From the IMG/VR virus record IMGVR_UViG_2671180890_000004: a stretch of DNA of 64,000 bases. One strand, 5' to 3'. Both the position numbers and the translations under genes were made by a program. Positions 1 to 64,000 of the stretch are shown here, one piece after another; within the stretch, counting starts at the first letter, position 1, and each line of letters begins with the position of its first letter. Source of the DNA: a virus (lineage: Duplodnaviria > Heunggongvirae > Uroviricota > Caudoviricetes). A model generated the notes under the pieces. That model was not told where the DNA came from and searched no databases. It saw nothing but the letters and a program-made list of their open reading frames with translations.

Positions 1-573
1 TTACATTTCAGGTTGCGTTATGACAGTCCCAACAGGGTGGTAGCGGTAGATCGTTGACAGTCCAATATCATAGATAATTGCCAGCCGCTTTCTGTCATAC
101 CCTTTCTGGAGCAATCTTGCGATCTGCTCATGCTGCTCCTTCGTCAGTTTCGGGCGACGTCCTCCAACTCTTCCTTGTGCTCGCGCAGCAGCCAGTCCTG
201 CCAGCGTGCGCTCAACTATCAGTTCACGCTCCATTTCTGCCAGTGCACCCATCATATGAAAAAAGAACCTTCCCATCGGAGTGCTGGTATCGATTGAATC
301 CGTCAGACTGCGAAAATTGACACCTTTTGCGCGTAGCTCTTCTGTGAGAGCAATGAGGTGTTTCATTCTTCTACCCAACCGATCCAGCTTCCAGACCACC
401 AATGTATCCCCTCTTTTAAGGCACTTTAAAGCGCGTTTCAGGCCTGGTCGTTCCGACTTGGTTCCGCTCATTTTGTCCTCAAAAATCTGTTCACATCCTG
501 CGCACATTAATGCATTGCGTTGCAAATCTGTGTTTTGGTCATTTGTTGACACACGTATGTAGCCAATCAGCAT
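1..573 (-). CDS. Serine DNA invertase, Gin/Pin/Cin/Hin family
   Basis: 190-aa product starting MLIGYIRVSTNDQNTDLQRNAL, with resolvase catalytic N-terminus and C-terminal HTH; start moved to internal Met with upstream AGGGAG RBS; adjacent to invertible tail-fibre region. Confidence 0.9.
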   Translation of the reverse strand: MLIGYIRVSTNDQNTDLQRNALMCAGCEQIFEDKMSGTKSERPGLKRALKCLKRGDTLVVWKLDRLGRRMKHLIALTEELRAKGVNFRSLTDSIDTSTPMGRFFFHMMGALAEMERELIVERTLAGLAAARAQGRVGGRRPKLTKEQHEQIARLLQKGYDRKRLAIIYDIGLSTIYRYHPVGTVITQPEM

Positions 574-635
574 TAAAAATACTCCCTTTTGAGTGGTTAA
601 AGTACTGAGATAATGTGGGGAGGATTTGAGAGATA

Positions 636-856
636 AACGTTGGTTTGGGGGAAGGCTCTGCACTGCCTGTTGGTGTGCCTGTTCCATGGCCCACCGCCAC
701 ACCGCCAGCAGGCTGGTTAAAGTGCGACGGGCGCGCCTTTACAAAAGAACAATATCCTGTTCTGGCCAGAGTCTACCCGACCCTCCGTCTTCCCGATTTG
801 CGCGGTGAGTTTATCCGTGGATGGGACGACGGGCGCAAAGTTGATACGGGGCGTTC
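636..856 (+). repeat. Crossover-region repeat copy A (about 220 bp), encodes conserved GEGSALPVGVPVPWPTATPPAGWLKCDGRAFTKEQYPVLARVYPTLRLPDLRGEFIRGWDDGRK segment
   Basis: Near-identical DNA recurs at about 1150-1366 (direct) and about 2530-2770 (inverted). Confidence 0.6.
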
Positions 857-1148
857 ATTGCTAAGTGGTCAGGCTGCAACATTTATTCGTACAGCTTTGC
901 AGGATTATTACGGTTACGATCTGAATACTAATGTCAAAGTAGGTATCGCTTTTGCTACTGCTGATTCTGTTATAACCGTTGGAAACCCAGCTAATCCTAA
1001 AGCAGGAAATAATAGCGATTATGTTCCTGCATCAGCAGATAACTCTATAACGGGTATTCAAAGGACAGCGGAGGATAATTTTACCGGGGCATGGATATCA
1101 ATGCGCCCCCGCAATGTTGCGTTTAATTACATCGTAAGGGCCGCATAA
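645..1148 (+). other. Promoterless alternative tail-fibre C-terminal cassette (167 codons, intact frame), silent in current orientation
   Basis: ORF begins inside repeat A and ends NYIVRAA like the other fibre C-termini; opposite strand to the fibre constant region. Confidence 0.6.
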
Positions 1149-1149
1149 A

Positions 1150-1366
1150 AACGTTGGTTTGGGGAAGGCTCTGCATTGCCTGTTGGTGTGCCTGTTCCGT
1201 GGCCCACCGCCACACCGCCAGCAGGCTGGTTACAGTGCAACGGAGCTACGTTCACCAAAGAACAATATCCTGTTCTGGCCAGAGTCTACCCGACCCTCCG
1301 TCTTCCCGATTTACGCGGTGAGTTTATCCGTGGATGGGACGACGGGCGCAAGATTGACGAGGGGCG
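1150..1366 (+). repeat. Crossover-region repeat copy B
   Basis: About 217 bp nearly identical to copy A, with one fewer G in the GGGGG run. Confidence 0.6.
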
Positions 1367-1630
1367 TAAGTTGCTTTCATGCAGAAAGGTACACTGGTCG
1401 GCGGTCATGACGATAACGATTCTTCGCTGGATATCTCGTACATGAGTAACGGAAATAATATTGACTATGGCGGCGATAAGGTGTTTGCGGGGAATTACCG
1501 TAGCGATTATTTGTGGTACGCAATTCTGGGTGGAACAAACAGTCGCGCAAAAGCCGAATTAAACGGAGCATTCTTTAACATAACCCGCCCCCGCAATATC
1601 GCGTTTAACTATATCGTGAGGGCGGCGTGA
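1176..1630 (+). pseudogene. Second alternative tail-fibre C-terminal cassette, split across two frames
   Basis: ORFs 1176-1445 and 1379-1630 overlap in different frames; the first carries the conserved crossover peptide, the second ends NYIVRAA; a one-base indel separates them. Confidence 0.5.
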
Positions 1631-1636
1631 TACCGT

Positions 1637-2251
1637 TCAGCTGGCAAGTGCCAGTGGCGCTTCCGGCCAGCTGATTTCAGGTGCCGTGCTGATATCCAGT
1701 GCGTTCAGCTCGTCGATATAATCCAGCACGGCGTTCAGTTTTGCCGTTTCTTCTGGTGTCAGACTGCGACCAGCACGCAGTTTGAGGTTGATAAGATCGA
1801 CGGACGCCATCGCCTGTTTCACCCGTTGCTGGCGTTGCTGTCTGGCAACCTCCAGTTCTGCGGCTCGCTGCCGTTCAGTATCGGTTACCCACGCCTCACC
1901 GTTCCAGGTATCCCATGGCGTGGCCGGCTGTTTTGTGGTGGTGTCCGCCGGGTAATCACCCGGTTGGGTAATCAGAACGGGGTTACCGTTCTCCGTGCTG
2001 TATACCGTCTCGCCGCGGTGATCAGGCACATGCTCCCACCCGTTCAGCGTGGCAGTCCGGCAAACCACGTAACCCGAAATTGCCTCCGGCGGTGCATCGG
2101 CGCACGAATGTGCCGGAGTACCCACCCCAAGGGCGAGATACTCCACAGAGGATGAGGTGTATTCCCGGGTTTCCTCGTCATAGTGATATACAGTGATCTC
2201 GCCCGCTACAGTGGCGATACCGTTTTCATCCAGAACTGCAGTGTTACTCAT
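1637..2251 (-). CDS. Tail fibre assembly protein (Tfa/U-like chaperone)
   Basis: 204 aa directly downstream of the fibre C-terminus on the minus strand; C-terminal LDYIDELNALDISTAPEISWPEAP region typical of Tfa. Confidence 0.8.
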   Translation of the reverse strand: MSNTAVLDENGIATVAGEITVYHYDEETREYTSSSVEYLALGVGTPAHSCADAPPEAISGYVVCRTATLNGWEHVPDHRGETVYSTENGNPVLITQPGDYPADTTTKQPATPWDTWNGEAWVTDTERQRAAELEVARQQRQQRVKQAMASVDLINLKLRAGRSLTPEETAKLNAVLDYIDELNALDISTAPEISWPEAPLALAS

Positions 2252-2730
2252 TAAACTGCCCTCACAATGTAATTAAGTGCAATGCTACGGGGTCTGACAG
2301 TGATACCCTTCGCATACCCGCTTCTGATAGAGGTCAGAATAGTAGCCTGCATACCATTGTCTGACATTGCCACGACAGGATCGCTGAATGTTGTCCCGTC
2401 CGGCATTTTAAAGCTGCCCTCACGAAGGTCTGTAATGGAATCTTCATTGTTGAATCCCATGCCGACTATCCCGAGGTTCCCGTAGTGTCCTGGTTATAAT
2501 AATCCAGCATTGCTGTTCTTAACAGCGTTGCCCTTGTGCGGACAGCAACTTACGTCCTGTATCAACTTTGCGCCCGTCGTCCCATCCACGGATAAACTCA
2601 CCGCGTAAATCGGGAAGACGGAGGGTCGGGTAGACTCTGGCCAGAACAGGATATTGTTCTTTTGTAAAGCGCGCCCGTCGCACTTTAACCAGCCTGCTGG
2701 CGGTGTGGCGGTGGGCCACGGAACAGGCAC
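2251..2730 (-). pseudogene. Receptor-binding C-terminal part of the tail fibre in the currently expressed orientation, broken across three frames
   Basis: ORF track gives three overlapping minus-strand ORFs (2494-2730, 2519-2719, 2251-2460); relative to copy A the repeat here carries two single-base deletions. Confidence 0.55.
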
Positions 2731-2770
2731 ACCAACGGTAGCGCCGAGCCTTCTCCTAAACCAAGGTAAT
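2530..2770 (-). repeat. Crossover-region repeat copy C (inverted relative to A and B)
   Basis: Reverse complement matches copies A and B apart from two single-base deletions and a few substitutions. Confidence 0.6.
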
Positions 2771-4184
2771 TGAGGACATCTTTTATACTGCCCTTAGCGA
2801 TAATAGCGCGACCAATAGCTGTAAGGGTTGCCAGCGCTGCGCGGTCTGCTCCGGTAAAATAAGGCAACCGATCTGCTGCAGTGGCAAGTCCTGCCAGAGC
2901 AGTGAGCGTGGCATCTGCCGGTTGTTTTCCGTTTGCCAGATCGTATGCAGCCTTGACCGCTTTCGGTGTGGCGGCCAGTATTTCAGACGTGCTGTTGATG
3001 GCACTGCTCAATTGTATGGTGCCTTTTGCCGTCAGCGAGGCAGCAGGCACTCCCGTTATCTGACTCCACGGGTGAGTGTGGCTGACGGGCGCCTTGCCGG
3101 CTGCAAGGTCGTATGCAGCCTTGACCGCCTTCGGCGTGGCAGCCTCAGTTTCTGATTGACTGTCCGTGGCGCTGCTCAGTTGTACGGTGCCTTTTGCCGT
3201 CAGCGAGGCAGCAGGCACTCCCGTTATCTGACTCCACGGGTGAGTGTGGCTGACGGGGGCCTTGCCGGCAGCCAGGTCATATGCAGCCTTGACGGCCTTT
3301 GGTGTGGCGGCCAGCGTTTCAGAGGTGCTGTTGGTGGCACTGCTCAGTTGTACGATCCCTTTACGGGTCGTTGTTGCATCCTGGGCTGTGTATTTTCCCC
3401 GGGCCAGATCATACGCGATTTTCACAGCCTTCGGCGTGGCAGCCTCAGTTTCTGATTGACTGTCCGTGGCGCTGCTCAGTTGTACGGTGCCTTTTGCCGT
3501 CAGCGAGGCAGCAGGCACTCCCGTTATCTGACTCCACGGGTGAGTGTGGCTGACGGGGGCCTTGCCGGCAGCCAGGTCATATGCAGCCTTGACGGCCTTT
3601 GGTGTGGCGGCCAGCGTTTCAGAGGTGCTGTTGGTGGCACTGCTCAGTTGTACGATCCCTTTACGGGTCGTTGTTGCATCCTGGGCTGTGTATTTTCCCC
3701 GGGCCAGATCATACGCGATTTTCACAGCCTTCGGCGTGGCAGCCTCAGTTTCTGATTGACTGTCCGTGGCACTGCTCAGCTGTACGGTGCCTTTTGCCGT
3801 CAGCGAGGCAGCAGGCACTCCCGTTATCTGACTCCACGGGTGAGTGTGACTGACGGGTGCCTTGCCGGCTGCAAGGTCGTATGCAGCCTTGACGGCTTTT
3901 GGTGTGGCGGCCAGCGTTTCAGAGGTGCTGTTGGTGGCACTGCTCAGTTGGGTGAACCCCTTAGCTGTCAGTGTCGCGTCCGGGTGGTTACGGGAACGTA
4001 CGTGTTCAGCCAGTGACTGTGCGGCTTCCTCCGTTTTTTTCTTCAGCCATTTCGTCCTGTTTGCCAGTTGCCGGGGGGCTCGATTTGATATCCCGTCAGC
4101 ACCACCCAGAACCGGATCTGATGTCTCCAGTTGATAGATTTTTTCTTCCCACTTTTCTGTTTCATTCAGGTTTCCCATAATCAA
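2685..4184 (-). CDS. Tail fibre protein, constant N-terminal part with tandem fibre repeats; frame ends inside crossover repeat C
   Basis: 499 aa with reiterated SSATxSxSET-AATPKAVK-AYDLA-GK units; translation ends 8 codons after GEGSALP because of a frameshift. Confidence 0.8.
   Translation of the reverse strand: MIMGNLNETEKWEEKIYQLETSDPVLGGADGISNRAPRQLANRTKWLKKKTEEAAQSLAEHVRSRNHPDATLTAKGFTQLSSATNSTSETLAATPKAVKAAYDLAAGKAPVSHTHPWSQITGVPAASLTAKGTVQLSSATDSQSETEAATPKAVKIAYDLARGKYTAQDATTTRKGIVQLSSATNSTSETLAATPKAVKAAYDLAAGKAPVSHTHPWSQITGVPAASLTAKGTVQLSSATDSQSETEAATPKAVKIAYDLARGKYTAQDATTTRKGIVQLSSATNSTSETLAATPKAVKAAYDLAAGKAPVSHTHPWSQITGVPAASLTAKGTVQLSSATDSQSETEAATPKAVKAAYDLAAGKAPVSHTHPWSQITGVPAASLTAKGTIQLSSAINSTSEILAATPKAVKAAYDLANGKQPADATLTALAGLATAADRLPYFTGADRAALATLTAIGRAIIAKGSIKDVLNYLGLGEGSALPLVCLFRGPPPHRQQAG
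2900..3960 (-). repeat. Tandem 300-bp coding repeats in tail fibre gene
   Basis: Antisense ORFs 3156-3455 and 3456-3755 have identical 99-aa translations, so the units are perfect copies; diverged copies flank them. Confidence 0.8.
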
Positions 4185-4771
4185 CTGCTCCCGTGGTTAT
4201 AACTGCCATCATGGATGGCGGTATTGTTATAGCGAATGGCCACAGACTGATACTCCAGGCTGGCCAGATGGCAGCGGGCCGGTGCAAATGCAGCGAGCGT
4301 CTGACGCAGCATCGCGGCCTGATCGTTAGTAATGGGCTGTTTCAGAATAACGCGATAAACCGCCCAGGCGGCTGCATCTCCATGAACAAACAGTCCGTTA
4401 TAGCTGCGATTGCCGTCGTAACTGAGACGACCTGTGCCTTCAATCAGATCCACTTCACCAAAGCCAAAACGGCGGATAACTTCCCGGATTGACCACGGCG
4501 TCCCTTTATACCGGTGTAGTTCGATGGCTGCTTTTATAAGCATGCGGCGAACATCGTCCGATTCCGCCAGCTCCCAGCCATCGCCAGACAGTGAGAACTG
4601 CTCGCCCAGCCATGGCAGCGCAGAACTGTCGACGATATCGACGAGAAAGACCATCAGTACGCTCAGGTCGATGTTATCCAGCCGCCCTGCCAGTCTTCCC
4701 AGCGTCCTGAGACTGATATCACCCTCAAGCGGTGGCGGGAGTTGTAATGGCTCAGTCATCAGACACTCCAC
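4181..4771 (-). CDS. Tail/baseplate protein (P2 gpI-like)
   Basis: 196 aa between baseplate J-like gene and tail fibre gene; size and position match gpI-type proteins. Confidence 0.6.
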   Translation of the reverse strand: MECLMTEPLQLPPPLEGDISLRTLGRLAGRLDNIDLSVLMVFLVDIVDSSALPWLGEQFSLSGDGWELAESDDVRRMLIKAAIELHRYKGTPWSIREVIRRFGFGEVDLIEGTGRLSYDGNRSYNGLFVHGDAAAWAVYRVILKQPITNDQAAMLRQTLAAFAPARCHLASLEYQSVAIRYNNTAIHDGSYNHGSS

Positions 4772-5855
4772 TCATGTTAAGTGTGATCGCCGTACAGTTT
4801 GCCCATTCGTTTTCTGCCACCACCCTCAGTGCCGGTGTCACCAGTTCAACCTGGTACACCCCGGAAACGGACAATGCACTGATAATCTGGCTGGGGACAA
4901 TATCACGCCCCAGCGTGGCGGCACGTGATGCCACCCAGTTCTGTATGGCGCTGTTAGCGGCATCTTTTACAGACCTGGCATCCTGATCACGATAGATCGT
5001 AATCCTGGCTTCAATGGTGTAATCCACCTTCACTGGTGTTTTAGCCCGCACTGTATCAGTGAGTGGCCTGACTTTCTCATCAGAGCAGAAACTCTCTACC
5101 AGCGTGAGAACACCGCCGTCCGGCAGACCGGTACTGAGCAGCGGATACAGATCTACGGTCCCGGGAACCGGGGAAAGCACAGCAACATCGACAATGTTGG
5201 GATGGGCCTGCATGGCATGAAAGCGGTATGCGCCACGGCTTCCGGCATTGGTGAATGACTCCGGGGCCAGCCTGATACGCTCCCGGAGCCTGTCATCGTC
5301 TTCCTGTTCTGAACCGCCGGAACTGGCCGTCAGATTGCTCACCAGCAGGTCGACGTTATCAATCTCATCGAGTAACTGACTGACCTGCGCAGGTTGCCAG
5401 CCGTTACCAGCGGTACCGGGTTCGGTACAGGTGGACGTGACATTGACCAGCAGCAATCCGGCCTTCAGTACCACATCTGTATCGGTGGCAAAAATAACGC
5501 TGTCGGAAGCGCTGACGCGGGTGCCTGCCGGGATCAGCACATCAATGGTCAGTGCCTCATCCACAGAGAACTGAAGTGTGGTGGTGGCAGGCTGCGCGGC
5601 AAGGCGGTATACACCAACCAGTTCTCCGAGGTAATCAATCATCGGCTCTCGTGAAAAGGCGACCAGATTCTGCTTTGCTGCCTCCTGTACCGCAACCCTG
5701 ACCAGCATTTCGCGATAGGCCCACAGATCAATCAGCAGACGTTCTGCCTGTGCCGGGTACAGCGTTTTGCCGGTATCCGCTTCATACTTCGCAATCATTT
5801 CTGCCGTGATTTTGTCGGCATCGCGTTCAATAAAATCGGGTTCTGTCAGCGCCAT
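4752..5855 (-). CDS. Baseplate protein J-like
   Basis: 367 aa, position after gpW-like gene, conserved baseplate gene order. Confidence 0.8.
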   Translation of the reverse strand: MALTEPDFIERDADKITAEMIAKYEADTGKTLYPAQAERLLIDLWAYREMLVRVAVQEAAKQNLVAFSREPMIDYLGELVGVYRLAAQPATTTLQFSVDEALTIDVLIPAGTRVSASDSVIFATDTDVVLKAGLLLVNVTSTCTEPGTAGNGWQPAQVSQLLDEIDNVDLLVSNLTASSGGSEQEDDDRLRERIRLAPESFTNAGSRGAYRFHAMQAHPNIVDVAVLSPVPGTVDLYPLLSTGLPDGGVLTLVESFCSDEKVRPLTDTVRAKTPVKVDYTIEARITIYRDQDARSVKDAANSAIQNWVASRAATLGRDIVPSQIISALSVSGVYQVELVTPALRVVAENEWANCTAITLNMSGVSDD

Positions 5856-6193
5856 AGCAACTCCTGAGTCCGGGTCTGTCCGTCTGAGCCTTTCCAGCTC
5901 ACCCGGAGCGTAAGATGTTCGCCGTCGACGGCGGGTTTAACTGACATAAGCTGGCAGCGGGGCTCCCAGCGTCGGATGGCATCGACGGATTCGCGCACCA
6001 CATGCGGAATGGCCCGGTCTACAGGCCAGTCGATATAAAGATGCAGATTGCTGCCGAACTCCGGGCGATGCGGGTCGCTGCCGCGGGGAGTCCGCAGGAT
6101 AATTTGAATCGCCTGCCGGATATCATCCAGCCCCCGGACAATTTCGCCGGGAGCCTGCAGGGTCGGTTGCCAGAATACTGAGGTTGTTTTCAT
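5846..6193 (-). CDS. Baseplate wedge protein (gpW/gp25-like)
   Basis: 115 aa, size and order between V-like and J-like genes. Confidence 0.75.
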   Translation of the reverse strand: MKTTSVFWQPTLQAPGEIVRGLDDIRQAIQIILRTPRGSDPHRPEFGSNLHLYIDWPVDRAIPHVVRESVDAIRRWEPRCQLMSVKPAVDGEHLTLRVSWKGSDGQTRTQELLWR

Positions 6194-6247
6194 GGGGGCA
6201 GTATTGCCCCCGTGCGGGAACGCTGATATTAAAGGCGTTTAAAAAGC

Positions 6248-6844
6248 TCAGTGGGAGTGGTGGCTGGAGTTTTCGCCATCAGACAACATACTGCCCGTGG
6301 CATGGGCATTCCCTTTAATCTCGATATTGCCATGGATGGTCGCGGTAACACCTTCACCACCAGAACCCGCCATGCCTCCTTCGTAAATCAGCTTACCCCT
6401 GACACGCAGATCTCCGGTAAGTTCGGTTTCCGGTGCGTCAATCGTGGCTTTCTGTGTTTTCAATACCACATCAGCACCACACTCAATGACAATATGCTCA
6501 ATGCCGCCCCGGATGATCAGAGTGTGCGTCTTCCGGTTGTAGCTGTACTCTGCACCATCAGCAAACCGGGTTCCCCGGATATTTTTGTCACTGAACGGTG
6601 GTTTATCGACGTCTGAATACACCGCGCCCAGAATAACACCATCCTCGCCGTTGGCATCGAGCAGCACCTCAACCTGCTCCCCCACGTCAGGGAGCCAGTA
6701 ATCTTTGTTATCCTGGGTATTGCGCTGCAGCACGTTAAGCCAGTTTGTGCGCAGGTTATCGCATTCAGGCAGACGAACGCGGGCCTGAACCCTGTCGGCA
6801 TCAACGGCACTGACCGTACCGACCTGACGAGTGACACCAGTCAT
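6248..6844 (-). CDS. Baseplate spike/assembly protein V-like
   Basis: 198 aa, Gly-rich C-terminus, position in baseplate cluster. Confidence 0.7.
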   Translation of the reverse strand: MTGVTRQVGTVSAVDADRVQARVRLPECDNLRTNWLNVLQRNTQDNKDYWLPDVGEQVEVLLDANGEDGVILGAVYSDVDKPPFSDKNIRGTRFADGAEYSYNRKTHTLIIRGGIEHIVIECGADVVLKTQKATIDAPETELTGDLRVRGKLIYEGGMAGSGGEGVTATIHGNIEIKGNAHATGSMLSDGENSSHHSH

Positions 6845-8013
6845 TTTTTCTTCTCTCTTATTACTGTGGACGTGCTGCCGTCCGGTTTATAGATGGTCAG
6901 CATCCGGGTTTTGCCGATTTTTTTACCTTTCTTCGCCTTGCCCTGTGTGATCGGCCCCCGTGCCACTTCCAGCTCTGTGGTGTAGCCGCTGTTACGGTCA
7001 AACGCATGGCGGGCAGTGGTTATGAGCCATGGCCCGGATAACTGCCCAAAACCCACCAGTTCAATTTTGTTGCCTGCTGTCAGTTGAGGTGTTCCCGTCA
7101 GCGTCAGGGAGCCGTTCTGCTGGTATTCGTTATGTCTGGCCAGTGCTGAATCCGCTTTAATCCGGGCACTGTCCGGGTCGCTGACGCGGCTGTTAACTTT
7201 AAGTGAGTCAGCGCTGGTAACCTTACCACCTTTGAGCTTTTTGTCGCTTTCACGGGTACCACCATCAGCTTCGTAGACGATCAGTTTTTTACTGCTGCTT
7301 TTCTGGTGTTTTACCTTTGCAGATTTATAGACCCGGTTGATGGTGTCACGCAGGGAAAAGCGGGCCACATCCTGCGGTTTTAACTGCCTGACCGGCTCCT
7401 GACTGCGCAGTGTGGCCAGATGAGAAAAAATCAGCTGGTCACTGACCACTTTCACTGCATAACCATACTCGCTGGCCAGCCGGCGCAGAAAACCCACGTC
7501 GGTTTCAGCATACTGGGTCACCCGGTCGATTCTGATGGACTCAATGCTGCCCACCAGTTTCAGCCGGTGCTTTCTGGCAATCCGCCCCGCAACAGCTGCC
7601 AGCGTGGTGTTCTCAAAACCACGACTGGTTTTAGTCCGCAGGGCACTGTTAACCGAGGTGGCCACCCCACGGATAGAAACAACGGAAGCGGGCGAACTCA
7701 CTTCGATCTCGTCTATAGAGAACGTACCGCAGGACAGCAGCTTCTCGTCCTGATAGCCCATTTTCAGCGTCAGCGTGTCACCCTTGCCCGGATACCACTT
7801 ATCCAGCCAGCGGCCATCGGTGTCGTCCAGCTCCACCTCAATGGTATCGGACTCATTTTTGATGTTATCGCTCCAGGTCACACGGGTGACATAAGGCGCG
7901 ATATCAGAGGTGATGTTTTTCTGCAGATACCACAGAGTGAACACCGGTGTCAGCACATCGCTGACGCCGGTTAACGCTGATGTGACTTGCGCAGTGCTGT
8001 TTATCTCAGCCAT
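6841..8013 (-). CDS. Tail protein D (late control D family)
   Basis: 390 aa, size and position downstream of X/U-like genes. Confidence 0.7.
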   Translation of the reverse strand: MAEINSTAQVTSALTGVSDVLTPVFTLWYLQKNITSDIAPYVTRVTWSDNIKNESDTIEVELDDTDGRWLDKWYPGKGDTLTLKMGYQDEKLLSCGTFSIDEIEVSSPASVVSIRGVATSVNSALRTKTSRGFENTTLAAVAGRIARKHRLKLVGSIESIRIDRVTQYAETDVGFLRRLASEYGYAVKVVSDQLIFSHLATLRSQEPVRQLKPQDVARFSLRDTINRVYKSAKVKHQKSSSKKLIVYEADGGTRESDKKLKGGKVTSADSLKVNSRVSDPDSARIKADSALARHNEYQQNGSLTLTGTPQLTAGNKIELVGFGQLSGPWLITTARHAFDRNSGYTTELEVARGPITQGKAKKGKKIGKTRMLTIYKPDGSTSTVIREKKK

Positions 8014-8216
8014 GGGGCAATATCCTCTTCTGTACGGGCTTCTTCAGCCTCAATCACCGGGATCAGTAACAACAGCCCGGAGGGCAGCACCGGCGTGATG
8101 GCCACGTGCGGATTGGCGGCAATAATCCGGGGATAGCCCAGCGGGTCACCGTAGTACTGCCATGCCAGCGAATCCCAGCGCTCTCCGTCACGGGTAACAT
8201 GTTCAAGAAACATCAC
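8001..8216 (-). CDS. Tail protein X-like
   Basis: 71 aa small protein between U-like and D-like genes. Confidence 0.55.
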   Translation of the reverse strand: MMFLEHVTRDGERWDSLAWQYYGDPLGYPRIIAANPHVAITPVLPSGLLLLIPVIEAEEARTEEDIAPWLR

Positions 8217-9097
8217 ACACTCCTCGTCAGTATTCTGGCGGCCATTGCACTTAATCCCGGAGACATGCGGTTGAATGCTGTTCCGACGGCGTTAAGCTGC
8301 CCGGAAACGGTATCCAGAGCACCTGCAATATTTCTTTTGTCCACACCACTCAGCGCAGACTGTGCCTGCTGTACATACGTGGCTGCTTCGCTGGCTGTTC
8401 TGGCCAGACTGATGGCATCGGGCATGGATTCAGAGAGTGCGTTAAACGCCGGAACACTTTTCCCCAGAGCCCCGGAGATATTACCCAGTCCGCTCATCAG
8501 CCCCGGCACACGGGTCAGTGCGACAACGGGGTTATCCTTCATTTTCTGTGTCACCCGAACGGCGCTGATAGTGGTCTGGAGTACAGACTGCGCCTGTTTC
8601 GCATAGTTGACGCCGTTGCGGATGAACTGCGCCACCCCGGAAGGTGAAGGAATGGCACCGGAGACCGCCCCGACACCCGGGAGCTTCGTGCGTATTGCCG
8701 GTGGTTGCAGAGGATTTTTCGGGTCACCGGTGTATTCCCGGAGAGACACGGTGGCACTGACAGCCAGCACGTTGCCGGTACTGTCAGTCTGCTCGCTGGT
8801 TGCAGTCACATCGGTAATCACGAACCAGCCGCGATAGTCACCGTTGCCGAAGACCAGCGCCAGTGCCTGATGGGCTTTCATGGCTGTTCGCAGTCTCGCC
8901 AGCTCCACATCGGGTACACAATAATGCTGATGGAAAACCAGAGTTATCTGGATTTCGTCCAGCCTGTCGCCGACGAACTGCAGGCCAGGCTTACCCCCGA
9001 TGCGGGCATGCTCCGCATAATCGACGCCGAACGTGGCCTCGAAGCCGTCCCAGTAGGTAATCAGCTCAAACTCAATATCACCCAGTACGGCAAACAT
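8213..9097 (-). CDS. Tail protein (gpU-like N-terminal region with C-terminal extension)
   Basis: 294 aa immediately downstream of tape measure gene, overlapping stop/start. Confidence 0.5.
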   Translation of the reverse strand: MFAVLGDIEFELITYWDGFEATFGVDYAEHARIGGKPGLQFVGDRLDEIQITLVFHQHYCVPDVELARLRTAMKAHQALALVFGNGDYRGWFVITDVTATSEQTDSTGNVLAVSATVSLREYTGDPKNPLQPPAIRTKLPGVGAVSGAIPSPSGVAQFIRNGVNYAKQAQSVLQTTISAVRVTQKMKDNPVVALTRVPGLMSGLGNISGALGKSVPAFNALSESMPDAISLARTASEAATYVQQAQSALSGVDKRNIAGALDTVSGQLNAVGTAFNRMSPGLSAMAARILTRSV

Positions 9098-12000
9098 CAG
9101 CGGTACTCCTTACGTTGTTTCTGAGCCAGCAGACGCTCCAGCATTTTTTCCAGCTCATGCAGACTCATATTCAGGGCACCAGTCAGTCCTGCAGGCGCTG
9201 TGGTTTCCCTGCCATTGAGGAAAAACTGAGGATTAAAGCTGACCTGGATACCACCAGACGTTCCACCGCCGGTTGCAGCTGCACCACGGCCTGAATATCC
9301 GGCAGCCAGGATTTCAGGCGAGGGGATACGGGGAACATCCGGTGTCATCTCATTTGCCAGACGTTGCCCTGGTAAAATCGATGCCCGGGTGGAGAGCGGA
9401 ATAACGGGCATGGAAGACAAACTATTGATTACGGCTCCGATCGCATTTTTAGCAGACGACATAAACCCATTGATATCGGGCAACGGCATACTGAAGCGAA
9501 CACCTGAAGTGTTATCCCGTATTTCTGGCCCCTGAATGCTCACGGGCATTCTGGGGAGCAGTTCACTGGCCATTCGCTGCCCGGCCAGAGCTGCAAGCGG
9601 AGTGGTCCGCTGCAGGCCAATGGCGGCCCCCTGCGCGATATTGTCACCAAAGCCCATAAACACGCGGCTCGGCGAATGAATGCCCAGCTTTTCGCTGAAC
9701 CAGCCACTGATGCTGTCACCCATTCCGGTTACACTGGATTTGAGCGACTCCCATTTGTTTTTGATACCGTTAATCAGACCGTCGACAAGATGGCCACCGA
9801 AGTCGGTGAACTTTGCCGGCAGATCAACACCAAGATATTTCAGCGCAGCTGCAAAGGCTTTATAGAGCAGACCTGCCGGCGACCAGTTAATCAGCAGCTT
9901 ACCAGTTCCCGCGATACCGCCGTTAAAGGCTTCCTGAATGTCAGCCCAGCACTGTTTAAACCAGCTACTGATGCTGTCACCCATTCCGGTTACACTGGAT
10001 TTGAGCGACCCCCATTTGTTTTTGATACCGTTAATCAGACCGTCGATAAGATGGCCACCGAAGTCGGTGAACTTTGCCGGCAGAGCAACGCCGAAATATT
10101 TCAGCGCAGCCGCAAAGGCTTTATAGAGCAGGCCTGCCGGCGACCAGTTAATCAGCAACTTACCAATTCCCACAATGCCGCCGTTAAAGGCTTCCTGAAT
10201 GTCAGCCCAGCGCTGTTTAAACCAGCTACTGATGCTGTCACCCATTCCGGTTACACTGGATTTGAGCGACCCCCATTTGCTTTTGATACCGTTAATCAGA
10301 CCGTCGATAAGATGGCCACCGAAGTCGGTGAACTTTGCCGGCAGAGCAACGCCGAAATATTTCAGCGCAGCCGCAAAGGCTTTATAGAGCAGGCCTGCCG
10401 GCGACCAGTTAATCAGCAACTTACCAATTCCCACAATGCCGCCGTTAAAGGCTTCCTGAATGTCAGCCCAGCGCTGTTTAAACCAACCACTGACAGCCCC
10501 CCAGTTGCGGTAGATAAGGTAAGCTGCTGTCGCGACAGCGGTGATAACGAGACCGATGGGATTCATCATCAGCGCTCGCCCAATCCAGAGAACGGCACGT
10601 GCAGCGCTCATAAAACCGCGAACGAGGCTGCCCGCCAGAACTTTGCTGAGTTTCAGTCCTCCGCTGGTCAGTCGGCTGAATCCAGTGACAAGCCAGCGTA
10701 ATTTGCCACCTTCTCCGAGTGCGGTAGTCAGTCGATGCCAGTTGGTCCGGAGTAAAACAGTAGTTTTCCAGACGTTCACAAAGGGGGAAATAAGGAGATT
10801 CAGCCCCAGTTTGAGACCAATAGTCGCTATCTTAATCGCAAGGAGCGCACTGATGAGCTTAAAAGCCCCACTGACAAATTGCGGGTGAGTCGCTACCCAG
10901 TGTTTTGTCCCCTGAATGAGTGGGAGCAGTTCCTGAGTCAGAGAAATAAAAGATGGAGCTAATTGATCGCCCAGCGTAATTGCCAGATCGCGACTGCTGA
11001 CCATAAGTGTTTTAGTGGCTTCAAGGGGAGATTTCAGCCGCTGATCATAAGCACTGGCAAGCAAATCGTTATCCGCAGCCCTGAGAGCACCGGCACGGAT
11101 CTCTCGATATCTGTCCATGTTGGCCAGCATCGGGCGGATAAATGCCATGACCTGCATATCCGCGAACATATCGCCCAGACCAAAGTTTTTCGCCAGAGCC
11201 TGAAGTGCCTCATCTCTTGCCGTATCATTCTTTATTTTCATGGCTGATTTGAAGCCGGCCAGCGCTTCGGGGCTTTTGGCATTGAGGTAACGTTCTATAA
11301 CACTCAACATCCCTTCAATCGGAGAGATCCCCGCAGCTTTATAACTCGCAATAGATCCCTGCAAATCAATACCCAGATCAGCAAACTGTTTCTGAGTATC
11401 GCGGGCAAAAATTTTGGTAAGAAAGTTTTTAAAATTATTGGCTGCTTCGTCGGTGGAACCTGCACCGATTTTTGCTATCTGGAGACTGGCCCCGATTTCA
11501 GCAACAGCCTCTTTTCCACTGGCAAGACCCGCCATCATTGGGGCCAGGGACTGCATCCACTTGACCTGATCCGGGATTTCAAATGACCCCTGGTCACCGG
11601 CATAAGCCATAATATTCTGAACGGCACCAAAATCTCTGGCCGCACCTTTCAGGGAGTTTTGCCAGACTGCGGCCACTTTTGCCCAGTCCTGAGCAGACGT
11701 GCGTGTTGCCGTTGCCGCGCGGGCAATATCCGGCATCAGAAAACCGATATCTGACACATTATCAATATTGTCGCTGATGAGTGAACCCACCGCCTCCTGC
11801 AGCTCATCCTGATACTGATTGTATTTAAGCGCCCAGCCTTTTATCTGTCCGGCAAGTGCATCCCGCGTTTTATTGTCATATTTTGCGGTGATCGACATAT
11901 CAATCATTTTGTCCTGAAAAGACATGGACTGCTGAACGGCAGGGGAAACCGTATGATAAACAGTCTGTGCCATGCCATACGCTTCAATCCCCTGACCATA

Positions 12001-12309
12001 CAGCGCCATGCGGTTAGCTTTCAGCGCATCACTGGTAGCGGATGCCGCTGACAGACGGCGCTGCTGGCGCTCAATTTGCTCCATGGTGCGGCTTACCCGC
12101 AGCAGCTCGCTGTTGAGATGCTGCATCCGGGAAGAACCCAGTTGACCATAACGTTCTGTTGCACGGGTTAAAGCGTTCTGACGTTCCTGCAGGCGGCGTG
12201 AGGTATCGCTCAGGGAATCAAGCGCACGGCGGGTACCGCTCATTGCAGAACGGAATGTGCTGCCAATCATCCCGCCGATAACAACGCCGACTGAAAACTG
12301 TCCCGACAT
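9097..12309 (-). CDS. Tail tape measure protein
   Basis: 1070 aa, coiled-coil rich, internal tandem 87-aa repeats, follows chaperone pair. Confidence 0.9.
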   Translation of the reverse strand: MSGQFSVGVVIGGMIGSTFRSAMSGTRRALDSLSDTSRRLQERQNALTRATERYGQLGSSRMQHLNSELLRVSRTMEQIERQQRRLSAASATSDALKANRMALYGQGIEAYGMAQTVYHTVSPAVQQSMSFQDKMIDMSITAKYDNKTRDALAGQIKGWALKYNQYQDELQEAVGSLISDNIDNVSDIGFLMPDIARAATATRTSAQDWAKVAAVWQNSLKGAARDFGAVQNIMAYAGDQGSFEIPDQVKWMQSLAPMMAGLASGKEAVAEIGASLQIAKIGAGSTDEAANNFKNFLTKIFARDTQKQFADLGIDLQGSIASYKAAGISPIEGMLSVIERYLNAKSPEALAGFKSAMKIKNDTARDEALQALAKNFGLGDMFADMQVMAFIRPMLANMDRYREIRAGALRAADNDLLASAYDQRLKSPLEATKTLMVSSRDLAITLGDQLAPSFISLTQELLPLIQGTKHWVATHPQFVSGAFKLISALLAIKIATIGLKLGLNLLISPFVNVWKTTVLLRTNWHRLTTALGEGGKLRWLVTGFSRLTSGGLKLSKVLAGSLVRGFMSAARAVLWIGRALMMNPIGLVITAVATAAYLIYRNWGAVSGWFKQRWADIQEAFNGGIVGIGKLLINWSPAGLLYKAFAAALKYFGVALPAKFTDFGGHLIDGLINGIKSKWGSLKSSVTGMGDSISSWFKQRWADIQEAFNGGIVGIGKLLINWSPAGLLYKAFAAALKYFGVALPAKFTDFGGHLIDGLINGIKNKWGSLKSSVTGMGDSISSWFKQCWADIQEAFNGGIAGTGKLLINWSPAGLLYKAFAAALKYLGVDLPAKFTDFGGHLVDGLINGIKNKWESLKSSVTGMGDSISGWFSEKLGIHSPSRVFMGFGDNIAQGAAIGLQRTTPLAALAGQRMASELLPRMPVSIQGPEIRDNTSGVRFSMPLPDINGFMSSAKNAIGAVINSLSSMPVIPLSTRASILPGQRLANEMTPDVPRIPSPEILAAGYSGRGAAATGGGTSGGIQVSFNPQFFLNGRETTAPAGLTGALNMSLHELEKMLERLLAQKQRKEYR
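9690..10480 (-). repeat. Three tandem 261-bp coding repeats inside tape measure gene
   Basis: Protein repeats SSWFKQRWADIQEAFNGGIVGIGKLLINWSPAGLLYKAFAAALKYFGVALPAKFTDFGGHLIDGLINGIK three times; antisense ORFs recur at 261-bp spacing (9938, 10199). Confidence 0.8.
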
Positions 12310-12384
12310 AGTGGTTAACCTCCGGGGAAGGTGAAAAGACGTGAGGGGATAACGCAGAACAGCCGCTACTGGCGGCTGTCTGTA

Positions 12385-12642
12385 CTATGATTTGTCGCCG
12401 TACTCGCTTTTGATTTGCTCTTCAGCCTGCTCCAGCCACATCTCCAGATCGTCAGTATCGAGGGCATCAATCTCCCCCGGCTGAAACCGGAACCATCTCG
12501 CCAGCAGCCCCTGCGCCTGCGTCAGCGCCCTGGTTGCTCTCACCCATCCCCGTGATGAGCTGAAATCGTTTCTGTAACTGCAGGTAATCAGCCAGATCCA
12601 TATTGTCGAGATCTTCCGGGAGAAGACCAGTACTGCGGGCAA
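12385..12642 (-). CDS. Alternative-frame extension of tail assembly chaperone (GT/E+E'-like frameshift product)
   Basis: ORF overlaps the 3' part of the chaperone gene in a different frame and ends just before the tape measure gene. Confidence 0.55.
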   Translation of the reverse strand: MPAVLVFSRKISTIWIWLITCSYRNDFSSSRGWVRATRALTQAQGLLARWFRFQPGEIDALDTDDLEMWLEQAEEQIKSEYGDKS

Positions 12643-12802
12643 TCAGCGGTTCGTCCCAGTCTGCCGGGTTTTTGCTGATTTTGCGCACCTGCTTCAGGTC
12701 TTTTACCGTCAGGCGTTTCAGTTCAACCAGCTCAATTCTGGTGCCTGCAGCAGTGGTGAAGGGATAAGACAATTTAAAAGTATCGGATGGGGTCTGTGAC
12801 AT
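12467..12802 (-). CDS. Tail assembly chaperone (G/E-like)
   Basis: 111 aa directly upstream of tape measure gene with an overlapping alternative-frame ORF. Confidence 0.7.
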   Translation of the reverse strand: MSQTPSDTFKLSYPFTTAAGTRIELVELKRLTVKDLKQVRKISKNPADWDEPLIARSTGLLPEDLDNMDLADYLQLQKRFQLITGMGESNQGADAGAGAAGEMVPVSAGGD

Positions 12803-12899
12803 GATTGTGCTCCTGTGTAAGTTCAGGGCAGTATGTCGGGAGAAGCGCGTGACGGATATTAAAGGAGATTAAGAAGAAGGGGCCGGAGCCCCTGTGATG

Positions 12900-13181
12900 T
12901 CAGCAAGTGCGAAACCCCTTGCAGTTACGCAGGAAAGCGATGAGAAGCGTCTTTCCCTCAGATTTGCCGATGCCGGAGAACCAGTGGTCGGGAGGCTCCC
13001 ATGCTTCAATCAAATCCGCCAGTTTGCGGGCCTTTGAACGTGTGCAGTCAATCGGGTCATTGGTTTTACGGGTATTAAAAAGGGTTTCCACCCCCGGAAT
13101 ATCAAGGAGGGTAAACCACGTACCATTTGACATGCCCAGTGCCGCACATCGTCCTCCTTTATCCGTCAGTTCAACACTCAC
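12900..13181 (-). CDS. Hypothetical 93-aa protein between tail tube and chaperone genes
   Basis: Start overlaps tail tube stop; no recognisable motif. Confidence 0.35.
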   Translation of the reverse strand: MSVELTDKGGRCAALGMSNGTWFTLLDIPGVETLFNTRKTNDPIDCTRSKARKLADLIEAWEPPDHWFSGIGKSEGKTLLIAFLRNCKGFRTC

Positions 13182-13183
13182 CG

Positions 13184-13705
13184 TCAGCCCCCGATATTGA
13201 TACGGTAGTCAGTCAGTTGATCAACACCGCCGACCCGGAAGATGTTGGCCAGATAGTCCAGTTGCAGCAGCTCTTCACCATCCAGTACCTGTCTGATATA
13301 CGTGCAGGTGAAGCTACTGGAGAACTCGGCGTTCTCGTGCTGTTTGAACGTCCCCAGCGGGTTCTTCTTGAACATAATCGTCAGGAAGGTGACCAGCGGG
13401 ATTTCGTCAATCAGCCCCTGCGAGCTGTAGCGCTGGACGCTGGAACGACACTGCAGTGCCAGCGACCTGTACGGGTTCGCGGCAGACAGCATCGCATCGC
13501 GGTAAAAGCTGTTCCATTTGATTTCGCCTTCCAGCTTGTCAAAACCAGCCGGGAGTTCCACCTTACCCACCATCCCCAGCGCCTTGTGTTCCTGCATAAT
13601 CATGGAGACATCGGGGAGTTTGACTTCCTCAGCCCGTCCCAGCAGGTTAGTACCATCCAGATAGATGTTGGCATTCGTGATGCGGTTTATCTCAATCTTT
13701 GACAT
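13184..13705 (-). CDS. Tail tube protein
   Basis: 173 aa immediately downstream of sheath gene. Confidence 0.8.
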   Translation of the reverse strand: MSKIEINRITNANIYLDGTNLLGRAEEVKLPDVSMIMQEHKALGMVGKVELPAGFDKLEGEIKWNSFYRDAMLSAANPYRSLALQCRSSVQRYSSQGLIDEIPLVTFLTIMFKKNPLGTFKQHENAEFSSSFTCTYIRQVLDGEELLQLDYLANIFRVGGVDQLTDYRINIGG

Positions 13706-15132
13706 CAGTTGCCCCCTTTCAGGGTTAACAGGTATTCCGAGGTGATCTCAGTCTCAAACGTCAGTCGCTCCAGCGGCGGTGGTGGCGTATATTTGTAGCT
13801 CAGCAACAGGTGCCCGGCGGCCAGCTCCGTCTCCGGATTGCGGGCCGGATCAAACCAGCAACGGAAGCCCAGTACCGCACCATCACCAGTCATTTTGCGA
13901 CCGTAGGCGTTGACCGACTCCGTCAGTGCATCAATCAGCGCCTGAGTAATCGGCATGTCGATGTACTGCTGGCTGAAATAACGAATGGACTCGTTGATCA
14001 CATCACCGGTGCGGCGAACGTTCTCAAAGTTACGCATATGGGTGACCGTTGGCCATGCTGCCGTCCGGTTACCCCACAGACGAAGGCCGCTGCCGTAACT
14101 GCTGAATACCGTGGTGATCCCCTGTTCGTTAAGCAGGTTCACCTCACTCTGCGGGTCATCAATCATCGCGGACAGCTGGCGCTCCACGCCGGTGATCCCC
14201 AGAATCTCCTGATTGGAGGATGACCACCAGTAGCCCTTGTCCAGATCGACTCTGGCACGCAGACCTGCTGCACGCTGGCTGAGCGGCTCCAAACGCTCTG
14301 TGTTTGTCACCGGGTCATATACCTTCACATGCGGATAGCACAGACGGACGCGGTCGGAGCTGGTATTGAAGTTGATGGTGCCTTCCGGGCCACGACCTGC
14401 CAGAGCCTGTGCAAAGGTGGTACCGACAGGCGCATCAATGTAGGTTACCGCGCCCAGCTTCTCTGCCATGGCGATAAGCTCAACTGCGACACTCTTCTGG
14501 GTGCAGAACACCGGCGCAATCAGAATTTTGGCGAAATAGCCGTACAGGTTGAAGCTGTCGTTAAGCAGCTTCATGCCGGTTCGGTTTCCGGCGCTGTTCA
14601 CCCCGCCGATGATGTCCGCCGCAGTCACCTTCGACGGGTCCGCGTACTCATAGCTCACCTTCACGCTGCCACCGGCCTCAATAGCCTTGCCCAGGTTCGT
14701 GAGCACACCCGCCTGCGCATCAACACGGTAGTCCGTGTTCGCCGTGTGGGTGGTGCTGCCTTCACTGTTTTTCACCACCACATTAGCGACAACCGGATGC
14801 GCCAGTCTGGCCTGCCCTGTCGATTTGTCAAAGGTAACCACCTCATCCTCGATCGCCGTTTTATGTTTCGCCGGGTCGAGGACGTTAATGACCAGAACGG
14901 TGCCTGCACCATGGTCATAAATCGCATCCAGCGCCTGCGGAATGGTAAAGCCGGTGAACTGGCTGCCAAATGCCGCTGCGTCTTTCTCAGACAGGCACTG
15001 TACCAGCGTATTGACATCCCCCATCGGGGCGGTACCAATCAGGCCAATAACGGCAGATTTCACCGTTTTAACCGGGCGGGCACCGTTTTCCACCTCAATG
15101 GTTTCGGGACCATGCAGATAGTTAGCTGCCAT
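13705..15132 (-). CDS. Tail sheath protein
   Basis: 475 aa, contractile sheath size, precedes tube gene. Confidence 0.85.
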   Translation of the reverse strand: MAANYLHGPETIEVENGARPVKTVKSAVIGLIGTAPMGDVNTLVQCLSEKDAAAFGSQFTGFTIPQALDAIYDHGAGTVLVINVLDPAKHKTAIEDEVVTFDKSTGQARLAHPVVANVVVKNSEGSTTHTANTDYRVDAQAGVLTNLGKAIEAGGSVKVSYEYADPSKVTAADIIGGVNSAGNRTGMKLLNDSFNLYGYFAKILIAPVFCTQKSVAVELIAMAEKLGAVTYIDAPVGTTFAQALAGRGPEGTINFNTSSDRVRLCYPHVKVYDPVTNTERLEPLSQRAAGLRARVDLDKGYWWSSSNQEILGITGVERQLSAMIDDPQSEVNLLNEQGITTVFSSYGSGLRLWGNRTAAWPTVTHMRNFENVRRTGDVINESIRYFSQQYIDMPITQALIDALTESVNAYGRKMTGDGAVLGFRCWFDPARNPETELAAGHLLLSYKYTPPPPLERLTFETEITSEYLLTLKGGN

Positions 15133-15376
15133 GGGTGTCCTCCGTTTTCACTTCGCTGTCACTGCTGCTTCTGCGCTTTGGTGACTGCACAGCCGGTGTG
15201 CCGGCGGGTTTAGTCTCTTCAGGTACCGGCGTCAGATGTTTCAGCGCCACCAGTACCTTCACGTAGTCATGCTCCTCCGGCAGGGAAACCGTCTTCCCCG
15301 GCCAGAGCAGGATTTCGGTTCCGTCCGACAGCGTGACGCCGCTGGCCGGGCCGGAATAGCGGTATTCTTTCATCAC
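15122..15376 (-). CDS. Hypothetical small virion-module protein
   Basis: 84 aa between head-completion genes and sheath gene. Confidence 0.45.
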   Translation of the reverse strand: MMKEYRYSGPASGVTLSDGTEILLWPGKTVSLPEEHDYVKVLVALKHLTPVPEETKPAGTPAVQSPKRRSSSDSEVKTEDTHGS

Positions 15377-15837
15377 TCGCTTTCCTCATAGTTCACTTCG
15401 GTTAACAGCGGGCCGGACGGTAAATCGCTGTCTTCGATAAAGACGCTTTCAGTCGCGAAGTCGAGGGCGTACTGCCACAGCCCCCTGACTTCACCGATAA
15501 ACACCTCGCGGGTCAGCCAGATACGGCGGCGGCAGCCGGGCGGGGTGTGGCCACCGAGAATGCGGCGGACAGCATCCAGGACATTAATCGCCCCTTTTTT
15601 ACCGTTGAGCTGGCGGAAGACCACCGTGACGCAGAGCTGGATAGTCTGAGACTGGATCACCGCACCGGTATCATCCGGCCTGTCAAAGCGCGAACCGGCA
15701 TAGCTCAACAGCAACGCGCCAACCGGATGGTTCAGGCGATATTCAGCCGGTTTCTCCGGGAAGTACTCCACCTGCAGTTGCGGCAGCTTCTCGCGTAACC
15801 GGGCCAGTACCGCATCAAGGACGGGCAGAACGTTCAT
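15373..15837 (-). CDS. Mu gp37-like head/tail completion protein
   Basis: 154 aa, position after gp36-like gene. Confidence 0.55.
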   Translation of the reverse strand: MNVLPVLDAVLARLREKLPQLQVEYFPEKPAEYRLNHPVGALLLSYAGSRFDRPDDTGAVIQSQTIQLCVTVVFRQLNGKKGAINVLDAVRRILGGHTPPGCRRRIWLTREVFIGEVRGLWQYALDFATESVFIEDSDLPSGPLLTEVNYEESE

Positions 15838-16283
15838 CAGTATTTCTCCAGTAAACCGTCACGACCGCCGAAAGTAGCCGGGCGACTGCGTACACGAAAC
15901 TCGCCAGGCTCAGGCACATCTTTCTGAGTGGACGGCAGCCCCAGCGTGAGCCTGTTATCACGTAACTCCCTGAGTTGCCGCAGCGCTTCTTTGTGGTCAT
16001 CCTTCACCGTATCCGGGAGGTCACCTTCCGGGCGGCGGGCGTAGAGCCGGTAACGGACCAGCGTGATGGCAATGTCCCGCAGAACAGTCGGTATCTCTGC
16101 CAGTGGCAGGATATAGCGTCCGCGCAGATGGGCATCAATCAGCTCGTCGGCATAGCGGATACAGCTGTCCACCACACGGGTATTCACTGTTGCAGGTGAG
16201 TCGAAGTCCATCTCTTCACTGGTGAGCTCGATAAGCGTCCGCTCCGGCACCTGCGCAAGCAAATCCTCCAGGGTGCAGTACAT
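15837..16283 (-). CDS. Mu gp36-like protein
   Basis: Start moved to internal Met MYCTLEDLL, clearing the upstream gene; position after major head gene. Confidence 0.55.
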   Translation of the reverse strand: MYCTLEDLLAQVPERTLIELTSEEMDFDSPATVNTRVVDSCIRYADELIDAHLRGRYILPLAEIPTVLRDIAITLVRYRLYARRPEGDLPDTVKDDHKEALRQLRELRDNRLTLGLPSTQKDVPEPGEFRVRSRPATFGGRDGLLEKY

Positions 16284-16284
16284 G

Positions 16285-16623
16285 TCACACCCCGCGCAGG
16301 ATACGAATGACGTCGCCTTCACCCCCGGCTTCATCAAGTGCAATACCACAGGATTTACCGTCGCCGGACTGCGGCACGGCTCTGGCCTGAGCATCTGACT
16401 GAACAGCCACACCACGGCTGACAGCGGCCCCGGCCTCGACAGCAATAATGCCCAGAACGCTCACCGGCGTGCTGTCGCCGGTAACAGCATCCACTTCGGC
16501 AACCCCGAGCGCTGCGGCACCGGCTTTACAGGGGGTATTATCTGCCCCGACAAAACGCTGCTGTGCCAGTGCTGCCCCTGCCGTTACGGTTGTGATCAGA
16601 ATGACCTGCTGAGTGGTTCCCAT
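16285..16623 (-). CDS. Hypothetical head-associated protein (Ala/Gly-rich)
   Basis: 112 aa immediately after major capsid gene. Confidence 0.45.
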   Translation of the reverse strand: MGTTQQVILITTVTAGAALAQQRFVGADNTPCKAGAAALGVAEVDAVTGDSTPVSVLGIIAVEAGAAVSRGVAVQSDAQARAVPQSGDGKSCGIALDEAGGEGDVIRILRGV

Positions 16624-16632
16624 AACGCCTCC

Positions 16633-17586
16633 TTATTTACTGATACCGGTAATGAGATACCCGGCATCGCCACCAACCACGGCGACTTTGTAGATATCGG
16701 TATAACGGCAGTACTTCACCTTGCCACCGGCTCCGTCGTATTTGTCGGCAACAGGCATCCCCTTACGACGCAGGGTGTAGCCGAAGGACGGCTCGTTCTC
16801 GTCCGCGCTGTCCGCCCCCGGCTGCGGTTTGCCGACATAGTGCAGCATCAGATTGTCTCCCCAGATATCCGCCGGCACGCTGTTCTTATCCATTGCCGCT
16901 TTCATGGACGGCAGGGAGACTGGGGCACCGATGACGATCTCTTCGATCTGAAAGAGGTCCTGCAGGATTTCTGTGGTGATGCGCTTGCGTTCGTTGGCTC
17001 CGATGGCGGCCTGAATCGCCGGGTGGAACTTCAGCAGCGCCATCACGCCGGCCCCCATGGTCATCAGGTTAGGACGCAGCCCCGTGGCCGTACGGACCGC
17101 TTCCATACCGGCTTCAATCACCCCGATGGGGTCCCCCTTACCACCGGCCCAGCGATCACTGGCTGTCAGTTTTTTGACGTGCCCGGTACGGTAGACCTTT
17201 TCATCCTGAGCCAGACGGGCAGCGATAAGTTCACGGCGCAGGTTCACGCCATTCGTGGCGCGACGGATGGCCTTGCTCTCTTCGTTAAACATGGACTCCG
17301 CCTGCTCGCGATAGTCCACCGGCGCAGCCAGATCGTGTTCACCCAGCACCAGGTCCAGCGTGCCTGTTTTTTCACGGACCAGAACATTGCTGTCCGCCCC
17401 GACGGCACGCTCGGTGTCATATTCCACAAAGGCGGTTTTCCCGAAGGTCGGTACACGCACGCCTTCCTTGTCCGTCAGCACGACGGGGAAAATACGTTCG
17501 CCGATGAATGCGGCATTTTTATAGCCACGGGCGATACTGGTCAGTACCGGATCAACGACACGTTTACCTTTTAAGTAATCAGACAT
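16633..17586 (-). CDS. Major capsid protein (Mu T-like)
   Basis: 317 aa following protease/scaffold gene. Confidence 0.8.
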   Translation of the reverse strand: MSDYLKGKRVVDPVLTSIARGYKNAAFIGERIFPVVLTDKEGVRVPTFGKTAFVEYDTERAVGADSNVLVREKTGTLDLVLGEHDLAAPVDYREQAESMFNEESKAIRRATNGVNLRRELIAARLAQDEKVYRTGHVKKLTASDRWAGGKGDPIGVIEAGMEAVRTATGLRPNLMTMGAGVMALLKFHPAIQAAIGANERKRITTEILQDLFQIEEIVIGAPVSLPSMKAAMDKNSVPADIWGDNLMLHYVGKPQPGADSADENEPSFGYTLRRKGMPVADKYDGAGGKVKYCRYTDIYKVAVVGGDAGYLITGISK

Positions 17587-17600
17587 GCTCTCTCCTTAAA

Positions 17601-18716
17601 TTACAGGCAGCGTGCGACAGCAGCCTCATAGCTGATGCCTTCTTTTTTGGACAGGGCCACTGCTTTCTGATGCAGGGCCAGACGCTCAGGATCGGCTTCC
17701 GCAAACTCTGCCACATCCACCTTCACCGTGTCGCCGACACGCTCTTTTGTGGCCTGTTCGGCGAAATTCATCACCGGCTCCCCGTCGGAGAGCAATGAAC
17801 GAAAGGCGGTGGCCAGCGGTGTGCGGCTTTCCCCCTCAGCAAACTCCACCGGCTTGTCGCCACCGGCGACGGCATCCAGCAGGGCAACCACCACGGAGGA
17901 GGCGCGGGGAGCCAGACGGCCCTCTGCGACCAGTTTTTCTGCAAAGGCCACATTGTCCTTATGCAGTTGCTCCTGTCTGACCTGTGCATCACGCGCATCG
18001 CGATCAGCAGCCTGCTGCTTCAGGCGGCGGTTCTCCTCCTGAAGGGCTTCAATCTCTTCTTTTGTCATCGATGATTCCTCGTTACTTGCGGAAGACGGCC
18101 CCGGGCCTGTCTCACTGAATTGTGCACCTGCTGCATCCTGCGACAGTGTGTCGCGGTACGCCTCTTCGCGCAGACTGTTGAGCTGCCATTCCGGCAGGAC
18201 TTTTTCTGCCTCGTCCAGACTGAAGCGGGCGATCAGAAAATCGCGCAGCTTTCCCCACAGGGAGGCATTCGTGATGGCCTGCCAGTCGGCGAACTCCACC
18301 ACACCTTCTTCCTGCTCACTGAAGGACACCTGTTTCAGCCCCTTGACGGAAGGTGGCTGTGCCCCGAGAAAGCCCACATGGCGAAGGTAGAGCACGCCGG
18401 GCTTCGGATTGGACGGTGAATCCGGGAGGTAGAAAGAGGCGGACACTTTTTTGAATCGTCCGTCGGTGACCATCTCAGCAAACTGCGGGTCCAGCTGGGC
18501 AGGCTCTGCCATCAGATCGACGCCGCTGAGCGACAGGGCTTTCACCCAGCCCCACGCCGGGTCTTCCGTTCTGGGATGACCAATCACGAGTGGTGCTTCA
18601 TGGACGGACGGGTCATAGGCTTTCACGCAGGCGGCAAGATCGTCTGGCGTGAACGGCAGTTTTTTGCCGTGCATATCGGTATGAGTACCGGCTTTAAAAA
18701 TGTGAATGGCTGACAT
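17601..18716 (-). CDS. Head maturation protease/scaffold (Mu I-like)
   Basis: 371 aa; acidic coiled-coil C-terminal region. Confidence 0.75.
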   Translation of the reverse strand: MSAIHIFKAGTHTDMHGKKLPFTPDDLAACVKAYDPSVHEAPLVIGHPRTEDPAWGWVKALSLSGVDLMAEPAQLDPQFAEMVTDGRFKKVSASFYLPDSPSNPKPGVLYLRHVGFLGAQPPSVKGLKQVSFSEQEEGVVEFADWQAITNASLWGKLRDFLIARFSLDEAEKVLPEWQLNSLREEAYRDTLSQDAAGAQFSETGPGPSSASNEESSMTKEEIEALQEENRRLKQQAADRDARDAQVRQEQLHKDNVAFAEKLVAEGRLAPRASSVVVALLDAVAGGDKPVEFAEGESRTPLATAFRSLLSDGEPVMNFAEQATKERVGDTVKVDVAEFAEADPERLALHQKAVALSKKEGISYEAAVARCL

Positions 18717-18930
18717 TTTGCTGTCCCGCGTTATGTTGTCGGAGACAGTTTGTGAGAAATGCAGGCCCGGCGATTTTAATCTGCTTTAGAAAACATCAGG
18801 GGAGAAGGACAGGGAAAGCAATGCGGTGAACCGGAGGCGGTTATAAAACAGAGGCTGTAAAGCCTTTATAAAGGTAATACAGCCCCTCATTCGCTGGCAA
18901 TGATAAATCACCCGCCTGAAGAGAGAAAAC

Positions 18931-19389
18931 TCAGCGACGGGCCGCTGATTCAAGATGGCGGACAATGGTATCGAGGATGGGGATTACCACTTCAGGCTGT
19001 AGTTCTCCATCCCCCGTCACCGGCAGGAACGGGCGGGCCGGAAGTTCAACAGACTCATTACGCCCCGTTTTACCCCCGAACTGGTGAATGGCACCGTAAA
19101 CAACGTTGGTCCCCACAACAGCCTGCCGGTCGTCATGGTCGGTTGATACTGACCCCATCAGACGCCCGGTATCCTGCAGTGTCTGCCCGTCACGTTCTTC
19201 CGCTGCCAGCGAGGGCATCCACCCCGGACGCCCCTCATCAAGAAAGTTAAACTGTGTTTCCGCCAGCAGGGTTCCGGCGATTTTGCGCATCGCGGGCTCC
19301 AGGTCTGTGGCAGCAAGATCCAGCGCACGGAGGCTCCGGCGCAGGGACTTATCGTTAATGGTGATACTGACCAGGTTATCGGAAGCCAT
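18931..19389 (-). CDS. Virion morphogenesis protein (Mu G-like)
   Basis: 152 aa after Mu F-like gene. Confidence 0.65.
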   Translation of the reverse strand: MASDNLVSITINDKSLRRSLRALDLAATDLEPAMRKIAGTLLAETQFNFLDEGRPGWMPSLAAEERDGQTLQDTGRLMGSVSTDHDDRQAVVGTNVVYGAIHQFGGKTGRNESVELPARPFLPVTGDGELQPEVVIPILDTIVRHLESAARR

Positions 19390-19391
19390 TG

Positions 19392-20213
19392 TTATCCTCT
19401 CAGTTCCTGTTGTGCCAGTGGCTGAAGCGTACCCTGATAGCGGGCCAGGTCGGGACGGTATGCTGCCCCCGGTGCATAAGACCAGCCGACGTCGGTGGTC
19501 ACCTTCGTGGTGCCGGTATTAAAGGTGGCCACGTTCCGCATTTCGCCGGTTTTCTCTGAGACCAGTTTCAGTTCCTGGCCCATGGCAGAGCCGGAGCTGA
19601 TAACCTTCAGGCCACGGGCACGGACATCCGCCGCACTCAGGGCAATCACACTACAGCGGCAGCGCCAGCCGTTCGGCGGGTAAAATGCCTGCCAGAACGG
19701 GTCATCCCAGCGCAGCACCAGACCATGCAGCGCCAGATGGCTCCTGCGGGTATGGCTGTCGTTGATGCCGGTATACATCCAGTACGGCCTGTCGTCGACG
19801 TTTTCCATCTGCTCCGCCCAACGACCGGCGCTGTAGAGTACGGACATATTGGTGCGAAAGATGGTGTCGAGCCGCCACGGGCTGCCCTGCTGAATGGTGA
19901 CCGGCTCACCCGTTACCGGGTCAGTCGTGTCACGTGGTCCCCACCATCCCTTACGCTTCAGCACCGGCTCCAGCTCCTGCCGGAACCAGCGATCGGTTTT
20001 TCCTTCATCGACAGCCTGCTGCAGTGCCCCGCGAATATCTTCCAGAATATCCAGGCGGGTCACTTTAGCGACGGTAAAGGCGCGGGCATGGGCTTCCTGC
20101 CACATTTCTTCCCAGTCCCAGGTAATCTGATACCCTTTGGACTTCAGGTAACTGACTGCCCGCTTCGGGGGAAGCGTCATGCAGTACGCCAGTTCAGCCG
20201 TTGTCACGCTCAT
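19392..20213 (-). CDS. Minor head protein (Mu F-like)
   Basis: About 270 aa after portal gene; start uncertain (alternative at 20180). Confidence 0.7.
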   Translation of the reverse strand: MSVTTAELAYCMTLPPKRAVSYLKSKGYQITWDWEEMWQEAHARAFTVAKVTRLDILEDIRGALQQAVDEGKTDRWFRQELEPVLKRKGWWGPRDTTDPVTGEPVTIQQGSPWRLDTIFRTNMSVLYSAGRWAEQMENVDDRPYWMYTGINDSHTRRSHLALHGLVLRWDDPFWQAFYPPNGWRCRCSVIALSAADVRARGLKVISSGSAMGQELKLVSEKTGEMRNVATFNTGTTKVTTDVGWSYAPGAAYRPDLARYQGTLQPLAQQELRG

Positions 20214-21690
20214 GCAGACGCCCCCAGATATTTGCCACAAAGAGAATGCGGGCCAGCCGTTCCTGCAGATCGTCCGTGTTCATCTGAGGGTAGAGCTCCG
20301 CCAGTTCGCCCAGCAGCTCAGACGGGTTAACCCCGTTTTCGACCCGCTTAAACAGAGGTGCCAGGACGGGTTCCAGCGTGCCATTTAACACACCTCCGTT
20401 CATCAGAATGTCCAGCGCGTCGTCAAGCTGCTGCTGAGCCTGAATATCGGCATCAATCGCCTCGGCAAATGACAGCGGCAGCATGTTATTCTGGCGTTCC
20501 GACGGTGGTGTCTCGTCAATATCGCCGTCCTGCAGCTGGTACTCACGCTTAAAGTATTGCGGGGTCAGACGCAGACCCGCCCGGGTGAGTTTTTCGTCGC
20601 GGGTGGCGCGGGTGTCATCAATGGTCTCCTGTTCCCACATGGCCCAGACCGGACACGGCACATCGCCGAAGTTCAGGGTGACCACCGTTCTGATAACCTG
20701 ATTCACTGCTGCCTGAATGATGTCCGCATCCGCATCGCGGATATCAGCCGTTACCTCCAGCCCGGCCTGTGCAGAGGCCTTGTTACTGTTCGCTTCCGTG
20801 GTCTGATTCTGACCAAGTAATGCAATGGAGATCTCACTGCGTGACAGTGTGATCAGCTCGCGGAATACCTCGCTGCTGTCCGCCTTACCATCCGCGGCTT
20901 TGAGTTCGATGCTGCTGTCATCGGGGATGGCGGCCACCGCGTCCTCCACCATCTGCTCCATGGAGTCCAGCAGTTTTTCAATCTCTGCATCATTTGCACC
21001 CCTCGGGTGCTTACCGATCACCCACGGGGAGCCAAACTTTTCGGCAAAGCGGAGCCAGAATTTCATCCCGCCTTTCTTGAAGGCGACCGGCCAGAAGCAC
21101 ATGGACAGGTCCGGGAAACCGTAAGGATTGTCATACGAGGCATCCTGTGCCGGCACCACGAATTTTGACGGTGACAGCAGCTCACCCTCCACACCCGCAT
21201 CACGCGCCCGGAAGCGCAGGCAGTTGTCCGTATCAAACTGAAACCACTCAGGCGGTTTGCCGACAATATCCGTCACTGCCCACGCCCTGACCGAACGGCC
21301 CCACATGATTTCACAGGGCTGATACCCGTAGAGCACGGCATCACTCATCTCACCGATGATGCGGGACAGATCCAGATCGTCGAGCATGTCGCGGATGAAA
21401 CGGAAGACCCGGGCAGAAGCGTGACCGCGCTCCAGTCCACGCTCCAGTGATTTGAGCGCTGCTTTACGTCTGCGGATACAGCCCCCGACCAGCGGGTCGG
21501 TGCGCAGTTCGCGGTAGATACGGATATCCCGTCCCTGAGCCTTGAGAATGGGATCAGGATTGGGCAGATACATGCCCAGTCCGTAAAAGTCGATCGCGCG
21601 GCTGCGGGAGGCAATCTGCGCGGTCAGTGATTTCTGAGGCTCAGAAAAAGCAACAAATTCATCGGGTGAAACCCAGATACCCCTCGCCAT
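20194..21690 (-). CDS. Portal protein (Mu gp29/DUF935-like)
   Basis: 498 aa directly downstream of large terminase. Confidence 0.85.
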   Translation of the reverse strand: MARGIWVSPDEFVAFSEPQKSLTAQIASRSRAIDFYGLGMYLPNPDPILKAQGRDIRIYRELRTDPLVGGCIRRRKAALKSLERGLERGHASARVFRFIRDMLDDLDLSRIIGEMSDAVLYGYQPCEIMWGRSVRAWAVTDIVGKPPEWFQFDTDNCLRFRARDAGVEGELLSPSKFVVPAQDASYDNPYGFPDLSMCFWPVAFKKGGMKFWLRFAEKFGSPWVIGKHPRGANDAEIEKLLDSMEQMVEDAVAAIPDDSSIELKAADGKADSSEVFRELITLSRSEISIALLGQNQTTEANSNKASAQAGLEVTADIRDADADIIQAAVNQVIRTVVTLNFGDVPCPVWAMWEQETIDDTRATRDEKLTRAGLRLTPQYFKREYQLQDGDIDETPPSERQNNMLPLSFAEAIDADIQAQQQLDDALDILMNGGVLNGTLEPVLAPLFKRVENGVNPSELLGELAELYPQMNTDDLQERLARILFVANIWGRLHERDNG

Positions 21691-23213
21691 CAGAATCCCT
21701 CCAGCATACGGGCCGCCTGACGACGACGGCGTGAGCTTGCCTTCACCGGCCCTTTGTTAATTTCACGGCTGGCGAAATACGCCAGCGCCAGTGCGATGGC
21801 TGAATCCCCGTGACGTTTACCACCATCAGCCTTTGCTTTTGAGCGTTGCTCCGGCACGCGGGGGACACCGTTCACCACCTGAACGGCCCGCAGGTCATCC
21901 AGTGTGTCTTCATCCTTTGGTAAGTCCACCAGGTTACCGTCTTCCAGTGCAGCTTTGACCGGAGGCATATGCTCCCGGTACCAGCCTTCGGTTGGCATCA
22001 CCTGCTGAACCCGGCCGGAGCCGTAGCGCTGCATGGCGTATTCAGCCAGATAGGCACCATTACCACGGGCATCAAACGCTGCACCCAGCAGACCGGGCAG
22101 GCCATCCATCAGATACCAGGTGATTTGCTCCTGCTGCCTGAACGGCACGTTACGCAACTCCAGTACGAATGGCACGCGTCGTATCAGGTTCTTCTCCTGC
22201 AACAACGGGTAGTCCACCGACAAATCCCCGCTACGGCCAAAGTCACGCCCCAGAAAAGAGCGGGCACCAGCGGGGAGCGCCTCCAGTAATGGTTTCAGAT
22301 GCTCATCAAGCCAGTCCTGCGTCTCGCGGAAGCGAACCTCATCAGACAGCAGTTCATAACCTTCCTTGCAGGTCAGACGCAATACCGGCGTATCAGCGGA
22401 CATGCGGGACTCTATCAGGGCTCGGGACAGCCAGGCACCGCCACCGTTGGCCGGAATACAGTCAAGCTCTTCGGATGCACCGGCACCGTAGAATTTGTAC
22501 ACCGACGCCATCCAGGCCTGCTCGGATGCCTCCGACCATTCCTTCCCGGTGCGCAGACAAACGCGCCGGAACAGCCCCTCAGATACGGCTTCCCGGAAAG
22601 TGATGCGATGTACGCTGCCTCCCTGACGTCCGGCACGGATATCCCCGATAAGCGTATTGAACGGATTGTCGTCACCGTCATGGGTGGAGATAACGCGTAC
22701 CTTTCCCCCCCAGATAAGCATCGCCAGCGCCGCTTTCAGCAGTTCGTCCAGTTGCTCATGGAACGCCGCTTCGTCGATAACAATAATACCCTGACGGCCA
22801 CGCAGGTTAGACGGGCGGCTGGAGAGCGCAACAATACGAAAGCCGGAGTCAGGAAATTTGATGGTGTAAGTCCTGATGTGTTTGTCGTCGTCGTCCTCTT
22901 CCCAGAATCCTTCTTCAATTTCACTGGCCGCATAGTTGAATGCCCGTGCCCACATCGCACACGCCTGAATGTATTCGACGGTCATGTCCTGGTTATAAGC
23001 GATGTAATACACATTCATCCCGCCTGCTGGCGCAGAAGAGGCGGCGGTCAGTACGTTATCGGATGCCTCAGCCCATGTAATACCGGTACGACGGCTCTTT
23101 TCTATCACCTTAAGCGGAGAGGCATCTGCCACCCAGCGCTGCTGGTAGGGCAACAGAACGGGAGGGGCCTTATAACTCGCGGTGTCAGGAATGTGCGGCG
23201 GCAGCTCCGTCAT
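21690..23213 (-). CDS. Terminase large subunit
   Basis: 507 aa; follows small terminase-like gene and precedes portal. Confidence 0.85.
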   Translation of the reverse strand: MTELPPHIPDTASYKAPPVLLPYQQRWVADASPLKVIEKSRRTGITWAEASDNVLTAASSAPAGGMNVYYIAYNQDMTVEYIQACAMWARAFNYAASEIEEGFWEEDDDDKHIRTYTIKFPDSGFRIVALSSRPSNLRGRQGIIVIDEAAFHEQLDELLKAALAMLIWGGKVRVISTHDGDDNPFNTLIGDIRAGRQGGSVHRITFREAVSEGLFRRVCLRTGKEWSEASEQAWMASVYKFYGAGASEELDCIPANGGGAWLSRALIESRMSADTPVLRLTCKEGYELLSDEVRFRETQDWLDEHLKPLLEALPAGARSFLGRDFGRSGDLSVDYPLLQEKNLIRRVPFVLELRNVPFRQQEQITWYLMDGLPGLLGAAFDARGNGAYLAEYAMQRYGSGRVQQVMPTEGWYREHMPPVKAALEDGNLVDLPKDEDTLDDLRAVQVVNGVPRVPEQRSKAKADGGKRHGDSAIALALAYFASREINKGPVKASSRRRRQAARMLEGF

Positions 23214-23758
23214 GATACCACCCCCAGAATTTCCCGGCGCAGTGCCTGTACGGCTTCCGCAGAGAGCCCGCCCTTACGGGCAATTTTCTCGGCGGCAGCG
23301 GCAGCACGTTCAACCCTCTCTCTGACTTCTGCCTGATAGCGCTTGAGGTTGACCGAGGCGCGGGTCAGTGTGGCGATATTTTTTGAAGCCGTTGCCAGCA
23401 GTTTTGCCCGGGCGAAGGGATCGTCGTTTTCCCGCGACTCCTGCAGGCGCATCAGGATATCCGTCATTTCGGTCTGGACGAGGGTTATCAGCCCGGCTGA
23501 ACGGTCATCAGGATCGTCTCCGGCCTCCCGGGCAAGCAGACGCGCTGCCTCGGTTGCCGCCCGCACCCGGGCCAGTTGCTGCTCCATTTTGTAGCCAAAC
23601 CGCTGCAGGGAAGAGCGGGTGATGCTGTACCCCTTTTCCTTCAACAGACTTTCAAGCTCTGCATAGCCGGTGAAATTATTCTCCGTCAGTGCCCGCTCAA
23701 GCCAGCGACGGACCTCCTTCGGCAGAGAATCAATGCTGCTGCGACGTCCCATAATCAC
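23210..23758 (-). CDS. Terminase small subunit-like DNA-binding protein (Mu gp27-like)
   Basis: 182 aa, N-terminal HTH-like region, overlaps large terminase start. Confidence 0.6.
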   Translation of the reverse strand: MIMGRRSSIDSLPKEVRRWLERALTENNFTGYAELESLLKEKGYSITRSSLQRFGYKMEQQLARVRAATEAARLLAREAGDDPDDRSAGLITLVQTEMTDILMRLQESRENDDPFARAKLLATASKNIATLTRASVNLKRYQAEVRERVERAAAAAEKIARKGGLSAEAVQALRREILGVVS

Positions 23759-24066
23759 TCACTCCAGTATTTTTCCGGGCGGGCAATACCGGGGCCGCAT
23801 TCCACGGTGTATTCCACAATATCCACACCAAGGCGACTCAGATCGGCAAACCAGTCACCGGAAGGCCTCTTCTCCAGTTCCACCATCTTGCGATCTGCCA
23901 GGTAATCAAGCTCACGGCGCAGCTCCAGTTGCGTGGTGTCCGGGTAGATGGCGCGGGACACTTCCAGCAGCAGCGTCTCGCTGGCGGTATAAGGGCGGGT
24001 TTTGTTCAGGGCAACCAGCAGACTCCAGCGCAGGGATTCGCGGCGTACCCGGGTAATATCGACCAT
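23755..24066 (-). CDS. Hypothetical protein (Mu gp26-like position)
   Basis: 103 aa between lysis cassette and terminase genes. Confidence 0.45.
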   Translation of the reverse strand: MVDITRVRRESLRWSLLVALNKTRPYTASETLLLEVSRAIYPDTTQLELRRELDYLADRKMVELEKRPSGDWFADLSRLGVDIVEYTVECGPGIARPEKYWSE

Positions 24067-24392
24067 TATTGACCTCCGGTATTGCGGTACTGCTGTACCA
24101 CTTCCAGTTTGTTGTAGAGCGCGTCCAGTTTGGCCTCGATGACTGTCTGGCCACGGATATAATCCTCGCGACGGACATAATTCAGCGGTAAATCCGCTTT
24201 AAATCGCATAAATTCTTTTTCCAGTTCGCCCCAGTTGGAGGCGGACTGTTGCAGGGCCTGCTCAAGGGAGGCGAATCGTGCCGCCTGGCGTTCTTCTGTT
24301 TTACTGAACAACCATTTGGCGAGCCCTCCCACAAACCCCATGAAGGTGAGCAAAAAACTCACCACCGTCCAGAATTCAACCTGCAGTGTCAT
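24066..24392 (-). CDS. Small membrane protein with N-terminal TM helix
   Basis: 108 aa, hydrophobic N-terminus VVSFLLTFMGFVGGLA, coiled-coil remainder. Confidence 0.5.
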   Translation of the reverse strand: MTLQVEFWTVVSFLLTFMGFVGGLAKWLFSKTEERQAARFASLEQALQQSASNWGELEKEFMRFKADLPLNYVRREDYIRGQTVIEAKLDALYNKLEVVQQYRNTGGQ

Positions 24393-25000
24393 TTCTGTAA
24401 TCCTTCCCGTTCATCCAGTAGCGCGTTTATCTGGTTTCGCCAGCGACGACATTGCCCTGCGTTGTCGATGATGTTGGCAAGGACGTCAAGCTGGGAGACA
24501 CCCGAATTGCGTAACCGGGCGTCAGCGGTTTCAGGTTGCCCGGTCGCTGCGCCAGTGCCGGTGCCAGCGGCGGCAACTGAGTCTGAATGACCGGTGTCGA
24601 CGGATGCGTTGTCGTATCCGAGTGCGGCGTTGTACTGGCGCACGAAACCGCGAGTAAACACGCACTCAATGGGATGGCTCTTACCTTTTTCATCAATCCA
24701 GCGCTGTGTGACATCGTTAATTTGCCCCTGTAGTTGTTTGTTCTGGTCCTCCAGTTGAGCAATCTGCTCAAGATAACCAGCTTCAGCCCGTTGCCCGGCG
24801 GCTACCTGCTCCTGATAACGCTCAGACCATGCGCGCAACGCCGCCACCTCACGCCGGGCCTGTTCTGCCCGGTATCCGTCAAAATCCGCCTGCAGGCGGC
24901 TGAGCGCCGCCTGACCGTCAGCGGAGGCCCGGTCGTGGCCTGTGCTGTATCCCAGCCACCAGATCGCCAGCAGGAAGGTGTTCAGGAGAATGGCCAGCAT
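24389..25000 (-). CDS. i-spanin (Rz-like)
   Basis: Start moved to Met with N-terminal TM MLAILLNTFLLAIWWLGY and coiled-coil periplasmic part; downstream of endolysin. Confidence 0.65.
   Translation of the reverse strand: MLAILLNTFLLAIWWLGYSTGHDRASADGQAALSRLQADFDGYRAEQARREVAALRAWSERYQEQVAAGQRAEAGYLEQIAQLEDQNKQLQGQINDVTQRWIDEKGKSHPIECVFTRGFVRQYNAALGYDNASVDTGHSDSVAAAGTGTGAATGQPETADARLRNSGVSQLDVLANIIDNAGQCRRWRNQINALLDEREGLQK
24427..24693 (-). CDS. o-spanin (Rz1-like lipoprotein) embedded in alternative frame of i-spanin gene
   Basis: MKKVRAIPLSACLLAVSC lipobox signal, Pro-rich mature part, fully nested in the Rz-like gene. Confidence 0.6.
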   Translation of the reverse strand: MKKVRAIPLSACLLAVSCASTTPHSDTTTHPSTPVIQTQLPPLAPALAQRPGNLKPLTPGYAIRVSPSLTSLPTSSTTQGNVVAGETR

Positions 25001-25028
25001 AATGACCCGCCACGGCAGCGACCGTAAC

Positions 25029-25646
25029 TTACGTACCCACACAGCTTGCCCCTCCCCATGAGAGATAACGCGGGGCCAGCGTGAACAGGATGCGCTGGGG
25101 ATAATGACGGTTCTCCCGCCAGCTGGCAGTGCTGCGTCCGGCATTCACCGTGGCGACATGACCAAACCAGCGGGTGCTGTCCAGCCCTTTTTGTGATGCA
25201 AGCCGCCTGTCCCGCTGTACCCAGCCCAGACCACCGTTATAGCCCGACAGTGTCATGGCCATACGCTCGCAGTCACTGGCGGCGCTGACGCGCTGCCACA
25301 GCCAGCGGTCATAGCTGACCAGCGCCCGGATGGCCCATGCCGGATTAAATGGCTCACGGCTGTTAAGCCCCGGCATCAACTGACTTATCCAGTCGGCGGT
25401 GGCGGGCATGAACTGCGCCAGTCCCTGAGCGCCAACCGGCGAGATCGCATCAGGTCGCCAGCCGCTTTCCTGATGCAGTTGCGCAGCGAAATCAGCCACC
25501 GGCGCAGACAGTCCCCATTCAAGCCGGGCATTACGGATCACATCATCGCGATACTGCAGCGCTGCCTGCGGAGGCTGCGCTGCGCGGGCCTGACTGAAGA
25601 AGCCGCCACACCAGAGCAACATTGCGACAAAGAATACCCGTGCCAT
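25029..25646 (-). CDS. Endolysin, lytic transglycosylase (SLT domain) with signal peptide
   Basis: N-terminal MARVFFVAMLLWCGGFFSQARA signal then SLT-like EESGWRP...GAQGLAQFMP motif; start chosen at signal-peptide Met. Confidence 0.75.
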   Translation of the reverse strand: MARVFFVAMLLWCGGFFSQARAAQPPQAALQYRDDVIRNARLEWGLSAPVADFAAQLHQESGWRPDAISPVGAQGLAQFMPATADWISQLMPGLNSREPFNPAWAIRALVSYDRWLWQRVSAASDCERMAMTLSGYNGGLGWVQRDRRLASQKGLDSTRWFGHVATVNAGRSTASWRENRHYPQRILFTLAPRYLSWGGASCVGT

Positions 25647-25768
25647 ATGAACCAGAAAGGTCCCGGCGCGGACTGACAGGCGTTCGGTTCTGATGAAGAC
25701 CCTAAAGGCTTCGAAAGCCAGTTTCAGGGACATGCATACAATCCAGGTGATCTGCGGCCAGTTCATGA

Positions 25769-26119
25769 TTAAAGCCCCATCGCAACAGCCAGACAGACCG
25801 CTGCAACAATCAGTGCACGGCGGATTAACGCAGCAGAAAACACCAGGTGAAGGCCGGTCTGTACCGGGAAACGCCCATCAGCCATCAGCCTGTCGTCATG
25901 TTTCAGGTACTGACCGGGACGGGCTTTGGGGAAGAGCGAACGGTCAAGCCAGTAACCCAGCACTGCTGCCAGCGTGATGAGTGCCAGCTTGTAGATCACA
26001 ACAGGCAACTGCTGTGGCGAGACCAGAGCGATGGTGCCCAGCAACAGCACTGAGGTCAGCAGCCAGCCGCTGAGGCGAGGTTTTTTAACAGGGGGAATGA
26101 ATTTTTTCAGGTTTTTCAT
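25769..26119 (-). CDS. Putative holin (three predicted TM helices)
   Basis: Directly upstream of endolysin gene; start at MKNLKKFIPP uncertain. Confidence 0.5.
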   Translation of the reverse strand: MKNLKKFIPPVKKPRLSGWLLTSVLLLGTIALVSPQQLPVVIYKLALITLAAVLGYWLDRSLFPKARPGQYLKHDDRLMADGRFPVQTGLHLVFSAALIRRALIVAAVCLAVAMGL

Positions 26120-26249
26120 GTGTGTCTCCTTGTCTGGTGGAGACAGCATCACAAATACAGGGCGCGAAGGATTTTAAAGCGCGTTAAGAGAGCCGGGGAT
26201 ACGGGATGTGCAGGATAAACGATGAATTATTCACAGAGGAGAATACGAT

Positions 26250-26993
26250 ATGACGCAGACACTGAATCCGGTCATCACTGTCACCGTGTCCGGTCCTGTG
26301 GGCAGCGGTAAAAGTTACATATTGGCGCGGATAGAGGAAGTGGTGAAACAGGAATTCGGGGGCAGCGTCATTGTCGATGCTGCAGACGTAGATGATGAGC
26401 GGCGTATGAGTGGCGATGATCTGACGACCTGGCAGAAGCCACGGGGTGGCACAGTGATCAGGCTGGAGGAATACACGGGACAGGGCCTGTTGTCATACGG
26501 CGAGGAGCGTATCTGTCGGACGAATGAGCTGCTGGATGTTATATGCCCCACGGGCCGGCAACCCTGGATACTGCCCGATGCACTGCATGCCACCATTGCG
26601 GCACTGATGACAGTTTACGATCAGGAGCTGCTCATGAAGGAGCTACGTAAACTCACCGGTCAGCCAACAGAATGTTTTTCTGCCCCGAAGTACGGGAAAC
26701 AGGAACACATCCCGGTGAACACGCTCCCCGTTAACCAGCCTCCCCGGTTCTTCGACGAATACATTCTGACACCGGAAAATAAAGCTGAGCACGAAGAGAT
26801 CAAAGCGGCGTTGTTCCGGGAAATCAGGAAGATTGCTGAAATGCAACTGGGGGGCGGGCTGGACAGAGTGATGGCGAGAGGAGAATGGGAGTCGCTGTTT
26901 GAAAGAGTTTCCCCGGAATTACTTCCCCTCGCACTGGCTATCGGGATTATGCAGACAGCGGATAAACCTCACTTACGTTCATTAAACACGTAA
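26250..26993 (+). CDS. Hypothetical protein with N-terminal Walker A (P-loop) motif
   Basis: 247 aa; VTVSGPVGSGKSYIL followed by VIVDAADVDDE; no wider family recognised. Confidence 0.5.
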   Translation: MTQTLNPVITVTVSGPVGSGKSYILARIEEVVKQEFGGSVIVDAADVDDERRMSGDDLTTWQKPRGGTVIRLEEYTGQGLLSYGEERICRTNELLDVICPTGRQPWILPDALHATIAALMTVYDQELLMKELRKLTGQPTECFSAPKYGKQEHIPVNTLPVNQPPRFFDEYILTPENKAEHEEIKAALFREIRKIAEMQLGGGLDRVMARGEWESLFERVSPELLPLALAIGIMQTADKPHLRSLNT

Positions 26994-27373
26994 CGCATAA
27001 TCCGGGATACGCATTCAGCGATGACTGCATTTTCACCGGTTTTTACTGCATCCAGAAGTGACTCTTTAAATGGTGCGGGCCGGGGCTGCAGAAGGGTCGG
27101 CGTGGCATTGAGCAGACGGAGCGTTTTTTCCGTGAGGACGACATCAGCCGCTCCCACAGCCAGCAACTGAGAGTAACGAATATAGCTGTTATCCCGAAGC
27201 CATATCAGCGTATCAATAAAATACCGGCACTTTTTCTGGTCGTGATCAACCTGGTCCGGGATATCGAAAAAACCAGAATAAATCAAAACCTGAGGTGCCG
27301 GATGCGTGTTCAGTAATCGGCAGAATATTTTGCCGGTGAGTGCATAAAAATCATCATTTAAGGAGTGCATCAT
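26969..27373 (-). CDS. Hypothetical 134-aa protein, convergent with P-loop gene
   Basis: ORF only; overlaps P-loop gene 3' end by 25 nt and shares a CATG with the divergent start of the next plus-strand ORF. Confidence 0.3.
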   Translation of the reverse strand: MMHSLNDDFYALTGKIFCRLLNTHPAPQVLIYSGFFDIPDQVDHDQKKCRYFIDTLIWLRDNSYIRYSQLLAVGAADVVLTEKTLRLLNATPTLLQPRPAPFKESLLDAVKTGENAVIAECVSRIMRYVFNERK

Positions 27374-27587
27374 GAATCCCCGATTAACGTTAACAGAACA
27401 TCAGCGCCGTGCTGAAGCAGTGAACAATGTTCTGGAAGATATTATCCGGTTACATCGCGGAGAACTGAGTGTCTGTCGTGCCGCTTTTCATTTTCAGGGA
27501 ATACAAAAGCAGTTTGATACTTCTGTTTTTGCAGAAGGTATTACTTATGCCCTGGACCGGATAAGGTCAGAAAATCGCCCCGGATAA
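27372..27587 (+). CDS. Hypothetical 71-aa protein
   Basis: Small ORF upstream of Dam-like gene. Confidence 0.3.
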   Translation: MNPRLTLTEHQRRAEAVNNVLEDIIRLHRGELSVCRAAFHFQGIQKQFDTSVFAEGITYALDRIRSENRPG

Positions 27588-27778
27588 TCCCTAAACCACA
27601 TTAACAGAAATCCCACTATCCCTGCCGCATCATGAAAGAACGACCAGCCCGGTGCTTCGGACCCACCGGGCTGGCCATCGTCCCACAGAAGTGGCTGTGA
27701 GCCGACCGAGGTTCAGTCAGTCTCGCGAGACCAGACTAGCCTGCCATATTTTTAATAATTGTAAAAGGCTTACAGATT

Positions 27779-28543
27779 ATGAAAATGAAGACATTACCCA
27801 TCGTTCCATGGATTGGTGGCAAACGTCGCCTGGCAAAACACATCCTGCCGCTGTTTCCGGCGCATGAATGTTATGTGGAGCCGTTTTGTGGGGCAGCAGC
27901 GCTCTATTTTCTTAAGACACCCGGCAAGATCGAAGTCATCAATGATATCAACGGTGAACTGGTGAATCTGTACCGGGTGGTAAAGCATCACCTGGAAGAA
28001 TTTGTCCGCCAGTTCAAATGGGCGCTGGTCAGCCGTCAGATCTACAAATGGCTGCAGATCACCCCGGAAGAAACACTGACGGATATCCAGCGTGCGGCAC
28101 GGTTCTACTACCTTCAGAAGCAGGCGTTTGGCGGCAAGGTGGCAGAGCACAGCTTCGGTACCTCCACCACATCCCCGCCACGCTTCAACCTGCTGCGTAT
28201 TGAAGAAGAACTGTCAGCAGCACACCTGCGGCTTTCCAGAACAGTCATAGAACACATGGACTGGCAACAGTGCATTGAGCGTTATGATCGTCCGCACACA
28301 CTGTTCTACTGCGACCCACCGTACCTGGGTACGGAAGGCTATGGTGTGGATTTTCCTGAAGGGAACTACTCGCGGCTGGCAGAGCTGGCCCGGTGCATCA
28401 GAGGAAAAATGATAATTTCGGTGAACGATATCCCACAGATGCGCGAGGTGTTCACTGGACTGAACATACAGACAGTGAACATCAACTACAGTCTGGCGGG
28501 GAAATCTACGCCGCGCCGTGAACTGGTAATCTGCAACTTCTGA
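27779..28543 (+). CDS. dam: DNA adenine methyltransferase (Dam family)
   Basis: 254 aa with N-terminal PWIGGKRRL, FCGAAA and DPPY catalytic motif. Confidence 0.85.
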   Translation: MKMKTLPIVPWIGGKRRLAKHILPLFPAHECYVEPFCGAAALYFLKTPGKIEVINDINGELVNLYRVVKHHLEEFVRQFKWALVSRQIYKWLQITPEETLTDIQRAARFYYLQKQAFGGKVAEHSFGTSTTSPPRFNLLRIEEELSAAHLRLSRTVIEHMDWQQCIERYDRPHTLFYCDPPYLGTEGYGVDFPEGNYSRLAELARCIRGKMIISVNDIPQMREVFTGLNIQTVNINYSLAGKSTPRRELVICNF

Positions 28544-28552
28544 AACAAAACC

Positions 28553-28590
28553 GGAAAGCACAATGCTTTCCGGTAAACCAAACAACTTCC
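28553..28590. terminator. Bidirectional hairpin terminator between convergent Dam-like and repressor genes
   Basis: Perfect inverted repeat ACCGGAAAGC-ACAAT-GCTTTCCGGT. Confidence 0.5.
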
Positions 28591-28659
28591 ACTATGTCAC
28601 TGGCGATGTTTTCTGAAAGCATCCAGATCAACCACCTGTCCTTTGTGTCCAGGTCAAAA

Positions 28660-28998
28660 TCAGCCTGCGAGTTTGCTTGGTTTGGGTTGAATGAAGACTT
28701 TGCCGACCTCAAGAATTGCCCTCCGTTGTTCGGGGCTCATTTCGTCGAATGCATCCATTAACTCTTTCTTTTCTTGTGACACATAAGGTGCAACAACAGG
28801 CTGACTCCGCACCCCAGTAACTACATACAAAATATCTACACCGATTTCTGATAGTGCAGATAACTGCACTGCAGTAGGAGAAGTGCGATCTTTTTCCCAA
28901 TCAATGAAAGTTCTCTTTGCCACACCTATAGCATCAGCCAACCCTTGCTGTGTAAGAGATAGACGCTCTCTTTCTTCTTTAATACGTAACCCGATCAT
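28660..28998 (-). CDS. Phage repressor (HTH, XRE-type), Mu c analogue
   Basis: HTH segment LSLTQQGLADAIGVAKRTFIDWEKD; divergent from Ner-like gene across a 100-bp region; start moved to MIGLRIKEER. Confidence 0.65.
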   Translation of the reverse strand: MIGLRIKEERERLSLTQQGLADAIGVAKRTFIDWEKDRTSPTAVQLSALSEIGVDILYVVTGVRSQPVVAPYVSQEKKELMDAFDEMSPEQRRAILEVGKVFIQPKPSKLAG

Positions 28999-29098
28999 GT
29001 GAGTTTTTCTGCACTCTTTAAGTTGACTGGTGAGGTAATCTGCACCATAATCTATCACACATAAGGCAAACATCATTGCATCAACAAAGGAGACAACG

Positions 29099-29287
29099 AT
29101 GACTGCAGAACAAGTCAAAGCTCTCTTCCGCCAGCGCGGGATCACTTTCACCCGCTGGGCAGAAGAAAACGGCTACAACCGCAATGAGGTATACCGCGTT
29201 CTCAATGGGCAGACCAAAGCCCGTTACGGTAAATCCCATGAAATCGCCGTGAAGTTGGGGCTGAAATCAACAGCTCAGGCAGCCTGA
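29099..29287 (+). CDS. Ner/Cro-like small DNA-binding protein
   Basis: 62 aa HTH protein, first gene of early operon, divergent from repressor. Confidence 0.55.
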   Translation: MTAEQVKALFRQRGITFTRWAEENGYNRNEVYRVLNGQTKARYGKSHEIAVKLGLKSTAQAA

Positions 29288-29333
29288 AGATTTTGAGTCT
29301 TTGTAAAAGGTTATCACATATCGCAAAAGAGGT

Positions 29334-29648
29334 ATGCAGATGAGTAAGACGAATGTTTCAAGCTCCGGCAGTCGCATCCTCCGGGTACTCAAAGCGCTGC
29401 GCGGTCATGCCCTGAACGGTATTTCCAACGGTGAACTGGCGGCAGCACTGCACGAGTCACCGGCAAACATCAACCGGGCACTCAACACCCTCATTGAAGA
29501 AGGGTTGGCCCTGAAACTGGAAAACGGGCGTTTCGCGCCGGGCATCCAGTTACTGCAGATCGCTATGGCCCACAGTAACGAGATGGCACGTGCACAGGAT
29601 CGCATTAACGAAATCAACCAACGTGTCATTTCAGGTAGTCGTTTGTAA
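29334..29648 (+). CDS. Winged-helix transcriptional regulator-like protein
   Basis: 104 aa with HTH-like ISNGELAAALHESPANINRALNTLIEEGL. Confidence 0.45.
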   Translation: MQMSKTNVSSSGSRILRVLKALRGHALNGISNGELAAALHESPANINRALNTLIEEGLALKLENGRFAPGIQLLQIAMAHSNEMARAQDRINEINQRVISGSRL

Positions 29649-29658
29649 GGAGTAATAA

Positions 29659-30570
29659 ATGGGACGCACCAAATCACCGATTAACACTGAACTGAACGCC
29701 GAGGTACCGCTGTCGGATGATCTCAATGTCAGTCTGAACGCCATGACACAGCATCGTATGGAGATCATGCAGCAGTTTGGCGATGGTCAGCCCTATGAGC
29801 GTGATCGCATAGTTCATGAGGCTCGGTTTTATATGGCACAGAGCGCTGAGGCCATGCTGGAAGCAGGTAAACGACTTATTATTCTCAAAGAAAATGAACC
29901 TCACGGGGACTTTGTTGGAATTGTAGAAGAACAACTTGGTCTGCATGTGCGCGCAGCACAACGAATGATGAAAGCATCTTTGAAATACCTTTCACCAAAA
30001 CTAGAGCCAAAAGCGACAACGTTGTCGCTTTTAGGTAAGGCAAAATTATTTGAACTTGTTGCTGAAGATGACGACGACCTTGCTGAACTGGCCGACGGTG
30101 GCACAGTTGCCGGACTGACGCTTGACGATGTTGATCGCATGTCAGTACGTGAATTGCGTCAGGCCCTGCGCGAAGCGCGCGAAACCAACGCAGCACAACA
30201 GCGCGTACTCGCCGACAAAAATGAAAAAATAGACTCACTCTCCACCAGACTGGAGAAGAAATCCCGTATTCAGCCACCTGAGCCTGATGAAGAGGTGAAG
30301 AAACTGCGGGCAGAAGTGACCGCGTTAGCGGTTGAGGCGGAATCTGCCATCGCCGTTCGACTGTCCAGCGCTTTTGAGACGCTGTGCGCATATTGTGCTG
30401 AAAACATGATTGATACCCCCAGAGACTTCATGGCGGGCCTGGTCTGTCAACTGGAAAGCACAGCGCGTAGCCTGCGCTCCACATTTGACCTGCCGGACGA
30501 GCCAACAGGCAATGCAGCGCCTTCATGGCTGACTGAGCCGACGCCACAGATTAACGGGCTGGAGGCATAA
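29659..30570 (+). CDS. Hypothetical early protein, coiled-coil rich
   Basis: 303 aa immediately upstream of transposase. Confidence 0.45.
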   Translation: MGRTKSPINTELNAEVPLSDDLNVSLNAMTQHRMEIMQQFGDGQPYERDRIVHEARFYMAQSAEAMLEAGKRLIILKENEPHGDFVGIVEEQLGLHVRAAQRMMKASLKYLSPKLEPKATTLSLLGKAKLFELVAEDDDDLAELADGGTVAGLTLDDVDRMSVRELRQALREARETNAAQQRVLADKNEKIDSLSTRLEKKSRIQPPEPDEEVKKLRAEVTALAVEAESAIAVRLSSAFETLCAYCAENMIDTPRDFMAGLVCQLESTARSLRSTFDLPDEPTGNAAPSWLTEPTPQINGLEA

Positions 30571-30573
30571 CCA

Positions 30574-32343
30574 ATGAATGCTGCCCTGACTGAACGACTG
30601 GTTTATGTCGCCCGCGCGGCACGTGACGCGGGGCATGGTAAACGCGGCGCAGTATACGACGCTGCCTGTGCTGAACTTGGCATGTCCCGCGCCACTCTGC
30701 TGCGCAGGCTGAAGGAGGTATCTGTGACTGATAAACGCAAAAAACGCGCCGATGCCGGGCGCAGCGCCCTGACCCGCGACGAAGCCGCGCTGATATCTGC
30801 CACACTGCGTGAGGCCACCCGCAAGAACGGTAAGCGTCTCTATTCCATCGCGGATGCAGTGGAAACCCTGCGGGCTAACGGCTTTATATCCGCAGGCAGA
30901 ACAGATGAAACCACCGGTGAGTTTTTCCCGTTGTCCGAAGATGCCATCAGCCGAGCCCTGCGTAACTATGGCCTGCACCCGGAACAACTGGATGCCCCTG
31001 CGCCGCATACCGAAGTGGCCAGTCTGCATCCCAATCATGTCTGGCAGATTGACGCCTCACTCTGCACGCTTTACTACCTGAGCAATGGACATAAAGGGCT
31101 GCAGGTGATGGACAGCGCGAAGTTCTACAAGAACAAGCCCGCTAACCTTGCCCGTATCGCCAGTGACCGCGTGTGGAGTTACGAGATTACCGACCATGCC
31201 AGCGGCTGGATTTACGTTGAGTATGTGACGGGCGCGGAATCAGGTGAGAACCTGTGTTCTGTGCTTATCAACGCCATGCAGGAGCGTGGCGGCGCAGACG
31301 TGCTGCACGGTGTGCCGAAAATACTCTATCTCGACCCCGGCTCGGCAAACACCGCGGGTATGACGAAAAACATGTGCCGCTCACTGGGCATCGACCTGAT
31401 AGCGCACAAGCCGCATAACGCCCGCGCCACCGGACAGGTGGAAAAGGCGCGGGACATTATCGAACGCAAGCTGGAGCCGGGTCTGAAGTTCCGGCCGGTT
31501 CACAGTCTGGAAGAACTCAACGCGCTGGCCGCGAAATGGCGCAGCCACTTTAACGCCACGGCTGTTCACAGCCGCCACGGTAAAACCCGCACGGATATCT
31601 GGCTGAAGATTACTGCTGAGCAGCTGAAAAAAGCGCCTTCCGTTGAGGTATGTCGTGAACTGGCTGTGGCGGCACCAGAACTCCGCAAAGTCACGCCAAA
31701 ACTTCGTGTCTCGTTCCGGGGCACTGAATTTGACGTATCAACGGTACCGGGCGTACTGGTTGGTGAAAAACTGATGATTACCCGTAACCCGTGGCGCAGC
31801 GATGTGGCACAGGTGGTTCTGACCGGTGAGGACGGCCACGAGACGTTCTTCCTGGTCGAAGAGGTCAGAAAGAACGAGTTTGGCTTTGCTGAAGGCGCGG
31901 CGGTATTTGGCGAAAGTTACAAAGCCCTGCCGGAAACCCCGGCGCAGATGGCGGCAAAAGAAACCGAAGCGCTGGTCACCGGTACAGACAACGCCGCAGA
32001 TGCAGCTGCCGCACGCAAGGCGAAGGCGCTGCCGTTCGGCGGGCGGCTTGACCCGTATAAACATATCGACGACACCACACTTCCGGCCTATATGCCGAAG
32101 CGTGGTCAGGCCTCTGACGTACGCGGGCCGCGCACTGAACAACGTCCCATGACTTATGTGGAGGCCGCGAAAGCCCTGCGCGATAAGTTCAGCGCCAACG
32201 GCTTTACCTGGACGCCGGAACATTACCGCCAGTTAACGGCACAGTATCCGGACGGCGTACCGGAAGCCGCACTGGATGAAGTCATGGCCACGCTGACCAC
32301 GCCGGCCCGCAGCAGCGTTATCAGTATTGTTAACGGCAACTGA
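30574..32343 (+). CDS. DDE transposase (phage transposase A analogue, integrase-core type)
   Basis: 589 aa with candidate DDE residues in HVWQIDAS and LYLDPGSANT; followed by AAA+ B-like gene. Confidence 0.8.
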   Translation: MNAALTERLVYVARAARDAGHGKRGAVYDAACAELGMSRATLLRRLKEVSVTDKRKKRADAGRSALTRDEAALISATLREATRKNGKRLYSIADAVETLRANGFISAGRTDETTGEFFPLSEDAISRALRNYGLHPEQLDAPAPHTEVASLHPNHVWQIDASLCTLYYLSNGHKGLQVMDSAKFYKNKPANLARIASDRVWSYEITDHASGWIYVEYVTGAESGENLCSVLINAMQERGGADVLHGVPKILYLDPGSANTAGMTKNMCRSLGIDLIAHKPHNARATGQVEKARDIIERKLEPGLKFRPVHSLEELNALAAKWRSHFNATAVHSRHGKTRTDIWLKITAEQLKKAPSVEVCRELAVAAPELRKVTPKLRVSFRGTEFDVSTVPGVLVGEKLMITRNPWRSDVAQVVLTGEDGHETFFLVEEVRKNEFGFAEGAAVFGESYKALPETPAQMAAKETEALVTGTDNAADAAAARKAKALPFGGRLDPYKHIDDTTLPAYMPKRGQASDVRGPRTEQRPMTYVEAAKALRDKFSANGFTWTPEHYRQLTAQYPDGVPEAALDEVMATLTTPARSSVISIVNGN

Positions 32344-32353
32344 GGAGGGAAAC

Positions 32354-33520
32354 ATGCTGGTACTGAAGCAGCAACTGAAAGAAGCCCGTATTCCACAGGC
32401 GGTGGTGGCGAGAGCTGTCGATGTTTCTGAGGCCACGCTGGCCCAGATTGTGAATCATAACGCGTGGCCCCGCACCAGCCCCGGAGAAGTGCGCCGGCGT
32501 CTTGCGTCCTGGCTGGAAAGTCAGGGGATTGATACAACGAAGAGTTTTGATGCTGTACAGGGCGCGGCCACGCCCCGTACAGCGGGTACCACAGATAAAA
32601 CGAGCCTCAGTGAGGAAGAGAATATGTTACTCAAAAAACAGGTGTTATTTCCAGCAACCAAAAAAGCGTTTGGTCTTTTCCGTGACCCGTTCGCCGACGA
32701 AGCCATGCAGGGTTCTGATGATGTGTTCACCACCCCGGATATTCGCTACGTGCGTGAGGCGTTGTACCAGACAGCCCGTCATGGTGGGTTTATGGCCGTC
32801 ATCGGTGAGTCCGGTGCGGGTAAATCCACGCTGCGCCGCGACCTGACTGAACGTATCAACCGCGAGAATGCGCCGGTAATTGTTATCGAGCCATACATCA
32901 TCGCTATGGAAGACAACGATGTGAAAGGGAAAACCCTGAAGGCAGCAGCGATTGCCGAAGCCATTATCAGTACCATCGCACCACTGGAAAGCATCAGACG
33001 CAGTCAGGACGCCCGCTTTCGCCAGTTGCATCGCGTCCTGAAAGACAGCAGCCAGGCGGGGTTCAGCCACGTTCTGGTGATTGAGGAGGCCCACAGTCTG
33101 CCCATTCCGACACTGAAACACCTCAAACGCTTTTTTGAGCTGGAGTCCGGTTTCAAAAAACTGCTGTCCATCGTGCTGATTGGCCAGCCGGAACTGGCGA
33201 CAAAACTGTCTGAACGCAATATGGAAGTCCGTGAAGTCGTTCAGCGCTGTGAGGTGGTCGAACTTCTGCCTCTGGACAATAACCTTGAAGAGTTTCTGAC
33301 GTTCAAACTGCAACGGGCCGGTAAACAACTGACGGACATTATGGACGCCAGCGCAGTGGATGCCATACGTGCCCGCCTGAGCAATCCGGGAAGTCATCGT
33401 AAAAATATGGTCAGCCTGCTGTATCCGCTGGCCGTCAGTAACCTGGTAATAGCCGCCATGAATCTGGCCGCTGAAATCGGGGTTCCACAGGTCAACGCTG
33501 ACGTTGTCAAAGGGGTTTAA
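32354..33520 (+). CDS. Transposition ATPase (MuB/IstB-like AAA+ with N-terminal HTH)
   Basis: Walker A AVIGESGAGKST; start set at Met after GAGGAGGG RBS. Confidence 0.75.
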   Translation: MLVLKQQLKEARIPQAVVARAVDVSEATLAQIVNHNAWPRTSPGEVRRRLASWLESQGIDTTKSFDAVQGAATPRTAGTTDKTSLSEEENMLLKKQVLFPATKKAFGLFRDPFADEAMQGSDDVFTTPDIRYVREALYQTARHGGFMAVIGESGAGKSTLRRDLTERINRENAPVIVIEPYIIAMEDNDVKGKTLKAAAIAEAIISTIAPLESIRRSQDARFRQLHRVLKDSSQAGFSHVLVIEEAHSLPIPTLKHLKRFFELESGFKKLLSIVLIGQPELATKLSERNMEVREVVQRCEVVELLPLDNNLEEFLTFKLQRAGKQLTDIMDASAVDAIRARLSNPGSHRKNMVSLLYPLAVSNLVIAAMNLAAEIGVPQVNADVVKGV

Positions 33521-33522
33521 TA

Positions 33523-33792
33523 ATGAAATCCACCACAGGTATCAACCAGCAAATCAGCAAAGTGCAGTCAGCCATTATGGCGCTTAAGGCGACGAACACG
33601 GATGTACAAAGCATCACCATCAGGGGTAACAAACCTGTCATCCGCGTTTCCCGGAGTGCGCATTGCATGCGCATGCTTGAGCAGGGAAAGGCCTGTTATC
33701 TGTATACCGGTCATGACCACAGGGGACATTTCCGTCAGGGCGTTTTCGAACTGCACGGCTGTCGCGTCGTGTGGCCGGAATCTTTGTGGTAA
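33523..33792 (+). CDS. Hypothetical 89-aa early protein
   Basis: ORF between B-like and Gam-like genes. Confidence 0.4.
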   Translation: MKSTTGINQQISKVQSAIMALKATNTDVQSITIRGNKPVIRVSRSAHCMRMLEQGKACYLYTGHDHRGHFRQGVFELHGCRVVWPESLW

Positions 33793-33819
33793 TCAGCACA
33801 ACAGGAGGAGTCATAAAAT

Positions 33820-34350
33820 ATGGCAAAAAGTACAAAAGGGGCAAAACGTATCAAAGCCGCAGCAGCACTCTGGGTGCCGGGGACACGCGAAGAGGTCATT
33901 GAGGGAATCAGACTGCTTGGTGACGCGCAACGTGAACTGGTCAGGGCTGAAACAGAAATGAATGACACCATTGGCGACATCACCGCACGTTATGCCCCGC
34001 TCACCGAGAGCCTGAAAAAACGCATGGCCGAACTGCAGTCCGGTATTCAGACATGGTGTGAGGCACACCGTGATGAACTGACCGGCAACGGGAAGGTGAA
34101 GTTCGCTAACCTCACCACCGGCGAGGTGCAGTGGCGAAACCGTCCGCCGTCAGTCAGTATCCGTGGGGCGGATAATGTTATTGAATTACTGAGACGTCTG
34201 GGGCTTGAGCGCTTTATCCGTGTAAAGGAGGAAATAAATAAAGACGCCATCCTGAATGAAAAGGACGCCGTGAAAAATATTCCCGGTATTACCATAAAAA
34301 GTGATATTGAGGATTTTTCAATAATTCCTTTTGAGCAGAATGTGCAGTAA
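33820..34350 (+). CDS. gam: Gam-like host-nuclease inhibitor (DNA end-binding)
   Basis: 176 aa, size and position as Mu Gam. Confidence 0.65.
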   Translation: MAKSTKGAKRIKAAAALWVPGTREEVIEGIRLLGDAQRELVRAETEMNDTIGDITARYAPLTESLKKRMAELQSGIQTWCEAHRDELTGNGKVKFANLTTGEVQWRNRPPSVSIRGADNVIELLRRLGLERFIRVKEEINKDAILNEKDAVKNIPGITIKSDIEDFSIIPFEQNVQ

Positions 34351-34446
34351 AAACAGCATATAAGCTATTTAAAACAGCCTTTTCTTTTTTATTCCGGCAT
34401 CAGCGCCGTGGGCTTCTGCACGCCGGAAACAGAGGAGAATTAAATC

Positions 34447-34641
34447 ATGATATTTAAATGTATTCAGTGCGAGAGGGATATAACAGCCCTGCGTTTTCAC
34501 AGCGCCATCGCCGTGATGTCCGGTAAGTACCACGTACCTGCAGTACGCGTCACCCTGGTCTGTCCGTACTGCAGTCAGCATTTTTCGGCAGACGTGCCCG
34601 TCATGGAATTCTCCCGCCCTGACAGGGAGGACTCGCAATGA
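34447..34641 (+). CDS. Small zinc-ribbon-like protein
   Basis: 64 aa with CxxC...CPYC cysteine pairs. Confidence 0.4.
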   Translation: MIFKCIQCERDITALRFHSAIAVMSGKYHVPAVRVTLVCPYCSQHFSADVPVMEFSRPDREDSQ

Positions 34642-34910
34642 TTACCCCACAGGAAGCACGACAGCGCACCCGAACCCTTGTTGAACACTATGTCAACGAG
34701 TGTGAATGCCGCGACCTCACCGATGTGAAGCACGTCCTGACGGCGCTAATCAGCATGACCGCTCAGGCCATTGTGGCGACCAACGGAAAGGCGGCTGCCC
34801 TGCAGGTACTGGTGAACACACTCACCCACACGGCAGAGCACGATGTGCCGTACCGGATGGAAACCACTGCAGAAGGCGGCCTGAACATCACCGTCGACCG
34901 GAAACACTGA
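34638..34910 (+). CDS. Hypothetical 90-aa early protein
   Basis: ORF, start overlaps previous stop. Confidence 0.4.
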   Translation: MITPQEARQRTRTLVEHYVNECECRDLTDVKHVLTALISMTAQAIVATNGKAAALQVLVNTLTHTAEHDVPYRMETTAEGGLNITVDRKH

Positions 34911-34919
34911 GGGCGCGGC

Positions 34920-35225
34920 ATGACACGGAACACCGAACTCACCCGCACCGCCCTCTACCGTCTGGCCCTGCAGCGTTTCGGGCCGGACGCACAGGCCCTG
35001 AAACTGACAGAAGAGGCCGCTGAACTGGCGGCCAGTGCCGCCCGCAACCTGAACGGACAGGGCAGCGAAAGTGACCTCGCGGCAGAGCTGGCAGACGTGG
35101 AAATCATGACAGAGCAGCTGCGCCTTCAGGGAATGGACCGGCTGATTGACTTCCACAAACAGAAAAAACTGGAACGCCTTGCCGCACGGCTGGGCGTCAT
35201 GTACACCGGAGATACTGAACAATGA
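34920..35225 (+). CDS. MazG-like nucleotide pyrophosphohydrolase domain protein
   Basis: 101 aa with acidic EEAAELAASAARN...AAELADVEIM helices typical of small MazG-like enzymes. Confidence 0.55.
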   Translation: MTRNTELTRTALYRLALQRFGPDAQALKLTEEAAELAASAARNLNGQGSESDLAAELADVEIMTEQLRLQGMDRLIDFHKQKKLERLAARLGVMYTGDTEQ

Positions 35226-35905
35226 CAGACCAGGATAAACACATTGAGAAACTGAAAAAGTTGCTGGCGCTGGCCGCATCCGGCAACCCTCACGAGGCCG
35301 CTCTGGCACTGCGCCGTGCCCGTAAACTGATGGATGTTCACGGCATCACACATTCCGACATCGCCATGAGTGATATTGATGAAACCATCAGTCACTACTG
35401 GCCGACAGGCAGCCTCCGTCCACCGCGCTACATGCTGGGCCTGATGAACATCATCCGCGAGGCATTTGGTGTTAACTCCATCATTCACCCCGGCACATAT
35501 CCGGGTGTGGGGTTCTACGGCAACCGGGAACGGGCTGCACTGGCTGCGTACACCTGGGAAGTGCTGGCCCGCCAGCTGAAAAAGGCGCGTCAGCAATATA
35601 TCAGCGCACAGAACAAAAGAATAAAAACTGCCACCCGTACCAGCCGTGGTGACCAGTTTGCTGAAGGCTGGGTGCTGGCCGTTATCAGTGAAATACAGTC
35701 CTTCGCCCTGACCGATGACGAACGTGAACTGATGCAGCAGTGGCTGGAACATAAATACCCGCAGACGCAAACCACCAGGGCGCGTAAACCGGGAAGAAGC
35801 CGCAATGGCGACGCCTCGCGCTATGCGGGGTTTCTTGAAGGGCAGAACGTCAGACTGCACCGCCCGGTCAGTGGGCAGGAACAACAGAAACTGGAGGCCA
35901 GATGA
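35222..35905 (+). CDS. Hypothetical early protein
   Basis: 227 aa, N-terminal KLKKLLALAASGNPHEAALALRRARKLM helix pair. Confidence 0.4.
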   Translation: MTDQDKHIEKLKKLLALAASGNPHEAALALRRARKLMDVHGITHSDIAMSDIDETISHYWPTGSLRPPRYMLGLMNIIREAFGVNSIIHPGTYPGVGFYGNRERAALAAYTWEVLARQLKKARQQYISAQNKRIKTATRTSRGDQFAEGWVLAVISEIQSFALTDDERELMQQWLEHKYPQTQTTRARKPGRSRNGDASRYAGFLEGQNVRLHRPVSGQEQQKLEAR

Positions 35906-36132
35906 TTACGCTATCAGGTAAAAGCCGGAAATTAAAAGCCTGCCGAATATCTGCCAGATACCTTTTTGCCCGCGCCTTTTTTAAGAACGTCAGGCCGGGG
36001 ATCACAATTGGTGTTATTGCCGGACGCGAACAGGTTGAAAAATACATGTCAGGTGCATGGTGGAATAACGACCCTGTCATTGCTGCCCGTAATATTCATA
36101 TCAGTTGGGGGGATATTCAGAATGACGGCTGA
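35902..36132 (+). CDS. Hypothetical 76-aa protein
   Basis: ORF only. Confidence 0.3.
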   Translation: MITLSGKSRKLKACRISARYLFARAFFKNVRPGITIGVIAGREQVEKYMSGAWWNNDPVIAARNIHISWGDIQNDG

Positions 36133-36337
36133 ATCTGTTGTATGTGCCCTGTTCTGGTATTGTTTTGTCGGTTGGTGTACTGCTGAACTGCACCGCCGTT
36201 CAGGGTTTTATTCACGTTACAGTGGTGCTGGCTACTGGATTAGCTGGTCGGTGATGTTCCTGTGCTGGCCTGTGGCGCTTCCTTTATATGTCGATTATAT
36301 CGGTGGCGCAGGTAAAAGGAGCAACGATGATGACTAA
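36122..36337 (+). CDS. Small membrane protein
   Basis: 71 aa with two hydrophobic segments. Confidence 0.35.
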   Translation: MTAESVVCALFWYCFVGWCTAELHRRSGFYSRYSGAGYWISWSVMFLCWPVALPLYVDYIGGAGKRSNDDD

Positions 36338-36779
36338 ACAACGTCTTATCCAGCTCATTCATATTGCCCGTAATGAACTGGGTATGGATGAAGACACCTA
36401 CCGCCAGATGTTACAGGGGCTGACCGGTAAAGCCTCAACCAAAGGAATGGATACCACACAACTAAACTGCGTGCTGGAATCCATGAAAAGGAAAGGCTTT
36501 CGCGTTAAGCCTGCCGGAAAAGCCAGCTCCGGTTTACCGCTGGATAACCATCCGCAGTCCAGGAAAATCCGTGCGCTATGGCTTGAAATGGCTGCTGCCG
36601 GCATTGTTCGTGACCGTTCAGAAAATGCATTAGCGCGGTGGATCAAGCGGGAAACGGGCATCAGCGCCCTGCGCTGGCTCAGTACTGAACAGGCAAGCAG
36701 TGTTATTGAGAAACTGAAGAAGTGGCAGCGCAGAGCTGCGGGAGTCAAACATGAGCGACCTGAATCAGTTTCGAAGTAA
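36327..36779 (+). CDS. GemA/gp16-like protein
   Basis: About 150 aa immediately upstream of Mor-like gene. Confidence 0.55.
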   Translation: MMTKQRLIQLIHIARNELGMDEDTYRQMLQGLTGKASTKGMDTTQLNCVLESMKRKGFRVKPAGKASSGLPLDNHPQSRKIRALWLEMAAAGIVRDRSENALARWIKRETGISALRWLSTEQASSVIEKLKKWQRRAAGVKHERPESVSK

Positions 36780-37149
36780 AGGGCCGGAACTCCTGGTGGA
36801 GCTGGCACAGCATACCTCTGAGACCGTTCGCGAGATTATTGATATTGAGCCCGCAATTGCCGACCAGATTGGTCAGGCCGTCGCGAACCGAATGATGCAG
36901 GTCTGGGGCGGGCAAAACGTTTATTTCCCGATGGGCATGGTATGGAAGGTCAGTCAGCGCGACCGGGAAATCTTCAGGGAGTTTAACGGACGCAACCACC
37001 ACGAACTGGCCCGCAAGTTTGGTGTTTCGCTTCAGTGGGTCTACAGCGTGGTTAAGCGGGTCAGAAAAGAAGAACTGGATCGGATGCAGGGCAGGTTGTT
37101 TGATGAAGATCTGCCAGAGGAGACGAAAGACGTTAACAAATCCAGATAA
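36751..37149 (+). CDS. mor: Mor/C-family transcription activator
   Basis: 132 aa, C-terminal HTH HELARKFGVSLQWVYSVVKR; last gene of early operon. Confidence 0.7.
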   Translation: MSDLNQFRSKGPELLVELAQHTSETVREIIDIEPAIADQIGQAVANRMMQVWGGQNVYFPMGMVWKVSQRDREIFREFNGRNHHELARKFGVSLQWVYSVVKRVRKEELDRMQGRLFDEDLPEETKDVNKSR

Positions 37150-37189
37150 TTCCTGCTTGTTAAAGTCCTTTCAAAAATCTCCTTATTGT

Positions 37190-37230
37190 ATAAAAGCACG
37201 GTAGACCCCTTACCGTGCTTTTTTTATGCT
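37190..37230 (+). terminator. Rho-independent terminator after Mor-like gene
   Basis: Hairpin AAAGCACGGTAG...TACCGTGCTTT followed by T-run. Confidence 0.6.
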
Positions 37231-37263
37231 CTCTCTTTAGTATTCAGGATGCAGGGAGAAAAT

Positions 37264-37896
37264 ATGTTTGACGTTTCGTTGTTAAATCTGCCATGGGCAA
37301 CACTGGTGACCCTGACCAGTGGCTATATTGGGTATTTTATTGCGAATGTGGGACTGAAGGATCACCACAAGCCCATTGAGGTGACTTTTTCTTCGCTGAT
37401 TTTTGGCCTGACAGCAATGATGGCTTACCAGGCTGTTATGTGGGCAGGTCTGAATGCCTGGCTGGCAACACCACCAGCACTTCTGTGTGCCCTTACATGC
37501 GGTGCGTGGTGGCGCAGGTACGGTCGCAAATGGATGTACAGATTACTGTGGAATAATGATATTTCATGGTCTGACGATACCAGCTCAGCATGGCAGGCAA
37601 TGTTTGATCAAACAGGCTTCAGCGTTACCGAGGTCAGAGTGATTCTTCGCGATGGTTCCGGTATGATGTCACGGCTGCCAGGGAACTTTGAAGAGTGGCC
37701 TAACGGTCCGTTTACCCTGGGGAATAAAGGCGATATGGTTCTTTACGTCACGCACAGCAGCCCTTCAGGCAGTAACGAATGGGAAGAGTATAAAGGCGTG
37801 GTTGATAAGTACTGGGGAGCTCTGGCAACCTATATTCCAGCAGATCAGATTGCCAGAGTGGAGATCAGGCGCGTTCGTGCAACGAACGATGAATGA
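37264..37896 (+). CDS. Membrane protein with two to three N-terminal TM helices and about 110-aa soluble C-terminal domain
   Basis: Start chosen at ATG after AGGGAG RBS; last gene before the prophage terminus. Confidence 0.5.
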   Translation: MFDVSLLNLPWATLVTLTSGYIGYFIANVGLKDHHKPIEVTFSSLIFGLTAMMAYQAVMWAGLNAWLATPPALLCALTCGAWWRRYGRKWMYRLLWNNDISWSDDTSSAWQAMFDQTGFSVTEVRVILRDGSGMMSRLPGNFEEWPNGPFTLGNKGDMVLYVTHSSPSGSNEWEEYKGVVDKYWGALATYIPADQIARVEIRRVRATNDE

Positions 37897-38199
37897 TGTT
37901 TATTTTTTCCCTGGGGCAGGGGCTGCCGGCATAGTGGTTTTATTGGCAGAGGAAGACGATTCTCCTTTTCTACCGGAATCGCGCTCGAACGTCACGATGT
38001 GCTTGCTTTTGGGCTTTTCTGAGTAATCCAGGCTATCATGCTTATTGTTTTGAGTAGTCATTGGAATCATCCTTTTTGTTGCGGGTCATGTTTCAGCAAA
38101 CTCGATTCTAAGTTGCCAGGAAGGATGATTTCAATGCCCGACTTATCTATCGTATAGCGGAAAAGAATTTCAGTTCTGTTCACCAGAACCCATGTTAAC

Positions 38200-38257
38200 C
38201 CACTCCAATTCGTTATTTATCTCACGGATCCCCCTTCATTTATCTCATGTCTGATCA
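38200..38257. repeat. Prophage terminal region with two TTATTTATCTCA repeats ending CA at the host junction
   Basis: Repeats about 25 bp apart next to the junction; on the other strand the terminus begins TG, as for Mu-type ends. Confidence 0.45.
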
Positions 38258-38694
38258 GGAATGCCTGGAACCCATGAGTGCAGGATCATGGCGGCGATGT
38301 TGGCTTCAAGTGGGATAACCAGTACCCAAAACCACCAGTACAACCAGCCGATGGTATAGCCCGCCCAGCGGCCAATGGCTTTATCGGCATAGGTGGAAAA
38401 CGAACCGGTATCGGGCGTGGCAACCGCCATTTCCGCCAACATCCGCATAATCATAACCACCAGTAATCCGGCGAACAGATAGGCCAGTAATACCGCCGGG
38501 CCCGCTTCGGCGATGGCGACGCTGGAACCGACAAACAGACTTGCGCCGATAACACCGGCAATAGACAACATGGTGACGTGGCGTGACTTCAGCCCGCCGC
38601 CTAACTCATGTGGTTGCGATGATTGCCCCATCCTGAATCCTCTCGAAAGTGTGTCACTTGGGAGAGCGCCCCGACATTTCCCGCGTCGGGTCAC
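38258..38694 (-). pseudogene. gabP: gabP 5' fragment (GABA permease N-terminal about 125 codons) interrupted by the prophage
   Basis: Translation matches GabP N-terminus through HSWVPGIP then diverges into phage DNA with a stop 3 codons later. Confidence 0.85.
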
Positions 38695-38867
38695 GCGTTT
38701 AATTGTTATTGGTTCTTTTTGCCGGAGAGCGGCTCCGCCTTATCCGGCCGACATAGATTTATTCCTGTTCACGTACAGATTGTCGGATGCGGCGTAAACG
38801 CCTTATCCGACCTGGATTCTCGTAGGCCGGACAAGCCGCAAAGCGTCGCCTCCGGCATGGTGCGGTG

Positions 38868-40154
38868 CTACAGCTTCGCCTCAGCAAAACACTGGCTGAT
38901 GATCTCCAGACCCTGACGGATCTGAGCGTCTTCAATGGTGAGCGGTACAAGGATGCGCAGCACGTTGTAATACGGGCCGCAGGAGAGAAGAATCAGACCC
39001 TTATCGCGGGCGCGTGCCACGATCTCGGCGGTGAGTTTTGCGTCCGGTTTGCTGTGATCGCCATCTTCAAACAGCTCGATGGCGATCATCGCCCCCAGAC
39101 CGCGTACGTCGCCGATCTCCGGGTGTTTTTCGGCTATCGCCAGCAATCCGTCTTTCAGCTTCTGCCCCAGAACGTTGGCTTTTTGCAGCAGATTTTCCTG
39201 CTCGAACACCTTCAACACTTCCAGCGCCGCTACGCAGGCAATCGGGTTACCGGCATAGGTGCCACCCAGTCCGCCCGGTGCGACGGCGTCCATCACTTCC
39301 GCGCGCCCGGTGACGCCCGCCAGCGGGAAACCGCCTGCGATCGATTTCGCAAAGGTGGTGAGATCTGGTGCCACGCCCATTTGCTCCATCGCAAACAGCG
39401 TGCCGGTACGCCCTGCGCCGCTCTGCACTTCATCGGCAATCAGCATGATCCCGTGCTCGTCACACAGCGCGCGTAAACGCTGCATAAAGGCTGGCGTCGC
39501 GGCGTAGAAACCGCCTTCGCCCTGAACGGGCTCAATCACGATGGCGGCGATATCTTCCGGCGCGGCGTCATTTTTGAAGATCCGGTGGATGCTGGCGATA
39601 GCGTCATCCTCGCTTATGCCGTGCAGCGGGCAAGGATAAAGCGCGCGATAAACATGACCCGGCATCAGCCCCATGCCCGCAGAGTACGGATTCACCTTGC
39701 CGGTCAGCGCCAGCGTGTAATGCGTGCGCCCGTGATACGCACCGCTAAAGGCGATAGTACCGCTACGTTTAGTGGCGGCGCGGGCGATTTTCACCGCATT
39801 TTCCACCGCTTCGGAACCGGTCGTAACCAGCAGAGTTTTCTTGGCAAAATCGCCCGGCACCTTCTGATTCATAATCTCGCACAGCTCCAGATACGGCTCG
39901 TAGGCCAGCACCTGGAAGCAGGTGTGCGACAGTTTTTTCAATTGCGCTTCCACCGCCGCAACCACTTTCGGATGCAGGTGCCCGGTATTGAGCACCGCAA
40001 TCCCGCCCGCGAAATCAAGATACTCACGGCCTTCAACGTCCCACACCCGGCAGTTTTCCGCGCGGTCAGCGAAAATCGGGTGAATTTGCCCAACGCCACG
40101 GGGAATCGCCTGACTGCGGCGCTGCATTAACTCTTTATTGCTGATCATTCGCAT
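38868..40154 (-). CDS. gabT: 4-aminobutyrate aminotransferase
   Basis: Full-length PLP aminotransferase; start may be 6 nt downstream. Confidence 0.9.
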   Translation of the reverse strand: MRMISNKELMQRRSQAIPRGVGQIHPIFADRAENCRVWDVEGREYLDFAGGIAVLNTGHLHPKVVAAVEAQLKKLSHTCFQVLAYEPYLELCEIMNQKVPGDFAKKTLLVTTGSEAVENAVKIARAATKRSGTIAFSGAYHGRTHYTLALTGKVNPYSAGMGLMPGHVYRALYPCPLHGISEDDAIASIHRIFKNDAAPEDIAAIVIEPVQGEGGFYAATPAFMQRLRALCDEHGIMLIADEVQSGAGRTGTLFAMEQMGVAPDLTTFAKSIAGGFPLAGVTGRAEVMDAVAPGGLGGTYAGNPIACVAALEVLKVFEQENLLQKANVLGQKLKDGLLAIAEKHPEIGDVRGLGAMIAIELFEDGDHSKPDAKLTAEIVARARDKGLILLSCGPYYNVLRILVPLTIEDAQIRQGLEIISQCFAEAKL

Positions 40155-40161
40155 TCTCCAG

Positions 40162-41610
40162 TTAAAGACCGATGCACATATATTTGATTTCTAAGTAATC
40201 TTCGATGCCATACTTCGAACCTTCACGACCCAGACCCGAGGCTTTAATGCCGCCGAACGGGGCCACTTCATTGGAAATAATGCCGGTGTTGATGCCGATG
40301 ATGCCGTACTCCAGTGCTTCGCCCACGCGGAAGACGCGGCTTAAATCACGGGCGTAGAAATAGGCTGCAAGTCCAAATTCGGTGTCATTGGCTTGCGCAA
40401 TCACATCGGCTTCATCTTTAAAACGGAACAGCGGGGCGAGGGGGCCAAACGTCTCTTCTTTCGACACTTTGGCGTTAGCCGGAACGTCTACCAGAATGGT
40501 CGGCTGGAAGAAGTTACCGCCGCGTTCATGTGCTTTACCGCCGCAAACCACGCGCGCGCCTTTCTCCAGCGCATCAGCAATATGCTCTTCCACTTTTGCT
40601 ACCGCTTTTTCATCGATCAACGGCCCGATGGTGACGCCTTTCTCCAGCCCGTCGCCGATGTGCAGTTTGCTCACCGCCTGCTGCAATTTTTCGGCAAAGC
40701 GGTCATACACGCTGTCCTGCACATACAGGCGGTTGGCGCAGACGCAGGTTTGCCCGGCGTTACGGAATTTCGAGGCCAGCGCGCCTTCCACGGCTTTATC
40801 GAGATCGGCATCGTCAAAGACAATAAACGGTGCGTTGCCGCCCAGCTCCAGCGACACTTTTTTGATGTCTTTCGCGCACTGTTCCATTAACTGACGGCCA
40901 ATTTCGGTCGAGCCGGTAAACGACAGCTTGCGCACCAGCGGGTTGCTGGTCAGTTCGTTACCGACCGCGCCCGCCGAACCGGTGACCACGTTAAACACGC
41001 CAGCCGGAACGCCCGCGCGAATCGCCAGTTCTGCCAGCGCCAGCGCAGAGAACGGCGTCTGACTGGCGGGCTTCAGCACCATGGTGCAGCCAGCCGCCAG
41101 CGCCGGACCAGCTTTACGGGTAATCATCGCCGCCGGGAAGTTCCATGGCGTGATAGCCGCGGTGACGCCAATCGGCTGCTTGATCACAATCAGGCGTTTA
41201 TCGGCCTGATGACCGGGAATGGTGTCGCCATAAATACGTTTGCCTTCTTCAGCAAACCACTCAATAAATGAGGCGGCGTAGCTGATTTCGCCTTTCGCTT
41301 CAGCCAGTGGTTTGCCCTGTTCGAGGGTCATCAGGCGCGCTAAATCGTCCTGATGCTCCATCATTAAATTGAACCAGTTGCGCAGAATGTTGGCGCGTTC
41401 TTTGGCAGTGAGCGCACGCCAGGCGGGCAGGGCGCGGCTGGCGGCGTCGATAGCGGCGCGGGTTTCATCAGCGCCCATTTTCGGCACGCTACCCAGCTTG
41501 TCGCCGTTCGCCGGATTGGTGACGTCGATGACCTCGCCATTGTTGGCGTCCAGCCATTCCCCGTTAATCAACGCCTGCTGGCGGAATAAGTTACTGTCGT
41601 TAAGTTTCAT
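40162..41610 (-). CDS. gabD: Succinate-semialdehyde dehydrogenase (NADP+)
   Basis: 482-aa aldehyde dehydrogenase, operon position. Confidence 0.9.
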   Translation of the reverse strand: MKLNDSNLFRQQALINGEWLDANNGEVIDVTNPANGDKLGSVPKMGADETRAAIDAASRALPAWRALTAKERANILRNWFNLMMEHQDDLARLMTLEQGKPLAEAKGEISYAASFIEWFAEEGKRIYGDTIPGHQADKRLIVIKQPIGVTAAITPWNFPAAMITRKAGPALAAGCTMVLKPASQTPFSALALAELAIRAGVPAGVFNVVTGSAGAVGNELTSNPLVRKLSFTGSTEIGRQLMEQCAKDIKKVSLELGGNAPFIVFDDADLDKAVEGALASKFRNAGQTCVCANRLYVQDSVYDRFAEKLQQAVSKLHIGDGLEKGVTIGPLIDEKAVAKVEEHIADALEKGARVVCGGKAHERGGNFFQPTILVDVPANAKVSKEETFGPLAPLFRFKDEADVIAQANDTEFGLAAYFYARDLSRVFRVGEALEYGIIGINTGIISNEVAPFGGIKASGLGREGSKYGIEDYLEIKYMCIGL

Positions 41611-41635
41611 CGCTACATCCTGTTTTCAAAGGTTA

Positions 41636-42901
41636 TTAATTAAATGCGGCGTGTAAGGCATCCACACTACGTGCCGCTCGCAGCGTGCGTCCGGGGTTAC
41701 TCTGGCTTGCCAACAGCGTTTGTACCTTGCTGACAATATGCGCACCAATAGGAATTGCTGATGTCGCTGCCGGGGAGGGCGCATTACAGGTGTGGATCGT
41801 GCGCGGGGTGGTGACAAACAGAAAATCGTCAATCAGCTTGCCGTCCGGCGATACCGCCTGCGCCCGCACACCGGGGGGCCAGGGCTGGAGATCGCTTAAC
41901 GAAAGCCGGGGACAATACTTTTGCACCAGCCGCAGATAGCCGCTTTTGCACAGCGAGTTTTTCATCTCGCCCAGTCCTGAGCGTAGATGGTTTTGCAGCA
42001 CCCGGCGAATCCCCGACGAGCCTAAAATCTCCAGCGTGTCACTAAATGAGAAGTCGCGCTTGCGGTAGCCTTCGCGTTTGAAAGCCAGCACCGCGTTTGG
42101 CCCGACGGTCACGCTGCCGTCGATCATGCGGGTGAGATGCACGCCCAAAAACGGCATTGCCGGGTCGGGAATGGGGTAAATCAGGTGGTTAACAATCTGG
42201 TTATGCTCTGGCGCAAGGCGGAAATACTCGCCGCGGAACGGGCAGATAATAAAGCCCGGTTCGAGGCCGAGCATTTTCACCAGCCGGTCAGCCATCAGCC
42301 CGGAACAACTAATCAGCGTCGATGCTTCATATTCACCGCCCTGACGGGTACGTATCACCACGCCGTTTTTATGCTCACTGAGGGCGCTGACTTCGGCGTT
42401 ATAAATAATCTCACCACCTCTGGCCTGGAAGATTTTTGCCATCGCCGCCGTCACTTCGCGGTAGCTGACAATGCCGCTGGACGGCACAAAAATGCCGCCA
42501 AGCCCGGTGATATTCGGTTCACGCTCGCGCAGCTCCTCGGCGTTTAACCACTCGCGCTCGATCCCGTTTGCCGCCGTGCGTTTCCATAACGCATTCATCC
42601 GTTCCATTTCGAGTTCAGACGTGGCGACCAGCATCTTGCCGCAGTTGTCGTAGCGAATGCCGTTTTGATCGCAAAAGACTTTAGTGGCGCGGTTCCCCGC
42701 CAGGCAAAACTGCGTCTTCAGGCTACCGGGCGTGTAATAGACTCCGGCATGGATCACGCCGCTGTTGTGGCCCGTCTGGTGACAGGCAGGGCCGGACTCT
42801 TTTTCCAGCAACGCAATGCGGGCGTCAGGATAGATATCAATCAGTTGCATGGCGGTCGACATGCCGATGATGCCGCCGCCAATAATCACAAAATCATACA
42901 T
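41636..42901 (-). CDS. lhgO: L-2-hydroxyglutarate oxidase (FAD)
   Basis: Start moved to MYDFVIIGGGIIG (FAD-binding GxGxxG). Confidence 0.85.
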   Translation of the reverse strand: MYDFVIIGGGIIGMSTAMQLIDIYPDARIALLEKESGPACHQTGHNSGVIHAGVYYTPGSLKTQFCLAGNRATKVFCDQNGIRYDNCGKMLVATSELEMERMNALWKRTAANGIEREWLNAEELREREPNITGLGGIFVPSSGIVSYREVTAAMAKIFQARGGEIIYNAEVSALSEHKNGVVIRTRQGGEYEASTLISCSGLMADRLVKMLGLEPGFIICPFRGEYFRLAPEHNQIVNHLIYPIPDPAMPFLGVHLTRMIDGSVTVGPNAVLAFKREGYRKRDFSFSDTLEILGSSGIRRVLQNHLRSGLGEMKNSLCKSGYLRLVQKYCPRLSLSDLQPWPPGVRAQAVSPDGKLIDDFLFVTTPRTIHTCNAPSPAATSAIPIGAHIVSKVQTLLASQSNPGRTLRAARSVDALHAAFN

Positions 42902-42920
42902 CCGCTCAATTCCTTTGCGC

Positions 42921-43997
<1,077 letters not shown>

Positions 43998-44426
43998 TTA
44001 CATATTGTTTTCTTATTGTGATCAAAAACAGCAAATTAATAACAAGTAATGTGAGGGATAAGAATTGGGTTGAAAGGAAATGAATAATTAAAACAATATA
44101 TTAAGTGTGCTTATACTCTTTTTCGAACTGGTGGCATTTGTTTAAATGCTATTTAAACTGCTTTTTCAGAGTTCAACTTACTGAGTTCCGTGTCGACTAA
44201 TGTGAGTAAGATCAATCGCATCCAACCTATGTTACTTGATGGCATCGATAACAATATTAATGAACATACAGATTCCGGGAAGGCTGGCTATGGGGGCAAA
44301 TTATTCTCTTTCTGGAAACGGGTAAATAACAGTGACCATTTGTCGAGAAGCTGATACTGAGCTGAGGGATACTGTATATGTCTGGACTGTAATTGGATGA
44401 ATTCTATTCAGGGCGGGTCAGGACCA

Positions 44427-44452
44427 ATAAAAAAGCCCGCATCAGCGGGCTT
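44427..44452 (-). terminator. Hairpin terminator on minus strand downstream of att remnant
   Basis: GCCCGC-TGATG-CGGGC stem followed by T-run when read on the minus strand. Confidence 0.4.
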
Positions 44453-44581
44453 TAATGTCATAGGGAGTCGCGACTCCGTTGCGTATCCTTTTTTGTCTCC
44501 TCACCGTCTGGTCGGTGTCCTGCTGAGACTTATAACTTCCTGTTTTTGTTGGTGTAGTCCTTACACCGTCCAATCATTATT

Positions 44582-44614
44582 TGGTGGAGCTGGCGGGAGT
44601 TGAACCCGTGTCCA
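44582..44614 (-). other. tmRNA (ssrA) 3'-end fragment, prophage attachment-site repeat
   Basis: Minus strand reads GGACACGGGTTCAACTCCCGCCAGCTCCACCA, matching the tmRNA 3' terminus with one mismatch; flanks do not match ssrA. Confidence 0.7.
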
Positions 44615-45039
44615 TAGTTATGTAATTCATTGAATTTAAATAGCCAAATATTGTTGATTTTACACGCGGCTCTTTTGCGGAACTTTTTCTGTCCTGTTAC
44701 TGTCTTACTATTTATTTTAAAATAGTTTCATTTGGAATTAATGGTTTGTGGTTGCAGTTTCGGAGATAGATAGCATTTTTTGCTAAAAAATATTTTTATA
44801 AAAAATGTGTGTAAAAATGATGTTATGCACAGATTTATACACAGAGGCTTTGTAATAAACCAGATTATTTTGGATAAGTTTGTTTTTTTGTGATTTGTCA
44901 ACAATATTATTGACTCTTGTTACTAAAGTGAGTGTTTTCTAAGGTGGCCAGAAGTTGTCCCTTCATGTAATCTTATTAGCCATAAAGAACAAAAAATAAT
45001 TCAACATCATTACCAACTATTTGTAAGATAAGGTTTTTA

Positions 45040-45855
45040 ATGTTGCAGCCAGCAAAAAAAGCATCAGTTATTAGCGCGCGGCTAACTAAATACCTCAAAG
45101 ATGGAGTGAGGATTGATGACTTTAGCTTTAGAAGGATGTTACGTGAGATTGAAGCACTTAGAGATCCTGTCTCTGAGGACTATCTTTTAGCGTTGGTCTA
45201 TGGTGCACATGGTCAAGTGAATGAGGCGATAGGCTTCTTTGAGCGTTCCTTGCAGGTATGCCATAATGAGGTTGTTGCAAAGAATTTTCTTGTTTTCTTG
45301 TCAGATTACGGTACGTTGAAGAAAAGCTTTGAAACAAGCATTAAGCTTGCTGAAAGCTTCATATCCCCGTTTATTTATCTTCAAGCTTATGAAAACTCCC
45401 TCTTTATGGGGAAGATGGCGTTGGCGGAGAAGTATTTCCAGTCATACTCTAAATTGTTCGGAGATAAGGAGCCTGAAAAAATGGACAACCATCTTGATGA
45501 AGTTGTTTCCCAGGTCGAATCCTTTAAGCAACGTGCCGATCTTTCTGGTTTAGAATATGAACTTATTTTCAATAATGTAGCCAATGTCATGGATTCTCAG
45601 AAGGTTCATCTTTCGGGAATGCGTTTTTATAATATTTCGGAAGAGAAAGTGAATGCGATTGTATTCATGACAAAGTCTTCTGATGCTGAACAAATCGCTG
45701 ATATGAATATTGAGCTTGCTTTTTCAATGGCTGAGCACGATTGTTTAGTCGGTAAAGATTTTGCTGTTTGGTTTGAATGTAAAGACACACATATTGAGCA
45801 GAATGCTATCTCCGAATTAGGTCTGATTACCCGGAGGGTTGCACATGCCGGTTAA
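45040..45855 (+). CDS. Hypothetical 271-aa protein, first gene of AT-rich cargo pair
   Basis: ORF after a long AT-rich promoter-like region between att and int; no motif recognised. Confidence 0.45.
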   Translation: MLQPAKKASVISARLTKYLKDGVRIDDFSFRRMLREIEALRDPVSEDYLLALVYGAHGQVNEAIGFFERSLQVCHNEVVAKNFLVFLSDYGTLKKSFETSIKLAESFISPFIYLQAYENSLFMGKMALAEKYFQSYSKLFGDKEPEKMDNHLDEVVSQVESFKQRADLSGLEYELIFNNVANVMDSQKVHLSGMRFYNISEEKVNAIVFMTKSSDAEQIADMNIELAFSMAEHDCLVGKDFAVWFECKDTHIEQNAISELGLITRRVAHAG

Positions 45856-46228
45856 TAGTCAAGATTTTCTCGGTTTTGCAAAAGACTGTCATCAACGTAA
45901 TGACGAAATCGGCTATCGAAATGCTATAGCAAGATCCTACTATGGCGCTTACCATCATGTCTTGCCTTGTATGGTAAACGGGCCGAAAGACAGTCATCAG
46001 GGGCTAATCAATTATTTGCAGGGCGATGCTTCAAGAGGAAGTGAAGTATATGAAGCTAGATATCTAAAAGGGATTAGTTTTATCCTGAGTCAACTTAAAG
46101 CTCAGAGGATTGTTGCAGACTATCGACTTGATCAATCGGTCACTTCTAAACAGTCTGAAGTTGCGATTCTAACAACTGAGAGGCTCTTTGCTAAGTGTAC
46201 GGAAATGCTTAAATCGAGAGCCTCCTAA
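45839..46228 (+). CDS. Hypothetical 129-aa protein with R-x6-H motif (possible HEPN-like)
   Basis: Start overlaps upstream stop by about 17 nt; RSYYGAYHH segment. Confidence 0.45.
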   Translation: MHMPVNSQDFLGFAKDCHQRNDEIGYRNAIARSYYGAYHHVLPCMVNGPKDSHQGLINYLQGDASRGSEVYEARYLKGISFILSQLKAQRIVADYRLDQSVTSKQSEVAILTTERLFAKCTEMLKSRAS

Positions 46229-46231
46229 TTG

Positions 46232-46258
46232 ATAAAGCCACTTAAGTGGCTTTTTTTG
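46232..46258. terminator. Hairpin terminator between cargo pair and integrase
   Basis: AAAGCCACTTAAGTGGCTTTTTTT. Confidence 0.6.
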
Positions 46259-47414
46259 TGATATTGCTGGTCGTATTACCGTCATATTCCTTTAAATATG
46301 AACCATAATGACGAAATAACATTTCCGGCCCTTTATGCCCCATTTGAGCTGCAAGCCAAAACAGGTTTGCTCCCCGGCTGATATGGCGGGTGGCGAATGT
46401 ATGCCTAGTTTGATATGGATTTCTGTAACGAATACCTGCTTTTCGCAATGTTGGCACCCATGCTTTTTTCCTGATTGCATCAGCACTTGCCCAGGGCTTA
46501 TTGGTCTTTGGATCTTCAAAGACAGTAGCATCCTTCATGAATGTAAATGGCTTCTGATTTATCAGCGCCAACATTGCTTCTTCAGTCAGTTCAACTTTAC
46601 GGGTACCGGCTTTTGTCTTTGTCCCTTTGATAACACCGACAACACTTGCGCTCTGGACATGGGCAGTTTTTCCAACAAAGTCGATATCACGCCATCGAAG
46701 GGCACATAATTCAGAACTACGCAGGCCTGTATGTATAGCGAACCGGAACAGATTTTCCCATTGTTTTTTTCCGGCTGCTGCTAGTAATGCATCAACTTCT
46801 GCTGGTGATAGCGGATCAACCACGTAGCTGCTTTCTGCTTCTGACTTATCACTTTGGTAGCGCGAAGCAGTTACCAACGATACGGGGTTAATTTGAAGTA
46901 CCCCATCGGTTACGGCTTCATCAAGTGCTGACCGCAGGAAAGATAACTGGTTGCGAATTGTTTTTAAGGTCGTTTTCTGGCTTTGAATCCACGCTTTCAG
47001 GATTGCTGGTGTTAATTCACTTGCAGGGCAAATGTGGAGTGAGGCTAACGCACTACGGCATTTTTTATAACCACCAATCGTAGAGGGTGAAAGTTTTCTT
47101 GTTTCGCAGATTTCAAGATATTCGTCCAGGTACATCTTTACCGTTTTGCCTGCAGCAGCATTACCAAAAATTTTCAAACGAGCAGAACGGGGAAAATATT
47201 CTGCATAAATGAATGTTCCCCTTTCGATCTTATTATGGATTTCGCCGAGTGTACGCTCGGCGTATTTAATGTTCTTTGGTGTTACTTCCAGATTGGAAAG
47301 CGGCTCACGACATCTAACTCCTTTGTAGGTGAAAGTTATATTGATCGTTTCTCCCTGGCGGTGTTTCCTGATTGTTACGCCGCGCGGTAGTTTGAGCAGT
47401 TTTGTCTGGCCCAT
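46242..47414 (-). CDS. int: Tyrosine integrase
   Basis: 390 aa; C-terminal catalytic region with conserved Arg/His/Tyr pattern; adjacent to att. Confidence 0.9.
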   Translation of the reverse strand: MGQTKLLKLPRGVTIRKHRQGETINITFTYKGVRCREPLSNLEVTPKNIKYAERTLGEIHNKIERGTFIYAEYFPRSARLKIFGNAAAGKTVKMYLDEYLEICETRKLSPSTIGGYKKCRSALASLHICPASELTPAILKAWIQSQKTTLKTIRNQLSFLRSALDEAVTDGVLQINPVSLVTASRYQSDKSEAESSYVVDPLSPAEVDALLAAAGKKQWENLFRFAIHTGLRSSELCALRWRDIDFVGKTAHVQSASVVGVIKGTKTKAGTRKVELTEEAMLALINQKPFTFMKDATVFEDPKTNKPWASADAIRKKAWVPTLRKAGIRYRNPYQTRHTFATRHISRGANLFWLAAQMGHKGPEMLFRHYGSYLKEYDGNTTSNITKKAT

Positions 47415-47593
47415 TTTGCAACCTCACTAAGATCAATCCACCTCTCCTTAACGCCTTCAACCTTTAAAACCTGAACACCTTCACGCCAAACACCGCGCTG
47501 TACACGTTTGTTTATTGCTTCAGGAGTTTCGCCAGTTTCTTTGCAATAAGTTGAGATAGGAACACAATCGAGGTTCAGCATACGTTTCTCCAT
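47375..47593 (-). CDS. xis: Excisionase-like small DNA-binding protein
   Basis: About 70 aa immediately upstream of int; start uncertain. Confidence 0.55.
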   Translation of the reverse strand: MEKRMLNLDCVPISTYCKETGETPEAINKRVQRGVWREGVQVLKVEGVKERWIDLSEVAKWARQNCSNYRAA

Positions 47594-47622
47594 TATCCCG
47601 TCTGCACACGGGAGCAACATTA

Positions 47623-48513
47623 TTAACGAATAGTGTCGTTACTTTGAAGTACAGCAAATGCCATTAATACTTCTAAAGTATATCTTCTATAAAATTTAAC
47701 AAAACCAACATAGAAAACATAGACGAAGAAAAAGCTAAGCATTATTGAAAGTAAACTATAAAGATAATCACTATGAGTACATAATCGATAAATAAAGGTT
47801 GGAACTGATACCCAAAATGAAATTATAAAGATTAAACATATGTTTCTGCAAAAACCATATAATGCAACATAGTTTTGAATTTTTGTTTGATGTTGTTTTG
47901 AAAACTCATAAACATAATGATATGCCAATCTGAAGAGATCATCATCAAGTCCGTTTTTATCTTGTAATAATTGGCGATTTGTTATGAACTTTTTCTCATA
48001 ACCTTCTTTGATCATTAACCATGTTGTATTAGCTAAATGAAATGGTAGAGATTGAGAATAACATAGTTTTTGTGTTATAAAATCCCATAGTATTATTGGA
48101 CATAATACGCATTTGATTATGCGATTCTTTATTTTTGTTTTTTTATCAGCGCTTCTCTCATCGCATGATGGGCTACAAATGCTTTCTGAGGTATCTATCA
48201 ATTTTTTAAATAGATATTTGGAAGGATATCCTAATTCTTTATTCATGTATTTTTCGATAAAAAATGCTGACGTGATAGAAATAAAATGTCCAGCTATATA
48301 AGATATAATAACTATTGAAGCGTAGTTCAAAATGCCAAAGATTTGACTTTGACCTCTGAGCAATTCACTTAAGTCAATAACAATATCTAGATCGAATGTC
48401 AAACCACAGAAATACATTAATAGGATGAAAAAACCACCTGGTATTAAATATCCAAGAAAGTCATAGAATGAGAATGGATTTTGATTCATTGTTGCTCTCC
48501 AATAATTTTTCAA
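47623..48513 (-). CDS. AT-rich membrane protein (two N-terminal and two C-terminal TM helices around a soluble core)
   Basis: 296 aa, low GC, between xis and early-left genes. Confidence 0.5.
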   Translation of the reverse strand: MKNYWRATMNQNPFSFYDFLGYLIPGGFFILLMYFCGLTFDLDIVIDLSELLRGQSQIFGILNYASIVIISYIAGHFISITSAFFIEKYMNKELGYPSKYLFKKLIDTSESICSPSCDERSADKKTKIKNRIIKCVLCPIILWDFITQKLCYSQSLPFHLANTTWLMIKEGYEKKFITNRQLLQDKNGLDDDLFRLAYHYVYEFSKQHQTKIQNYVALYGFCRNICLIFIISFWVSVPTFIYRLCTHSDYLYSLLSIMLSFFFVYVFYVGFVKFYRRYTLEVLMAFAVLQSNDTIR

Positions 48514-48597
48514 TTTGTAATATAACCTATATCTATATGTTAATAAATTACTTATATGTTCTTTTATGGCAGAGTTTGAATTCGTACGTGCTGATTT

Positions 48598-49149
48598 TTA
48601 CGACTCAGTTAACTCTTTAAAGCGTTCCATAAACATCCCATAGGTATGGCCTGGCGACAGTGGAATAACTTTGAACATCTCTGTTGCCGGGATACCTTCC
48701 AGTACGGGCCAGAAAGAGCCATCATCAAGCCCGAGATCGCGGCGTTCGGTTGCCAGCATGATGAGATCGGCATATTTCACGGGCGTACTCATAACCGGGG
48801 GTAACCCGTATTTCTCACGGATTACGGCGTCTATTTTTTCTTCCATCCGTTTATAGTCAGGAAGAAGGCGTTTCAGTGGCGCCGGGATGTCCTGGCAATA
48901 CGCTTCTGTTGCATCATGCATTAACGCTTCAAAAGCAAATTCCTGCGGTACCAGTTGGCTGCAAAGCACCGCATGTTGGGCGACGCTGTAGAAATGTGAA
49001 AGATGTCCTGCAAAGCGACAGATATTTGAAAGAGAAACCGCGATATCGTTAATAACGATGTCGTCTTTATTTATCCTGTCATAATAAAAATGCTTCCCGG
49101 AAAAAGTTTTAATAAATGACATTTTGTTCTCCACGTATATGCGCTGCAC
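48598..49149 (-). CDS. HD-domain phosphohydrolase (YfbR-like 5'-deoxynucleotidase type)
   Basis: H...HD motif in GHLSHFYSVAQHAVLCSQL...ALMHDATEAY. Confidence 0.7.
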   Translation of the reverse strand: MQRIYVENKMSFIKTFSGKHFYYDRINKDDIVINDIAVSLSNICRFAGHLSHFYSVAQHAVLCSQLVPQEFAFEALMHDATEAYCQDIPAPLKRLLPDYKRMEEKIDAVIREKYGLPPVMSTPVKYADLIMLATERRDLGLDDGSFWPVLEGIPATEMFKVIPLSPGHTYGMFMERFKELTES

Positions 49150-49249
49150 CGCGCTGAATTCTGGTAAAAGAAAGCCCTCACCATCCGGCGATTATTGAGT
49201 CAATTACGTTTCCATAAATGCCCCCGCAGGGGCATTTGCAGTAATGAAA

Positions 49250-50074
49250 TCAGGCGGTAAAAGTACCAATAAAGGTTTCTACTTTGCTGTCCTTGAATTT
49301 CTCAACAAGCAGATCACGAAATTCGTTAGCCATTTCTTCCTGCACTGCTTCCAGCTGAATAATGCGCAGAACCAGTACAGGACGATCGCCAGTGATAATG
49401 CTGAGGCGTAATTTAAACGGACGTTCTTTCAGGCCTTCAAACGGAACGCATTTAAATTCAAATGTCACTGGCATAATATCTTTGGTCTTCGCTTCGACAG
49501 ACTCCATCAGGGAGCGTTTGCCGCTGAAGTCATTGTCTTCAAAATCAGCGGTCTGGTTTGCTTCAATCGTGATTTTACGGACTGCCGCAGCCGCTTTTGT
49601 TGCCTGAATGACATCACCATTAGCATCAAAGCCCACAAGGTAGTCGGCCCAGTCTTCAATCCATTCTGCCAGTGACTTCTGGGAGTTACGCTCGCCGTTA
49701 ACAGACAACAGAGCAGAGAACGGTGCTGTCTTTTTCAGTTTGAGAGTGGCGGTGTTATCTGCGTGACCAGGCTCATCAATAGTACCCAGGTTAAGCACAC
49801 TGACGGCACGCATATTATCGGCATCGATAAAGCAGCGGGTGCCTTCATCCGCAAGATCTTTAGAATAACGGGTAAAGTCATCGATGCTGGCAGTGGAAAG
49901 CGCACCACGGAAACGGAAGCGATTTAAATTAAATTTTTCCAGATCATGAATGCGGAAATTTTCAGGTAATGCCACTGCGTCGGCACCAATCTTACTGATA
50001 ATTTCATTAACACCCTGAGCAGAAATAAGGGCATGGATTTGATTAATTGCGGTTGCGTCTAAGTTCTGAGACAT
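49250..50074 (-). CDS. YfdQ-like early-left protein
   Basis: 274 aa, lambdoid early-left position. Confidence 0.5.
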
Positions 50075-50139
50075 AATAAGTCCTCACTATATAAAGATAT
50101 TCAGTGATGAGATAAATAATCAGTTAATTAAGAACGATA

Positions 50140-50502
50140 TTAATGACCTGCTGCGCGGAGTTTTCCGTCAGGTTCACCGGCAAGAGTCAGTAATTGTCCC
50201 TGGTCTTCCTGCAGAATAGTCAGGCGACCACCGCGATTGACATACATCGGCGTTTCGGTGGTGTCTTCTTCGGAAATTTTCCCGCGGTTAGTCGGACGAA
50301 CATATGAGAGTTTGTGTTTTATTTTCACACGGTTCTCATCAAACGGTTCGATTTCCAGGTTGAGCGAGACCTTACCTTTGGTTTTCGTGTTCATCACACC
50401 GGAAGCGACTTCACTGAGAACTGCGCCGATTTTGGTTTCAAATACGCCGCCGTCCAGCTCCCCGATAAATTCCTGCACGTTGGTACTGCGTTCGCTAGCC
50501 AT
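50140..50502 (-). CDS. Hypothetical 120-aa early-left protein
   Basis: Start set at MASERS after GAGGAG RBS; ORF track start far upstream is unlikely. Confidence 0.45.
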   Translation of the reverse strand: MASERSTNVQEFIGELDGGVFETKIGAVLSEVASGVMNTKTKGKVSLNLEIEPFDENRVKIKHKLSYVRPTNRGKISEEDTTETPMYVNRGGRLTILQEDQGQLLTLAGEPDGKLRAAGH

Positions 50503-50939
50503 TTTGCTGCTCCTCATCATATCGACCCTGCAAGGCCGATTAGTTTCTCCACAAAACAGAGAAGAACACCTGCGGTGGCAGCCGCCCCGGTGGATTGGGT
50601 TATGAGCCCGTCGTCCGGTGATGCTCTTCTCTGTTTTGTAAAAAGAGCGGTACCAGCCGGAAGCAAGGGTAGAAGCTGGTACCGCCAGGACTACACACAG
50701 CATAAAGTTGTGGTGCCGGGTGCCTCCCGGTGCCTGGCGAAGGTTGCACACCAGGCGGGTGGGTATCCACAGAAGGTCGACTGTCAGCCTCAACCTTAAC
50801 CCGCGTGCGCTGAGCCGCATTCACCACAACGCTAAGGATTCTCTCAGGTTGAAAATACTTAGCTGTTATGTGCCTGTCTTTTCACCACTTCAGGCTCGGT
50901 GGTATCCTTTTAAGCCCGTATACATAAAAGGAAAATCAA

Positions 50940-51185
50940 ATGACTTTTGATGAAAAAGAACTTGATAATGCAATTAATAAAATCATCGTAACGTCGCTCT
51001 TTTCCTGTCTCAGCGACACTCAGCAAAAACAGTTCTACGAATCGGCTTTCAACATGATCGAGCGTTGTTGTTTCTGCGATGCCGACGAGTTACCTGAAAA
51101 AATCAGGAAACAGTTGGCTGATGCTCTTCGAGTGCGACTTTCTGACCAATTTTCTGAAATGTGCTCTCCGAATTTGGACAAATAG
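50940..51185 (+). CDS. Hypothetical 81-aa protein
   Basis: ORF only; convergent overlap with 51103-51399. Confidence 0.25.
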   Translation: MTFDEKELDNAINKIIVTSLFSCLSDTQQKQFYESAFNMIERCCFCDADELPEKIRKQLADALRVRLSDQFSEMCSPNLDK

Positions 51186-51399
51186 AAAAAGGCCATTTCC
51201 ATTCAGGGTCTGATGGAAATACTTCAGCCTGTTCCAAAGCACGGCGTAAAGAGAACACAACTCCAGCCATAATCTGATGTTTCCCATTGGTCCAGCTATC
51301 GCCGCTCTGATCTACAGGGGCGGCTATGTCGTATGACCAAACGACTTCACAGTTATTGTTTAAAATCTGGACTTTCATTTCATACACCTGCTTTAACAT
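51103..51399 (-). CDS. Hypothetical 98-aa protein left of cI
   Basis: ORF only. Confidence 0.3.
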   Translation of the reverse strand: MLKQVYEMKVQILNNNCEVVWSYDIAAPVDQSGDSWTNGKHQIMAGVVFSLRRALEQAEVFPSDPEWKWPFSICPNSESTFQKIGQKVALEEHQPTVS

Positions 51400-51571
51400 G
51401 AGTGCCTAGTGGCACAACATGACTCAACGAATCATCCTGGACTTCATATGCCCCAGGCGGCTACTTCGTGGGCGTCCTGCCTGTTCGTTGTTTCGCTTAG
51501 GTACATTATGTATCTCAAGGGTACATTGTCAAGTATAAAAAAACCTGCCGAAGCAGGTTCATAAACATTGA

Positions 51572-52246
51572 TTAGGCTTTGATTTTGTATCTTCTTGGTT
51601 TTCCTGAGAAAATCACTGTACCAATTATAGAGCAATTACCGTTGATCTTAATGTAAGGCTCAGGCCAGTTTGGGTTTAACGCTTTGAGATAACGCTGTGT
51701 CCCATCTTCTATCAACCTTTTGAAGGTGGTTTCACCTGTATCGTGCATCAATGCAATAACGTCGTCACCGTGGCAGGCAGGTACTTCAGGATCGACAAAA
51801 ATCATGTCTCCCGGGCGGTACTCATCAATCATTGAATCACCTATCACCCGCAAGATATAAGTCATTTCCCCACAGGGTACAGGGCAGGGATACGTTTCTG
51901 CTGTGCTCAAATCAACCTCAGAATATCCAACTTCTTTCCATGCTCCGGCCTGTACCCATGATATGACAGGGACTAATGTGATTTGTTTATTAGTGATTGA
52001 AACATCAGGTTTTTTTGTGATGTTCGTTGTCTGGTGTTCTTGATCGAGCCATCCGACAGGCAGGTCGAAACATTTTTCGATGTGTCGTGCCATGCTGTCA
52101 CCGATATTTTTAGTAGCACCATCTCCCATAAATCTGCTGGTCTGGGTTGGCTCGCGATCAATCATAGTGGCAAAGGAAGAATTCCCGCCAACACCATCTC
52201 TCAGTTTTCTGGCGTTAGACCGCCGGATGTCATGGATTGTTTTCAT
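51572..52246 (-). CDS. cI: CI-type repressor (HTH plus S24 LexA-like peptidase domain)
   Basis: 224 aa; C-terminal GDSM serine motif and Lys, N-terminal HTH; divergent from cro. Confidence 0.85.
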   Translation of the reverse strand: MKTIHDIRRSNARKLRDGVGGNSSFATMIDREPTQTSRFMGDGATKNIGDSMARHIEKCFDLPVGWLDQEHQTTNITKKPDVSITNKQITLVPVISWVQAGAWKEVGYSEVDLSTAETYPCPVPCGEMTYILRVIGDSMIDEYRPGDMIFVDPEVPACHGDDVIALMHDTGETTFKRLIEDGTQRYLKALNPNWPEPYIKINGNCSIIGTVIFSGKPRRYKIKA

Positions 52247-52261
52247 AACGAAATTAAAACC

Positions 52262-52282
52262 CTTGTACCGTTAAGGTACAAG
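52262..52282. promoter_or_regulatory. Candidate OR operator, palindrome CTTGTACC-GTTAA-GGTACAAG
   Basis: Perfect inverted repeat in the 90-bp cI-cro intergenic region; GGTACA half-sites recur left of cI. Confidence 0.5.
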
Positions 52283-52336
52283 TATCTTGAAGGTTCATTT
52301 CAATCATGTAATATGTATACCGGAGGTACATATTGT

Positions 52337-52537
52337 ATGAAAGCGTATTGGGACTCTTTAACCAAAGAACAGCAGGGCGAGTTGGCCGGAAAAGTTGGCT
52401 CAACACCTGGCTACTTACGGCTGGTTTTCAATGGCTATAAAAAAGCCAGTTTTGTGCTGGCTAAAAAACTTGAGCAATGCACGTCAGGTGCAATTACGAA
52501 ATCTGACTTAAGACCGGATATCTATCCGAAAGATTAG
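52337..52537 (+). CDS. cro: Cro-like repressor
   Basis: 66 aa, GGAGG RBS, divergent from cI. Confidence 0.65.
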   Translation: MKAYWDSLTKEQQGELAGKVGSTPGYLRLVFNGYKKASFVLAKKLEQCTSGAITKSDLRPDIYPKD

Positions 52538-52568
52538 CAGAACACTTTCAATTTTTAACCACAGAACG

Positions 52569-53132
52569 ATGAGGCTAATCGTGGGTAAGCATCACTGGAA
52601 AATAGAAAAACAGCCTGAGTGGTACGTGAAAGCTGTCAGAAAAACTATCGCGGCGTTGCCGGGGGGTTACGCTGAAGCGGCTGACTGGCTCGATGTAACA
52701 GAAAACGCTTTATTCAACCGCCTTCGTGCAGATGGCGATCAGATTTTCCCGCTGGGATGGGCAATGGTTTTACAGCGTGCTGGTGGCACTCACTTCATTG
52801 CTGATGCTGTGGCGCAGTCTGCAAATGGCGTCTTTGTGTCTCTTCCTGACGTCGAGGATGTGGACAACGCCGATATCAACCAGCGCCTGCTGGAAGTCAT
52901 TGAACAGATTGGCAGTTATTCCAGACAGATTCGTTCAGCAATCGAAGACGGTGTAGTGGAACCGCATGAGAAGACAGCAATTAACGACGAGCTGTATCTC
53001 TCAATTTCGAAGCTGCAGGAGCATGCAGCACTGGTCTACAAAATCTTTTGCATTTCAGAAAGTAATGACGCCCGCGAGTGTGCAGCTCCGGGCGCCGTGG
53101 CGTGTCGTGACTGTGGAGAAACTAACGCATGA
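52569..53132 (+). CDS. CII-like regulatory protein (YdaT-like)
   Basis: 187 aa, position after cro. Confidence 0.5.
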
Positions 53133-53467
53133 ACAGTTTAACAACACACTACCGTCGCTCGCAACTGATTGCGCTTCCTGTACCGGGTGGAAAAGCGAAG
53201 ATGGAGTATTGCTATGCAGTTAATGTACCAGGTGACAGGGAAATTGTAACCCACAGCTTTGCTGAGTGGGCTGTGGGTGATTTCAACCGGCAGAAGGAGA
53301 CAGTCCTTTGCGAGAAGTTAACCGCTGGTTCAAAGATCACTACGGAGTGCCCGTCAGAGTCATTCGTTGGGAGCCGGAAACACAACGGGTTATCTACCTC
53401 CGCGAAGGCTATGAGCATGAGTGCTTCAGCCCGCTCGAACAGTTTCGTCGTAAATTCAGGGAAATAG
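53129..53467 (+). CDS. Hypothetical 112-aa protein
   Basis: ORF between CII-like and replication genes. Confidence 0.35.
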
Positions 53468-53476
53468 AGGTCGGTC

Positions 53477-54418
53477 ATGAGCACTAAATTAACCGGCTAT
53501 GTATGGGATGGTTGCGCAGCGTCAGGCATGAAATTATCCAGCGTGGCAATTATGGCCCGCCTGGCTGATTTCAGTAATGACGAAGGTGTGTGCTGGCCAT
53601 CAATTGAAACCATTGCCCGCCAGATTGGCGCGGGGATGAGTACCGTCAGAACGGCTATCGCACGGCTGGAAGCAGAAGGCTGGCTAACGCGTAAGGCGCG
53701 TCGCCAGGGTAACCGCAATGCGTCGAATGTTTATCAGCTTAACGTTGCGAAGCTTCAGGCAGCGGCATTTTCTCAACTGTCAGATTCTGACCCGTCAAAA
53801 TCTGACGCATCAAAATCTGACCCGTCAAAATTTGATGCGTCGAAATCTGGTAAAAAAGCGGGTTTTCACCCGTCAGAATCTGGCGGGGATCCGTCAGTAA
53901 AATCAAAACATGATCCGTCAGATAAAAAACCTTCTCGTCCGGACGCTTCGCAACCGGACACGCAGACGGCTGAACAGGATTTTTTAACTCGCCATCCTGA
54001 TGCGGTTGTATTCAGCCCTAAAAAGCGCCAGTGGGGGACGCAGGATGATTTGACCTGCGCACAGTGGCTCTGGAAAAAAATCATCGCCCTGTACGAGCAG
54101 GCTGCCGAATGTGACGGCGAGGTGGTTCGTCCCAAAGAACCGAACTGGACAGCCTGGGCAAACGAAATTCGCCTGATGTGTGTGCAGGATGGTCGTACTC
54201 ACAAACAAATCTGCGAGATGTACAGCCGCGTCAGCCGCGATCCGTTCTGGTGCCGTAACGTGCTCAGCCCGTCGAAGCTGCGGGAAAAATGGGATGAGCT
54301 TTCCCTGCGCTTATCGCCGTCCGTAAGCACGTACACCGAAAAACGCGAAGACCCGTACTTCAAATCCAGTTACGACAACGTGGACTACAGCCAGATCCCG
54401 GCAGGATTCAGGGGGTGA
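53477..54418 (+). CDS. Replication initiator (O-like) containing internal iterons
   Basis: N-terminal wHTH region; internal DPSKSDASKSDPSKFDASKSG peptide encoded by direct DNA repeats. Confidence 0.6.
   Translation: MSTKLTGYVWDGCAASGMKLSSVAIMARLADFSNDEGVCWPSIETIARQIGAGMSTVRTAIARLEAEGWLTRKARRQGNRNASNVYQLNVAKLQAAAFSQLSDSDPSKSDASKSDPSKFDASKSGKKAGFHPSESGGDPSVKSKHDPSDKKPSRPDASQPDTQTAEQDFLTRHPDAVVFSPKKRQWGTQDDLTCAQWLWKKIIALYEQAAECDGEVVRPKEPNWTAWANEIRLMCVQDGRTHKQICEMYSRVSRDPFWCRNVLSPSKLREKWDELSLRLSPSVSTYTEKREDPYFKSSYDNVDYSQIPAGFRG
53770..53860 (+). repeat. Iteron-like direct repeats (candidate origin) inside replication initiator gene
   Basis: Repeated TCTGACCCGTCAAAATCTGACGCATCAAAATCTGACCCGTCAAAATTTGATGCGTCGAAATCTGG units. 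Confidence 0.6.
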
Positions 54419-54909
54419 TCATGAGTCTGTTAAATGACGTTCAGAAATTCATTGAAGCCCATCCGGGGTGTACTTCCGGAGACATTGCGGATGCTTTTGC
54501 AGGTTACTCACGGCAGCGCGTTCTGCAGTCTGCAAGCAAGTTACGTCAGAGTGGGCGTGTGGCTCACCGTTGTGAAGGAGATACACGCAGACATTTTCCG
54601 CGCCTGACTGAGAGAGCGCAGGAACCGGAACCACAACCAGTTCGAGAAACCAGATCTGTGCGCAATTTCTATGTCGGCACTAACGATCCTCGGGTGATTT
54701 TGTGCCTGACCCGCCAGGCGGAAGAACTGGAGTCCAGGGGCTTATACCGTCGTGCTGCAACCGTGTGGATGGCGGCATTCCGTGAAAGCCACTCCCAGCC
54801 AGAACGAAACAATTTTCTGGCGCGTCGTGAGCGGTGCTTACGGAAAAGCAGCAAGCGCGCTGCATCGGGTGAAGAGTGGTATCTGTCAGGGAATTACGTG
54901 GGGGCTTAA
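54415..54909 (+). CDS. Hypothetical replication-module protein
   Basis: 164 aa in the position usually held by a helicase loader; not recognised. Confidence 0.35.
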   Translation: MIMSLLNDVQKFIEAHPGCTSGDIADAFAGYSRQRVLQSASKLRQSGRVAHRCEGDTRRHFPRLTERAQEPEPQPVRETRSVRNFYVGTNDPRVILCLTRQAEELESRGLYRRAATVWMAAFRESHSQPERNNFLARRERCLRKSSKRAASGEEWYLSGNYVGA

Positions 54910-55562
54910 TGAGTAATAAATATTGCCAGGCGCTGGTGGAACTGCGGAACAAACCAGCCCATGAACTGAAGGAAGTGGGCGATCAGTGGCGCACGCCGGA
55001 CAACATTTTCTGGGGAATTAACACCCTGTTTGGCCCGTTTGTTCTGGATCTGTTTACTGACGGTGATAACGCCAAATGTGCCGCGTATTACACGGCGGAA
55101 GATAACGCGCTGGCGCATGACTGGTCAGAACGTCTTGCGGAGCTTAAAGGTGCTGCCTTTGGTAATCCCCCATACAGCCGCGCCAGTCAGCATGAGGGGC
55201 AATACATCACCGGCATGCGTTACATCATGAAACATGCCAGTGCCATGCGTGATAAGGGCGGGCGCTATGTTTTCCTGATCAAAGCGGCCACCAGCGAAGT
55301 GTGGTGGCCGGAAGATGCAGATCATATTGCTTTTATTCGCGGGCGTATTGGTTTTGAACTGCCTGCCTGGTTTATACCGAAGGACGAGAAGCAGGTGCCG
55401 ACAGGCGCTTTCTTCGCTGGTGCTATTGCTGTTTTCGACAAGACCTGGAAGGGACCGGCAATCAGCTACATCGGGCGTGATGAACTTGAGGCATGTGGTG
55501 AGGCGTTTCTGGCGCAGGTTCGCCAGCAGGCGGAAAAACTGGTCAGGGAGATGGCGGCATGA
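54909..55562 (+). CDS. Phage-type DNA N6-adenine methyltransferase
   Basis: NPPY motif in GNPPYS; start overlaps upstream stop (TAATG). Confidence 0.7.
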   Translation: MSNKYCQALVELRNKPAHELKEVGDQWRTPDNIFWGINTLFGPFVLDLFTDGDNAKCAAYYTAEDNALAHDWSERLAELKGAAFGNPPYSRASQHEGQYITGMRYIMKHASAMRDKGGRYVFLIKAATSEVWWPEDADHIAFIRGRIGFELPAWFIPKDEKQVPTGAFFAGAIAVFDKTWKGPAISYIGRDELEACGEAFLAQVRQQAEKLVREMAA

Positions 55563-55885
55563 CGACGTTAACTCAATGCCAGCAGCAGGTGCTGGATATG
55601 CTGATTTCTTACCAGAAAGAACGTGGCTTCCCGCCAACCAATCAGGAGGTGGCAACCATGCTGGGATACCGTTCAGTGAATGCAGCGGTGGAACATCTTC
55701 GCGCACTGGAGAAAAAAGGCGTCATCACGATAAAGCGTGGCGTGGCCCGGGGTATCACTCTTCATACCGCGGTGAAGGACGACGACAGCGAGGCGGTCGG
55801 GATTATCCGCTCACTGCTTGCCGGTGAGGAAAACGCCAGGCTGCGTGCAACCCACTGGTTACATGAGAGAGGCCTGAAAGTATGA
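55559..55885 (+). CDS. LexA-like N-terminal DNA-binding domain protein
   Basis: 108 aa with LexA-type wHTH segment. Confidence 0.5.
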   Translation: MTTLTQCQQQVLDMLISYQKERGFPPTNQEVATMLGYRSVNAAVEHLRALEKKGVITIKRGVARGITLHTAVKDDDSEAVGIIRSLLAGEENARLRATHWLHERGLKV

Positions 55886-56271
55886 AGCTGATCCTGCCTT
55901 TCCCGCCCAGCGTGAACACGTACTGGCGACACCCCAACAAAGGGGCGTTTGCAGGTAAGAGCCTGATAAGCGCGGCGGGGCGAAAATTCCAGAGCGCGGC
56001 GTGCGCAGCAATAGTTGAGCAGTTACGTCGTCTGCCGAAACCAACGTCGGCACCTGCTTCAGTGGAGATCGTGTTGTTTCCTCCGGATAACCGGATCCGC
56101 GATCTGGACAACTATAACAAGGCGCTGTTTGACGCCCTGACCCACGCGGGTGTGTGGGAAGACGACAGTCAGGTGAAAAGAATGCTGGTGGAGTGGGGAC
56201 CGGTTATCCCGGAAGGGAAGGTCGAGATCACTATCAGTAAGTACGAGAAAACGGCGGGTGCAGCCGCCTGA
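55882..56271 (+). CDS. rusA: Holliday junction resolvase RusA
   Basis: 129 aa with LPFPPSVNTYW and DLDNYNKALFDAL motifs. Confidence 0.85.
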   Translation: MKLILPFPPSVNTYWRHPNKGAFAGKSLISAAGRKFQSAACAAIVEQLRRLPKPTSAPASVEIVLFPPDNRIRDLDNYNKALFDALTHAGVWEDDSQVKRMLVEWGPVIPEGKVEITISKYEKTAGAAA

Positions 56272-56290
56272 TTAAGAGGAGAAACGAAGT

Positions 56291-57100
56291 ATGAATAATC
56301 TGATGGTCATTGATGGTATTGAAGTTCGTCGTGATGCTTATGGGCGTTACAGCCTGAACGATCTGCATCGCGCTGCAGTAGCATCTGGTGCAAATGCCAG
56401 AACCAAGGAGCCGGGAAAGTTTCTTTCCAGCCAACAAACTGTTGAGCTTGTTCATGAATTGACCAACACCCAGAATTTGGGTGTTGACCCGGTGAGTGTG
56501 ATTCATGGGGGAAATGAACGGGGAACGTATGTCTGCAAGGAACTGGTGTATGCCTATGCAATGTGGATCAGCCCGTCATTCCATCTGAAGGTGATCCGTA
56601 CTTTCGATATGGTAACCAGCGCACCGGAAAAATTATCCGGACAGGCTGCTGACAAGATGCAGGCTGGCGTGATCCTGCTGGACTTTATGCGCCGGGAGTT
56701 AAACCTGTCTAACTCTTCAGTGCTTGGTGCCTGTCAGAAACTCCAGGAGGCTGTTGGCTTACCGAATCTGGCACCGCGCTATGCCATTGATGCTCCTGCT
56801 GACGCGCCTGATGGCTCAAGCCGCCCCACGCTATCATTGAGTGCACTGCTGAAGCAGTATGGTATCCGCCTGACAGCTAATCAGGCATATCACCAGATGG
56901 CGAAGCTGGGGATCGTTGAACAACGTGAACGATACAGCCGCACTGCGATTAACAACATCAAAAAATTCTGGTCGCTGACGGCGAAAGGCTGCATGTTCGG
57001 CAAGAACATCACCAGTCCCGCAAATCCGCGCGAGACGCAGCCGCATTTCTTCGAATCCCGATTCCCTGAGCTGTTAAAGCTGCTCGATACCGTTCATTGA
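56291..57100 (+). CDS. KilA-N domain protein
   Basis: N-terminal KilA-N-like region. Confidence 0.6.
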   Translation: MNNLMVIDGIEVRRDAYGRYSLNDLHRAAVASGANARTKEPGKFLSSQQTVELVHELTNTQNLGVDPVSVIHGGNERGTYVCKELVYAYAMWISPSFHLKVIRTFDMVTSAPEKLSGQAADKMQAGVILLDFMRRELNLSNSSVLGACQKLQEAVGLPNLAPRYAIDAPADAPDGSSRPTLSLSALLKQYGIRLTANQAYHQMAKLGIVEQRERYSRTAINNIKKFWSLTAKGCMFGKNITSPANPRETQPHFFESRFPELLKLLDTVH

Positions 57101-57101
57101 G

Positions 57102-58097
57102 GTGACCGTGAGAGCACTACTGACCCCTGAAATTGCCCCGCGTATGGGGATCGTATTGTTCAGACCAGGTTCAGAGCTGATGCCCTTGTTTATGCAGGGG
57201 CGTGTCTTGCTGGAGCCTGAGCCGGAACGTTATTCATCTTTCGCCAGTGGTGCCGTTCCGGCGGCATCACAACCGCTGGCGGATGATCCTGCCGTTCGGG
57301 CCGTGTTCCGCAATGAGGCAGTGATCCGTCGTGCTGGTGGCGTGGAATGTCTTGAAAGCTGGTTACTTCGTGAAAAAGGCTGCCAGTGGCCTCATTCCGA
57401 CTGGCACAGCGAGAACATGACAACAATGCGACACGCTCCGGGCGCAATCCGTTTGTGCTGGCACTGCGATAACCAGCTGCGCGATCAGTTCACGGAACGG
57501 CTGGAATCAATGGCAACGGATAACAGTGCCCGCTGGGTGTTGTCTGTTGTGCGTCGGGATCTCGGTTTTGATGATAGTCACGTTGTGACAATGCCGGAAC
57601 TGTGCTGGTGGCTGATTCGTAATGATCTGGCGGATGCCTTACCGGAAAGTGCAGCCCGTAAGGCACTGAGATTACCGAAGCCTGTTGTGCCGTCTGTTAC
57701 CCGGGAAAGTGACCTTATGCCTTCGGTTCCTGCCACCAGCATCATCCAGGATAAGGCGAAAAAGGTGCTGGCGCTGAAAGTGGATCCGGAGTCGCCGGAG
57801 TCTTTTATGTTACGCCCCAAACGTCGCCGCTGGGTTAATGAAAAGTACACGCGATGGGTTAAGACGCAGCCGTGCGCATGTTGTGGAAAACCTGCTGATG
57901 ATCCCCACCACCTGATAGGTCACGGTCAGGGTGGAATGGCTACAAAAGCGCATGACCTCTTTGTGTTGCCTTTGTGCAGAAAGCATCACGACGAGCTGCA
58001 TGCGGATACCGTGGCATTTGAAGAGAAGTATGGCTCCCAGCTGGAGCTGATATTTCGTTTTATCGATCGTGCACTGGCAATTGGCGTACTGGCCTGA
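57102..58097 (+). CDS. DUF968-like protein with C-terminal Cys/His cluster
   Basis: 331 aa; CACCGKPADDPHHLIGHGQGG...CRKHHDELH. Confidence 0.55.
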   Translation: MTVRALLTPEIAPRMGIVLFRPGSELMPLFMQGRVLLEPEPERYSSFASGAVPAASQPLADDPAVRAVFRNEAVIRRAGGVECLESWLLREKGCQWPHSDWHSENMTTMRHAPGAIRLCWHCDNQLRDQFTERLESMATDNSARWVLSVVRRDLGFDDSHVVTMPELCWWLIRNDLADALPESAARKALRLPKPVVPSVTRESDLMPSVPATSIIQDKAKKVLALKVDPESPESFMLRPKRRRWVNEKYTRWVKTQPCACCGKPADDPHHLIGHGQGGMATKAHDLFVLPLCRKHHDELHADTVAFEEKYGSQLELIFRFIDRALAIGVLA

Positions 58098-58099
58098 TT

Positions 58100-58456
58100 T
58101 TGTGGAGAAAGTTGATGCGTGATATGTATGAAGTATTGGACCGCTGGGGTGCATGGGCTGCAGCAGATAACAGTGGTGTGGACTGGCAGCCTGTTGCTGC
58201 AGGGTTTAAAGGTTTACTACCTCATGGAAAGAAAACACGCCAACAATGCGATGATGATGAAGGAATCATGATTGACAGCTGTGTTGCGCGATTGCGGAAA
58301 TATAAGCCCGAAGAGTATGAGTTGGTTATTGCTCATTTTGTTATCGGCATCTCACTAAGAACTATTGCAAAGAAGCAGAAGTGTTCTGATGGGACAATAA
58401 GAAAAGAGTTGCAAACAGCTCTTGGTTTTCTGGATGGTGTGCTTTCAATGTTGTAA
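58100..58456 (+). CDS. Q-like late antiterminator
   Basis: 118 aa with conserved LDRWGAWAA...AAGFKGL...CDDDEGIMIDSCVARL pattern; followed by hairpin terminator. Confidence 0.6.
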   Translation: MWRKLMRDMYEVLDRWGAWAAADNSGVDWQPVAAGFKGLLPHGKKTRQQCDDDEGIMIDSCVARLRKYKPEEYELVIAHFVIGISLRTIAKKQKCSDGTIRKELQTALGFLDGVLSML

Positions 58457-58459
58457 TAT

Positions 58460-58488
58460 TAGGGGGGATTACCCCCCTTTTTTTCTCT
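58460..58488 (+). terminator. Rho-independent terminator after Q-like gene
   Basis: AGGGGGGATTACCCCCCT stem followed by T7 run. Confidence 0.7.
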
Positions 58489-59017
58489 GTTGCTTTAATA
58501 AAATTTTAATATTTTGTCTGATTATGATGAGGCAATGTAATAAAAGAAATACCGTTAGTATTGCAAGCCATACGCAAAATAAGCATGCATATAAATTAGT
58601 TGAAAGCCCAATAGTGAATTGTGCAATTGCTGTTGTGATAGAACATAATATTGATGTATTAATAAATGAGGATAAATTGTCTAAAGGTTTATAAAGTACA
58701 CTATCATTGATTTTGTCAATAGGTATACCAGTGGCAATGCTATAAATTTCCTTATATTCCTGAGTTGCAAAAACCTTATCGCGTAAATTTATTATGACAA
58801 AGGTATGCAGGCTCAATAAAAATGAGCCCACGGAAATAAAACCGGAGAAGAGATAGCCTCGTAAGTTTTTATGATAAAAATCAAAAAAGTTAACACTTAC
58901 TTTAGGTGTGTTTCTGTACAATAGGTAAAGTGCAAGCAATGCCAGGATCGAGAATGCAAGCAGTGTAAGGTACTGATACCTCAATCTTTTATTTATTAGC
59001 CATTCATATAAAGGCAT
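58469..59017 (-). CDS. AT-rich 182-aa membrane protein with four predicted TM helices
   Basis: Four hydrophobic segments; translationally coupled to 59004-59930. Confidence 0.55.
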   Translation of the reverse strand: MPLYEWLINKRLRYQYLTLLAFSILALLALYLLYRNTPKVSVNFFDFYHKNLRGYLFSGFISVGSFLLSLHTFVIINLRDKVFATQEYKEIYSIATGIPIDKINDSVLYKPLDNLSSFINTSILCSITTAIAQFTIGLSTNLYACLFCVWLAILTVFLLLHCLIIIRQNIKILLKQQRKKGG

Positions 59018-59930
59018 TTTTATTCGTCCCGTTCAGCATTTCTTCTTTTATCATATCAAAAACAGGGTTTGTTGTATAATTATCGTTTGTCAATCCATTG
59101 ACTTTATCGGCAATTATATCGAAATCGTATGTTTCAAAAAAAACAGGGCAGTTCATAAAATCAATGGTTTTTTCTATTCCTGCATGGTTTACTGCAATAA
59201 CCTGTGCTTTAGCAACTCCACTCATAGAATTATAAATATTTGAAAGATTCTGAGATAGTTGTTGCACTTTTGTTCTGTCGCTAGAATTAAAATTCATATC
59301 TATTGTGGTGGTGTTAACAAATTGTTCAAGCGCAGTCATTGGTCCACCTTTAAAATCTATATAATTAAATTTAAAGCTTGTGCTTTTAATCTCTTTGAAT
59401 TGACATAAAACACTCTGAATGTTGTTTTTATTTGTCATAAGGCTGAAAGTCAGTCTTTCTTTGTATTTTTTATTTATTGCAGTTACTTCTTTTTGTTTTG
59501 GTTTATCACCAAGTTTTTTTATTTCTTCTTTATTTTGATTTCTGATAAATTCATTACTTATTGTTTCTAAATGAGAAAAGAGAGTGTTCAGACTGCATGA
59601 ACCGTGGTGATACATATAGAGACCAGAAAGATTAGATTTTTTAATTAAGAAAAAGTTGAAATTAGCAAGTTTGTCACTTCCTTGAAGATCTTCAATTTTA
59701 AGCTGGAATTTACCATCAACAAATTGCGACTTACAGTTCTTTTTTTGGTTTCTGAATGTGACAACTAATCCATAATAGAAATCATTCACATCCGAAATGA
59801 GAATTTTACGAGTATAGTCTGTGCGACTGTGTTCTCTGTTTGATGCGTTGATAAAAGCATTCATTACGTCAACGGTATTAATATTTTTGTTATTGTTATT
59901 TATTGTAAATCCTATGCTTCTAACTTTCAT
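59004..59930 (-). CDS. AT-rich hypothetical 308-aa soluble protein, first gene of antisense moron pair
   Basis: Asn/Lys-rich, low GC; stop overlaps start of downstream membrane-protein gene. Confidence 0.55.
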   Translation of the reverse strand: MKVRSIGFTINNNNKNINTVDVMNAFINASNREHSRTDYTRKILISDVNDFYYGLVVTFRNQKKNCKSQFVDGKFQLKIEDLQGSDKLANFNFFLIKKSNLSGLYMYHHGSCSLNTLFSHLETISNEFIRNQNKEEIKKLGDKPKQKEVTAINKKYKERLTFSLMTNKNNIQSVLCQFKEIKSTSFKFNYIDFKGGPMTALEQFVNTTTIDMNFNSSDRTKVQQLSQNLSNIYNSMSGVAKAQVIAVNHAGIEKTIDFMNCPVFFETYDFDIIADKVNGLTNDNYTTNPVFDMIKEEMLNGTNKNAFI

Positions 59931-60194
59931 GTGTATTCCAGGACCGACTAAAGATAGCGAGAATGGGGACGCATAGTTTATAAAAATCCTAACGCGTACG
60001 CAAAAAGTATTATATCGTGTTAAGAGTGGTTACTTCGCCACACAACTTAAACCCGCCGCTGAGCGGTTTTTTTGTACCTGTAAACCTTGTGCAGTACAGT
60101 AAACACGCTGGTGGTCGTGAATACTGGCTTTTTATCTTGCTGGCTTTTTAGACAAGAGTTATTGGTATGTCATGTTAACCAGAAGGGAAAAGAC

Positions 60195-60398
60195 ATGCTA
60201 AAACAGCAAGATATGACAGAAACCGCCGCCGCAGTCCTTCATTTCTTACCTGCTGACAAGTGGGTAACGCCACGCATGATGACGAGAACTACCGGAGTAA
60301 GCGAAGCCCGGTGCCAGTTAATACTGACTCAGTTAGTTCTGGCGGGTCTGGCGAAGGATAACGGCGGGTACGGGAATAAATTCAGACGCTGCCAGTAA
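60195..60398 (+). CDS. Hypothetical 67-aa protein
   Basis: ORF with AAGGGA RBS upstream of methyltransferase gene. Confidence 0.3.
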   Translation: MLKQQDMTETAAAVLHFLPADKWVTPRMMTRTTGVSEARCQLILTQLVLAGLAKDNGGYGNKFRRCQ

Positions 60399-60548
60399 TG
60401 GCGGTTTCCTGCTGTGAAAATGGGCGGCTGGTGGGTGTTGGTAGCACCTGCCAGCCATTCGCTCATGCTTACTGGTCACAAGCGAACCACGGCCCACTGC
60501 TTTAGCGCAAAAGCAGAGTGAGCCTACCAGAGTTACGCTTACTGATCC

Positions 60549-61601
60549 ATGAAAAATACTGTAAAAATAAACAGTGTTGATTTAATCAACGCTGATTGCC
60601 TGCATTTTATTCAGTCCCTGCCTGATGATTCCATTGACCTGATTGTTACCGATCCGCCTTACTTCAAGGTGAAACCCAACGGTTGGGACAATCAGTGGAA
60701 AGGGGACGAAGATTACCTTAAGTGGCTGGACCACTGTCTGGCCCAGTTCTGGCGGGTGTTGAAACCTGCCGGAAGCCTTTACCTGTTCTGTGGGCATCGC
60801 CTGGCATCTGATATTGAGATCATGATGCGTGAACGTTTCAACGTGCTTAACCATATCATCTGGGCGAAGCCGTCCGGACGTTGGAATGGGTGTAATAAAG
60901 AAAGTCTGCGCGCATATTTTCCTGCCACAGAGCGCGTTCTGTTTGCTGAACATTACCAGGGGCCATATCGCGGCAAAAGTGACGGCTATGCGGCAAAAGA
61001 AAGGGAACTCAAACAGCACATAATGGCACCGCTGATATCGTATTTCAGGGATGCTCGTGCCGAACTGGGTATAACGGCAAAACAAATTGCCGAAGCCACA
61101 GGTAAGAAAAATATGGTTTCCCACTGGTTTGGTGCCAGTCAGTGGCAGTTGCCGAATGAGGCTGACTATCGGAAGTTACAGGCACTGTTTTCCCGTATAG
61201 CGGCAGAGAAGTTTCAGGAACAACAACTGGAACAACCACACCACCAGCTGGTGGCATCTTATGATTCACTGAATCGCAAATATTCTGAATTGCTGGATGA
61301 GTTTAAATCTCTCCGGCGCTATTTCTCCGTATCAGTCTCCGTGCCTTATACCGATGTCTGGATGCATAAACCCGTTCAGTTCTACCCGGGTAAACATCCG
61401 TGTGAGAAACCAGTGGATATGCTCAGGCAAATAATCAATGCCAGTAGTCGACCTGGTGATCTGGTTGCTGATTTTTTTATGGGATCCGGTTCCACAATAA
61501 AAGCAGCAATGGCGCTGGGGCGTCGGGCCTTAGGTGTTGAGCTTGAGTCAGAGCGGTTTAACCAGACAGTGAAAGAGATAAACGAGCTGGTGGGGAAATA
61601 A
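60549..61601 (+). CDS. DNA methyltransferase (N6-adenine/N4-cytosine type)
   Basis: DPPY motif in VTDPPYF and C-terminal [11 protein letters not shown]-binding motif. Confidence 0.8.
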
Positions 61602-61668
61602 TCTGGTGGCCACGTCAGGTGGCCTTTTTATTTCCATTACACAGCACCCGCATCTGCGAGGTGGGGTT

Positions 61669-61884
61669 ATGAAATCCATGGATAAGTTAACAACGGGTGT
61701 CGCCTATGGCACCTCAGCAGGTAGTGCCGGGTACTGGTTTTTACAGTTGCTCGATAAAGTCACGCCCTCACAGTGGGCGGCAATAGGTGTGCTGGGTAGT
61801 CTGGTATTTGGCCTGCTGACGTACCTGACAAACCTTTATTTCAAGATTAAAGAAGATAAGCGCAAGGCTGCGAGAGGTGAATAA
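61669..61884 (+). CDS. Holin (phage 21 S-like pinholin type)
   Basis: 71 aa with two TM segments; start moved to [10 protein letters not shown]. Confidence 0.7.
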
Positions 61885-62381
61885 TGCCTCCATCATTACG
61901 AAAAGCAGTTGCTGCTGCTATTGGTGGCGGAGCAATTGCTATAGCATCAGTGTTAATCACTGGCCCAAGTGGTGACGATGGCCTGGAAGGTGTCAGTTAC
62001 ATACCATACAAAGATATCGTTGGCGTATGGACTGTATGTCACGGACACACCGGAAAAGACATCATGCTCGGTAAAACGTATACCGAAGCAGAATGCAAAG
62101 CCCTCCTGAATAAAGACCTTGCCACGGTTGCCAGACAAATTAACCCGTACATCAAAGTCGATATACCGGAAACAACGCGCGGCGCTCTTTACTCGTTCGT
62201 CTACAACGTGGGTGCTGGCAATTTCAGAACATCGACGCTTCTTCGCAAAATAAACCAGGGCGATATCAAAGGCGCATGTGACCAGCTACGTCGCTGGATA
62301 TACGCTGGCGGTAAGCAATGGAAAGGCCTGATGACTCGTCGTGAGATTGAGCGTGAAGTCTGTTTGTGGGGGCAACAATGA
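61884..62381 (+). CDS. Endolysin, lysozyme with N-terminal signal-anchor-release segment
   Basis: 165 aa; hydrophobic Gly/Ala-rich N-terminus then lysozyme-like core; follows holin. Confidence 0.75.
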
Positions 62382-62845
62382 GCAGAGTAACCGCGATTAT
62401 CTCCGCTCTGGTTATCTGCATCATCGTCTGCCTGTCGTGGGCGGTCAATCATTACCGTGATAACGCCATCGCCTACAAAGAACAGCGAGATAAAAAAGTC
62501 AGTGAGCTGAAGGAGGCGACCGCCACCATTACTGACATGCAGCAGCGCCAGCGTTCTGCTGATGCACTCGATGCTAAATACACGAAGGAGTTAGCTGATG
62601 CGAAAGCTAAAAATGATGCTCTTCGGCGCAAGCTTGATAATGGTGGTCGGGTGTTCGTCAAAGGAAAATGCCCTGTGCCATCCTCAGCCGAAACCTCCAG
62701 CGCCTCCGGCATGGGCAATGATGCCACCGTCGAACTCTCTCCAGTTGCTGGACGAAACGTTCTCGGTATCCGGGACGGAATTATCCGCGACCAAACAGCA
62801 CTGAGAACGCTTCAGGAATACATCAGGACGCAATGCCTTCGATGA
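62378..62845 (+). CDS. i-spanin (Rz)
   Basis: N-terminal [18 protein letters not shown] then coiled-coil; downstream of endolysin. Confidence 0.7.
62598..62804 (+). CDS. o-spanin (Rz1 lipoprotein) embedded in Rz frame +1
   Basis: LIMVVGCSS lipobox and Pro-rich mature region nested in Rz gene. Confidence 0.65.
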
Positions 62846-63471
62846 TAGCGATAATTTTACTCATCATCCTTCACATCTGGCTCTGTAGACAGGATGGTGA
62901 TCACTTCTGGAGTGAATCCAGATTAAACATCTCATTGCTGATGCTTGATATTGAGCATCTTGCGCGCGGTAAGGGGCTGCGTTGAGATAAGAGCCAGTCA
63001 TTACAAATACCAGGATTTAGCCTCGCATTCGCGGGGCTTTTTATTGCCATTACAAAAGCCACTCCCTACAGAGTGGCTTTGATAATGGCTTATACCCTAC
63101 ACGGGATAGCTTAACTGATATCCCTTTTAACGGATAAAGGTATTCAAGCCTGACACATCATGCGCTGTATCGTCGCCGTATTCCCGTATTAACAGAGACC
63201 GTAGCCCGACGGGGAACTCCTTCTGCGCGAGTGTGCGGGAATAATCAAAAACGATGCACACCGGGTTTTTACCGCGTTTATGGTTCGCGGGTTTGTCCCT
63301 CATGCTCGCCAGTCCTGTGCGGGGGTGGAAGAAACAGGACACTTACACAGATTCTTGTGGGCGCGATGCTATGCCTTTCTGGATTATCCCGATGCCATTC
63401 ATGCAAGGCGTTGTATCAGACGTTCGTCAGAGCTGTCAGGCTGACGGGTCCTCCCGGTGGGGTGGCCTGCC

Positions 63472-63492
63472 ACGGGGCGGGAGCGTCGCGGG
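63472..63492. other. Candidate cos-like site upstream of small terminase
   Basis: ACGGGGCGGGAGCGTCGCGGG resembles the lambda cosN-region sequence as recalled; about 170 bp upstream of Nu1-like start. Confidence 0.3.
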
Positions 63493-63660
63493 AAAAGGCT
63501 AGTTTTTGAAATTTCATTCGTCATCACCACTACTGTAATGCATTGATATTACATTGGTTTTATTTTTATGGTGTCGATTTTGATTGTTTTTTGTTCATCA
63601 CTAACACCGTTTGCCTAAAGTTGTTCGCAAGATGCATGTTTAAAACATTCTGGAGCGGGT

Positions 63661-64000
63661 ATGGATCGAGAGTTAAAAAATCTGACGCTGAATATCAGTC
63701 AACTGGCGGCACTGTCAGGTGTACATCGCCAGACTGCTGCGGCAAGGCTGCAAAATCTACCCGTTGCAGGGGGGCATGAAAGCAACCTCAAGCTTTATCG
63801 GGTGGTTGATATTGTGTCGGCATTTCTGGCATTACCACCGCCGGTTGCAGAAGGCGAAATGGACGCGCATGAGCGCAAAGCCTGGTATCAGTCTGAACGT
63901 GAGCGTCTTAAGTTCGAACAGGAAACGGCGCAACTCATTCCGGCCAGTGATGTCAGACGGGAGTTTGCCATCTGGGCAAAAGCGGTCGTGCAGGTGCTGG
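63661..64000 (+). CDS. Terminase small subunit (Nu1-like), 5' part, runs off window
   Basis: Hand translation MDRELKNLTLNISQLAALSGVHRQTAAARLQNLPVAGGHESNLKLYRVVDIVSAFL has an N-terminal HTH pattern like Nu1; not in ORF track because no stop inside the window. Confidence 0.55.
   Translation, partial: MDRELKNLTLNISQLAALSGVHRQTAAARLQNLPVAGGHESNLKLYRVVDIVSAFLALPPPVAEGEMDAHERKAWYQSERERLKFEQETAQLIPASDVRREFAIWAKAVVQVL

Follow-up and report, generated by a model that had tools for sequence, protein, structure and literature searches.

A BcepMu-type transposable prophage in Escherichia coli gabP with the divergent arms that are normal for its family

How should a Mu-related prophage be understood whose late and early genes run away from each other? 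The stretch of DNA analyzed here (64,000 nucleotides, hereafter the window) carries at positions 1-38257 a transposable prophage that is inserted in gabP of E. coli, in which the minus strand carries the genes for lysis, head, tail and invertase and the plus strand the early operon, while the repressor lies together with an accessory block between the two arms. A preliminary description, which had read this arrangement correctly, considered either a natural BcepMu-like organization or an internal inversion, and contrasted the element with Mu. The contrast is genuine, as seven late-arm proteins match Mu on the opposite strand, whereas Gam, GemA and Mor match on the same strand. Nevertheless, the gabP element is an ordinary BcepMu-type transposable prophage, and its divergent arms are the normal, published layout of the family; both the layout and the phage type are already known. 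We regard it as very nearly certain that the window holds what appears to be an intact lysogen of a BcepMu-type transposable myovirus of enterobacteria, and that this phage entered gabP by transposition.

The late arm extends from the holin gene (25769-26119) down to the invertase gene (1-573), and comprises in this order holin, endolysin, spanin, terminase, portal, head, sheath, tube, tape measure, baseplate, tail fibre and invertase. That all late genes lie on the minus strand, as had been stated, is nearly right, the exception being two alternative tail-fibre cassettes on the plus strand (645-1630). The lysis cassette with two small genes (23755-26119, minus strand; tblastn to BcepMu gp21-gp26 and annotation) encodes, besides the holin, an SLT endolysin (25029-25766), an Rz-like spanin (24389-25000), a membrane protein and a gp26-like protein. 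The Mu-type head and packaging module (15373-23758, minus strand) consists of genes for gp37, gp36, a DUF2190 protein, the major head protein, protease/scaffold, G, F, portal, TerL and TerS, and matches BcepMu gp27-gp37 in tblastn at 44-62% identity. The P2-like contractile tail module (4181-15376, minus strand) comprises gpI, gpJ, gpW, gpV, gpD, gpX, gpU, tape measure, chaperone, tube and sheath; tblastn to BcepMu gp38-gp51 (31-76% identity, order kept) and annotation agree on it, and its tape measure gene (9097-12309) contains a 261-bp sequence in three tandem copies. A P2-type contractile tail is thus joined to a Mu-type head and terminase, as is seen from the ordered matches to BcepMu gp27-gp52 and from TerL and F, which also match Mu (49% and 48% identity, respectively).

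The outermost late gene encodes a Gin-type serine DNA invertase (1-573, minus strand; Pfam Resolvase, 8e-51, and HTH_7; 76% identical to Mu Gin), which corresponds to positions 7616-8188 of L001, a prophage with 99.95% identity. Its stop codon lies at window position 1, and the window edge cuts off the end of the element. Next to it, inverted repeats and a gix match define an invertible tail-fibre region (628-2776) with three gix-like crossover sites, of which site A (2751-2776) agrees with Mu gix at 17 of 26 positions, and sites B (about 628-653) and C (about 1141-1166) are oppositely oriented. The cassettes are B (645-1148, plus strand), C (1158-1630, plus strand) and the expressed cassette A (2251-2750, minus strand), and the repeats at 669-862 and 1182-1378 are 92-97% complementary to 2541-2736. 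As the arrangement of this region varies among the prophages L001, L006, L007 and L008, the system has an invertase beside fibre cassettes, inverted gix-like sites and orientations that differ between genomes, and thus belongs to the Gin/Cin/Pin/Min type. The region contains a single tail-fibre assembly (chaperone) gene (1637-2251, minus strand), which is an intact reading frame and is identified by the RefSeq annotation of an identical gene. The tail-fibre gene itself (2251-4179, minus strand) contains a 300-bp tandem repeat (3127-3950), and the N-terminus of its product is 49% identical to BcepMu gp52.

The center (26250-29118) is formed by an accessory block and the minus-strand repressor gene. 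The block (26250-28543) comprises three genes of PHROG families of unknown function (26250-26993, plus; 26969-27373, minus; 27372-27587, plus) and an orphan Dam-type methylase gene (27779-28543, plus strand; Pfam MethyltransfD12, 6e-29). By tblastn, no BcepMu counterpart of this block was found, and a PADLOC scan of the accessory genes for defence systems returned nothing but the orphan methylase. The repressor (28660-29118, minus strand; Cro/CI-type HTH, Pfam HTH_3) is 36% identical to its homologue BcepMu gp17. Its translation probably begins at the ATG at 28998, because the longer form overlaps the promoter, and the L008 annotation likewise gives the shorter form. The candidate early promoter in question (TTGACT-17-CATAAT; 29023-29051, plus strand) agrees with the consensus at 10 of 12 positions and precedes the first early gene by 45 bp, but it is to be taken as a consensus match only, promoter-like sites in this region being no more numerous than expected by chance.

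The early arm reads on the plus strand from a small HTH gene at 29099 through transposase, ATPase, Gam and GemA to Mor, and is followed by two small accessory genes. Its first part (29099-30570) encodes a 62-aa HTH protein that is a homologue of BcepMu gp16, a winged-HTH regulator (29340-29648; gp12 homologue) and a DUF3102 protein (29659-30570; gp10 homologue). The first of these had been called Ner-like, which suits its position, but the protein belongs to no Pfam family and has no tblastn match in Mu. The DDE (rve) transposase (30574-32343; Pfam rve) is of the BcepMu/B3 type, within the Tn552/IS1604-related kind, and is 68% identical to BcepMu gp09 across 581 aa and 57% identical to the B3 transposase. 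Directly downstream lies the gene of an ExeA-like AAA+ transposition ATPase (32354-33520; Pfam AAA_22, 4e-20; 59% identical to BcepMu gp08), which is the functional counterpart of MuB; searches of solved structures with transposase and ATPase gave marginal, uninformative matches only. Small early genes follow (33523-36337), among them those for Gam (33820-34350; Pfam Phage_Mu_Gam, 8e-41), which shares 62% identity with Mu Gam and has no counterpart in BcepMu, and for a DUF2786/DUF7168 protein (35222-35905). GemA (36330-36779; Pfam 1e-40; 45% identical to BcepMu gp02) and the Mor-family late activator (36751-37149; Pfam 1e-43; 56% identical to gp01) are the last conserved genes of the arm. The two accessory genes at the right end (37264-38061; 37264-37896, plus, and 37900-38061, minus) belong to PHROG families of unknown function and were without match in Pfam and PADLOC searches.

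The right, Mor-side end of the prophage lies exactly at 38257, where ...TGTCTGATCA is followed by ggaatg of gabP. The termini are of the TG...CA type, each with two 9-bp GNGATAAAT motifs 23 bp apart. At the right terminus (38215-38257, minus strand, ending in CA-3'), two GAGATAAAT motifs occupy positions 12-20 and 35-43 from the end and are presumed transposase-binding sites. L001 shows this geometry at the other end as well, and BcepMu has it at both of its termini. Imperfect terminal repeats of BcepMu-like phages have been described (PMC2920897). The other prophage end, which the preliminary description had proposed to find, lies outside the window, 78 bp to the left of its start, as judged from L001; the left-end sequence was taken from this prophage, whereas the right end was read in the window itself.

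As the window starts 78 bp inside the left end, the target duplication in gabP is not visible. It is predicted to be GGAATG, so that TGATGCGCC... of the prophage end, GGAATG and the rest of gabP would lie to the left of the window. Near-identical copies occupy unrelated chromosomal sites, and those in upaG, phnP, a yfc fimbrial gene and yhfW are flanked by the 6-bp duplications CCAATA, GCGAGG, CATCCC and GGATAT, respectively. The duplication is thus 6 bp in all four complete copies, and not 5 bp as had been expected; 5 bp is the length known for Mu. With gabP, of which one junction is in the window, five different insertion sites are seen. For the gabP copy, with its one visible junction, a simple insertion is presumed. 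None of 5,426 complete E. coli genomes has this gabP insertion, and the left junction can therefore not be recovered from them. On the host side, the 5' fragment of gabP that was cut by the insertion (38258-38631, minus strand; codons 1-124 at 38260-38631) matches positions 1-124 of the 466-position NCBIfam GABA permease profile (2e-80), and gabT, gabD, lhgO and glaH/csiD follow. A search for tRNA genes across the window found none, and there is thus no tRNA-linked integration.

Which known phages does this element resemble? Escherichia phage PhiKM (PQ738613; 96.5% DNA identity, the record being a partial, permuted assembly) and the Klebsiella phage KP12 clone (OM835952; 85%) are essentially the same phage, with the same gene order including the invertase and the divergent arms. 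Relative to these and to the BcepMu-like prophages of E. coli ST131 and other Enterobacterales, which belong to the same group, the gabP site is private to this genome, and the state of the invertible region and some accessory genes differ. Bcepmuvirus prophages have been reported in E. coli ST131 (bioRxiv 10.1101/2022.05.07.487787), and SalMu of S. Typhi has been named a BcepMu relative (PMC3417384). With BcepMu (NC_005882; genus Bcepmuvirus) and phiE255, the element shares divergent clusters with control at the interface, the rve transposase and ExeA-like ATPase, an early arm with GemA and Mor at its outer end, a lysis cassette of holin, SLT endolysin and Rz, the Mu-type head and terminase with a P2-type contractile tail, and TG...CA ends with motif pairs at 12 and 35. 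It differs from BcepMu in that protein identity is only 30-76%, without megablast match. The E. coli phage possesses in addition a Gin-type invertase along with three fibre cassettes, whereas an inversion system is absent from BcepMu (PMC2771037), and further a Gam of Mu type, a Dam methylase and accessory genes of its own in the center and at the right end; it lacks the acyltransferase gp53 and gp03-gp07. The features of BcepMu-like phages in the broad sense, i.e. transposase, ATPase, divergent clusters, ends, tail and head, and many sites with a short duplication, are all present. As regards the strict ICTV genus Bcepmuvirus, BcepMu gives no megablast match and proteins of 30-76% identity, yet PhiKM is filed in this genus in GenBank. 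Pseudomonas phage B3 (Beetrevirus) has a homologous early arm (HTH, regulator, DUF3102, transposase, ATPase ... GemA, Mor), but its tail module is of the non-contractile siphovirus kind and an invertase is absent, whereas the element described here has a tail sheath and a P2-type baseplate and is therefore not a Beetrevirus.

Could the divergent layout be an inversion or an assembly error that is private to this copy of a Mu-like one-way genome? Compared with Mu, one arm is indeed turned around, and the wider family includes both layouts, as four distant relatives (L042, L044, L048 and L072) read in one direction; a BcepMu-type end motif was sought in these four and was not found. However, the same order is present in L001, which aligns in a single stretch of 35.7 kb, and in 611 of 5,426 complete E. 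coli genomes, counted where at least 80% of window positions 13400-38257 was found on one strand and in one place. In other species, 64 of 68 informative loci are divergent. With BcepMu, the prophage is collinear over its full length after reverse-complementing: 36 of the 54 prophage proteins match in tblastn without any change of order or relative orientation, the repressor and 28 late proteins being on one strand and 7 early proteins on the other. In the records of BcepMu and B3, genes 1-16 and 1-17, respectively, occupy the bottom strand, Mor being the leftmost, and repressor, lysis, head and tail genes are on top. Two divergent clusters with lysogeny control at their interface have been published for BcepMu (PMC2771037), and an early operon inverted relative to Mu for BcepMu and B3 (PMC2771037, PMC5977238), in case of B3 also relative to D3112 (PMC5977238). 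Moreover, the Mor-side end has a proper transposon terminus, which an internal inversion would not create. As the element is collinear with L001, PhiKM, KP12, BcepMu, B3 and the 611 genomes, none of which has the Mu-like order against which this copy alone would be inverted, we reject a private inversion or misassembly, which has a vanishingly small probability. The natural BcepMu-like organization is the alternative that stands.

Equally improbable is that the element belongs to the genus of Mu itself (Muvirus) and has rearranged its early arm. Like Mu, the element is a transposable temperate myovirus with TG...CA ends and an invertible fibre segment, it has homologues of Gam, GemA, Mor, TerL, portal, F, G and Gin, and the identities of Gam, Gin, TerL and F given above could speak for such an origin. 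However, Mu reads in one direction from its left-end repressor, and MuA, MuB, c and Ner have no detectable sequence similarity to the element; in tblastn, transposase, ATPase, repressor, first early gene, lysis genes and most head genes are without match in Mu, as are sheath, tube and baseplate apart from a weak match of gpJ. The close relation of the transposase to BcepMu gp09, the divergent arms and the 6-bp duplication also argue against Muvirus, and while Mu has the two activators Mor and C, one Mor-family gene was identified among the genes screened. As the proteins of transposition, regulation, lysis and tail thus lack Mu counterparts by tblastn, weak gpJ aside, this origin was rejected as well. 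More serious, but still rather unlikely, is that this copy is a dead, decaying prophage and not an inducible phage. The expressed fibre cassette has four frameshifts and cassette C has one, the fibre gene of L001 is likewise annotated as frameshifted, and this copy might therefore be without infectious particles. Yet all four changes in the expressed cassette are one-base homopolymer deletions with no substitution in 580 bp, a pattern that is the signature of consensus error where a culture holds mixed orientations. All other genes checked are intact reading frames, the intact cassette B could be switched in, and the absence of the gabP insertion from the complete genomes points to a recent event.

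For a BcepMu-type lysogen, homology and gene position suggest the following regulatory cascade. As in Mu, BcepMu and B3, the central repressor would silence the divergent early promoter. Upon induction, the early operon would be transcribed outward to the right end, yielding transposase and ATPase for replicative transposition, then Gam and GemA, and finally Mor. Mor may in turn activate leftward late transcripts in trans, from the lysis cassette via head and tail genes to the tail fibre, and its distance from the targets would be immaterial because it acts in trans. The invertase at the far left could flip the fibre cassettes and thereby alter the host range.

Two wider readings go beyond the gabP copy, and neither concerns anything unusual in it. 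It is conceivable, though we hold this only tentatively, that the enterobacterial lineage with its Gin switch, three cassettes and single chaperone on a BcepMu chassis is a genus-level group apart from Bcepmuvirus, and/or that the early and late arms have flipped relative to each other repeatedly and independently in the wider BcepMu/B3 transposase family. The four loci with one-way order lie scattered over the transposase tree, and the arms would in this case be freely re-orientable modules.

The correct label, a BcepMu-type transposable prophage and not a rearranged Mu, matters little beyond annotation, but searches for target duplications of this prophage should expect 6 bp. In this strain, the prophage inactivates gabP, a gene for GABA uptake. 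As about 11% of complete E. coli genomes, many ST131 isolates among them, contain this type of prophage, and as it inserts at random, it is a mutagen and a real source of strain-to-strain gene disruption, as seen for upaG, phnP, fimbrial genes and gabP.

The prophage (window positions 1-38257) consists of three blocks: an almost unbroken minus-strand block between 26119 and position 1, a mixed-strand block at 26250-29118, and a plus-strand block at 29099-37896. This layout had been outlined in the preliminary description and was borne out by our ORF map, by the RefSeq annotation of the 99.95% identical prophage copy L001 (NZ_CP147551) and our own check of 54 reading frames, which agree with each other, and by Pfam assignments. 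The latter place a Resolvase-type invertase at 1-573, a D12-class adenine methylase at 27779-28543, an HTH_3 repressor at 28660-29118 (minus strand), an rve transposase at 30574-32343, an AAA_22 ATPase at 32354-33520 and Mor at 36751-37149, and they also uphold the assignments of Mu Gam and GemA. The accessory genes of the prophage belong to PHROG families of unknown function, and no match to known defence systems was found among them.

Is such a divergent arrangement a natural, BcepMu-like organisation, or is it an inversion that is unique to this copy? In tblastn searches, 36 of the 54 prophage proteins had matches in BcepMu. All of these matches are on the opposite strand: those of the 28 late proteins and the repressor decrease strictly in position, starting at 32.9 kb and ending at 9.2 kb, and those of the seven early proteins extend between 8.9 kb and 0.4 kb. 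The reverse-complemented prophage is therefore collinear with BcepMu over the whole genome. The BcepMu record itself has Mor at the extreme left and genes 1-16 on the bottom strand, with the exception of gp14 on the top strand, whereas the repressor gp17 and the lysis through tail-fibre genes are all encoded by the top strand. In agreement with this, Lavigne et al. (2009; PMC2771037) described BcepMu as two clusters with the lysogeny control at the interface, and the arrangement of phage B3 is the same as that of the prophage. In case of Mu, the two arms differ in strand (tblastn): Gam, GemA and Mor match the same strand, seven late-arm proteins of the prophage the opposite one. This difference between the arms is the inversion that had been noticed initially. 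On these four lines of evidence, namely the BcepMu searches, the BcepMu record and literature, B3, and the comparison with Mu, the divergent layout is natural. The element and its architecture have already been described.

The distribution of the layout agrees with this. Of 5,426 complete E. coli genomes, 611 contain at least 80% of a 24.9-kb query that comprises late arm, centre and early arm (13400-38257), at one place and on a single strand. Gene order is also the same in phage PhiKM (96.5% identical, filed under Bcepmuvirus) and in the Klebsiella clone KP12 (85% identical). A cross-species scan with one genome per species yielded 80 loci in Enterobacterales, Burkholderiales, Neisseriales, Pseudomonadales and others; 64 of the 68 loci with late genes were divergent, including all enterobacterial relatives, and four were one-way. 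A unique inversion of this copy among otherwise collinear relatives is thus not what these genomes contain. The four one-way loci (L042, L044, L048 and L072) belong to distant relatives, with transposases of 54-68% identity, and three of them are metagenome bins. Their order is apparently Mu-like, as holin, TerS, TerL and portal come after Mor on the same strand. Their positions in a rough neighbour-joining tree of transposases are scattered, and their ends were not located by the BcepMu-type motif.

The prophage nevertheless differs from BcepMu in several components. Its Gin-type invertase (76% identical to Mu Gin), its Mu-type Gam (62% identical), its Dam methylase and its own central and right-end accessory genes have no BcepMu counterparts, and BcepMu has been stated to be devoid of a fibre inversion system (PMC2771037). 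The invertible region of the prophage (628-2776) contains three gix-like sites and encodes three alternative C-termini of the fibre, of which cassette A is expressed and cassettes B (645-1148) and C (1158-1630) are inverted, and its arrangement differs among L001 and three further E. coli copies (L006, L007 and L008). As there is only a single tail-fibre assembly (chaperone) gene in this region (1637-2251), neither cassette B nor cassette C would have a co-oriented chaperone when expressed. Compared with L007, the expressed cassette (2251-2750) lacks single bases at four places in homopolymer runs and is free of substitutions, and cassette C has one frameshift; judging from this pattern, the frameshifts most likely reflect consensus errors, not decay, in a mixed-orientation region. 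In-frame tandem repeats occur in the tail-fibre gene (3127-3950; 300 bp x 2.7, 98% identity) and in the tape-measure gene (9698-10493; 261 bp x 3, 96%), and the tape-measure protein varies in length among relatives (1070 aa in this prophage, 983 aa in L008, 821 aa in KP12).

How may such a back-to-back element be controlled? From the biology of Mu, BcepMu and B3, a divergent early promoter would be expected under the control of the central repressor. The best consensus candidate is the sigma-70-like TTGACT-17-CATAAT (29023-29051), which precedes the first early gene by 45 bp. With its start as annotated, at either TTG 29118 or GTG 29151, the repressor ORF extends over this candidate promoter and into that early gene, which argues for a true start at the ATG at 28998, as annotated in L008; this results in a 113-aa repressor and leaves a normal divergent control region. 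The early transcript would run outward to the right end with Mor as last gene, and diffusible Mor would then activate leftward late transcription beginning at the lysis cassette. As Mor would act in trans, the divergent geometry does not need any special mechanism. A strong, bidirectional terminator-like hairpin is positioned between the repressor and the Dam gene (28550-28574).

Besides its transposition machinery and back-to-back arms, the element has family-type termini, and copies of it are located at multiple insertion sites with 6-bp duplications. The right terminus is at 38257 (...TGTCTGATCA), beyond which the window and L001 diverge. The L001 element is 38,340 bp long, with 78 bp between its left end and the stop codon of the invertase; as this stop codon is at window position 1, the window lacks the last 78 bp of the prophage and the left junction. 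The first bases of each terminus are 5'-TGA, and positions 12-20 and 35-43 are occupied by G(A/C)GATAAAT, just as both ends of BcepMu carry G(A/C)GATA(A/T)(A/T)T at these positions. The motifs agree with the 23-bp repeats that have been described at the termini of BcepMu and phiE255 (PMC2920897).

The insertion into gabP, as initially proposed, is confirmed by its surroundings: when translated, 38258-38694 (minus strand) matches the GABA permease profile at positions 1-124 of 466, gabP being cut after codon 124 (fragment 38258-38631), and gabT, gabD, lhgO and glaH/csiD follow. The target duplication of Mu is 5 bp, and the same length had been anticipated here. However, four complete copies, located in upaG, phnP, a yfc fimbrial gene and yhfW, are each flanked by 6-bp direct repeats (CCAATA, GCGAGG, CATCCC and GGATAT), and the duplication expected in gabP is therefore GGAATG. 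The left junction is predicted to read ...GGAATG followed by TGATGCGCCGCGCGATAAATGC..., preceded by gabP codons 125 onwards (minus strand). The same gabP insertion was found in none of the 5,426 complete E. coli genomes, which suggests a private, presumably recent insertion, and the resulting GABA-permease mutation is probably peculiar to this strain. At the right end, the terminal ~145 bp (38104-38248) have an 89.7% match in unannotated DNA of some chromosomes and of plasmids of the APEC/ColV type; in the plasmid that we examined (L091, 4001-4144), IS1 and IS3 remnants adjoin, and the match therefore looks like the solo end of an eroded insertion.

Further downstream, the GC content is low (38-41%) at 44-50 kb, and two ORFs in this stretch (45040-46228) had no family match. 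Another prophage, lambdoid and unrelated to the first, starts at 46242 and continues to the window end (64000), with a tyrosine integrase (46242-47414, minus strand), a CI/Cro region near 51.5-52.5 kb, RusA, Q, a DNA methyltransferase and lysis genes.

Follow-up and report, generated by a model that had tools for sequence, protein, structure and literature searches.

The G segment of phage Mu (Gin/gix) has relatives in the C segment of P1 and the P segment of e14. Going by description only, the Min system of plasmid p15B also resembles the locus studied here: an invertase of the same family acts at more than two sites on overlapping segments and shuffles the 3' ends of tail-fibre genes. Six sites are present in the Min system, which has many more isomers and belongs to a P1-related plasmid. 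This multiple-inversion system was described by Sandmeier et al. (1990; cited in PMC5903667 and PMC4134206). Inversion in prophage Phi2 of the Escherichia coli ST131 strain EC958 showed up directly in an alternative PacBio contig (Forde et al. 2014, PMC4134206), and a P2-like prophage of EPEC E2348/69 has three 215-bp repeats, for which PCR confirmed that four variants coexist (Goldberg et al. 2014, PMC4272514).

The DNA analysed here, called the window, is the 64,000-nucleotide stretch of IMG/VR record IMGVR_UViG_2671180890_000004. Its region 636-2770 is a three-site, four-isomer tail-fibre inversion locus with three C-terminal cassettes (A, B and C) and one tfa gene. Taken jointly with the reading of its small deletions as artefacts (see below), it is very probable that the element is a transposable Mu-like E. 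coli prophage and that the region is a host-range switch. This kind of switch is already described, and both the layout and the prophage are known. The features of the locus are as follows.

1-573, minus strand: serine DNA invertase gene of the Gin/Pin/Cin/Hin family, 190 aa (Pfam, PHROG and PDB matches)
628-653, plus strand: crossover site s1, GAGAGATAAACG-TT-GGTTTGGGGGAA, junction of the invertase-side flank ("P head") and cassette A, with the TT core at 640-641
642-1148, plus strand: cassette A, with collar domain, variable tip and conserved C-terminal RPRNVAFNYIVRAA (open reading frame, Pfam Collar)
645-862, plus strand: repeat copy 1, the part of cassette A coding for the collar domain
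1142-1166, plus strand: crossover site s2, CGCATAAAAACG-TT-GGTTTGGGG(G)AA, junction of the 3' end of cassette A and cassette B, with the TT core at 1154-1155
1155-1630, plus strand: cassette B, silent in the window isomer, with deletions at 1160 (G5 to G4) and 1380 (GG to G)
1158-1375, plus strand: repeat copy 2, the part of cassette B coding for the collar domain
1637-2251, minus strand: tfa, the tail-fibre assembly chaperone gene, 204 aa, only copy (Pfam Caudo_TAP, PHROG 105)
2251-2763, minus strand: cassette C, fused to the constant part in the window (isomer I), with deletions at 2736, 2668, 2530 and 2469
about 2541-2736, minus strand: repeat copy 3, the part of cassette C coding for the collar domain
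2751-2776, minus strand: crossover site s3, TCCTCAATTACC-TT-GGTTTAGGAGAA, junction of the constant fibre part and the expressed cassette, with the TT core at 2763-2764
2764-4178, minus strand: constant N-terminal fibre part (Sc), without any difference from the near-identical prophage L001

The original prediction, made from the sequence of the window, described three copies of a repeat of about 220 bp, two direct and one inverted, encoding a common fibre segment. This agrees with what we found: the direct copies are 90% identical, the inverted copy is 92-97% complementary to them in two arms split by one 1-nt register shift, and every one of the three encodes the Pfam Collar domain PF07484. 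The Gin-family invertase expected beside the repeats is indeed present, as are the three alternative C-termini with a single tfa (the only Caudo_TAP gene in the segment), and the prediction was also right that the system is multi-site and exceeds the two sites of the Mu G segment (three sites here, with four isomers known). However, the 220-bp repeats, which had been taken as the crossover sites, do not have this role, since each repeat has at its 5' edge a 26-bp element that is the actual site.

The first position of the window coincides exactly with the stop codon of the invertase gene. The protein starts with MLIGYIRVSTNDQ and has an N-terminal resolvase domain, with the active-site serine in a YxRVST motif, and a C-terminal helix-turn-helix (Pfam Resolvase, 8e-51; HTH_7, 1e-12) within the approximately 190 aa usual for the family. 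It matches PHROG 125 (DNA invertase) and, over its full length, the solved structure of Mu Gin (PDB 4m6f/3uj3, E of about 1e-93), to which it has 72% amino acid identity. Members of this family carry a Fis-bound recombinational enhancer in the 5' part of the invertase gene; here, identity to gin in the first 210 nt of the gene is 73-83% per 30-nt window, versus 68% overall. We infer from the family that this invertase would catalyze the inversion and would depend on Fis and an enhancer. A shufflon of the R64 Rci type, in which a tyrosine recombinase acts on sfx sites in pilV, was considered and rejected, the enzyme here being a serine invertase and the target a phage fibre gene.

The three sites share ...AC[GC]-TT-GGTTT[GA]GG[GA]GAA, with TT as the central dinucleotide in each; s1 and s2 are in direct orientation and s3 is inverted, and s2 is 25 nt long in the window, with one G missing at approximately 1160. 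Mu likewise has 26-bp sites with this GGTTT half-site, a crossover inside the fibre gene that swaps C-termini, and an invertase gene adjoining the segment. It differs in having two sites and two cassettes, with a mirror-image pair of chaperone genes (U and U'), against three sites, three cassettes and a single tfa in the window; the core dinucleotide is TC in Mu, and the fibre tips of the window are of the collar-domain type. With only three sites, on a chromosomal Mu-like prophage, the locus falls outside the Min type of p15B.

Phi2 of EC958 is a prophage of the same Mu-like family with an identical invertase protein (WP_000904922.1), identical s1 and s3, an identical cassette C and the gene order invertase, A', B', tfa, C, constant part. 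In PMC4134206, s1 is tabulated for EC958 as the 26-bp crossover site "Phi2_3prime" and s3 as "Phi2_5prime", and s1-s3 all fit the invertase crossover sites and the consensus given there. Phi2 differs in its A' and B' tips, which are 37-47% identical to A and B (tip region), and in its chromosomal position, next to aroA. We also found in Phi2 a third site, which is not listed in the 2014 description (PMC4134206). The EPEC E2348/69 module is similar in having three homologous repeats of about 215 bp beginning ...TTGGTTTGGGGGAAGG, two overlapping inversions with one common end, four isomers, three C-termini, a single tfa in convergent orientation to the middle cassette, and, next to the locus, an invertase with 86% identity to that of the window; its locus (L009) carries the same three sites. 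Like that module, the window has two direct and one inverted repeat, each headed by a site, with four isomers and three in-frame C-termini. The EPEC element is, however, P2-like rather than Mu-like, and its tips and tfa show 23-40% (tip region) and 59% identity, respectively, to those of the window.

In the proposed mechanism, the Gin-type invertase encoded beside the segment would recombine the three 26-bp sites with their common TT core. Site s3 lies inside the fibre gene, and s1 and s2, in the opposite orientation, each precede a silent C-terminal cassette; inversion between s2 and s3 (1.6 kb) or between s1 and s3 (2.1 kb) would thus exchange the cassette joined to Sc, with four isomers and three alternative fibre tips as the expected outcome. 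All four predicted isomers are present in near-identical prophages of complete E. coli genomes (I in L001, II in L012, III in L011 and IV in L004). The Sc-C fusion is intact in L001 (643 aa), the Sc-B fusion is intact, for example, in L012, and the Sc-A fusion is in frame, for example, in L011 and L004; the fusions of Sc to A, B and C are all open once the sequence of the window is corrected. With 680-nt junction probes, we found Sc-A in 75, Sc-B in 87 and Sc-C in 283 of 5,426 complete E. coli genomes, and all three junctions in the genome of GN04979, at three separate loci (H93, H126 and H155). Queries with whole isomers were rejected for this census, because joined same-strand pieces would give false positives between isomers I and IV. 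Again jointly with the artefact reading of the deletions, we regard three-site inversion by a site-specific invertase as very probable, and inversion of this copy in its own host is predicted. A variant that has no cassette A also exists (L006).

Compared with L001, positions 1-4200 of the window contain six 1-nt deletions, two in cassette B (1160 and 1380) and four in cassette C (2469, 2530, 2668 and 2736), and zero substitutions. The original prediction had noticed two 1-nt deletions inside the repeat that split the expressed cassette C (at 2736 and 2668), as well as the frameshifting of a second cassette, which is B; both observations proved correct. The deletions at 2530 and 2469, just outside the repeat, were absent from its list. 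All six are in G/C runs, within about 300 nt of s2 and s3, and at or just past positions that differ between B and C. Apart from these six, no difference from RefSeq genomes occurs in 29 kb, and several genomes match the following 24.8 kb with 100% identity. For all six to fall by chance inside one 1.58-kb span of these 29 kb, the probability is approximately 3e-6. Of 61 G/C runs, 7 overlap a B/C difference, and these 7 hold all three deletions that lie inside the repeats (P of about 0.0015); the other three follow the point of B/C divergence by about 6-76 nt. In an ungapped chromosomal alignment of 18.2 kb there were no indels, and in a further 5.1 kb there was no homopolymer deletion in the window.

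The deleted allele was absent from the best matches among the 5,426 complete genomes, exact-pattern scans of genome, metagenome and viral collections gave no doubly deleted allele, and an exact look-up of the truncated 497-aa fibre product gave no match. The intact allele was found in eight viral contigs, and was not found among species-representative genomes. Because of the clustering, the G/C runs, the coincidence with B/C-differing positions and the absence of the allele elsewhere, the six deletions are most likely consensus or polishing errors rather than true mutations. The likely cause would be the mixing, at s2 and s3, of reads with B and C tails, possibly because the culture was heterogeneous in isomers, because copies of the prophage were present in different states, or because reads cross-mapped between the repeats. 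The placement of the deletions at B/C-differing positions is the one hint that isomers may coexist within a single clonal culture.

An alternative, which we consider improbable, is that the six deletions are genuine and that this prophage copy is decaying, with B and C as pseudogenes and the fibre produced from the Sc-A isomer only. The deletions are present in the given sequence, decay does occur in prophage genes, and some RefSeq annotations (EC958 and B36) show this fibre gene in pieces. However, decay would have to yield six frameshifts versus zero substitutions in 29 kb, every one of them in a G/C run of a single 1.58-kb span, at or next to B/C-differing positions, and an allele missing from the best matches in the complete genomes and from the other collections; we know of no mutational process that fits such a pattern. 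We also considered whether the fragmented annotation in EC958 reflects similar indels and rejected this, as 1,790 nt align ungapped and the fragmentation is in the tandem-repeat part. In Sc of the window, this type of sequence consists of tandem repeats of about 300 nt at 2935-4002, which encode Phage_fiber_2 repeats. The earlier suggestion of a fibre disabled by genuine frameshifts was therefore not borne out, six clustered G/C-run deletions, unmatched elsewhere, being the sole differences in 29 kb. Restoration of the frame by recombination, which it had also envisaged, holds in part. Cassette A is silent in the window isomer, yet its reading frame is intact, and s1 x s3 inversion joins it to the intact Sc; thus, even the uncorrected window would give a full open reading frame for a 642-aa fibre. 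Cassettes B and C are beyond such repair, because their deletions are in the tails that move.

The arrangement of polymorphisms in the four isomers bears on the type of recombination. RecA-dependent homologous recombination between the 220-bp repeats, with the invertase being incidental, is very improbable as the source of the rearrangements, although repeats with 90-97% identity are long enough for it and the L006 variant could be a deletion between the direct repeats. In all four isomers, tail-specific polymorphisms from 5 nt past the core onward travel with the tail, and the head-specific left half-sites, up to the core, stay in place; therefore the exchange point is within the 7-nt TTGGTTT at the site centre in every isomer, as seen in the hybrid sites of II, III and IV. 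Furthermore, the sites agree with the consensus for invertase crossover and with those published for Phi2 (PMC4134206). Least credible is the possibility that only the outer sites s1 and s3 are active and s2 is a relic, in line with the two sites and single 2067-bp segment given for Phi2 in PMC4134206, since isomers II and IV require exchange at s2 and carry hybrid s2 sites, which already refutes it, Sc-B junctions occur in 87 genomes, EC958 itself has a third site, and the small inversion was directly measured in EPEC (PMC4272514).

Biologically, this is a host-range switch of the textbook type, and little would change even if all of the above were confirmed. The practical lesson is for genome scanning: where homopolymer frameshifts cluster only within an invertible segment that bears repeats, consensus errors from mixed or cross-mapped reads should be suspected first, and such clusters can even serve as an indirect sign of segment heterogeneity in the sequenced culture. 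Two points go beyond the published papers, namely the third site of EC958 Phi2 and the presence of one tfa for three tips, which is conserved between Mu-like and P2-like hosts and unexplained.

The product of the single tfa matches PF02413 (3.5e-28) across residues 79-199, as expected of the Tfa family, and is annotated as a tail fiber assembly protein in RefSeq. The start of tfa overlaps the stop of cassette C (TAATG), and in isomers II and III the gene is antisense to the fibre operon. A scan of 400-2900 for a promoter driving tfa or the invertase-side cassette, which omits Mu-type late promoters, gave no promoter or terminator above shuffle expectation and no sigma-70-like promoter for tfa. 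The chaperoning of tips A and B is unexplained because of this antisense position and the lack of a sigma-70-like promoter, and the literature examined does not treat how one tfa serves them. It is possible, though rather doubtful, that the one tfa serves the whole three-way switch in spite of being antisense in isomers II and III. Every tip consists of the common collar domain, a variable part of about 90 aa and a common C-terminal RPRN[IV]AFNYIVRAA motif. One reading is that tips A and B need no co-expressed chaperone for folding, or else that Tfa acts on them through the common collar and this motif, with tfa expressed from an unrecognized promoter. The other is that infectious particles would come from isomers I and IV only, part of the switch space being a dead end. 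In tblastn searches of phage genomes with tips A and B, only the collar domain carried matches, at about 50% identity. These searches were aimed at close homologues that have no downstream tfa; the related fibres in HK97 and HK106 do have a tfa after the fibre gene.

The tail-fibre locus has three crossover sites of 26 bp (s1, s2 and s3, each with a central TT as its core) and three alternative C-terminal cassettes, or tails (A, B and C). Its features are as follows.

Features of the tail-fibre locus in the window
1-573, minus strand: serine invertase gene (190 aa), at the left end of the window
628-653: site s1, GAGAGATAAACG-TT-GGTTTGGGGGAA
642-1148, plus strand: cassette A
1142-1166: site s2, CGCATAAAAACG-TT-GGTTTGGGG(G)AA
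1155-1630, plus strand: cassette B
645-862 and 1158-1375: direct repeat copies, 90% identical
1637-2251, minus strand: tail-fibre assembly gene tfa
2251-2763, minus strand: cassette C, continuing into the constant part of the tail-fibre gene (to 4178)
about 2541-2736: inverted repeat copy, 92-97% complementary, with a one-base register shift
2751-2776, minus strand: site s3, TCCTCAATTACC-TT-GGTTTAGGAGAA
beyond the constant fibre part: P2/Mu-type baseplate genes

Resolvase and HTH_7 domains were identified in the invertase, which matches the solved Mu Gin (E about 1e-93; 72% identity). The three repeat copies of about 220 bp that had been predicted were recovered by a repeat finder, and each encodes a Pfam tail-collar domain. 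The features described in the original prediction are thereby confirmed. When the three repeat regions were aligned in coding orientation, the homology was found to begin with an element of 26 bp on the 5' edge of every repeat. These elements are hix/gix-type sites. Because the central TT falls in the codons ...CTT GGT..., an exchange there would swap everything from GLGEGSALP... onward. The 220-bp repeats themselves were rejected as crossover sites; they make up the conserved beginning of each movable cassette. The constant fibre part contains Phage_fiber_2 repeats, seen as tandem repeats of about 300 nt (2935-4002) whose copy number differs among genomes. This stretch is exactly 300 nt shorter in several RefSeq matches (H12-H16) and shorter still in B36 and EC958, where the annotation is fragmented.

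Three heads (Sc, the constant N-terminal fibre part; P, the flank on the invertase side; and the 3' end of A) would be joined to the three tails, and inversions between s2 and s3 and between s1 and s3 would produce four isomers. All four are present in complete E. coli genomes, in near-identical prophages.

Isomers and their junctions
I: Sc-C, P-A, A3'-B; the window and Esc31 (L001)
II: Sc-B, P-A, A3'-C; EC11 (L012)
III: Sc-A, P-C, A3'-B; DA33135 (L011)
IV: Sc-A, P-B, A3'-C; FDAARGOS_1303 (L004)

The left half-site is head-specific and remains with its head in every isomer, and the tail-specific polymorphisms, from 5 nt past the core on, all move with their tail; thus, the exchange is confined to TTGGTTT. 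This restriction, seen in all isomers, points to site-specific recombination as their source and speaks against homologous recombination within the repeats. The Sc-A, Sc-B and Sc-C fusions are all open reading frames in the corrected sequence. With 680-nt probes against 5,426 complete genomes, the Sc-A junction was found in 75 genomes, Sc-B in 87 and Sc-C in 283, and GN04979 has all three at separate loci (H93, H126 and H155). The multi-site inversion proposed in the original prediction is supported. A two-site variant of the same prophage lacks cassette A (L006, NZ_CP029747.1, 2128-3768), and cassette B is attached there, at the site, to the flank on the invertase side with nothing in between. 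The variant either arose when the DNA between the direct sites s1 and s2 was deleted or is the ancestral two-cassette form.

The inversion system is already known, since both the element and the three-site architecture have been described. Forde et al. (2014, PMC4134206) described the Mu-like prophage Phi2 of E. coli ST131 strain EC958, in which an alternative PacBio contig revealed inversion of a segment with sites in a 227-bp imperfect inverted repeat. The two 26-bp sites listed are identical letter for letter to s3 and s1 of the window, the gene order is the same, and a middle site, GGCATAGAAACGTTGGTTTGGGGGAA, is also present in the EC958 sequence. In EPEC E2348/69, Goldberg et al. (2014, PMC4272514) reported a P2-like prophage locus in which two inversions overlap and three homologous repeats of 215 bp are present. 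It has three alternative C-termini and four variants, and PCR confirmed that all four coexist. That locus has the layout of the window (fibre-X, Y, convergent tfa, Z, invertase) and the same site half GGTTTGGGGGAA, with an invertase 86% and a Tfa 59% identical to those of the window. Cassette C is identical in EC958 and the window. However, the EC958 A' tip region is 94% identical to EPEC X and only 37% identical to cassette A, which implies that tip cassettes move between Mu-like and P2-like prophages. EPEC X is the expressed tip of its P2-like prophage. Cassette sets differ between otherwise near-identical prophages (EC958, L007, 1052-1958; EPEC, L009, 1684-2129).

The original prediction also suggested that frameshifts may disable the fibre unless recombination restores the frame. 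Compared with the closest RefSeq genome (Esc31), positions 1-4200 differ only by six single-base deletions, all in G or C runs, with zero substitutions.

Single-base deletions in the window
1160: G5 to G4
1380: GG to G
2469: C4 to C3
2530: C4 to C3
2668: GG to G
2736: G3 to G2

These are very probably an artefact. Several genomes match the following 24.8 kb of the prophage at 100%, in length as well as in sequence; the chromosomal and second-prophage part aligned to a related genome without gaps over 18.2 kb and, over another 5.1 kb, without a homopolymer deletion in the window. The probability that six random events in 29 kb all land within one 1.58-kb span is about 3e-6. Each of the three in-repeat deletions lies in a run overlapping a B/C difference (7 of the 61 G/C runs; P ~0.0015), the remaining three are located about 6-76 nt past the divergence point of the B and C tails, and none was found in cassette A, tfa, the 3' part of B or the constant part. 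A consensus assembled at s2 and s3 from reads with mixed B and C tails would be expected to show such a pattern. These reads could come from isomers I and II together in the culture, from an assembler's collapse of several prophage copies that differ in state, or from cross-mapping between repeats during polishing; a similar effect was described for EC958 (PMC4134206). Real decay of the cassettes is improbable: neither the truncated product nor the doubly deleted allele turned up in any other collection, whereas the intact allele did. Even the literal sequence can give an intact fibre: joining Sc and A at the s3 and s1 cores of the window as written gives a 642-aa open reading frame ending in NYIVRAA. 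Cassettes B and C are beyond repair by inversion, because the deletions sit inside the moving tails. Several contigs of the IMG/VR viral collection with an intact s3 region (L013, L014, L018) measure only 4-6 kb. The match lies near the contig end in L014 and, roughly, in L018, which fits assembly breaks at an invertible, repeat-rich region.

The single tfa for three cassettes, as predicted, is conserved in the window, EC958 and EPEC, where it always adjoins the middle cassette and is convergent with it. This arrangement is the only part of the finding left unaddressed by the cited papers, and it poses a modest question. The gene, the sole chaperone gene of the locus, encodes a Caudo_TAP protein. 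Tfa proteins are described as binding the fibre through an N-terminal domain that varies and trimerising through a C-terminal domain that is conserved (PMC9608196). The Tfa of the window is about 58-61% identical to that of EPEC over its whole length, whereas the tips adjoining tfa are only 24% identical, and all cassettes share the collar domain and a C-terminal RPRN[IV]AFNYIVRAA. Since Tfa is conserved along its length while the tips differ and the cassettes share their ends, one chaperone may plausibly recognise the parts common to all cassettes. By geometry, tfa points the same way as the fibre operon in two isomers (I and IV) and is antisense to it in the other two (II and III). A promoter scan found no sigma-70-like promoter for tfa.

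The prophage (1 to about 38000) is a transposable Mu-like phage, since it has Mu-type genes (rve-type transposase, AAA_22 ATPase, Mu Gam, GemA, Mu-type portal) and many different insertion positions, adjoining or interrupting malE, ssuB, fabI, yfaL, barA, aroA, sfaC, gspL or yqhA, depending on the genome. Near-identical copies occur at many chromosomal positions (L001-L007, L011, L012), with several copies in some genomes; GN04979 has at least three, with a different fibre isomer in each. Position 1 of the window coincides with the final base of the invertase stop codon; the prophage boundary observed in other genomes is about 75 nt farther out. The plus strand carries the early genes (methyltransferase, transposase, ATPase, Gam, GemA; 26000-38000), including a D12-class adenine methyltransferase (27779-28543), and the minus strand carries the late structural genes (1-25800); unlike the colinear layout of Mu, the two blocks diverge from the prophage middle. 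Copies in ST131 and other lineages match the prophage at 100% identity, while the chromosomal gabT-gabD-lhgO-glaH stretch (39001-44096) is only about 95.8% identical to the complete E. coli genome that covers it best; the host may belong to a divergent Escherichia lineage and have gained the prophage recently. A second, lambdoid prophage (about 44500-64000), with integrase, RusA, Q antiterminator and lysis genes, has a counterpart in strain QA-1986 83 at 98.8-99.7% identity.

Follow-up and report, generated by a model that had tools for sequence, protein, structure and literature searches.

One of the closest described counterparts of the locus presented here is the com-mom system of phage Mu, a transposable phage with a DNA-modification gene at its right end. 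Mu Com binds a hairpin adjoining a translation-inhibition structure (PMC6483171); the target lies inside com, just before mom. Other Mu-like phages possess com-methylase operons in place of mom (PMC3299994), as with ORF47/ORF48 of phage B3 and HI1522.1/hin1523 of FluMu. M.EcoMIV (EC958_1101) is a D12 orphan methyltransferase on prophage Phi2 of Escherichia coli EC958. It was termed "a Dam homolog", its transcription was significantly below that of dam by RT-PCR, and no motif was assigned to it; the EC958 methylome contained no extra one (PMC4659465). REBASE, as of 2015, held no recognition site for homologues above 65% identity (PMC4659465).

Two antisense arrangements also bear comparison with the locus. 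The face-to-face promoter switches of P2 and 186 and the "excludon" loci consist of divergent genes with overlapping 5' transcripts. In ctRNA systems, sense-antisense pairs are the rule.

The window (the whole stretch of DNA analysed, 64,000 nucleotides) carries a transposable prophage, as the preliminary description held in calling it Mu-like, but the prophage is BcepMu-like (Bcepmuvirus, 96% to phage PhiKM) and not Mu proper. An accessory block had been placed between the lysis cassette and the immunity region, and the flanking genes bear this out: holin, SLT endolysin and spanins lie to the left, the holin being the first gene of the leftward lysis/late operon, and an HTH_3 repressor lies to the right. 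The four open reading frames, the Walker A motif, the overlap of start codons at a CATG and the hairpin of that description were all located at the positions given there. A Mor-family activator gene is found at 36751-37149. The features of the block and its borders are as follows.

25769-26119, minus strand: holin gene, left border of the cargo slot (PF13272, E=1.5e-41; phrog_1528; RefSeq putative holin at the matching position)
26173-26190, plus strand: motif TTTAAAGCGCGTTAAGAG in the region between the holin and 247-aa genes (pattern search, upstream alignment, repeat D1)
26250-26993, plus strand: 247-aa modular protein (phrog_3787, E=3.8e-164)
26969-27373, minus strand: 134-aa predicted winged-helix protein (phrog_2266, WP_000972292)
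27372-27587, plus strand: 71-aa helical protein (phrog_4490, E=1.6e-52)
27375-27398, plus strand: left copy of a 24-nt direct repeat, with the right copy at 27586-27609 (75% identical, family D1)
27612-27784, plus strand: structured leader of the methylase mRNA, about 150 nt (covariance model R1, fold)
27779-28543, plus strand: D12-class N6-adenine DNA methyltransferase, 254 aa, ATG at 27779 (PF02086, E=5.9e-29; TIGR00571; PADLOC PDLC03253)
28550-28574, minus strand: intrinsic terminator hairpin, 11-bp stem and 3-nt loop, then TTTGTTTC (scan, minus strand only)
28660-29151, minus strand: HTH_3 immunity repressor, right border of the cargo slot (PF01381, E=3e-7, and annotation; RefSeq start 29118)

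The cargo block was found in 635 of 5426 complete E. coli genomes, so that about one in nine carries this prophage type, including the pandemic ST131 clone, in which Phi2 of EC958 is one carrier. Hundreds of E. coli prophages contain the entire block at 91-100% identity. The EC958 repressor is 24.5% identical to the repressor of the window, and the cargo block there is 93-99% identical. Each gene of the block is annotated just as "hypothetical" or "DNA adenine methylase", and a literature lookup by accession number gave no match.

The locus was compared among 17 BcepMu-like IMG/VR prophages together with Serratia prophages, Klebsiella KP12, EC958 and one further locus (L104). Judged from these sequences, three cassettes, each mobile on its own, make up the region, and the BcepMu-like prophage that carries this patchwork is common in E. 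coli. The methylase and its leader lie directly beside the holin, with the trio of 247-, 134- and 71-aa genes absent, in L030-L033, L035, L036 and L040; the methylase is accompanied by other cargo in L034, L028 and L039, and cargo varies on both sides of it among related prophages. Relatives of the P-loop protein adjoin the holin without any methylase in L104. Of the 247-aa protein, the Serratia prophages retain just the C-terminal ~55 aa, as an 89-aa gene, and the 134-aa gene with a small head-to-head partner recurs in P2-like phages without either neighbouring module. The preferred explanation of the whole, to which we give a probability of roughly 0.6, is a mosaic cargo slot with three modules: an RNA-gated, Mom-like late methylase, a two-gene switch and a P-loop fusion protein. 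The slot would lie where the late (lysis) region and the immunity/early region of the prophage diverge, with the leader and methylase as its ancestral resident; the methylase is an orphan enzyme of the clade found in the com-methylase operons of B3 and other Mu-like phages.

The most notable part of the region is the structured leader of the methylase, which was previously unnoticed. Its helices, all on the plus strand, are listed below.

27638-27641 with 27711-27714: P0 (MAFFT/RNAalifold)
27644-27654 with 27664-27674: perfect 11-bp arms of P1, a long hairpin whose consensus helix runs from about 27638 to 27679
27685-27688 with 27695-27698: P2, ACAG with CUGU
About 27716-27738: P3, the mid hairpin
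27738-27742 with 27766-27770: P4, AGCCU with AGGCU, covering the Shine-Dalgarno sequence

The plus-strand fold of the leader has a z-score of -4.78, and the minimum free energy fold pairs CUGUGAGCC with GGCUUACAG. Covariance model R1 matches just 5' of the methylase or com gene in 57 of the 76 Dam-anchored loci searched (L024-L103) and additionally in the window, L006 and L010, on the plus strand in every case; orientation and spacing of the element to the downstream start codon are always kept. Rfam gave no match at E<=1 on either strand of positions 26000-29400. In the IMG/VR alignment, which was fitted to the model, 92% of cells are paired compared with 77% in shuffles, and both sides change in 17 of 28 pairs. 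An independent MAFFT/RNAalifold run recovered P0, P1 and P2 with 18 of 20 pairs compensated. The mid hairpin P3 is present in 21 of 21 sequences, which are unrelated at this position. P3 as first drawn by RNAalifold (GAGCC:GGUUC) was rejected, having 79% of cells paired and one-sided changes only; P0, which shares its 3' strand with that helix, is the better-supported long-range pairing.

P4 is computationally paired in 99% of cells, with covariation; one pair occurs as U-A (22), G-C (18) and U-G (6), and another includes 18 G-U. Since such G-U pairs would be A-C mismatches on the other strand, they mark P4 as a plus-strand RNA helix. In P1 the G-U and A-C cells are about equal in number, and on the minus strand P1 is followed by a U-rich tract, UCGUUCUUUC. 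P1 and P2 are strand-symmetric, and therefore an antisense RNA or a minus-strand terminator fits them equally well. By comparison across relatives, with strong covariation, the leader folds into a three-way junction (P0-P1-P2), the mid hairpin P3 and P4 over the ribosome-binding site; translation of the methylase would begin only once the inhibitory structure opens. Candidate openers are a Com-like protein, a competing P2 or alternative helix, or relief from an antisense RNA. P1 with its minus-strand U-tract may halt leftward read-through from the repressor into the lysis genes, or may terminate a ctRNA-like antisense transcript. Dozens of diverse members with good covariation make up the leader family, which Rfam lacks as such and which is ready for curation and testing; with it, the timing of DNA modification by phages can be examined on a concrete RNA structure that is open to mutation.

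The enzyme behind the leader had been described as a complete Dam-family methylase, and profiles and motifs identify an intact D12 enzyme. It scores 102 bits against PF02086 (cut-off 22) and 375 bits with the PADLOC MTase_II model PDLC03253, only generic MTase_II and orphan-methylase models being matched. Catalytic motif IV (DPPY) is at residue 179 and an AdoMet motif I variant, FCGAA (FxGxG), at residue 36. The methylase is an orphan with no restriction enzyme nearby, and IMG/VR contains at least 600 relatives. Its counterpart on Phi2 of EC958 (1031787-1032551), at 98.8% identity, would from description and position be M.EcoMIV. The two are essentially one gene and share block and prophage type, but Forde et al. 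(2015, PMC4659465), in the M.EcoMIV paper, describe neither the leader nor the neighbouring cassette nor the link to com operons.

With ORF48 of phage B3 the methylase shares 63% identity, and R1 matches just upstream of com (ORF47) in that phage (E=2.6e-5). A clear Mu Com homologue stands between leader and methylase in four IMG/VR loci (L055, L061, L069 and L084). Because a matching leader precedes com-methylase operons in B3 and other phages, a late function like that of Mu com/mom is suggested for the methylase. It would be a functional analogue of mom, made late against restriction and silent in the lysogen. The locus resembles com-mom in possessing a DNA-modification gene of a transposable phage, in its weak transcription in the lysogen (one related strain tested; PMC4659465) and in a predicted RNA structure that hides the translation start signals. 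It differs in that the enzyme is a D12 methylase and not Mom, the gene lies mid-genome between the late and immunity regions and not at the right end, the leader of the relatives precedes com whereas the Mu target is within it, and no com gene separates leader and methylase in the window. R1 has no match in Mu itself. No CxxC...CxxC reading frame is present between 27588 and 27778, the 71-aa protein has one Cys, and neither Pfam (small early proteins) nor a regular-expression search identified Com in the window. The sole Com-like candidate there is a 64-aa CxxC...CxxC protein (34447-34641) that fails Pfam and aligns loosely. A conserved inhibitory leader and its link to com could explain the seeming silence of M.EcoMIV-type enzymes in methylome studies.

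The second module is a pair of genes whose starts overlap. The 134-aa gene, presented earlier as an antisense reading frame, is a real, annotated and conserved gene (phrog_2266, WP_000972292). It converges on the 247-aa gene with an overlap of just 25 nt at the 3' ends. Coordinates confirm the CATG common to its start and that of the 71-aa gene: the plus-strand ATG occupies 27372-27374 (71-aa) and the minus-strand ATG 27373-27371 (134-aa), which has an additional ATG one codon in. AAGGAG is found 7 nt upstream of the 71-aa start, and this gene points at the methylase. The same head-to-head CATG overlap is found in FSL SP-004, ST147-VIM1phi7.1, Midge, L011-L015 and Serratia, where a 73-aa gene at the position of the 71-aa gene encodes a protein 30% identical to it. 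In P2-like loci the cargo opposite the small reading frame varies, a YobI ATPase and an AAA_15 gene being examples. The 134-aa protein is predicted, in a model of moderate confidence (pLDDT 63), to have a winged-helix fold; no DNA-binding site was identified. A profile search against PDB sequences returned nothing below E=0.1 and Foldseek against viral structures nothing below E=0.02. The record of phage Midge notes a similarity to T7 gp5.5. A genome-contig scan for the 134-aa family found three loci only, and the homologues in L016, L018 and L037 are without a small partner. The 71-aa protein was also considered as a homologue of the P2-type 63-aa partners and rejected (hhalign probability 0.1%); no homology is detectable between BcepMu-type and P2-type small partners. 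A Tum-type antirepressor role for the P2-type large protein was likewise rejected, as tblastn gave no match outside the family in the phage collection.

In the preferred explanation, the 134-aa and 71-aa genes constitute a portable two-gene cassette. Since the start codons overlap head to head, each promoter must sit within the partner gene; a consensus scan at the junction gave no convincing sigma-70 promoter. The two transcripts would be antisense across both ribosome-binding sites, and the pair may act as a small regulatory switch in which a DNA-binding repressor and its small partner interfere with each other. The gene under its control would be the one to which the small reading frame points: the methylase here and a variable defence-like gene in P2-like prophages. 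Like P2/186 switches and excludons, the pair comprises divergent regulator genes whose transcripts necessarily overlap at their 5' ends, and like the former it resides in P2-like phages. Unlike both, it has no intergenic space, its start codons overlapping. It also differs from the P2/186 switches in having no sequence relation to P2 C/Cox or 186 CI/Apl, in lying in cargo hotspots and not the immunity region, and in that no promoters or operators were identified. A broader proposal, which we regard as speculative and rather improbable, is that the leader, with or without an antisense RNA, represents a new, widespread class of phage RNA switch that controls enzymes of late DNA modification in transposable phages, ranging from those of Enterobacterales to those of Pseudomonas and further, and perhaps supplies the RNA target context that has long been missing for Com outside Mu, and that, separately, the pair is a portable bistable "excludon" gating cargo in defence hotspots.

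The third module encodes the 247-aa protein, in which a Walker A motif had been reported and is confirmed: GPVGSGKS (GxxxxGK[ST]) occupies residues 15-22. An N-terminal mini P-loop domain (aa 1 to ~75; nt 26250-26477) is followed by a middle module (aa ~77-140), a linker and a C-terminal helical module (aa ~175-247). The motif follows a hydrophobic strand and precedes a helix, and a further hydrophobic strand ends in Asp (VIVD), as in P-loop NTPases (ABC, AAA_30, KAP). In contrast to these, the conserved unit of the family is only ~75 residues long and the protein is under every family cut-off. Among 48 relatives only G20 and K21 never vary, Ser22 being replaced by Asn (GKN) in some. The best Pfam match, AAA_30, reaches 17.1 bits against a cut-off of 27 and covers residues 11-47 only; KAP_NTPase reaches 13.1 bits (cut-off 20) and NCBIfam models 10-15 bits (cut-offs 156-875). 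All NTPase matches below cut-off are confined to residues ~2-58, and no complete alpha/beta core (at least five strands, Walker B, sensor elements) was found. The AlphaFold2 model has a pLDDT of ~90 for residues 11-70 only. Remote homology and structure prediction, proposed as a check, thus found no NTPase fold or family, consistent with the earlier view that the protein has no recognisable full NTPase domain and belongs to none of the described families. PADLOC gave only mad8 (E=0.0046, 14.5 bits).

Close relatives of this protein in an indexed search are exclusively from E. coli. Natural variants of 182 aa and 141 aa have the middle or C module absent, and among 65 cluster representatives the N domain alone recurs, joined to differing C-terminal modules. 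The protein is a rare ~75-aa Walker A mini-domain fused to shuffled helical modules and not a classical NTPase. Its gene is always the first beside the holin promoter region; a consensus scan upstream gave no convincing sigma-70 promoter. As a best guess, it is an accessory factor, late or moron-type, that uses its variable modules to bind different targets. The mini P-loop domain and the head-to-head pair, both uncharacterised, also recur as building blocks of prophage cargo hotspots.

Other explanations compete with the mosaic slot as a whole or with its parts. The preliminary description read the P-loop protein, the small reading frames and Dam as one rightward operon for anti-restriction, host takeover or defence. 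The genes are indeed adjacent and mostly on the same strand, the block is conserved as a whole in E. coli, and a related motif upstream of both the 247-aa gene and the methylase leader could mean shared late regulation. A separate rightward transcription unit is nevertheless too simple because a conserved leftward gene interrupts the middle of the block. The idea that the P-loop protein works with Dam as one functional unit is not borne out by the separate distribution of the modules: at least seven related prophages have the methylase without the trio, P-loop relatives occur without methylase, and the 134-aa family stands alone in P2-like phages. Together with family-wide conservation limited to residues 1-75 of the P-loop protein, the lack of a detected NTPase fold and the purely generic PADLOC methylase matches, this makes the single operon very improbable. 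Sequence comparison gives no sign that the small P-loop protein cooperates with the methylase, and neighbouring hotspot genes should not be annotated as one system. The 134-aa/71-aa pair may alternatively be an effector cassette (toxin-antitoxin, abortive infection or superinfection exclusion). It lies in defence or moron hotspots of P2-like prophages beside YobI-type, AAA_15 and AAA_13 ATPases and Fic, and the combination of a variable small partner with a conserved large one is seen with antitoxin or immunity partners. Toxin-antitoxin genes, however, are normally co-transcribed, and here they are divergent with overlapping starts; neither protein has a PADLOC, Pfam or NCBIfam match, and no Type II toxin or antitoxin family was matched. 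No enzymatic or membrane domain is recognisable in the large protein, whose predicted fold is a DNA-binding winged helix, and some members have no partner and no obvious decay. An effector role is accordingly considered unlikely, and a regulatory switch is preferred for the pair.

For the methylase, a less favoured view holds that it is an ordinary GATC Dam serving phage replication, transposition or gene regulation and not Mom-like anti-restriction. Its best solved relatives are DpnM and EcoDam, and it exceeds the TIGR00571 "dam" cut-off, but by a small margin (117.4 against 114.85 bits), and it is far under the E. coli Dam equivalog (68 against 441). The residues aligned with the EcoDam contacts K9, L122, R124 and P134 are P, K, A and S (HMMER; recognition loop poorly aligned). 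M.EcoMIV bears the "Dam homolog" label, and a GATC activity hidden behind that of host Dam would leave no extra motif in EC958, yet that methylome is uninformative because the methylase is barely transcribed in the lysogen. The missing REBASE site for homologues above 65% identity and the position of relatives in com-methylase operons, an arrangement known for Mom-type protection and non-specific Hia5-type methylases, also speak against this view. A comparably tentative reading makes the element 5' of the methylase mainly a minus-strand one, a ctRNA-type antisense RNA of ~80-120 nt ending at P1 and its U-tract and/or a terminator guarding the lysis operon, with the mRNA leader secondary. On the minus strand, three distant leader-family members give full-length matches to RF00236 (ctRNA_pGA1), L094 with 45.1, L087 with 44.9 and L102 with 42.3 bits (gathering score 45), sharing with it two stem-loops and then a U-rich tail, antisense to the leader of the regulated mRNA; a near-invariant GAAAGA(A/G)CGACC 5' of P1 provides this tail on the minus strand. 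The strand symmetry of P1, a minus-strand fold z-score of -3.3 and scan calls of a minus-strand terminator-like site (27663-27646) and promoter-like site (27785-27758) point the same way. The copy in the window, however, has no Rfam match at E<=1 and precedes a phage methylase instead of a plasmid rep gene. The minus-strand -10 hexamer is not conserved among relatives, no conserved minus-strand promoter was found, and the expected ctRNA promoter region is the hypervariable mid hairpin. P0, P3 and P4 lie outside or just partly within the ctRNA span; P4, outside it, has the plus-strand-specific G-U pairs and covariation, and the element is constant in its orientation and spacing to the start codon. 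The two models are compatible and can coexist, and the leader is kept here as the primary element.

The hairpin at 28550-28574 had been called perfect and bidirectional; the stem is perfect, but the terminator call is on the minus strand only. The plus strand continues after the hairpin as AAACCAAAC, with the T-run absent. Because the T-run (TTTGTTTC) is on the minus strand only, the hairpin fits a terminator of the repressor transcript. It is conserved in EC958, L024 and L029, although in the last two the loop region differs at one or two single bases. The pattern search with TTTAAAGCGCGTTAAGAG gave five matches (three mismatches or fewer) compared with 0.82 expected. In the trio-less prophages a similar motif stands immediately 5' of the methylase leader; a weaker copy is present at 27586-27609, and TTTAAAGCGCGTTAAGAG may be a promoter-proximal or cassette-joint sequence. 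The left copy of the D1 repeat contains the palindrome TTAACGTTAA at 27384-27393. As a conserved operator this was rejected, since the palindrome is not kept at the Serratia junction, and for the same reason the repeat is read as a probable cassette joint. The D1 repeats, together with GCATCATGAA at 27367 and 27627 (family D5), bracket the 71-aa gene.

The prophage in the window is a BcepMu-like (Bcepmuvirus) transposable prophage that is 96% identical to phage PhiKM over the block at 26250-28590. Its late genes lie on the left and on the minus strand, and the repressor, transposase, Gam, GemA and Mor genes lie on the right. Of 5426 complete E. coli genomes, 635 contain the block, and coverage reaches at least 80% in 480 of these. 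The preliminary description of the block was largely correct: all four of its ORFs match the window coordinates, and the minus-strand ATG of the 134-aa gene and the plus-strand ATG of the 71-aa gene do overlap in a shared CATG.

26250-26993, plus strand: 247-aa gene, Walker A motif GPVGSGKS at residues 15-22
26969-27373, minus strand: 134-aa gene
27372-27587, plus strand: 71-aa gene
27779-28543, plus strand: methylase gene (254 aa), D12-class adenine methylase

The first three genes (the trio) match phrog_3787, phrog_2266 and phrog_4490 (E=1e-164 to 1e-44), which are phage protein families without known function, and every one of them carries a RefSeq annotation. The methylase contains DPPY and matches PF02086 (E=5.9e-29) and TIGR00571 (117.4 bits against a cut-off of 114.85); the residues with which EcoDam contacts GATC are unmatched in it. 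The hairpin at 28550-28574, which had been described as perfect and bidirectional, is indeed perfect, but a T-run follows it on the minus strand only, so that it fits a terminator of the leftward repressor gene rather than a consensus bidirectional one.

E. coli EC958 (ST131) carries the block inside a BcepMu-like prophage that we take to be Phi2. The EC958 proteins are 93% (247-aa), 95.5% (134-aa), 97% (71-aa) and 98.8% (methylase) identical to those of the window. M.EcoMIV (EC958_1101) was described by Forde et al. 2015 as a D12 orphan methylase on Phi2 that is transcribed significantly below dam; no methylation motif was assigned to it and no recognition site was known for its close homologues (PMC4659465). 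From that description and the gene position, we infer that the Phi2 methylase is M.EcoMIV; the enzyme would then already be on record as an uncharacterised orphan. Between Phi2 and the window, identity is 93-100% for the cargo block and the ner-like gene but just 24.5% for the repressor (window 28660-29151 versus 2669-3025 of the EC958 Phi2 locus, L021). A divergent repressor beside a near-identical cargo block indicates immunity swapping at the hairpin boundary.

The main new result is a covariation-supported leader RNA in front of the methylase, together with its tie to com operons. The 190 bp 5' of the methylase have an unusually strong fold (z=-3.6 and -4.8), and this region is kept in every related locus, whether the trio is present or absent. 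A covariance model of the leader, R1, was built from 14 sequences and matches directly 5' of the methylase, or of the com gene preceding it, in 57 of 76 Dam-anchored comparison loci (L024-L103), always on the coding strand; the window and two other loci (L006 and L010) match as well. In the alignment fitted to R1, 92% of cells are paired, compared with 77% when shuffled and 50% or less with the partners slid, and both sides have changed in 17 of 28 pairs. When 21 diverse members were aligned and folded independently with MAFFT/RNAalifold, the same helices P1 (10 of 11 pairs compensated) and P2 came out, along with P0, an additional long-range helix closing a three-way junction. A mid hairpin is found in 21 of 21 members, although its sequences are unrelated. 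Helix P4 covers the Shine-Dalgarno region.

27738-27742 (AGCCU) paired with 27766-27770 (AGGCU), plus strand: P4, of which the AGGCU strand is the Shine-Dalgarno region, 9-12 nt ahead of the ATG

The many G-U pairs and the U-A/G-C/U-G exchange in P4 identify it as an RNA helix of the plus strand. Another possible helix, CUGUG:UACAG, has its 5' strand in common with P2; covariation of one position with both partners is a hint of alternative leader structures.

Four loci (L055, L061, L069 and L084) encode a clear Mu Com homologue between leader and methylase. Likewise, in Pseudomonas phage B3, R1 matches just 5' of ORF47, which encodes a Com homologue; the next gene is ORF48, with which the window methylase shares 63% identity. 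In Mu, the target of Com is a short hairpin beside a translation-inhibition structure, and its binding there turns on mom (PMC6483171); other Mu-like phages have a methylase in place of Mom behind com (PMC3299994). The E. coli prophage differs from the com-methylase operons in that com is missing from this position, although leader and methylase are present, and Mu itself gives no match to R1. Given the leader and its link to com operons, we interpret the methylase as a late function of the Mom type that would be under translational control; this mechanism, like all those proposed here beyond the conservation of sequence and structure, is one that we infer. A 64-aa protein encoded in the early region (34447-34641, plus strand) has the pattern CxxC-N30-CxxC (MIFKCIQCER...LVCPYCSQHF) and aligns loosely, with an insertion of about 14 aa, with the Com proteins of Mu, B3 and IMG/VR phages. 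It has no Pfam Com match and may, as a loose candidate only, be a relocated Com-like partner of the methylase leader. At 3818-3980 (plus strand), L034 contains an additional, weaker leader copy (R1 28 bits; nhmmer match to the P1 part), upstream of a different small cargo gene of 85-91 aa (MGITCDEYETAAKIY...) that also occurs 3' of the methylase in L030. The leader is thus attachable to other genes.

A serious further reading, able to coexist with the leader model, is that the P1-P2 part also encodes, or ends, an antisense RNA. The wobble pattern of P1 is strand-symmetric, and the nearly invariant GAAAGA(A/G)CGACC before P1 gives a U-rich tail when read on the minus strand. RF00236 (ctRNA_pGA1) is a family of plasmid antisense RNAs, and three distant members match it over its full length with 42-45 bits, about the gathering score (L094 4849-4927, L087 4849-4927 and L102 4848-4926, all minus strand); the window copy, however, has no Rfam RF00236 match. 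Phage elements may belong to this family, or else the match may reflect a generic shape of two hairpins plus a terminator. Alternatively, the P1-P2 part may be a second terminator: the repressor gene, the 134-aa gene and the lysis operon are all leftward, so that, were there no terminator, transcription running on past the repressor would enter the holin.

The preliminary description was right to call the block accessory and unrecognised, but the functional linkage it proposed for the genes was not borne out, since the modules are distributed separately. IMG/VR loci were anchored on the methylase and their flanks were compared. Four of these loci have the arrangement of the window, L027 has lost the 134-aa gene, and in seven (L030-L033, L035, L036 and L040) the methylase follows about 250 bp after the holin with no gene between. 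Alternative cargo includes a DUF2441 protein (L034 and Klebsiella phage KP12), a 173-aa protein (L028) and a 151-aa protein carrying the N-domain only (L039). The cargo 3' of the methylase is just as variable, with a distant 134-aa homologue in L037 and L038 and a pair of KwaA-like and NA37 genes in L031. In L104, a prophage without the methylase, a 343-aa relative of the 247-aa protein adjoins the holin. Serratia prophages have the order holin, 89 aa, 139 aa, 73 aa, methylase, and the 89-aa protein matches the 247-aa protein at residues 182-233 only. These varied combinations show that the block genes travel separately and form a mosaic, not a unit. The L031 pair (5761-7976, minus strand) consists of a 394-aa protein that matches KwaA weakly (E=7.8e-5) and an adjoining 334-aa homologue of the NA37 nucleoid-associated protein (E=1e-80), and may be a Kiwa-like defence pair.

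An indexed search with the 247-aa protein returned relatives from E. coli only, where natural variants of 182 aa (without the middle) and 141 aa (without the C-terminus) occur. A full search with its profile across 1.84 billion representatives yielded 65 proteins, and residues 1-75 are all that nearly every one of them shares with it. Relatives of 200-364 aa differ in their downstream modules, which reappear in a shuffled order. Among 48 members compared, G20 and K21 are the sole invariant residues, and the Walker Ser is replaced by Asn in some. We conclude from these comparisons that the protein joins a rare mini-domain, whose loop resembles Walker A, to helical modules that can be exchanged, and that it is no recognisable NTPase; the definition of this mini P-loop domain family is new here. 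The sole positional clue is that its gene is constantly the first beside the holin promoter region. Public records label three 141-aa variants (P0016, P0017 and P0019) 'ABC transporter ATPase' on the strength of the Walker A motif alone; the label is likely an erroneous annotation that is spreading.

All 85 members of the 134-aa family come from Enterobacterales. Relatives with about 30% identity occur in the P2-like phages FSL SP-004, ST147-VIM1phi7.1 and Midge and in prophages. The P2-like homologues are placed between replication gene A and the portal gene, with Fic, DinI-like, YobI-ATPase, AAA_15 or AAA_13 genes as neighbours. The large ATPases beside homologues in P2-like prophages and related islands (L014 1-3555; L015 852-3544; L018 4493-6721) are a YobI-ATPase of 1326 aa, an AAA_15 protein of 528 aa with a 368-aa partner, and an AAA_13/SMC_N protein of 742 aa. 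The family marks defence-type hotspots. In the three named phages and in L011-L015, a 60-64-aa ORF is head-to-head with the large gene, with the same 2-nt CATG overlap, and faces variable cargo; in Serratia the two genes are separated by 1 nt. The small partners of the BcepMu-type and P2-type lineages have no detectable relationship, and a few of the large genes have no small partner whatever. The recurrence of this head-to-head pair in two phage lineages is new here. With zero intergenic space, the geometry dictates that each promoter lies inside the opposite gene and that the mRNAs are complementary over both ribosome-binding sites. A consensus scan and repeat analysis at the pair found no promoter and no conserved operator. 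The pair could be a regulatory switch acting on the neighbouring cargo.

Each rightward unit has repeated motifs at its left edge.

27375-27398 and 27586-27609: 24-nt direct repeat flanking the 71-aa gene; the left copy holds the perfect palindrome TTAACGTTAA
27367 and 27627: GCATCATGAA, also flanking the 71-aa gene
26173-26190: related motif 5' of the 247-aa gene, found also 5' of the leader in trio-less prophages

They look like cassette joints or duplicated promoter-proximal sequence. Similar motifs are found near late genes at 413-430 and 6226-6243 (both minus strand).

At the prophage end, an ORF of up to 236 aa (37186-37896, plus strand) directly follows the Mor gene; it has no Pfam match and is possibly another cargo gene. 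An indel in the early region, at about 35200-36300, separates the window from strain AR_0081. A recombinase (invertase) gene at the prophage's far end (1-2245) adjoins tail-fibre and tail-fibre-assembly genes of opposite orientation, an arrangement that resembles an invertible host-range cassette like the Mu G segment.

Follow-up and report, generated by a model that had tools for sequence, protein, structure and literature searches.

Few effectors are as common in bacterial immunity and toxin-antitoxin systems as HEPN ribonucleases. In MNT-HEPN modules the partner gene comes first and the HEPN gene second, the same order as in the locus described here; the pairs SO_3166/SO_3165 of Shewanella (PDB 5yep) and HEPN/MNT of Aphanizomenon (7ae2/7ae8) are examples of such modules. 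Proteins of the AF0298/UPF0332 type (PDB 2hsb) constitute the 'HEPN-T' clade of Anantharaman et al. 2013 (PMC3710099). AbiV and the clade typified by AF0298 lack the histidine of the catalytic motif and retain its basic residue; for them, 'a second strongly conserved H' on the N-terminal side of the motif has been proposed to provide an alternative RNase active site (PMC3710099). A report of a demonstrated activity was not found for the AF0298/UPF0332 branch, which is devoid of the canonical histidine. HEPN proteins linked to repeat proteins have also been described: LA2681-like HEPN domains are fused to TPR proteins or encoded in an operon with them, and AbiU2 occurs with a Sel1-repeat protein (PMC3710099, Table 1). 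In prophages of S. aureus, the tail-activated anti-phage system Tha consists of a HEPN RNase expressed in the lysogen and an inhibitor whose gene was formerly annotated as excisionase (PMC11087260). Here we describe a two-gene prophage cassette of Escherichia coli that combines a HEPN-fold protein with a TPR protein. With a probability of roughly 0.55, comparative analysis suggests a toxin-antitoxin-like abortive-infection cassette, in which a non-canonical HEPN effector would be paired with a TPR inhibitor or sensor in place of the MNT protein.

The locus lies in a window of 64,000 nt (the whole stretch of DNA that was analysed), which is at least 99 % identical to chromosomes of the E. coli CFT073 type. 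In CFT073 the host genes lhgO and glaH precede two genes for a 'hypothetical protein', which are followed by a site-specific integrase in convergent orientation. Beyond it lies a lambdoid prophage, with yfdPQR, repressors of the cI/cro type, Q, genes for lysis and a terminase. In the window, glaH/lhgO are likewise the host genes to the left of a 3'-terminal fragment of ssrA (tmRNA; 44582-44629, minus strand), in which the sequence TGGTGGAGCTGGCGGGAGTTGAACCCG is directly visible and which gave a partial match to the Rfam tmRNA family (E=2.2e-6); a complete tmRNA gene was not present in the 64,000 nt. The fragment is the attachment-site copy or core at the integrase end of a prophage integrated into ssrA and forms the outer boundary of a cargo slot. 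The inner boundary is a tyrosine integrase with the Pfam domains Arm-DNA-bind_2 and Phage_integrase (46242-47414, minus strand), convergent with the cassette. The slot contains an AT-rich leader of 410 bp (44630-45039, plus strand), the gene of the 271-aa partner (45040-45855, plus strand; C_RS15245 in CFT073, to which the old tag c3206 was assigned from the adjacency to c3205) and the gene of the 127-aa HEPN-fold protein (45845-46228, plus strand; c3205 / C_RS15240 in CFT073). The cassette is closed by an intrinsic-terminator hairpin at 46234-46253 on the plus strand, located in a terminator scan (8-bp stem, T7 tail, -10.3 kcal/mol). The stop codon of the integrase falls inside the loop of this hairpin. 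The GC content is 28.5 % in the leader and 40-41 % in the cassette, compared to 52.1 % in the window and 55.9 % in the flanking host genes. The initial annotation, made from the letters of the DNA, had already outlined this arrangement, and its two ORFs with overlapping stop and start, about 400 bp of very AT-rich DNA upstream, the strong hairpin terminator, the ssrA att remnant and the adjacent integrase were all recovered.

The start of the second gene probably needs a correction. The length of 129 aa given initially corresponds to an existing ORF that begins with TTG (45839-46228), six bases upstream of an ATG at 45845. This ATG, with GGAGGG ahead of it at 45833 and in agreement with the RefSeq start for CFT073, is the likely start and results in 127 aa. 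The overlap between the ATG start and the stop of the 271-aa gene amounts to 11 nt. Both ORFs are real genes and not chance ORFs, since each has dozens of homologs and the two are adjacent in 88 of 89 related loci.

These 89 loci were collected via the small protein and comprised 11 genome loci, 77 viral-contig loci and the CFT073 copy. Every locus had an ORF of 250-333 aa directly upstream of the HEPN gene, one of them shortened by the contig end, and in 88 this ORF was homologous to the large protein (250-290 aa). The genes overlapped or were separated by at most 17 nt in nearly all loci, with a maximum of 43 nt. Loci recovered via the large protein likewise carried the HEPN gene overlapping downstream, so that a coupled two-gene operon, partner first and HEPN gene second, was found from either side. 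On the level of gene arrangement, the two genes prove to be translationally coupled and strictly co-inherited. They differ in their rate of change: the mean identity to the window pair was 48 % for the HEPN proteins versus 32 % for the partners, and the HEPN value was the higher one in 60 of 64 distinct pairs.

Direct family searches with the small protein of the window yielded no Pfam match at E<=1 and no NCBIfam match; in PADLOC, its only match was a weak one to the generic HEPN_IX profile (E=1.3e-3). The protein belongs to phrog_5176, a family of unknown function. Fifty homologs were obtained, all about 125-130 aa long and from Enterobacterales, a few of them labelled UPF0332 or HEPN at the source. 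A third round of homolog searching, started from the alignment, yielded just three further sequences, two of which were distant relatives. When 33 homologs were scanned singly, 26 matched the Pfam HEPN family PF05168 (best E 2e-5) and 12 matched HEPN_IX (best 9e-6); one homolog had a precomputed PF05168 match. Against the PDB sequences, the family profile retrieved 9xbd (3e-5), 9xbc (2e-4; 'HEPN domain-containing protein') and AF0298/2hsb (0.02). A search for literature on 9XBD/9XBC returned no relevant paper. Polyubiquitin entries in the same PDB search were matches to an 'R-x-x-DY' stretch, regarded as spurious and ignored. The AlphaFold model of the small protein was all-helical with a pLDDT of 93.6 and has the predicted four-helix up-and-down topology of HEPN domains; among its Foldseek matches was AbiV, with a weak score (TM about 0.4). 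The 127-aa protein thus has a HEPN fold of the AF0298/UPF0332 type. The HEPN guess of the initial annotation was borne out with regard to the fold by the model, by the PF05168 matches and by 9xbd/9xbc.

The guess did not hold for the catalytic motif. The small protein does contain the segment RSYYGAYHH, in which an R-x6-H RNase motif had been suspected, and no homolog deviates at R30 or H37. When the family was aligned to HEPN structures and the helices were mapped, R30-x6-H37 fell in helix 2, and it was rejected as the HEPN catalytic motif. The canonical Rx4-6H position, where helix 3 ends and the last helix is about to begin, reads R88-I-V-A-D-Y93; the arginine is retained, and tyrosine stands in place of the histidine in 54 of 55 unique sequences. 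The residues invariant throughout these 55 sequences, whose identity goes down to about 29 %, are E21, R25, N26, A27, R30, Y32, Y33, H37, H51, R88, D92 and Y93. H51, in the context S-H-Q-G-L, aligns with the S-H of 9xbd and is, judged from this alignment, the second conserved histidine described for the AF0298 clade.

The absence of the canonical catalytic histidine means that RNase activity is not assured. The small protein may be a non-catalytic HEPN domain that, together with its partner, forms a binding or regulatory complex, e.g., for a nucleotide or RNA, with a role in host or prophage physiology and outside of any toxin system. Such a role would agree with R88-x4-Y93 in 54 of the 55 sequences and with the many solved UPF0332/HEPN proteins that lack a demonstrated activity, and HEPN domains devoid of the motif are often binding domains (PMC3710099). 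However, the set that stays invariant at identities as low as about 29 % comprises eleven polar or aromatic residues, more than the maintenance of a fold would demand. So many speak for an enzyme or for a site that binds a specific ligand rather than for a mere scaffold, and they include the motif arginine as well as the alternative histidine of the AF0298 clade. The distribution of the gene pair, described below, is that of an accessory module and not of a core phage function. On balance, a purely non-catalytic role is unlikely, and an effector with an alternative active site remains the preferred interpretation. The defined list of invariant residues to be mutated makes the hypothesis of an alternative active site directly testable.

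The large protein, a member of phrog_17809 (function unknown), had only weak, sub-threshold TPR matches in Pfam. A profile search that exhaustively covered 1.84 billion cluster representatives retrieved only 138 relatives, nearly all of 250-270 aa and with the same layout. An AF2 model built from a 10-sequence alignment reached a pLDDT of 86.3 and presented eight TPR-like helices (residues 4-140), two further helices (152-187) and a beta-beta-alpha-beta domain (191-247). The best-conserved patch of the protein, with A-D-M-N-x-E-L-A and W-F-E, lies in this C-terminal domain, which had no match in Pfam or among the PDB sequences. The large protein thus combines a TPR array with a C-terminal alpha/beta domain of unclassified type. 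There are also free-standing proteins of about 100 aa similar to this domain; the three examined were on contigs of less than 2 kb and had no adjoining HEPN gene, so that they offer no clue to function. Matches to nucleotidyltransferase families were absent in Pfam, NCBIfam, PADLOC and PDB, the alignments contained neither a conserved G[GS] or DxD motif nor invariant residues of catalytic appearance, and known antitoxins were not matched. Lacking a nucleotidyltransferase signature, the large protein is not an MNT antitoxin.

The leader was analysed by aligning the upstream regions of cassettes whose large proteins were only about 56-59 % identical. Between these diverged cassettes, non-coding blocks were kept at 44822-44843, at 44943-44975 (CTTCATGTAATCTTA) and in the region of the ribosome binding site (45022-45033). 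The AT-rich leader presumably holds the cassette's own promoter or operator; a sigma-70 scan of its plus strand revealed no strong consensus and no convincing site.

The genomic contexts of the cassette were compared by annotating the neighbours in 88 related loci with Pfam. The counts below are not those of independent events, because many loci are near-duplicates: in 30 loci the cassette was convergent with an integrase, of two different lambda-type families (14 and 16), in 17 it lay between the antiterminator Q/DUF968 and a DNA methylase or lysozyme, in 12 beside umuDC-like genes, in 10 after tail tube or tail-chaperone genes and in 19 elsewhere. All cassette loci were in phage or prophage DNA, and the family occurs in phages of Enterobacterales, Aeromonas, Vibrio and Gilliamella. 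In nearly all loci the GC content of the cassette was below that of the locus, usually with a low-GC gap of 200-500 nt upstream. Among 50,697 deposited phage genomes only three contained a distant relative, all with names of temperate phages or prophages and sizes of 32-37 kb; a relative in a virulent phage was not present in this collection. With a deviant composition, an upstream region and a terminator of its own and at least four kinds of slots, the cassette has the features of an autonomous unit. The pair behaves as a mobile accessory module (moron) of temperate enterobacterial phages and is not a core phage gene.

The same contexts bear on a use of the cassette during infection, as a module for counter-defence or host takeover in which, e.g., the TPR protein would sequester a host immune sensor and the HEPN protein would degrade host RNA. 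All loci are in phage or prophage DNA, as such a role would predict, and the 17 of 88 loci in the Q/lysis region would be expressed by late lytic transcription. Yet each cassette keeps its own upstream region, usually 200-500 nt away from its neighbours, and in the window the cassette, in convergent orientation to int, occupies the far end of the prophage. A relative in 3 of 50,697 phage genomes, none of them of a virulent phage, is also a poor fit, and counter-defence is regarded as very unlikely.

The position of the cassette next to the integrase was considered separately. In 5,426 complete E. coli genomes, the integrase was present in 395 (at least 80 % coverage) and the cassette in 43. 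The integrase alleles cease to be homologous to one another within the final 30-70 nt of int. The cargo between att and int was surveyed in eight sampled E. coli genomes that had the integrase and lacked the cassette, and six other cargo sets were observed, thus the slot is a variable hotspot. Two genomes carried DarT with a DarT1-associated NADAR antitoxin and two an AAA ATPase with a DNA adenine (Dam) methylase. UTI89 had three genes including one for a STAS-like protein, a further genome three genes with a SecB-like chaperone as the last, an ST131 strain a single gene for a 259-aa protein, and another genome a pair coding for 272 aa and 82 aa. We take the SecB-like set to have the layout of a toxin-antitoxin-chaperone (TAC) module. 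The view that a slot adjacent to int is a typical place for defence or toxin-antitoxin modules, expressed at the outset, is well supported for this integrase by the DarT-NADAR pair, the SecB-like set and the ATPase with methylase, and the positional argument is well founded on the sampled cargo. The location is circumstantial evidence, as such slots house non-defence morons as well. The att-int slot of this ssrA prophage family offers a compact and easily mined hotspot of swappable cargo. In a different integrase context (loci L025-L029), a DUF2971 gene adjoins the module; the validated defence system DS-45 is a different, 181-aa DUF2971-domain protein (PMC13092281 supplement).

Gene arrangement and slot cargo are also compatible with plain addiction, for which a toxin-antitoxin pair would stabilise the prophage or its own cassette and would take no part in the exclusion of other phages. 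The genes are coupled, with the likely antitoxin first, and a conserved effector is combined with a fast-evolving partner; the cassette has spread among unrelated slots in the manner of a selfish element, and the SecB-like TAC-type module resides in the same slot of another strain. But a TPR partner of 271 aa is far larger than simple neutralisation needs, and other proteins are the typical ligands of TPR arrays. Many toxin-antitoxin modules of prophages, among them the DarTG of the present slot, do serve in defence, and one role does not preclude the other. Addiction as the sole role is therefore considered rather unlikely.

The pair is a well-defined candidate for a phage-defence module, because the slot in related prophages holds toxin-antitoxin or defence genes. 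In the abortive-infection model, the HEPN protein would be the effector, probably an RNase, acting via an alternative site of R88 with H51, possibly R30/H37, as suggested by their conservation. The TPR protein, taking the place of the MNT antitoxin, would keep the HEPN protein inactive in the lysogen, e.g., by blocking HEPN dimerisation or the active site. If a protein of an infecting phage bound to the TPR array, or if the partner were lost, the RNase activity would be released; translation would then stop and the infection would abort. In a more specific and tentative form, for which we would give clearly less than even odds, the cassette may represent a previously unnamed anti-phage system in which a TPR sensor or antitoxin with a C-terminal domain outside the known families gates a HEPN RNase with the AF0298-type site. 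If this is true, the cassette would provide the first genetically tractable test in E. coli of the long-predicted 'alternative active site' of the large UPF0332/AF0298 clade and would reveal a new way of controlling a HEPN toxin that dispenses with the MNT partner. The genetic setting is clean: two genes on about 1.6 kb with their own leader and terminator, present in E. coli including the model uropathogen CFT073. Such a cassette does not surprise the specialist; it is a clean, experimentally accessible candidate, and the TPR-type partner, including a domain devoid of known relatives, extends the range of possible controls on HEPN toxins.

The comparison with described systems defines what is new in this module. 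The AF0298/UPF0332 proteins (2hsb) share the fold at about 15 % identity with the window protein, which falls below every Pfam threshold. In contrast to them, the window family has the additional invariant residues E21, R25, N26 and H37, is borne by phages and has a TPR protein instead of a nucleotidyltransferase as partner. The HEPN-MNT modules differ in two respects: the partner in the window has neither a nucleotidyltransferase domain nor the motif of an MNT protein, hence a neutralisation by AMPylation is not expected, and the catalytic histidine of HEPN-MNT toxins is a tyrosine in the window family. The genetic link of a HEPN gene to a repeat protein of the TPR class is shared with LA2681 and AbiU2, families with a conflict or abortive-infection context; those families, however, keep the canonical Rx4-6H (PMC3710099), and neither the small protein nor any of its homologs matched Pfam HEPN_LA2681 or HEPN_AbiU2. 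Tha is the closest precedent in function, and is taken as a functional analogue only: it belongs to another lineage of hosts and phages, and its inhibitor is small and antisense-encoded, whereas the TPR protein is co-transcribed with the HEPN gene. AbiV of Lactococcus (PDB 9bj5/9bj7) resembles the small protein in its HEPN fold, the lack of the canonical histidine and an alternative histidine upstream, but has about 200 aa and is a single-gene system without a TPR partner. The DarTG and TAC-like modules of other E. coli strains adjoin the same integrase at exactly this position, with the same orientation and a comparable size; their proteins are unrelated and their chemistry is different (DNA ADP-ribosylation and a chaperone-dependent antitoxin, respectively).

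Neither protein had a significant system match in PADLOC-DB v2.0.0; the large protein had no match at all, with only scattered chance-level matches among 36 homologs. In the accessible portion of the DefensePredictor supplement text, which covers cloned and tested systems, neither the sequences of the two proteins nor the accessions of their CFT073 homologs were found. The DefensePredictor system DS-28, a HEPN protein with a 252-aa partner, is superficially similar, but inspection of its sequences revealed no resemblance; its gene order is reversed, and a canonical RNxxxH motif is retained. A literature search for the accessions, the locus tags (c3205, c3206) or a TPR-HEPN pair found no paper. 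The domain calls themselves are not new, since the databases already carry the labels 'tetratricopeptide repeat protein' and 'HEPN domain-containing protein' for these proteins. What is new in comparison with the known systems is the combination, in a module of the HEPN toxin type, of a non-canonical site with a novel partner.

The junction between the att site, a 3' fragment of the tmRNA gene ssrA, and the tyrosine integrase gene int (44582-47414 in the window) is a hotspot for swappable cargo in this ssrA prophage family. The integrase of the family is also present in 395 E. coli genomes. Comparison of the window with eight sampled genomes (L120-L127) that have the same integrase, but not the cassette of TPR partner and HEPN-fold protein, revealed six different gene sets between att and int. 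One of these sets pairs DarT with a NADAR antitoxin, and another is a SecB-like module of three genes. The recombination breakpoint was located within the final 30-70 nt of int. Past int and a small xis-like gene directly follows an ORF of 296 aa with a GC content of 28.5 % (47623-48513, minus strand), which had no Pfam match. Its hydrophobicity, judged by eye, suggests several membrane-spanning segments. E. coli strains CFT073 and UTI89 both carry this ORF, while in other strains that share the integrase its place is taken by two small genes, WP_001331173 and yfdS; the region looks like a second variable slot for phage accessory cargo (morons).

Two non-coding blocks upstream of the cassette, GTTATGCACAGATTTATACACA (44822-44843) and GGTGG...CTTCATGTAATCTTA (44943-44975), were kept upstream of cassettes whose large proteins, the TPR partners, are just 56-59 % identical. 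Both blocks are candidates for a promoter, an operator or a 5'-UTR element. On the host side, the spacer that separates glaH from the att fragment contains a strong terminator-like hairpin (44432-44453, minus strand; 9-bp stem with six GC pairs, followed by a T-run). A sub-threshold match to the Rfam family Leu_leader at this position is probably just the terminator.

The neighbours of the module vary among loci. In five loci (L025-L029), a DUF2971 protein of 320 aa is encoded some 300-500 nt 3' of the module, before a lambda-type integrase. A different DUF2971-domain protein, of 181 aa, is described as the recently validated defence system DS-45 of DefensePredictor (PMC13092281). In the Q/lysis context (L062-L069 and L089), a 350-aa N6/N4 DNA methyltransferase gene is situated directly 3' of the module; in L060 the order is reversed. 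HEPN genes are frequently embedded in restriction-modification operons, but the methylase beside the module may simply be a common lambdoid orphan methylase.

Five proteins of ~93-122 aa (P0174, P0179, P0181, P0130 and P0195; loci L090-L092) resemble the TPR partner in its C-terminal part only, residues ~150-250. Since these stand-alone proteins begin with Met and no HEPN gene followed on the short contigs at hand, the C-terminal domain may have an independent life outside the cassette.

The solved structures closest by sequence to the HEPN protein are PDB 9xbd and 9xbc, both deposited as 'HEPN domain-containing protein' (125 and 131 aa); a literature search found no associated paper. Common to these proteins and the HEPN protein of the cassette are the R-AYY, S-H and R-x-x-DY features.
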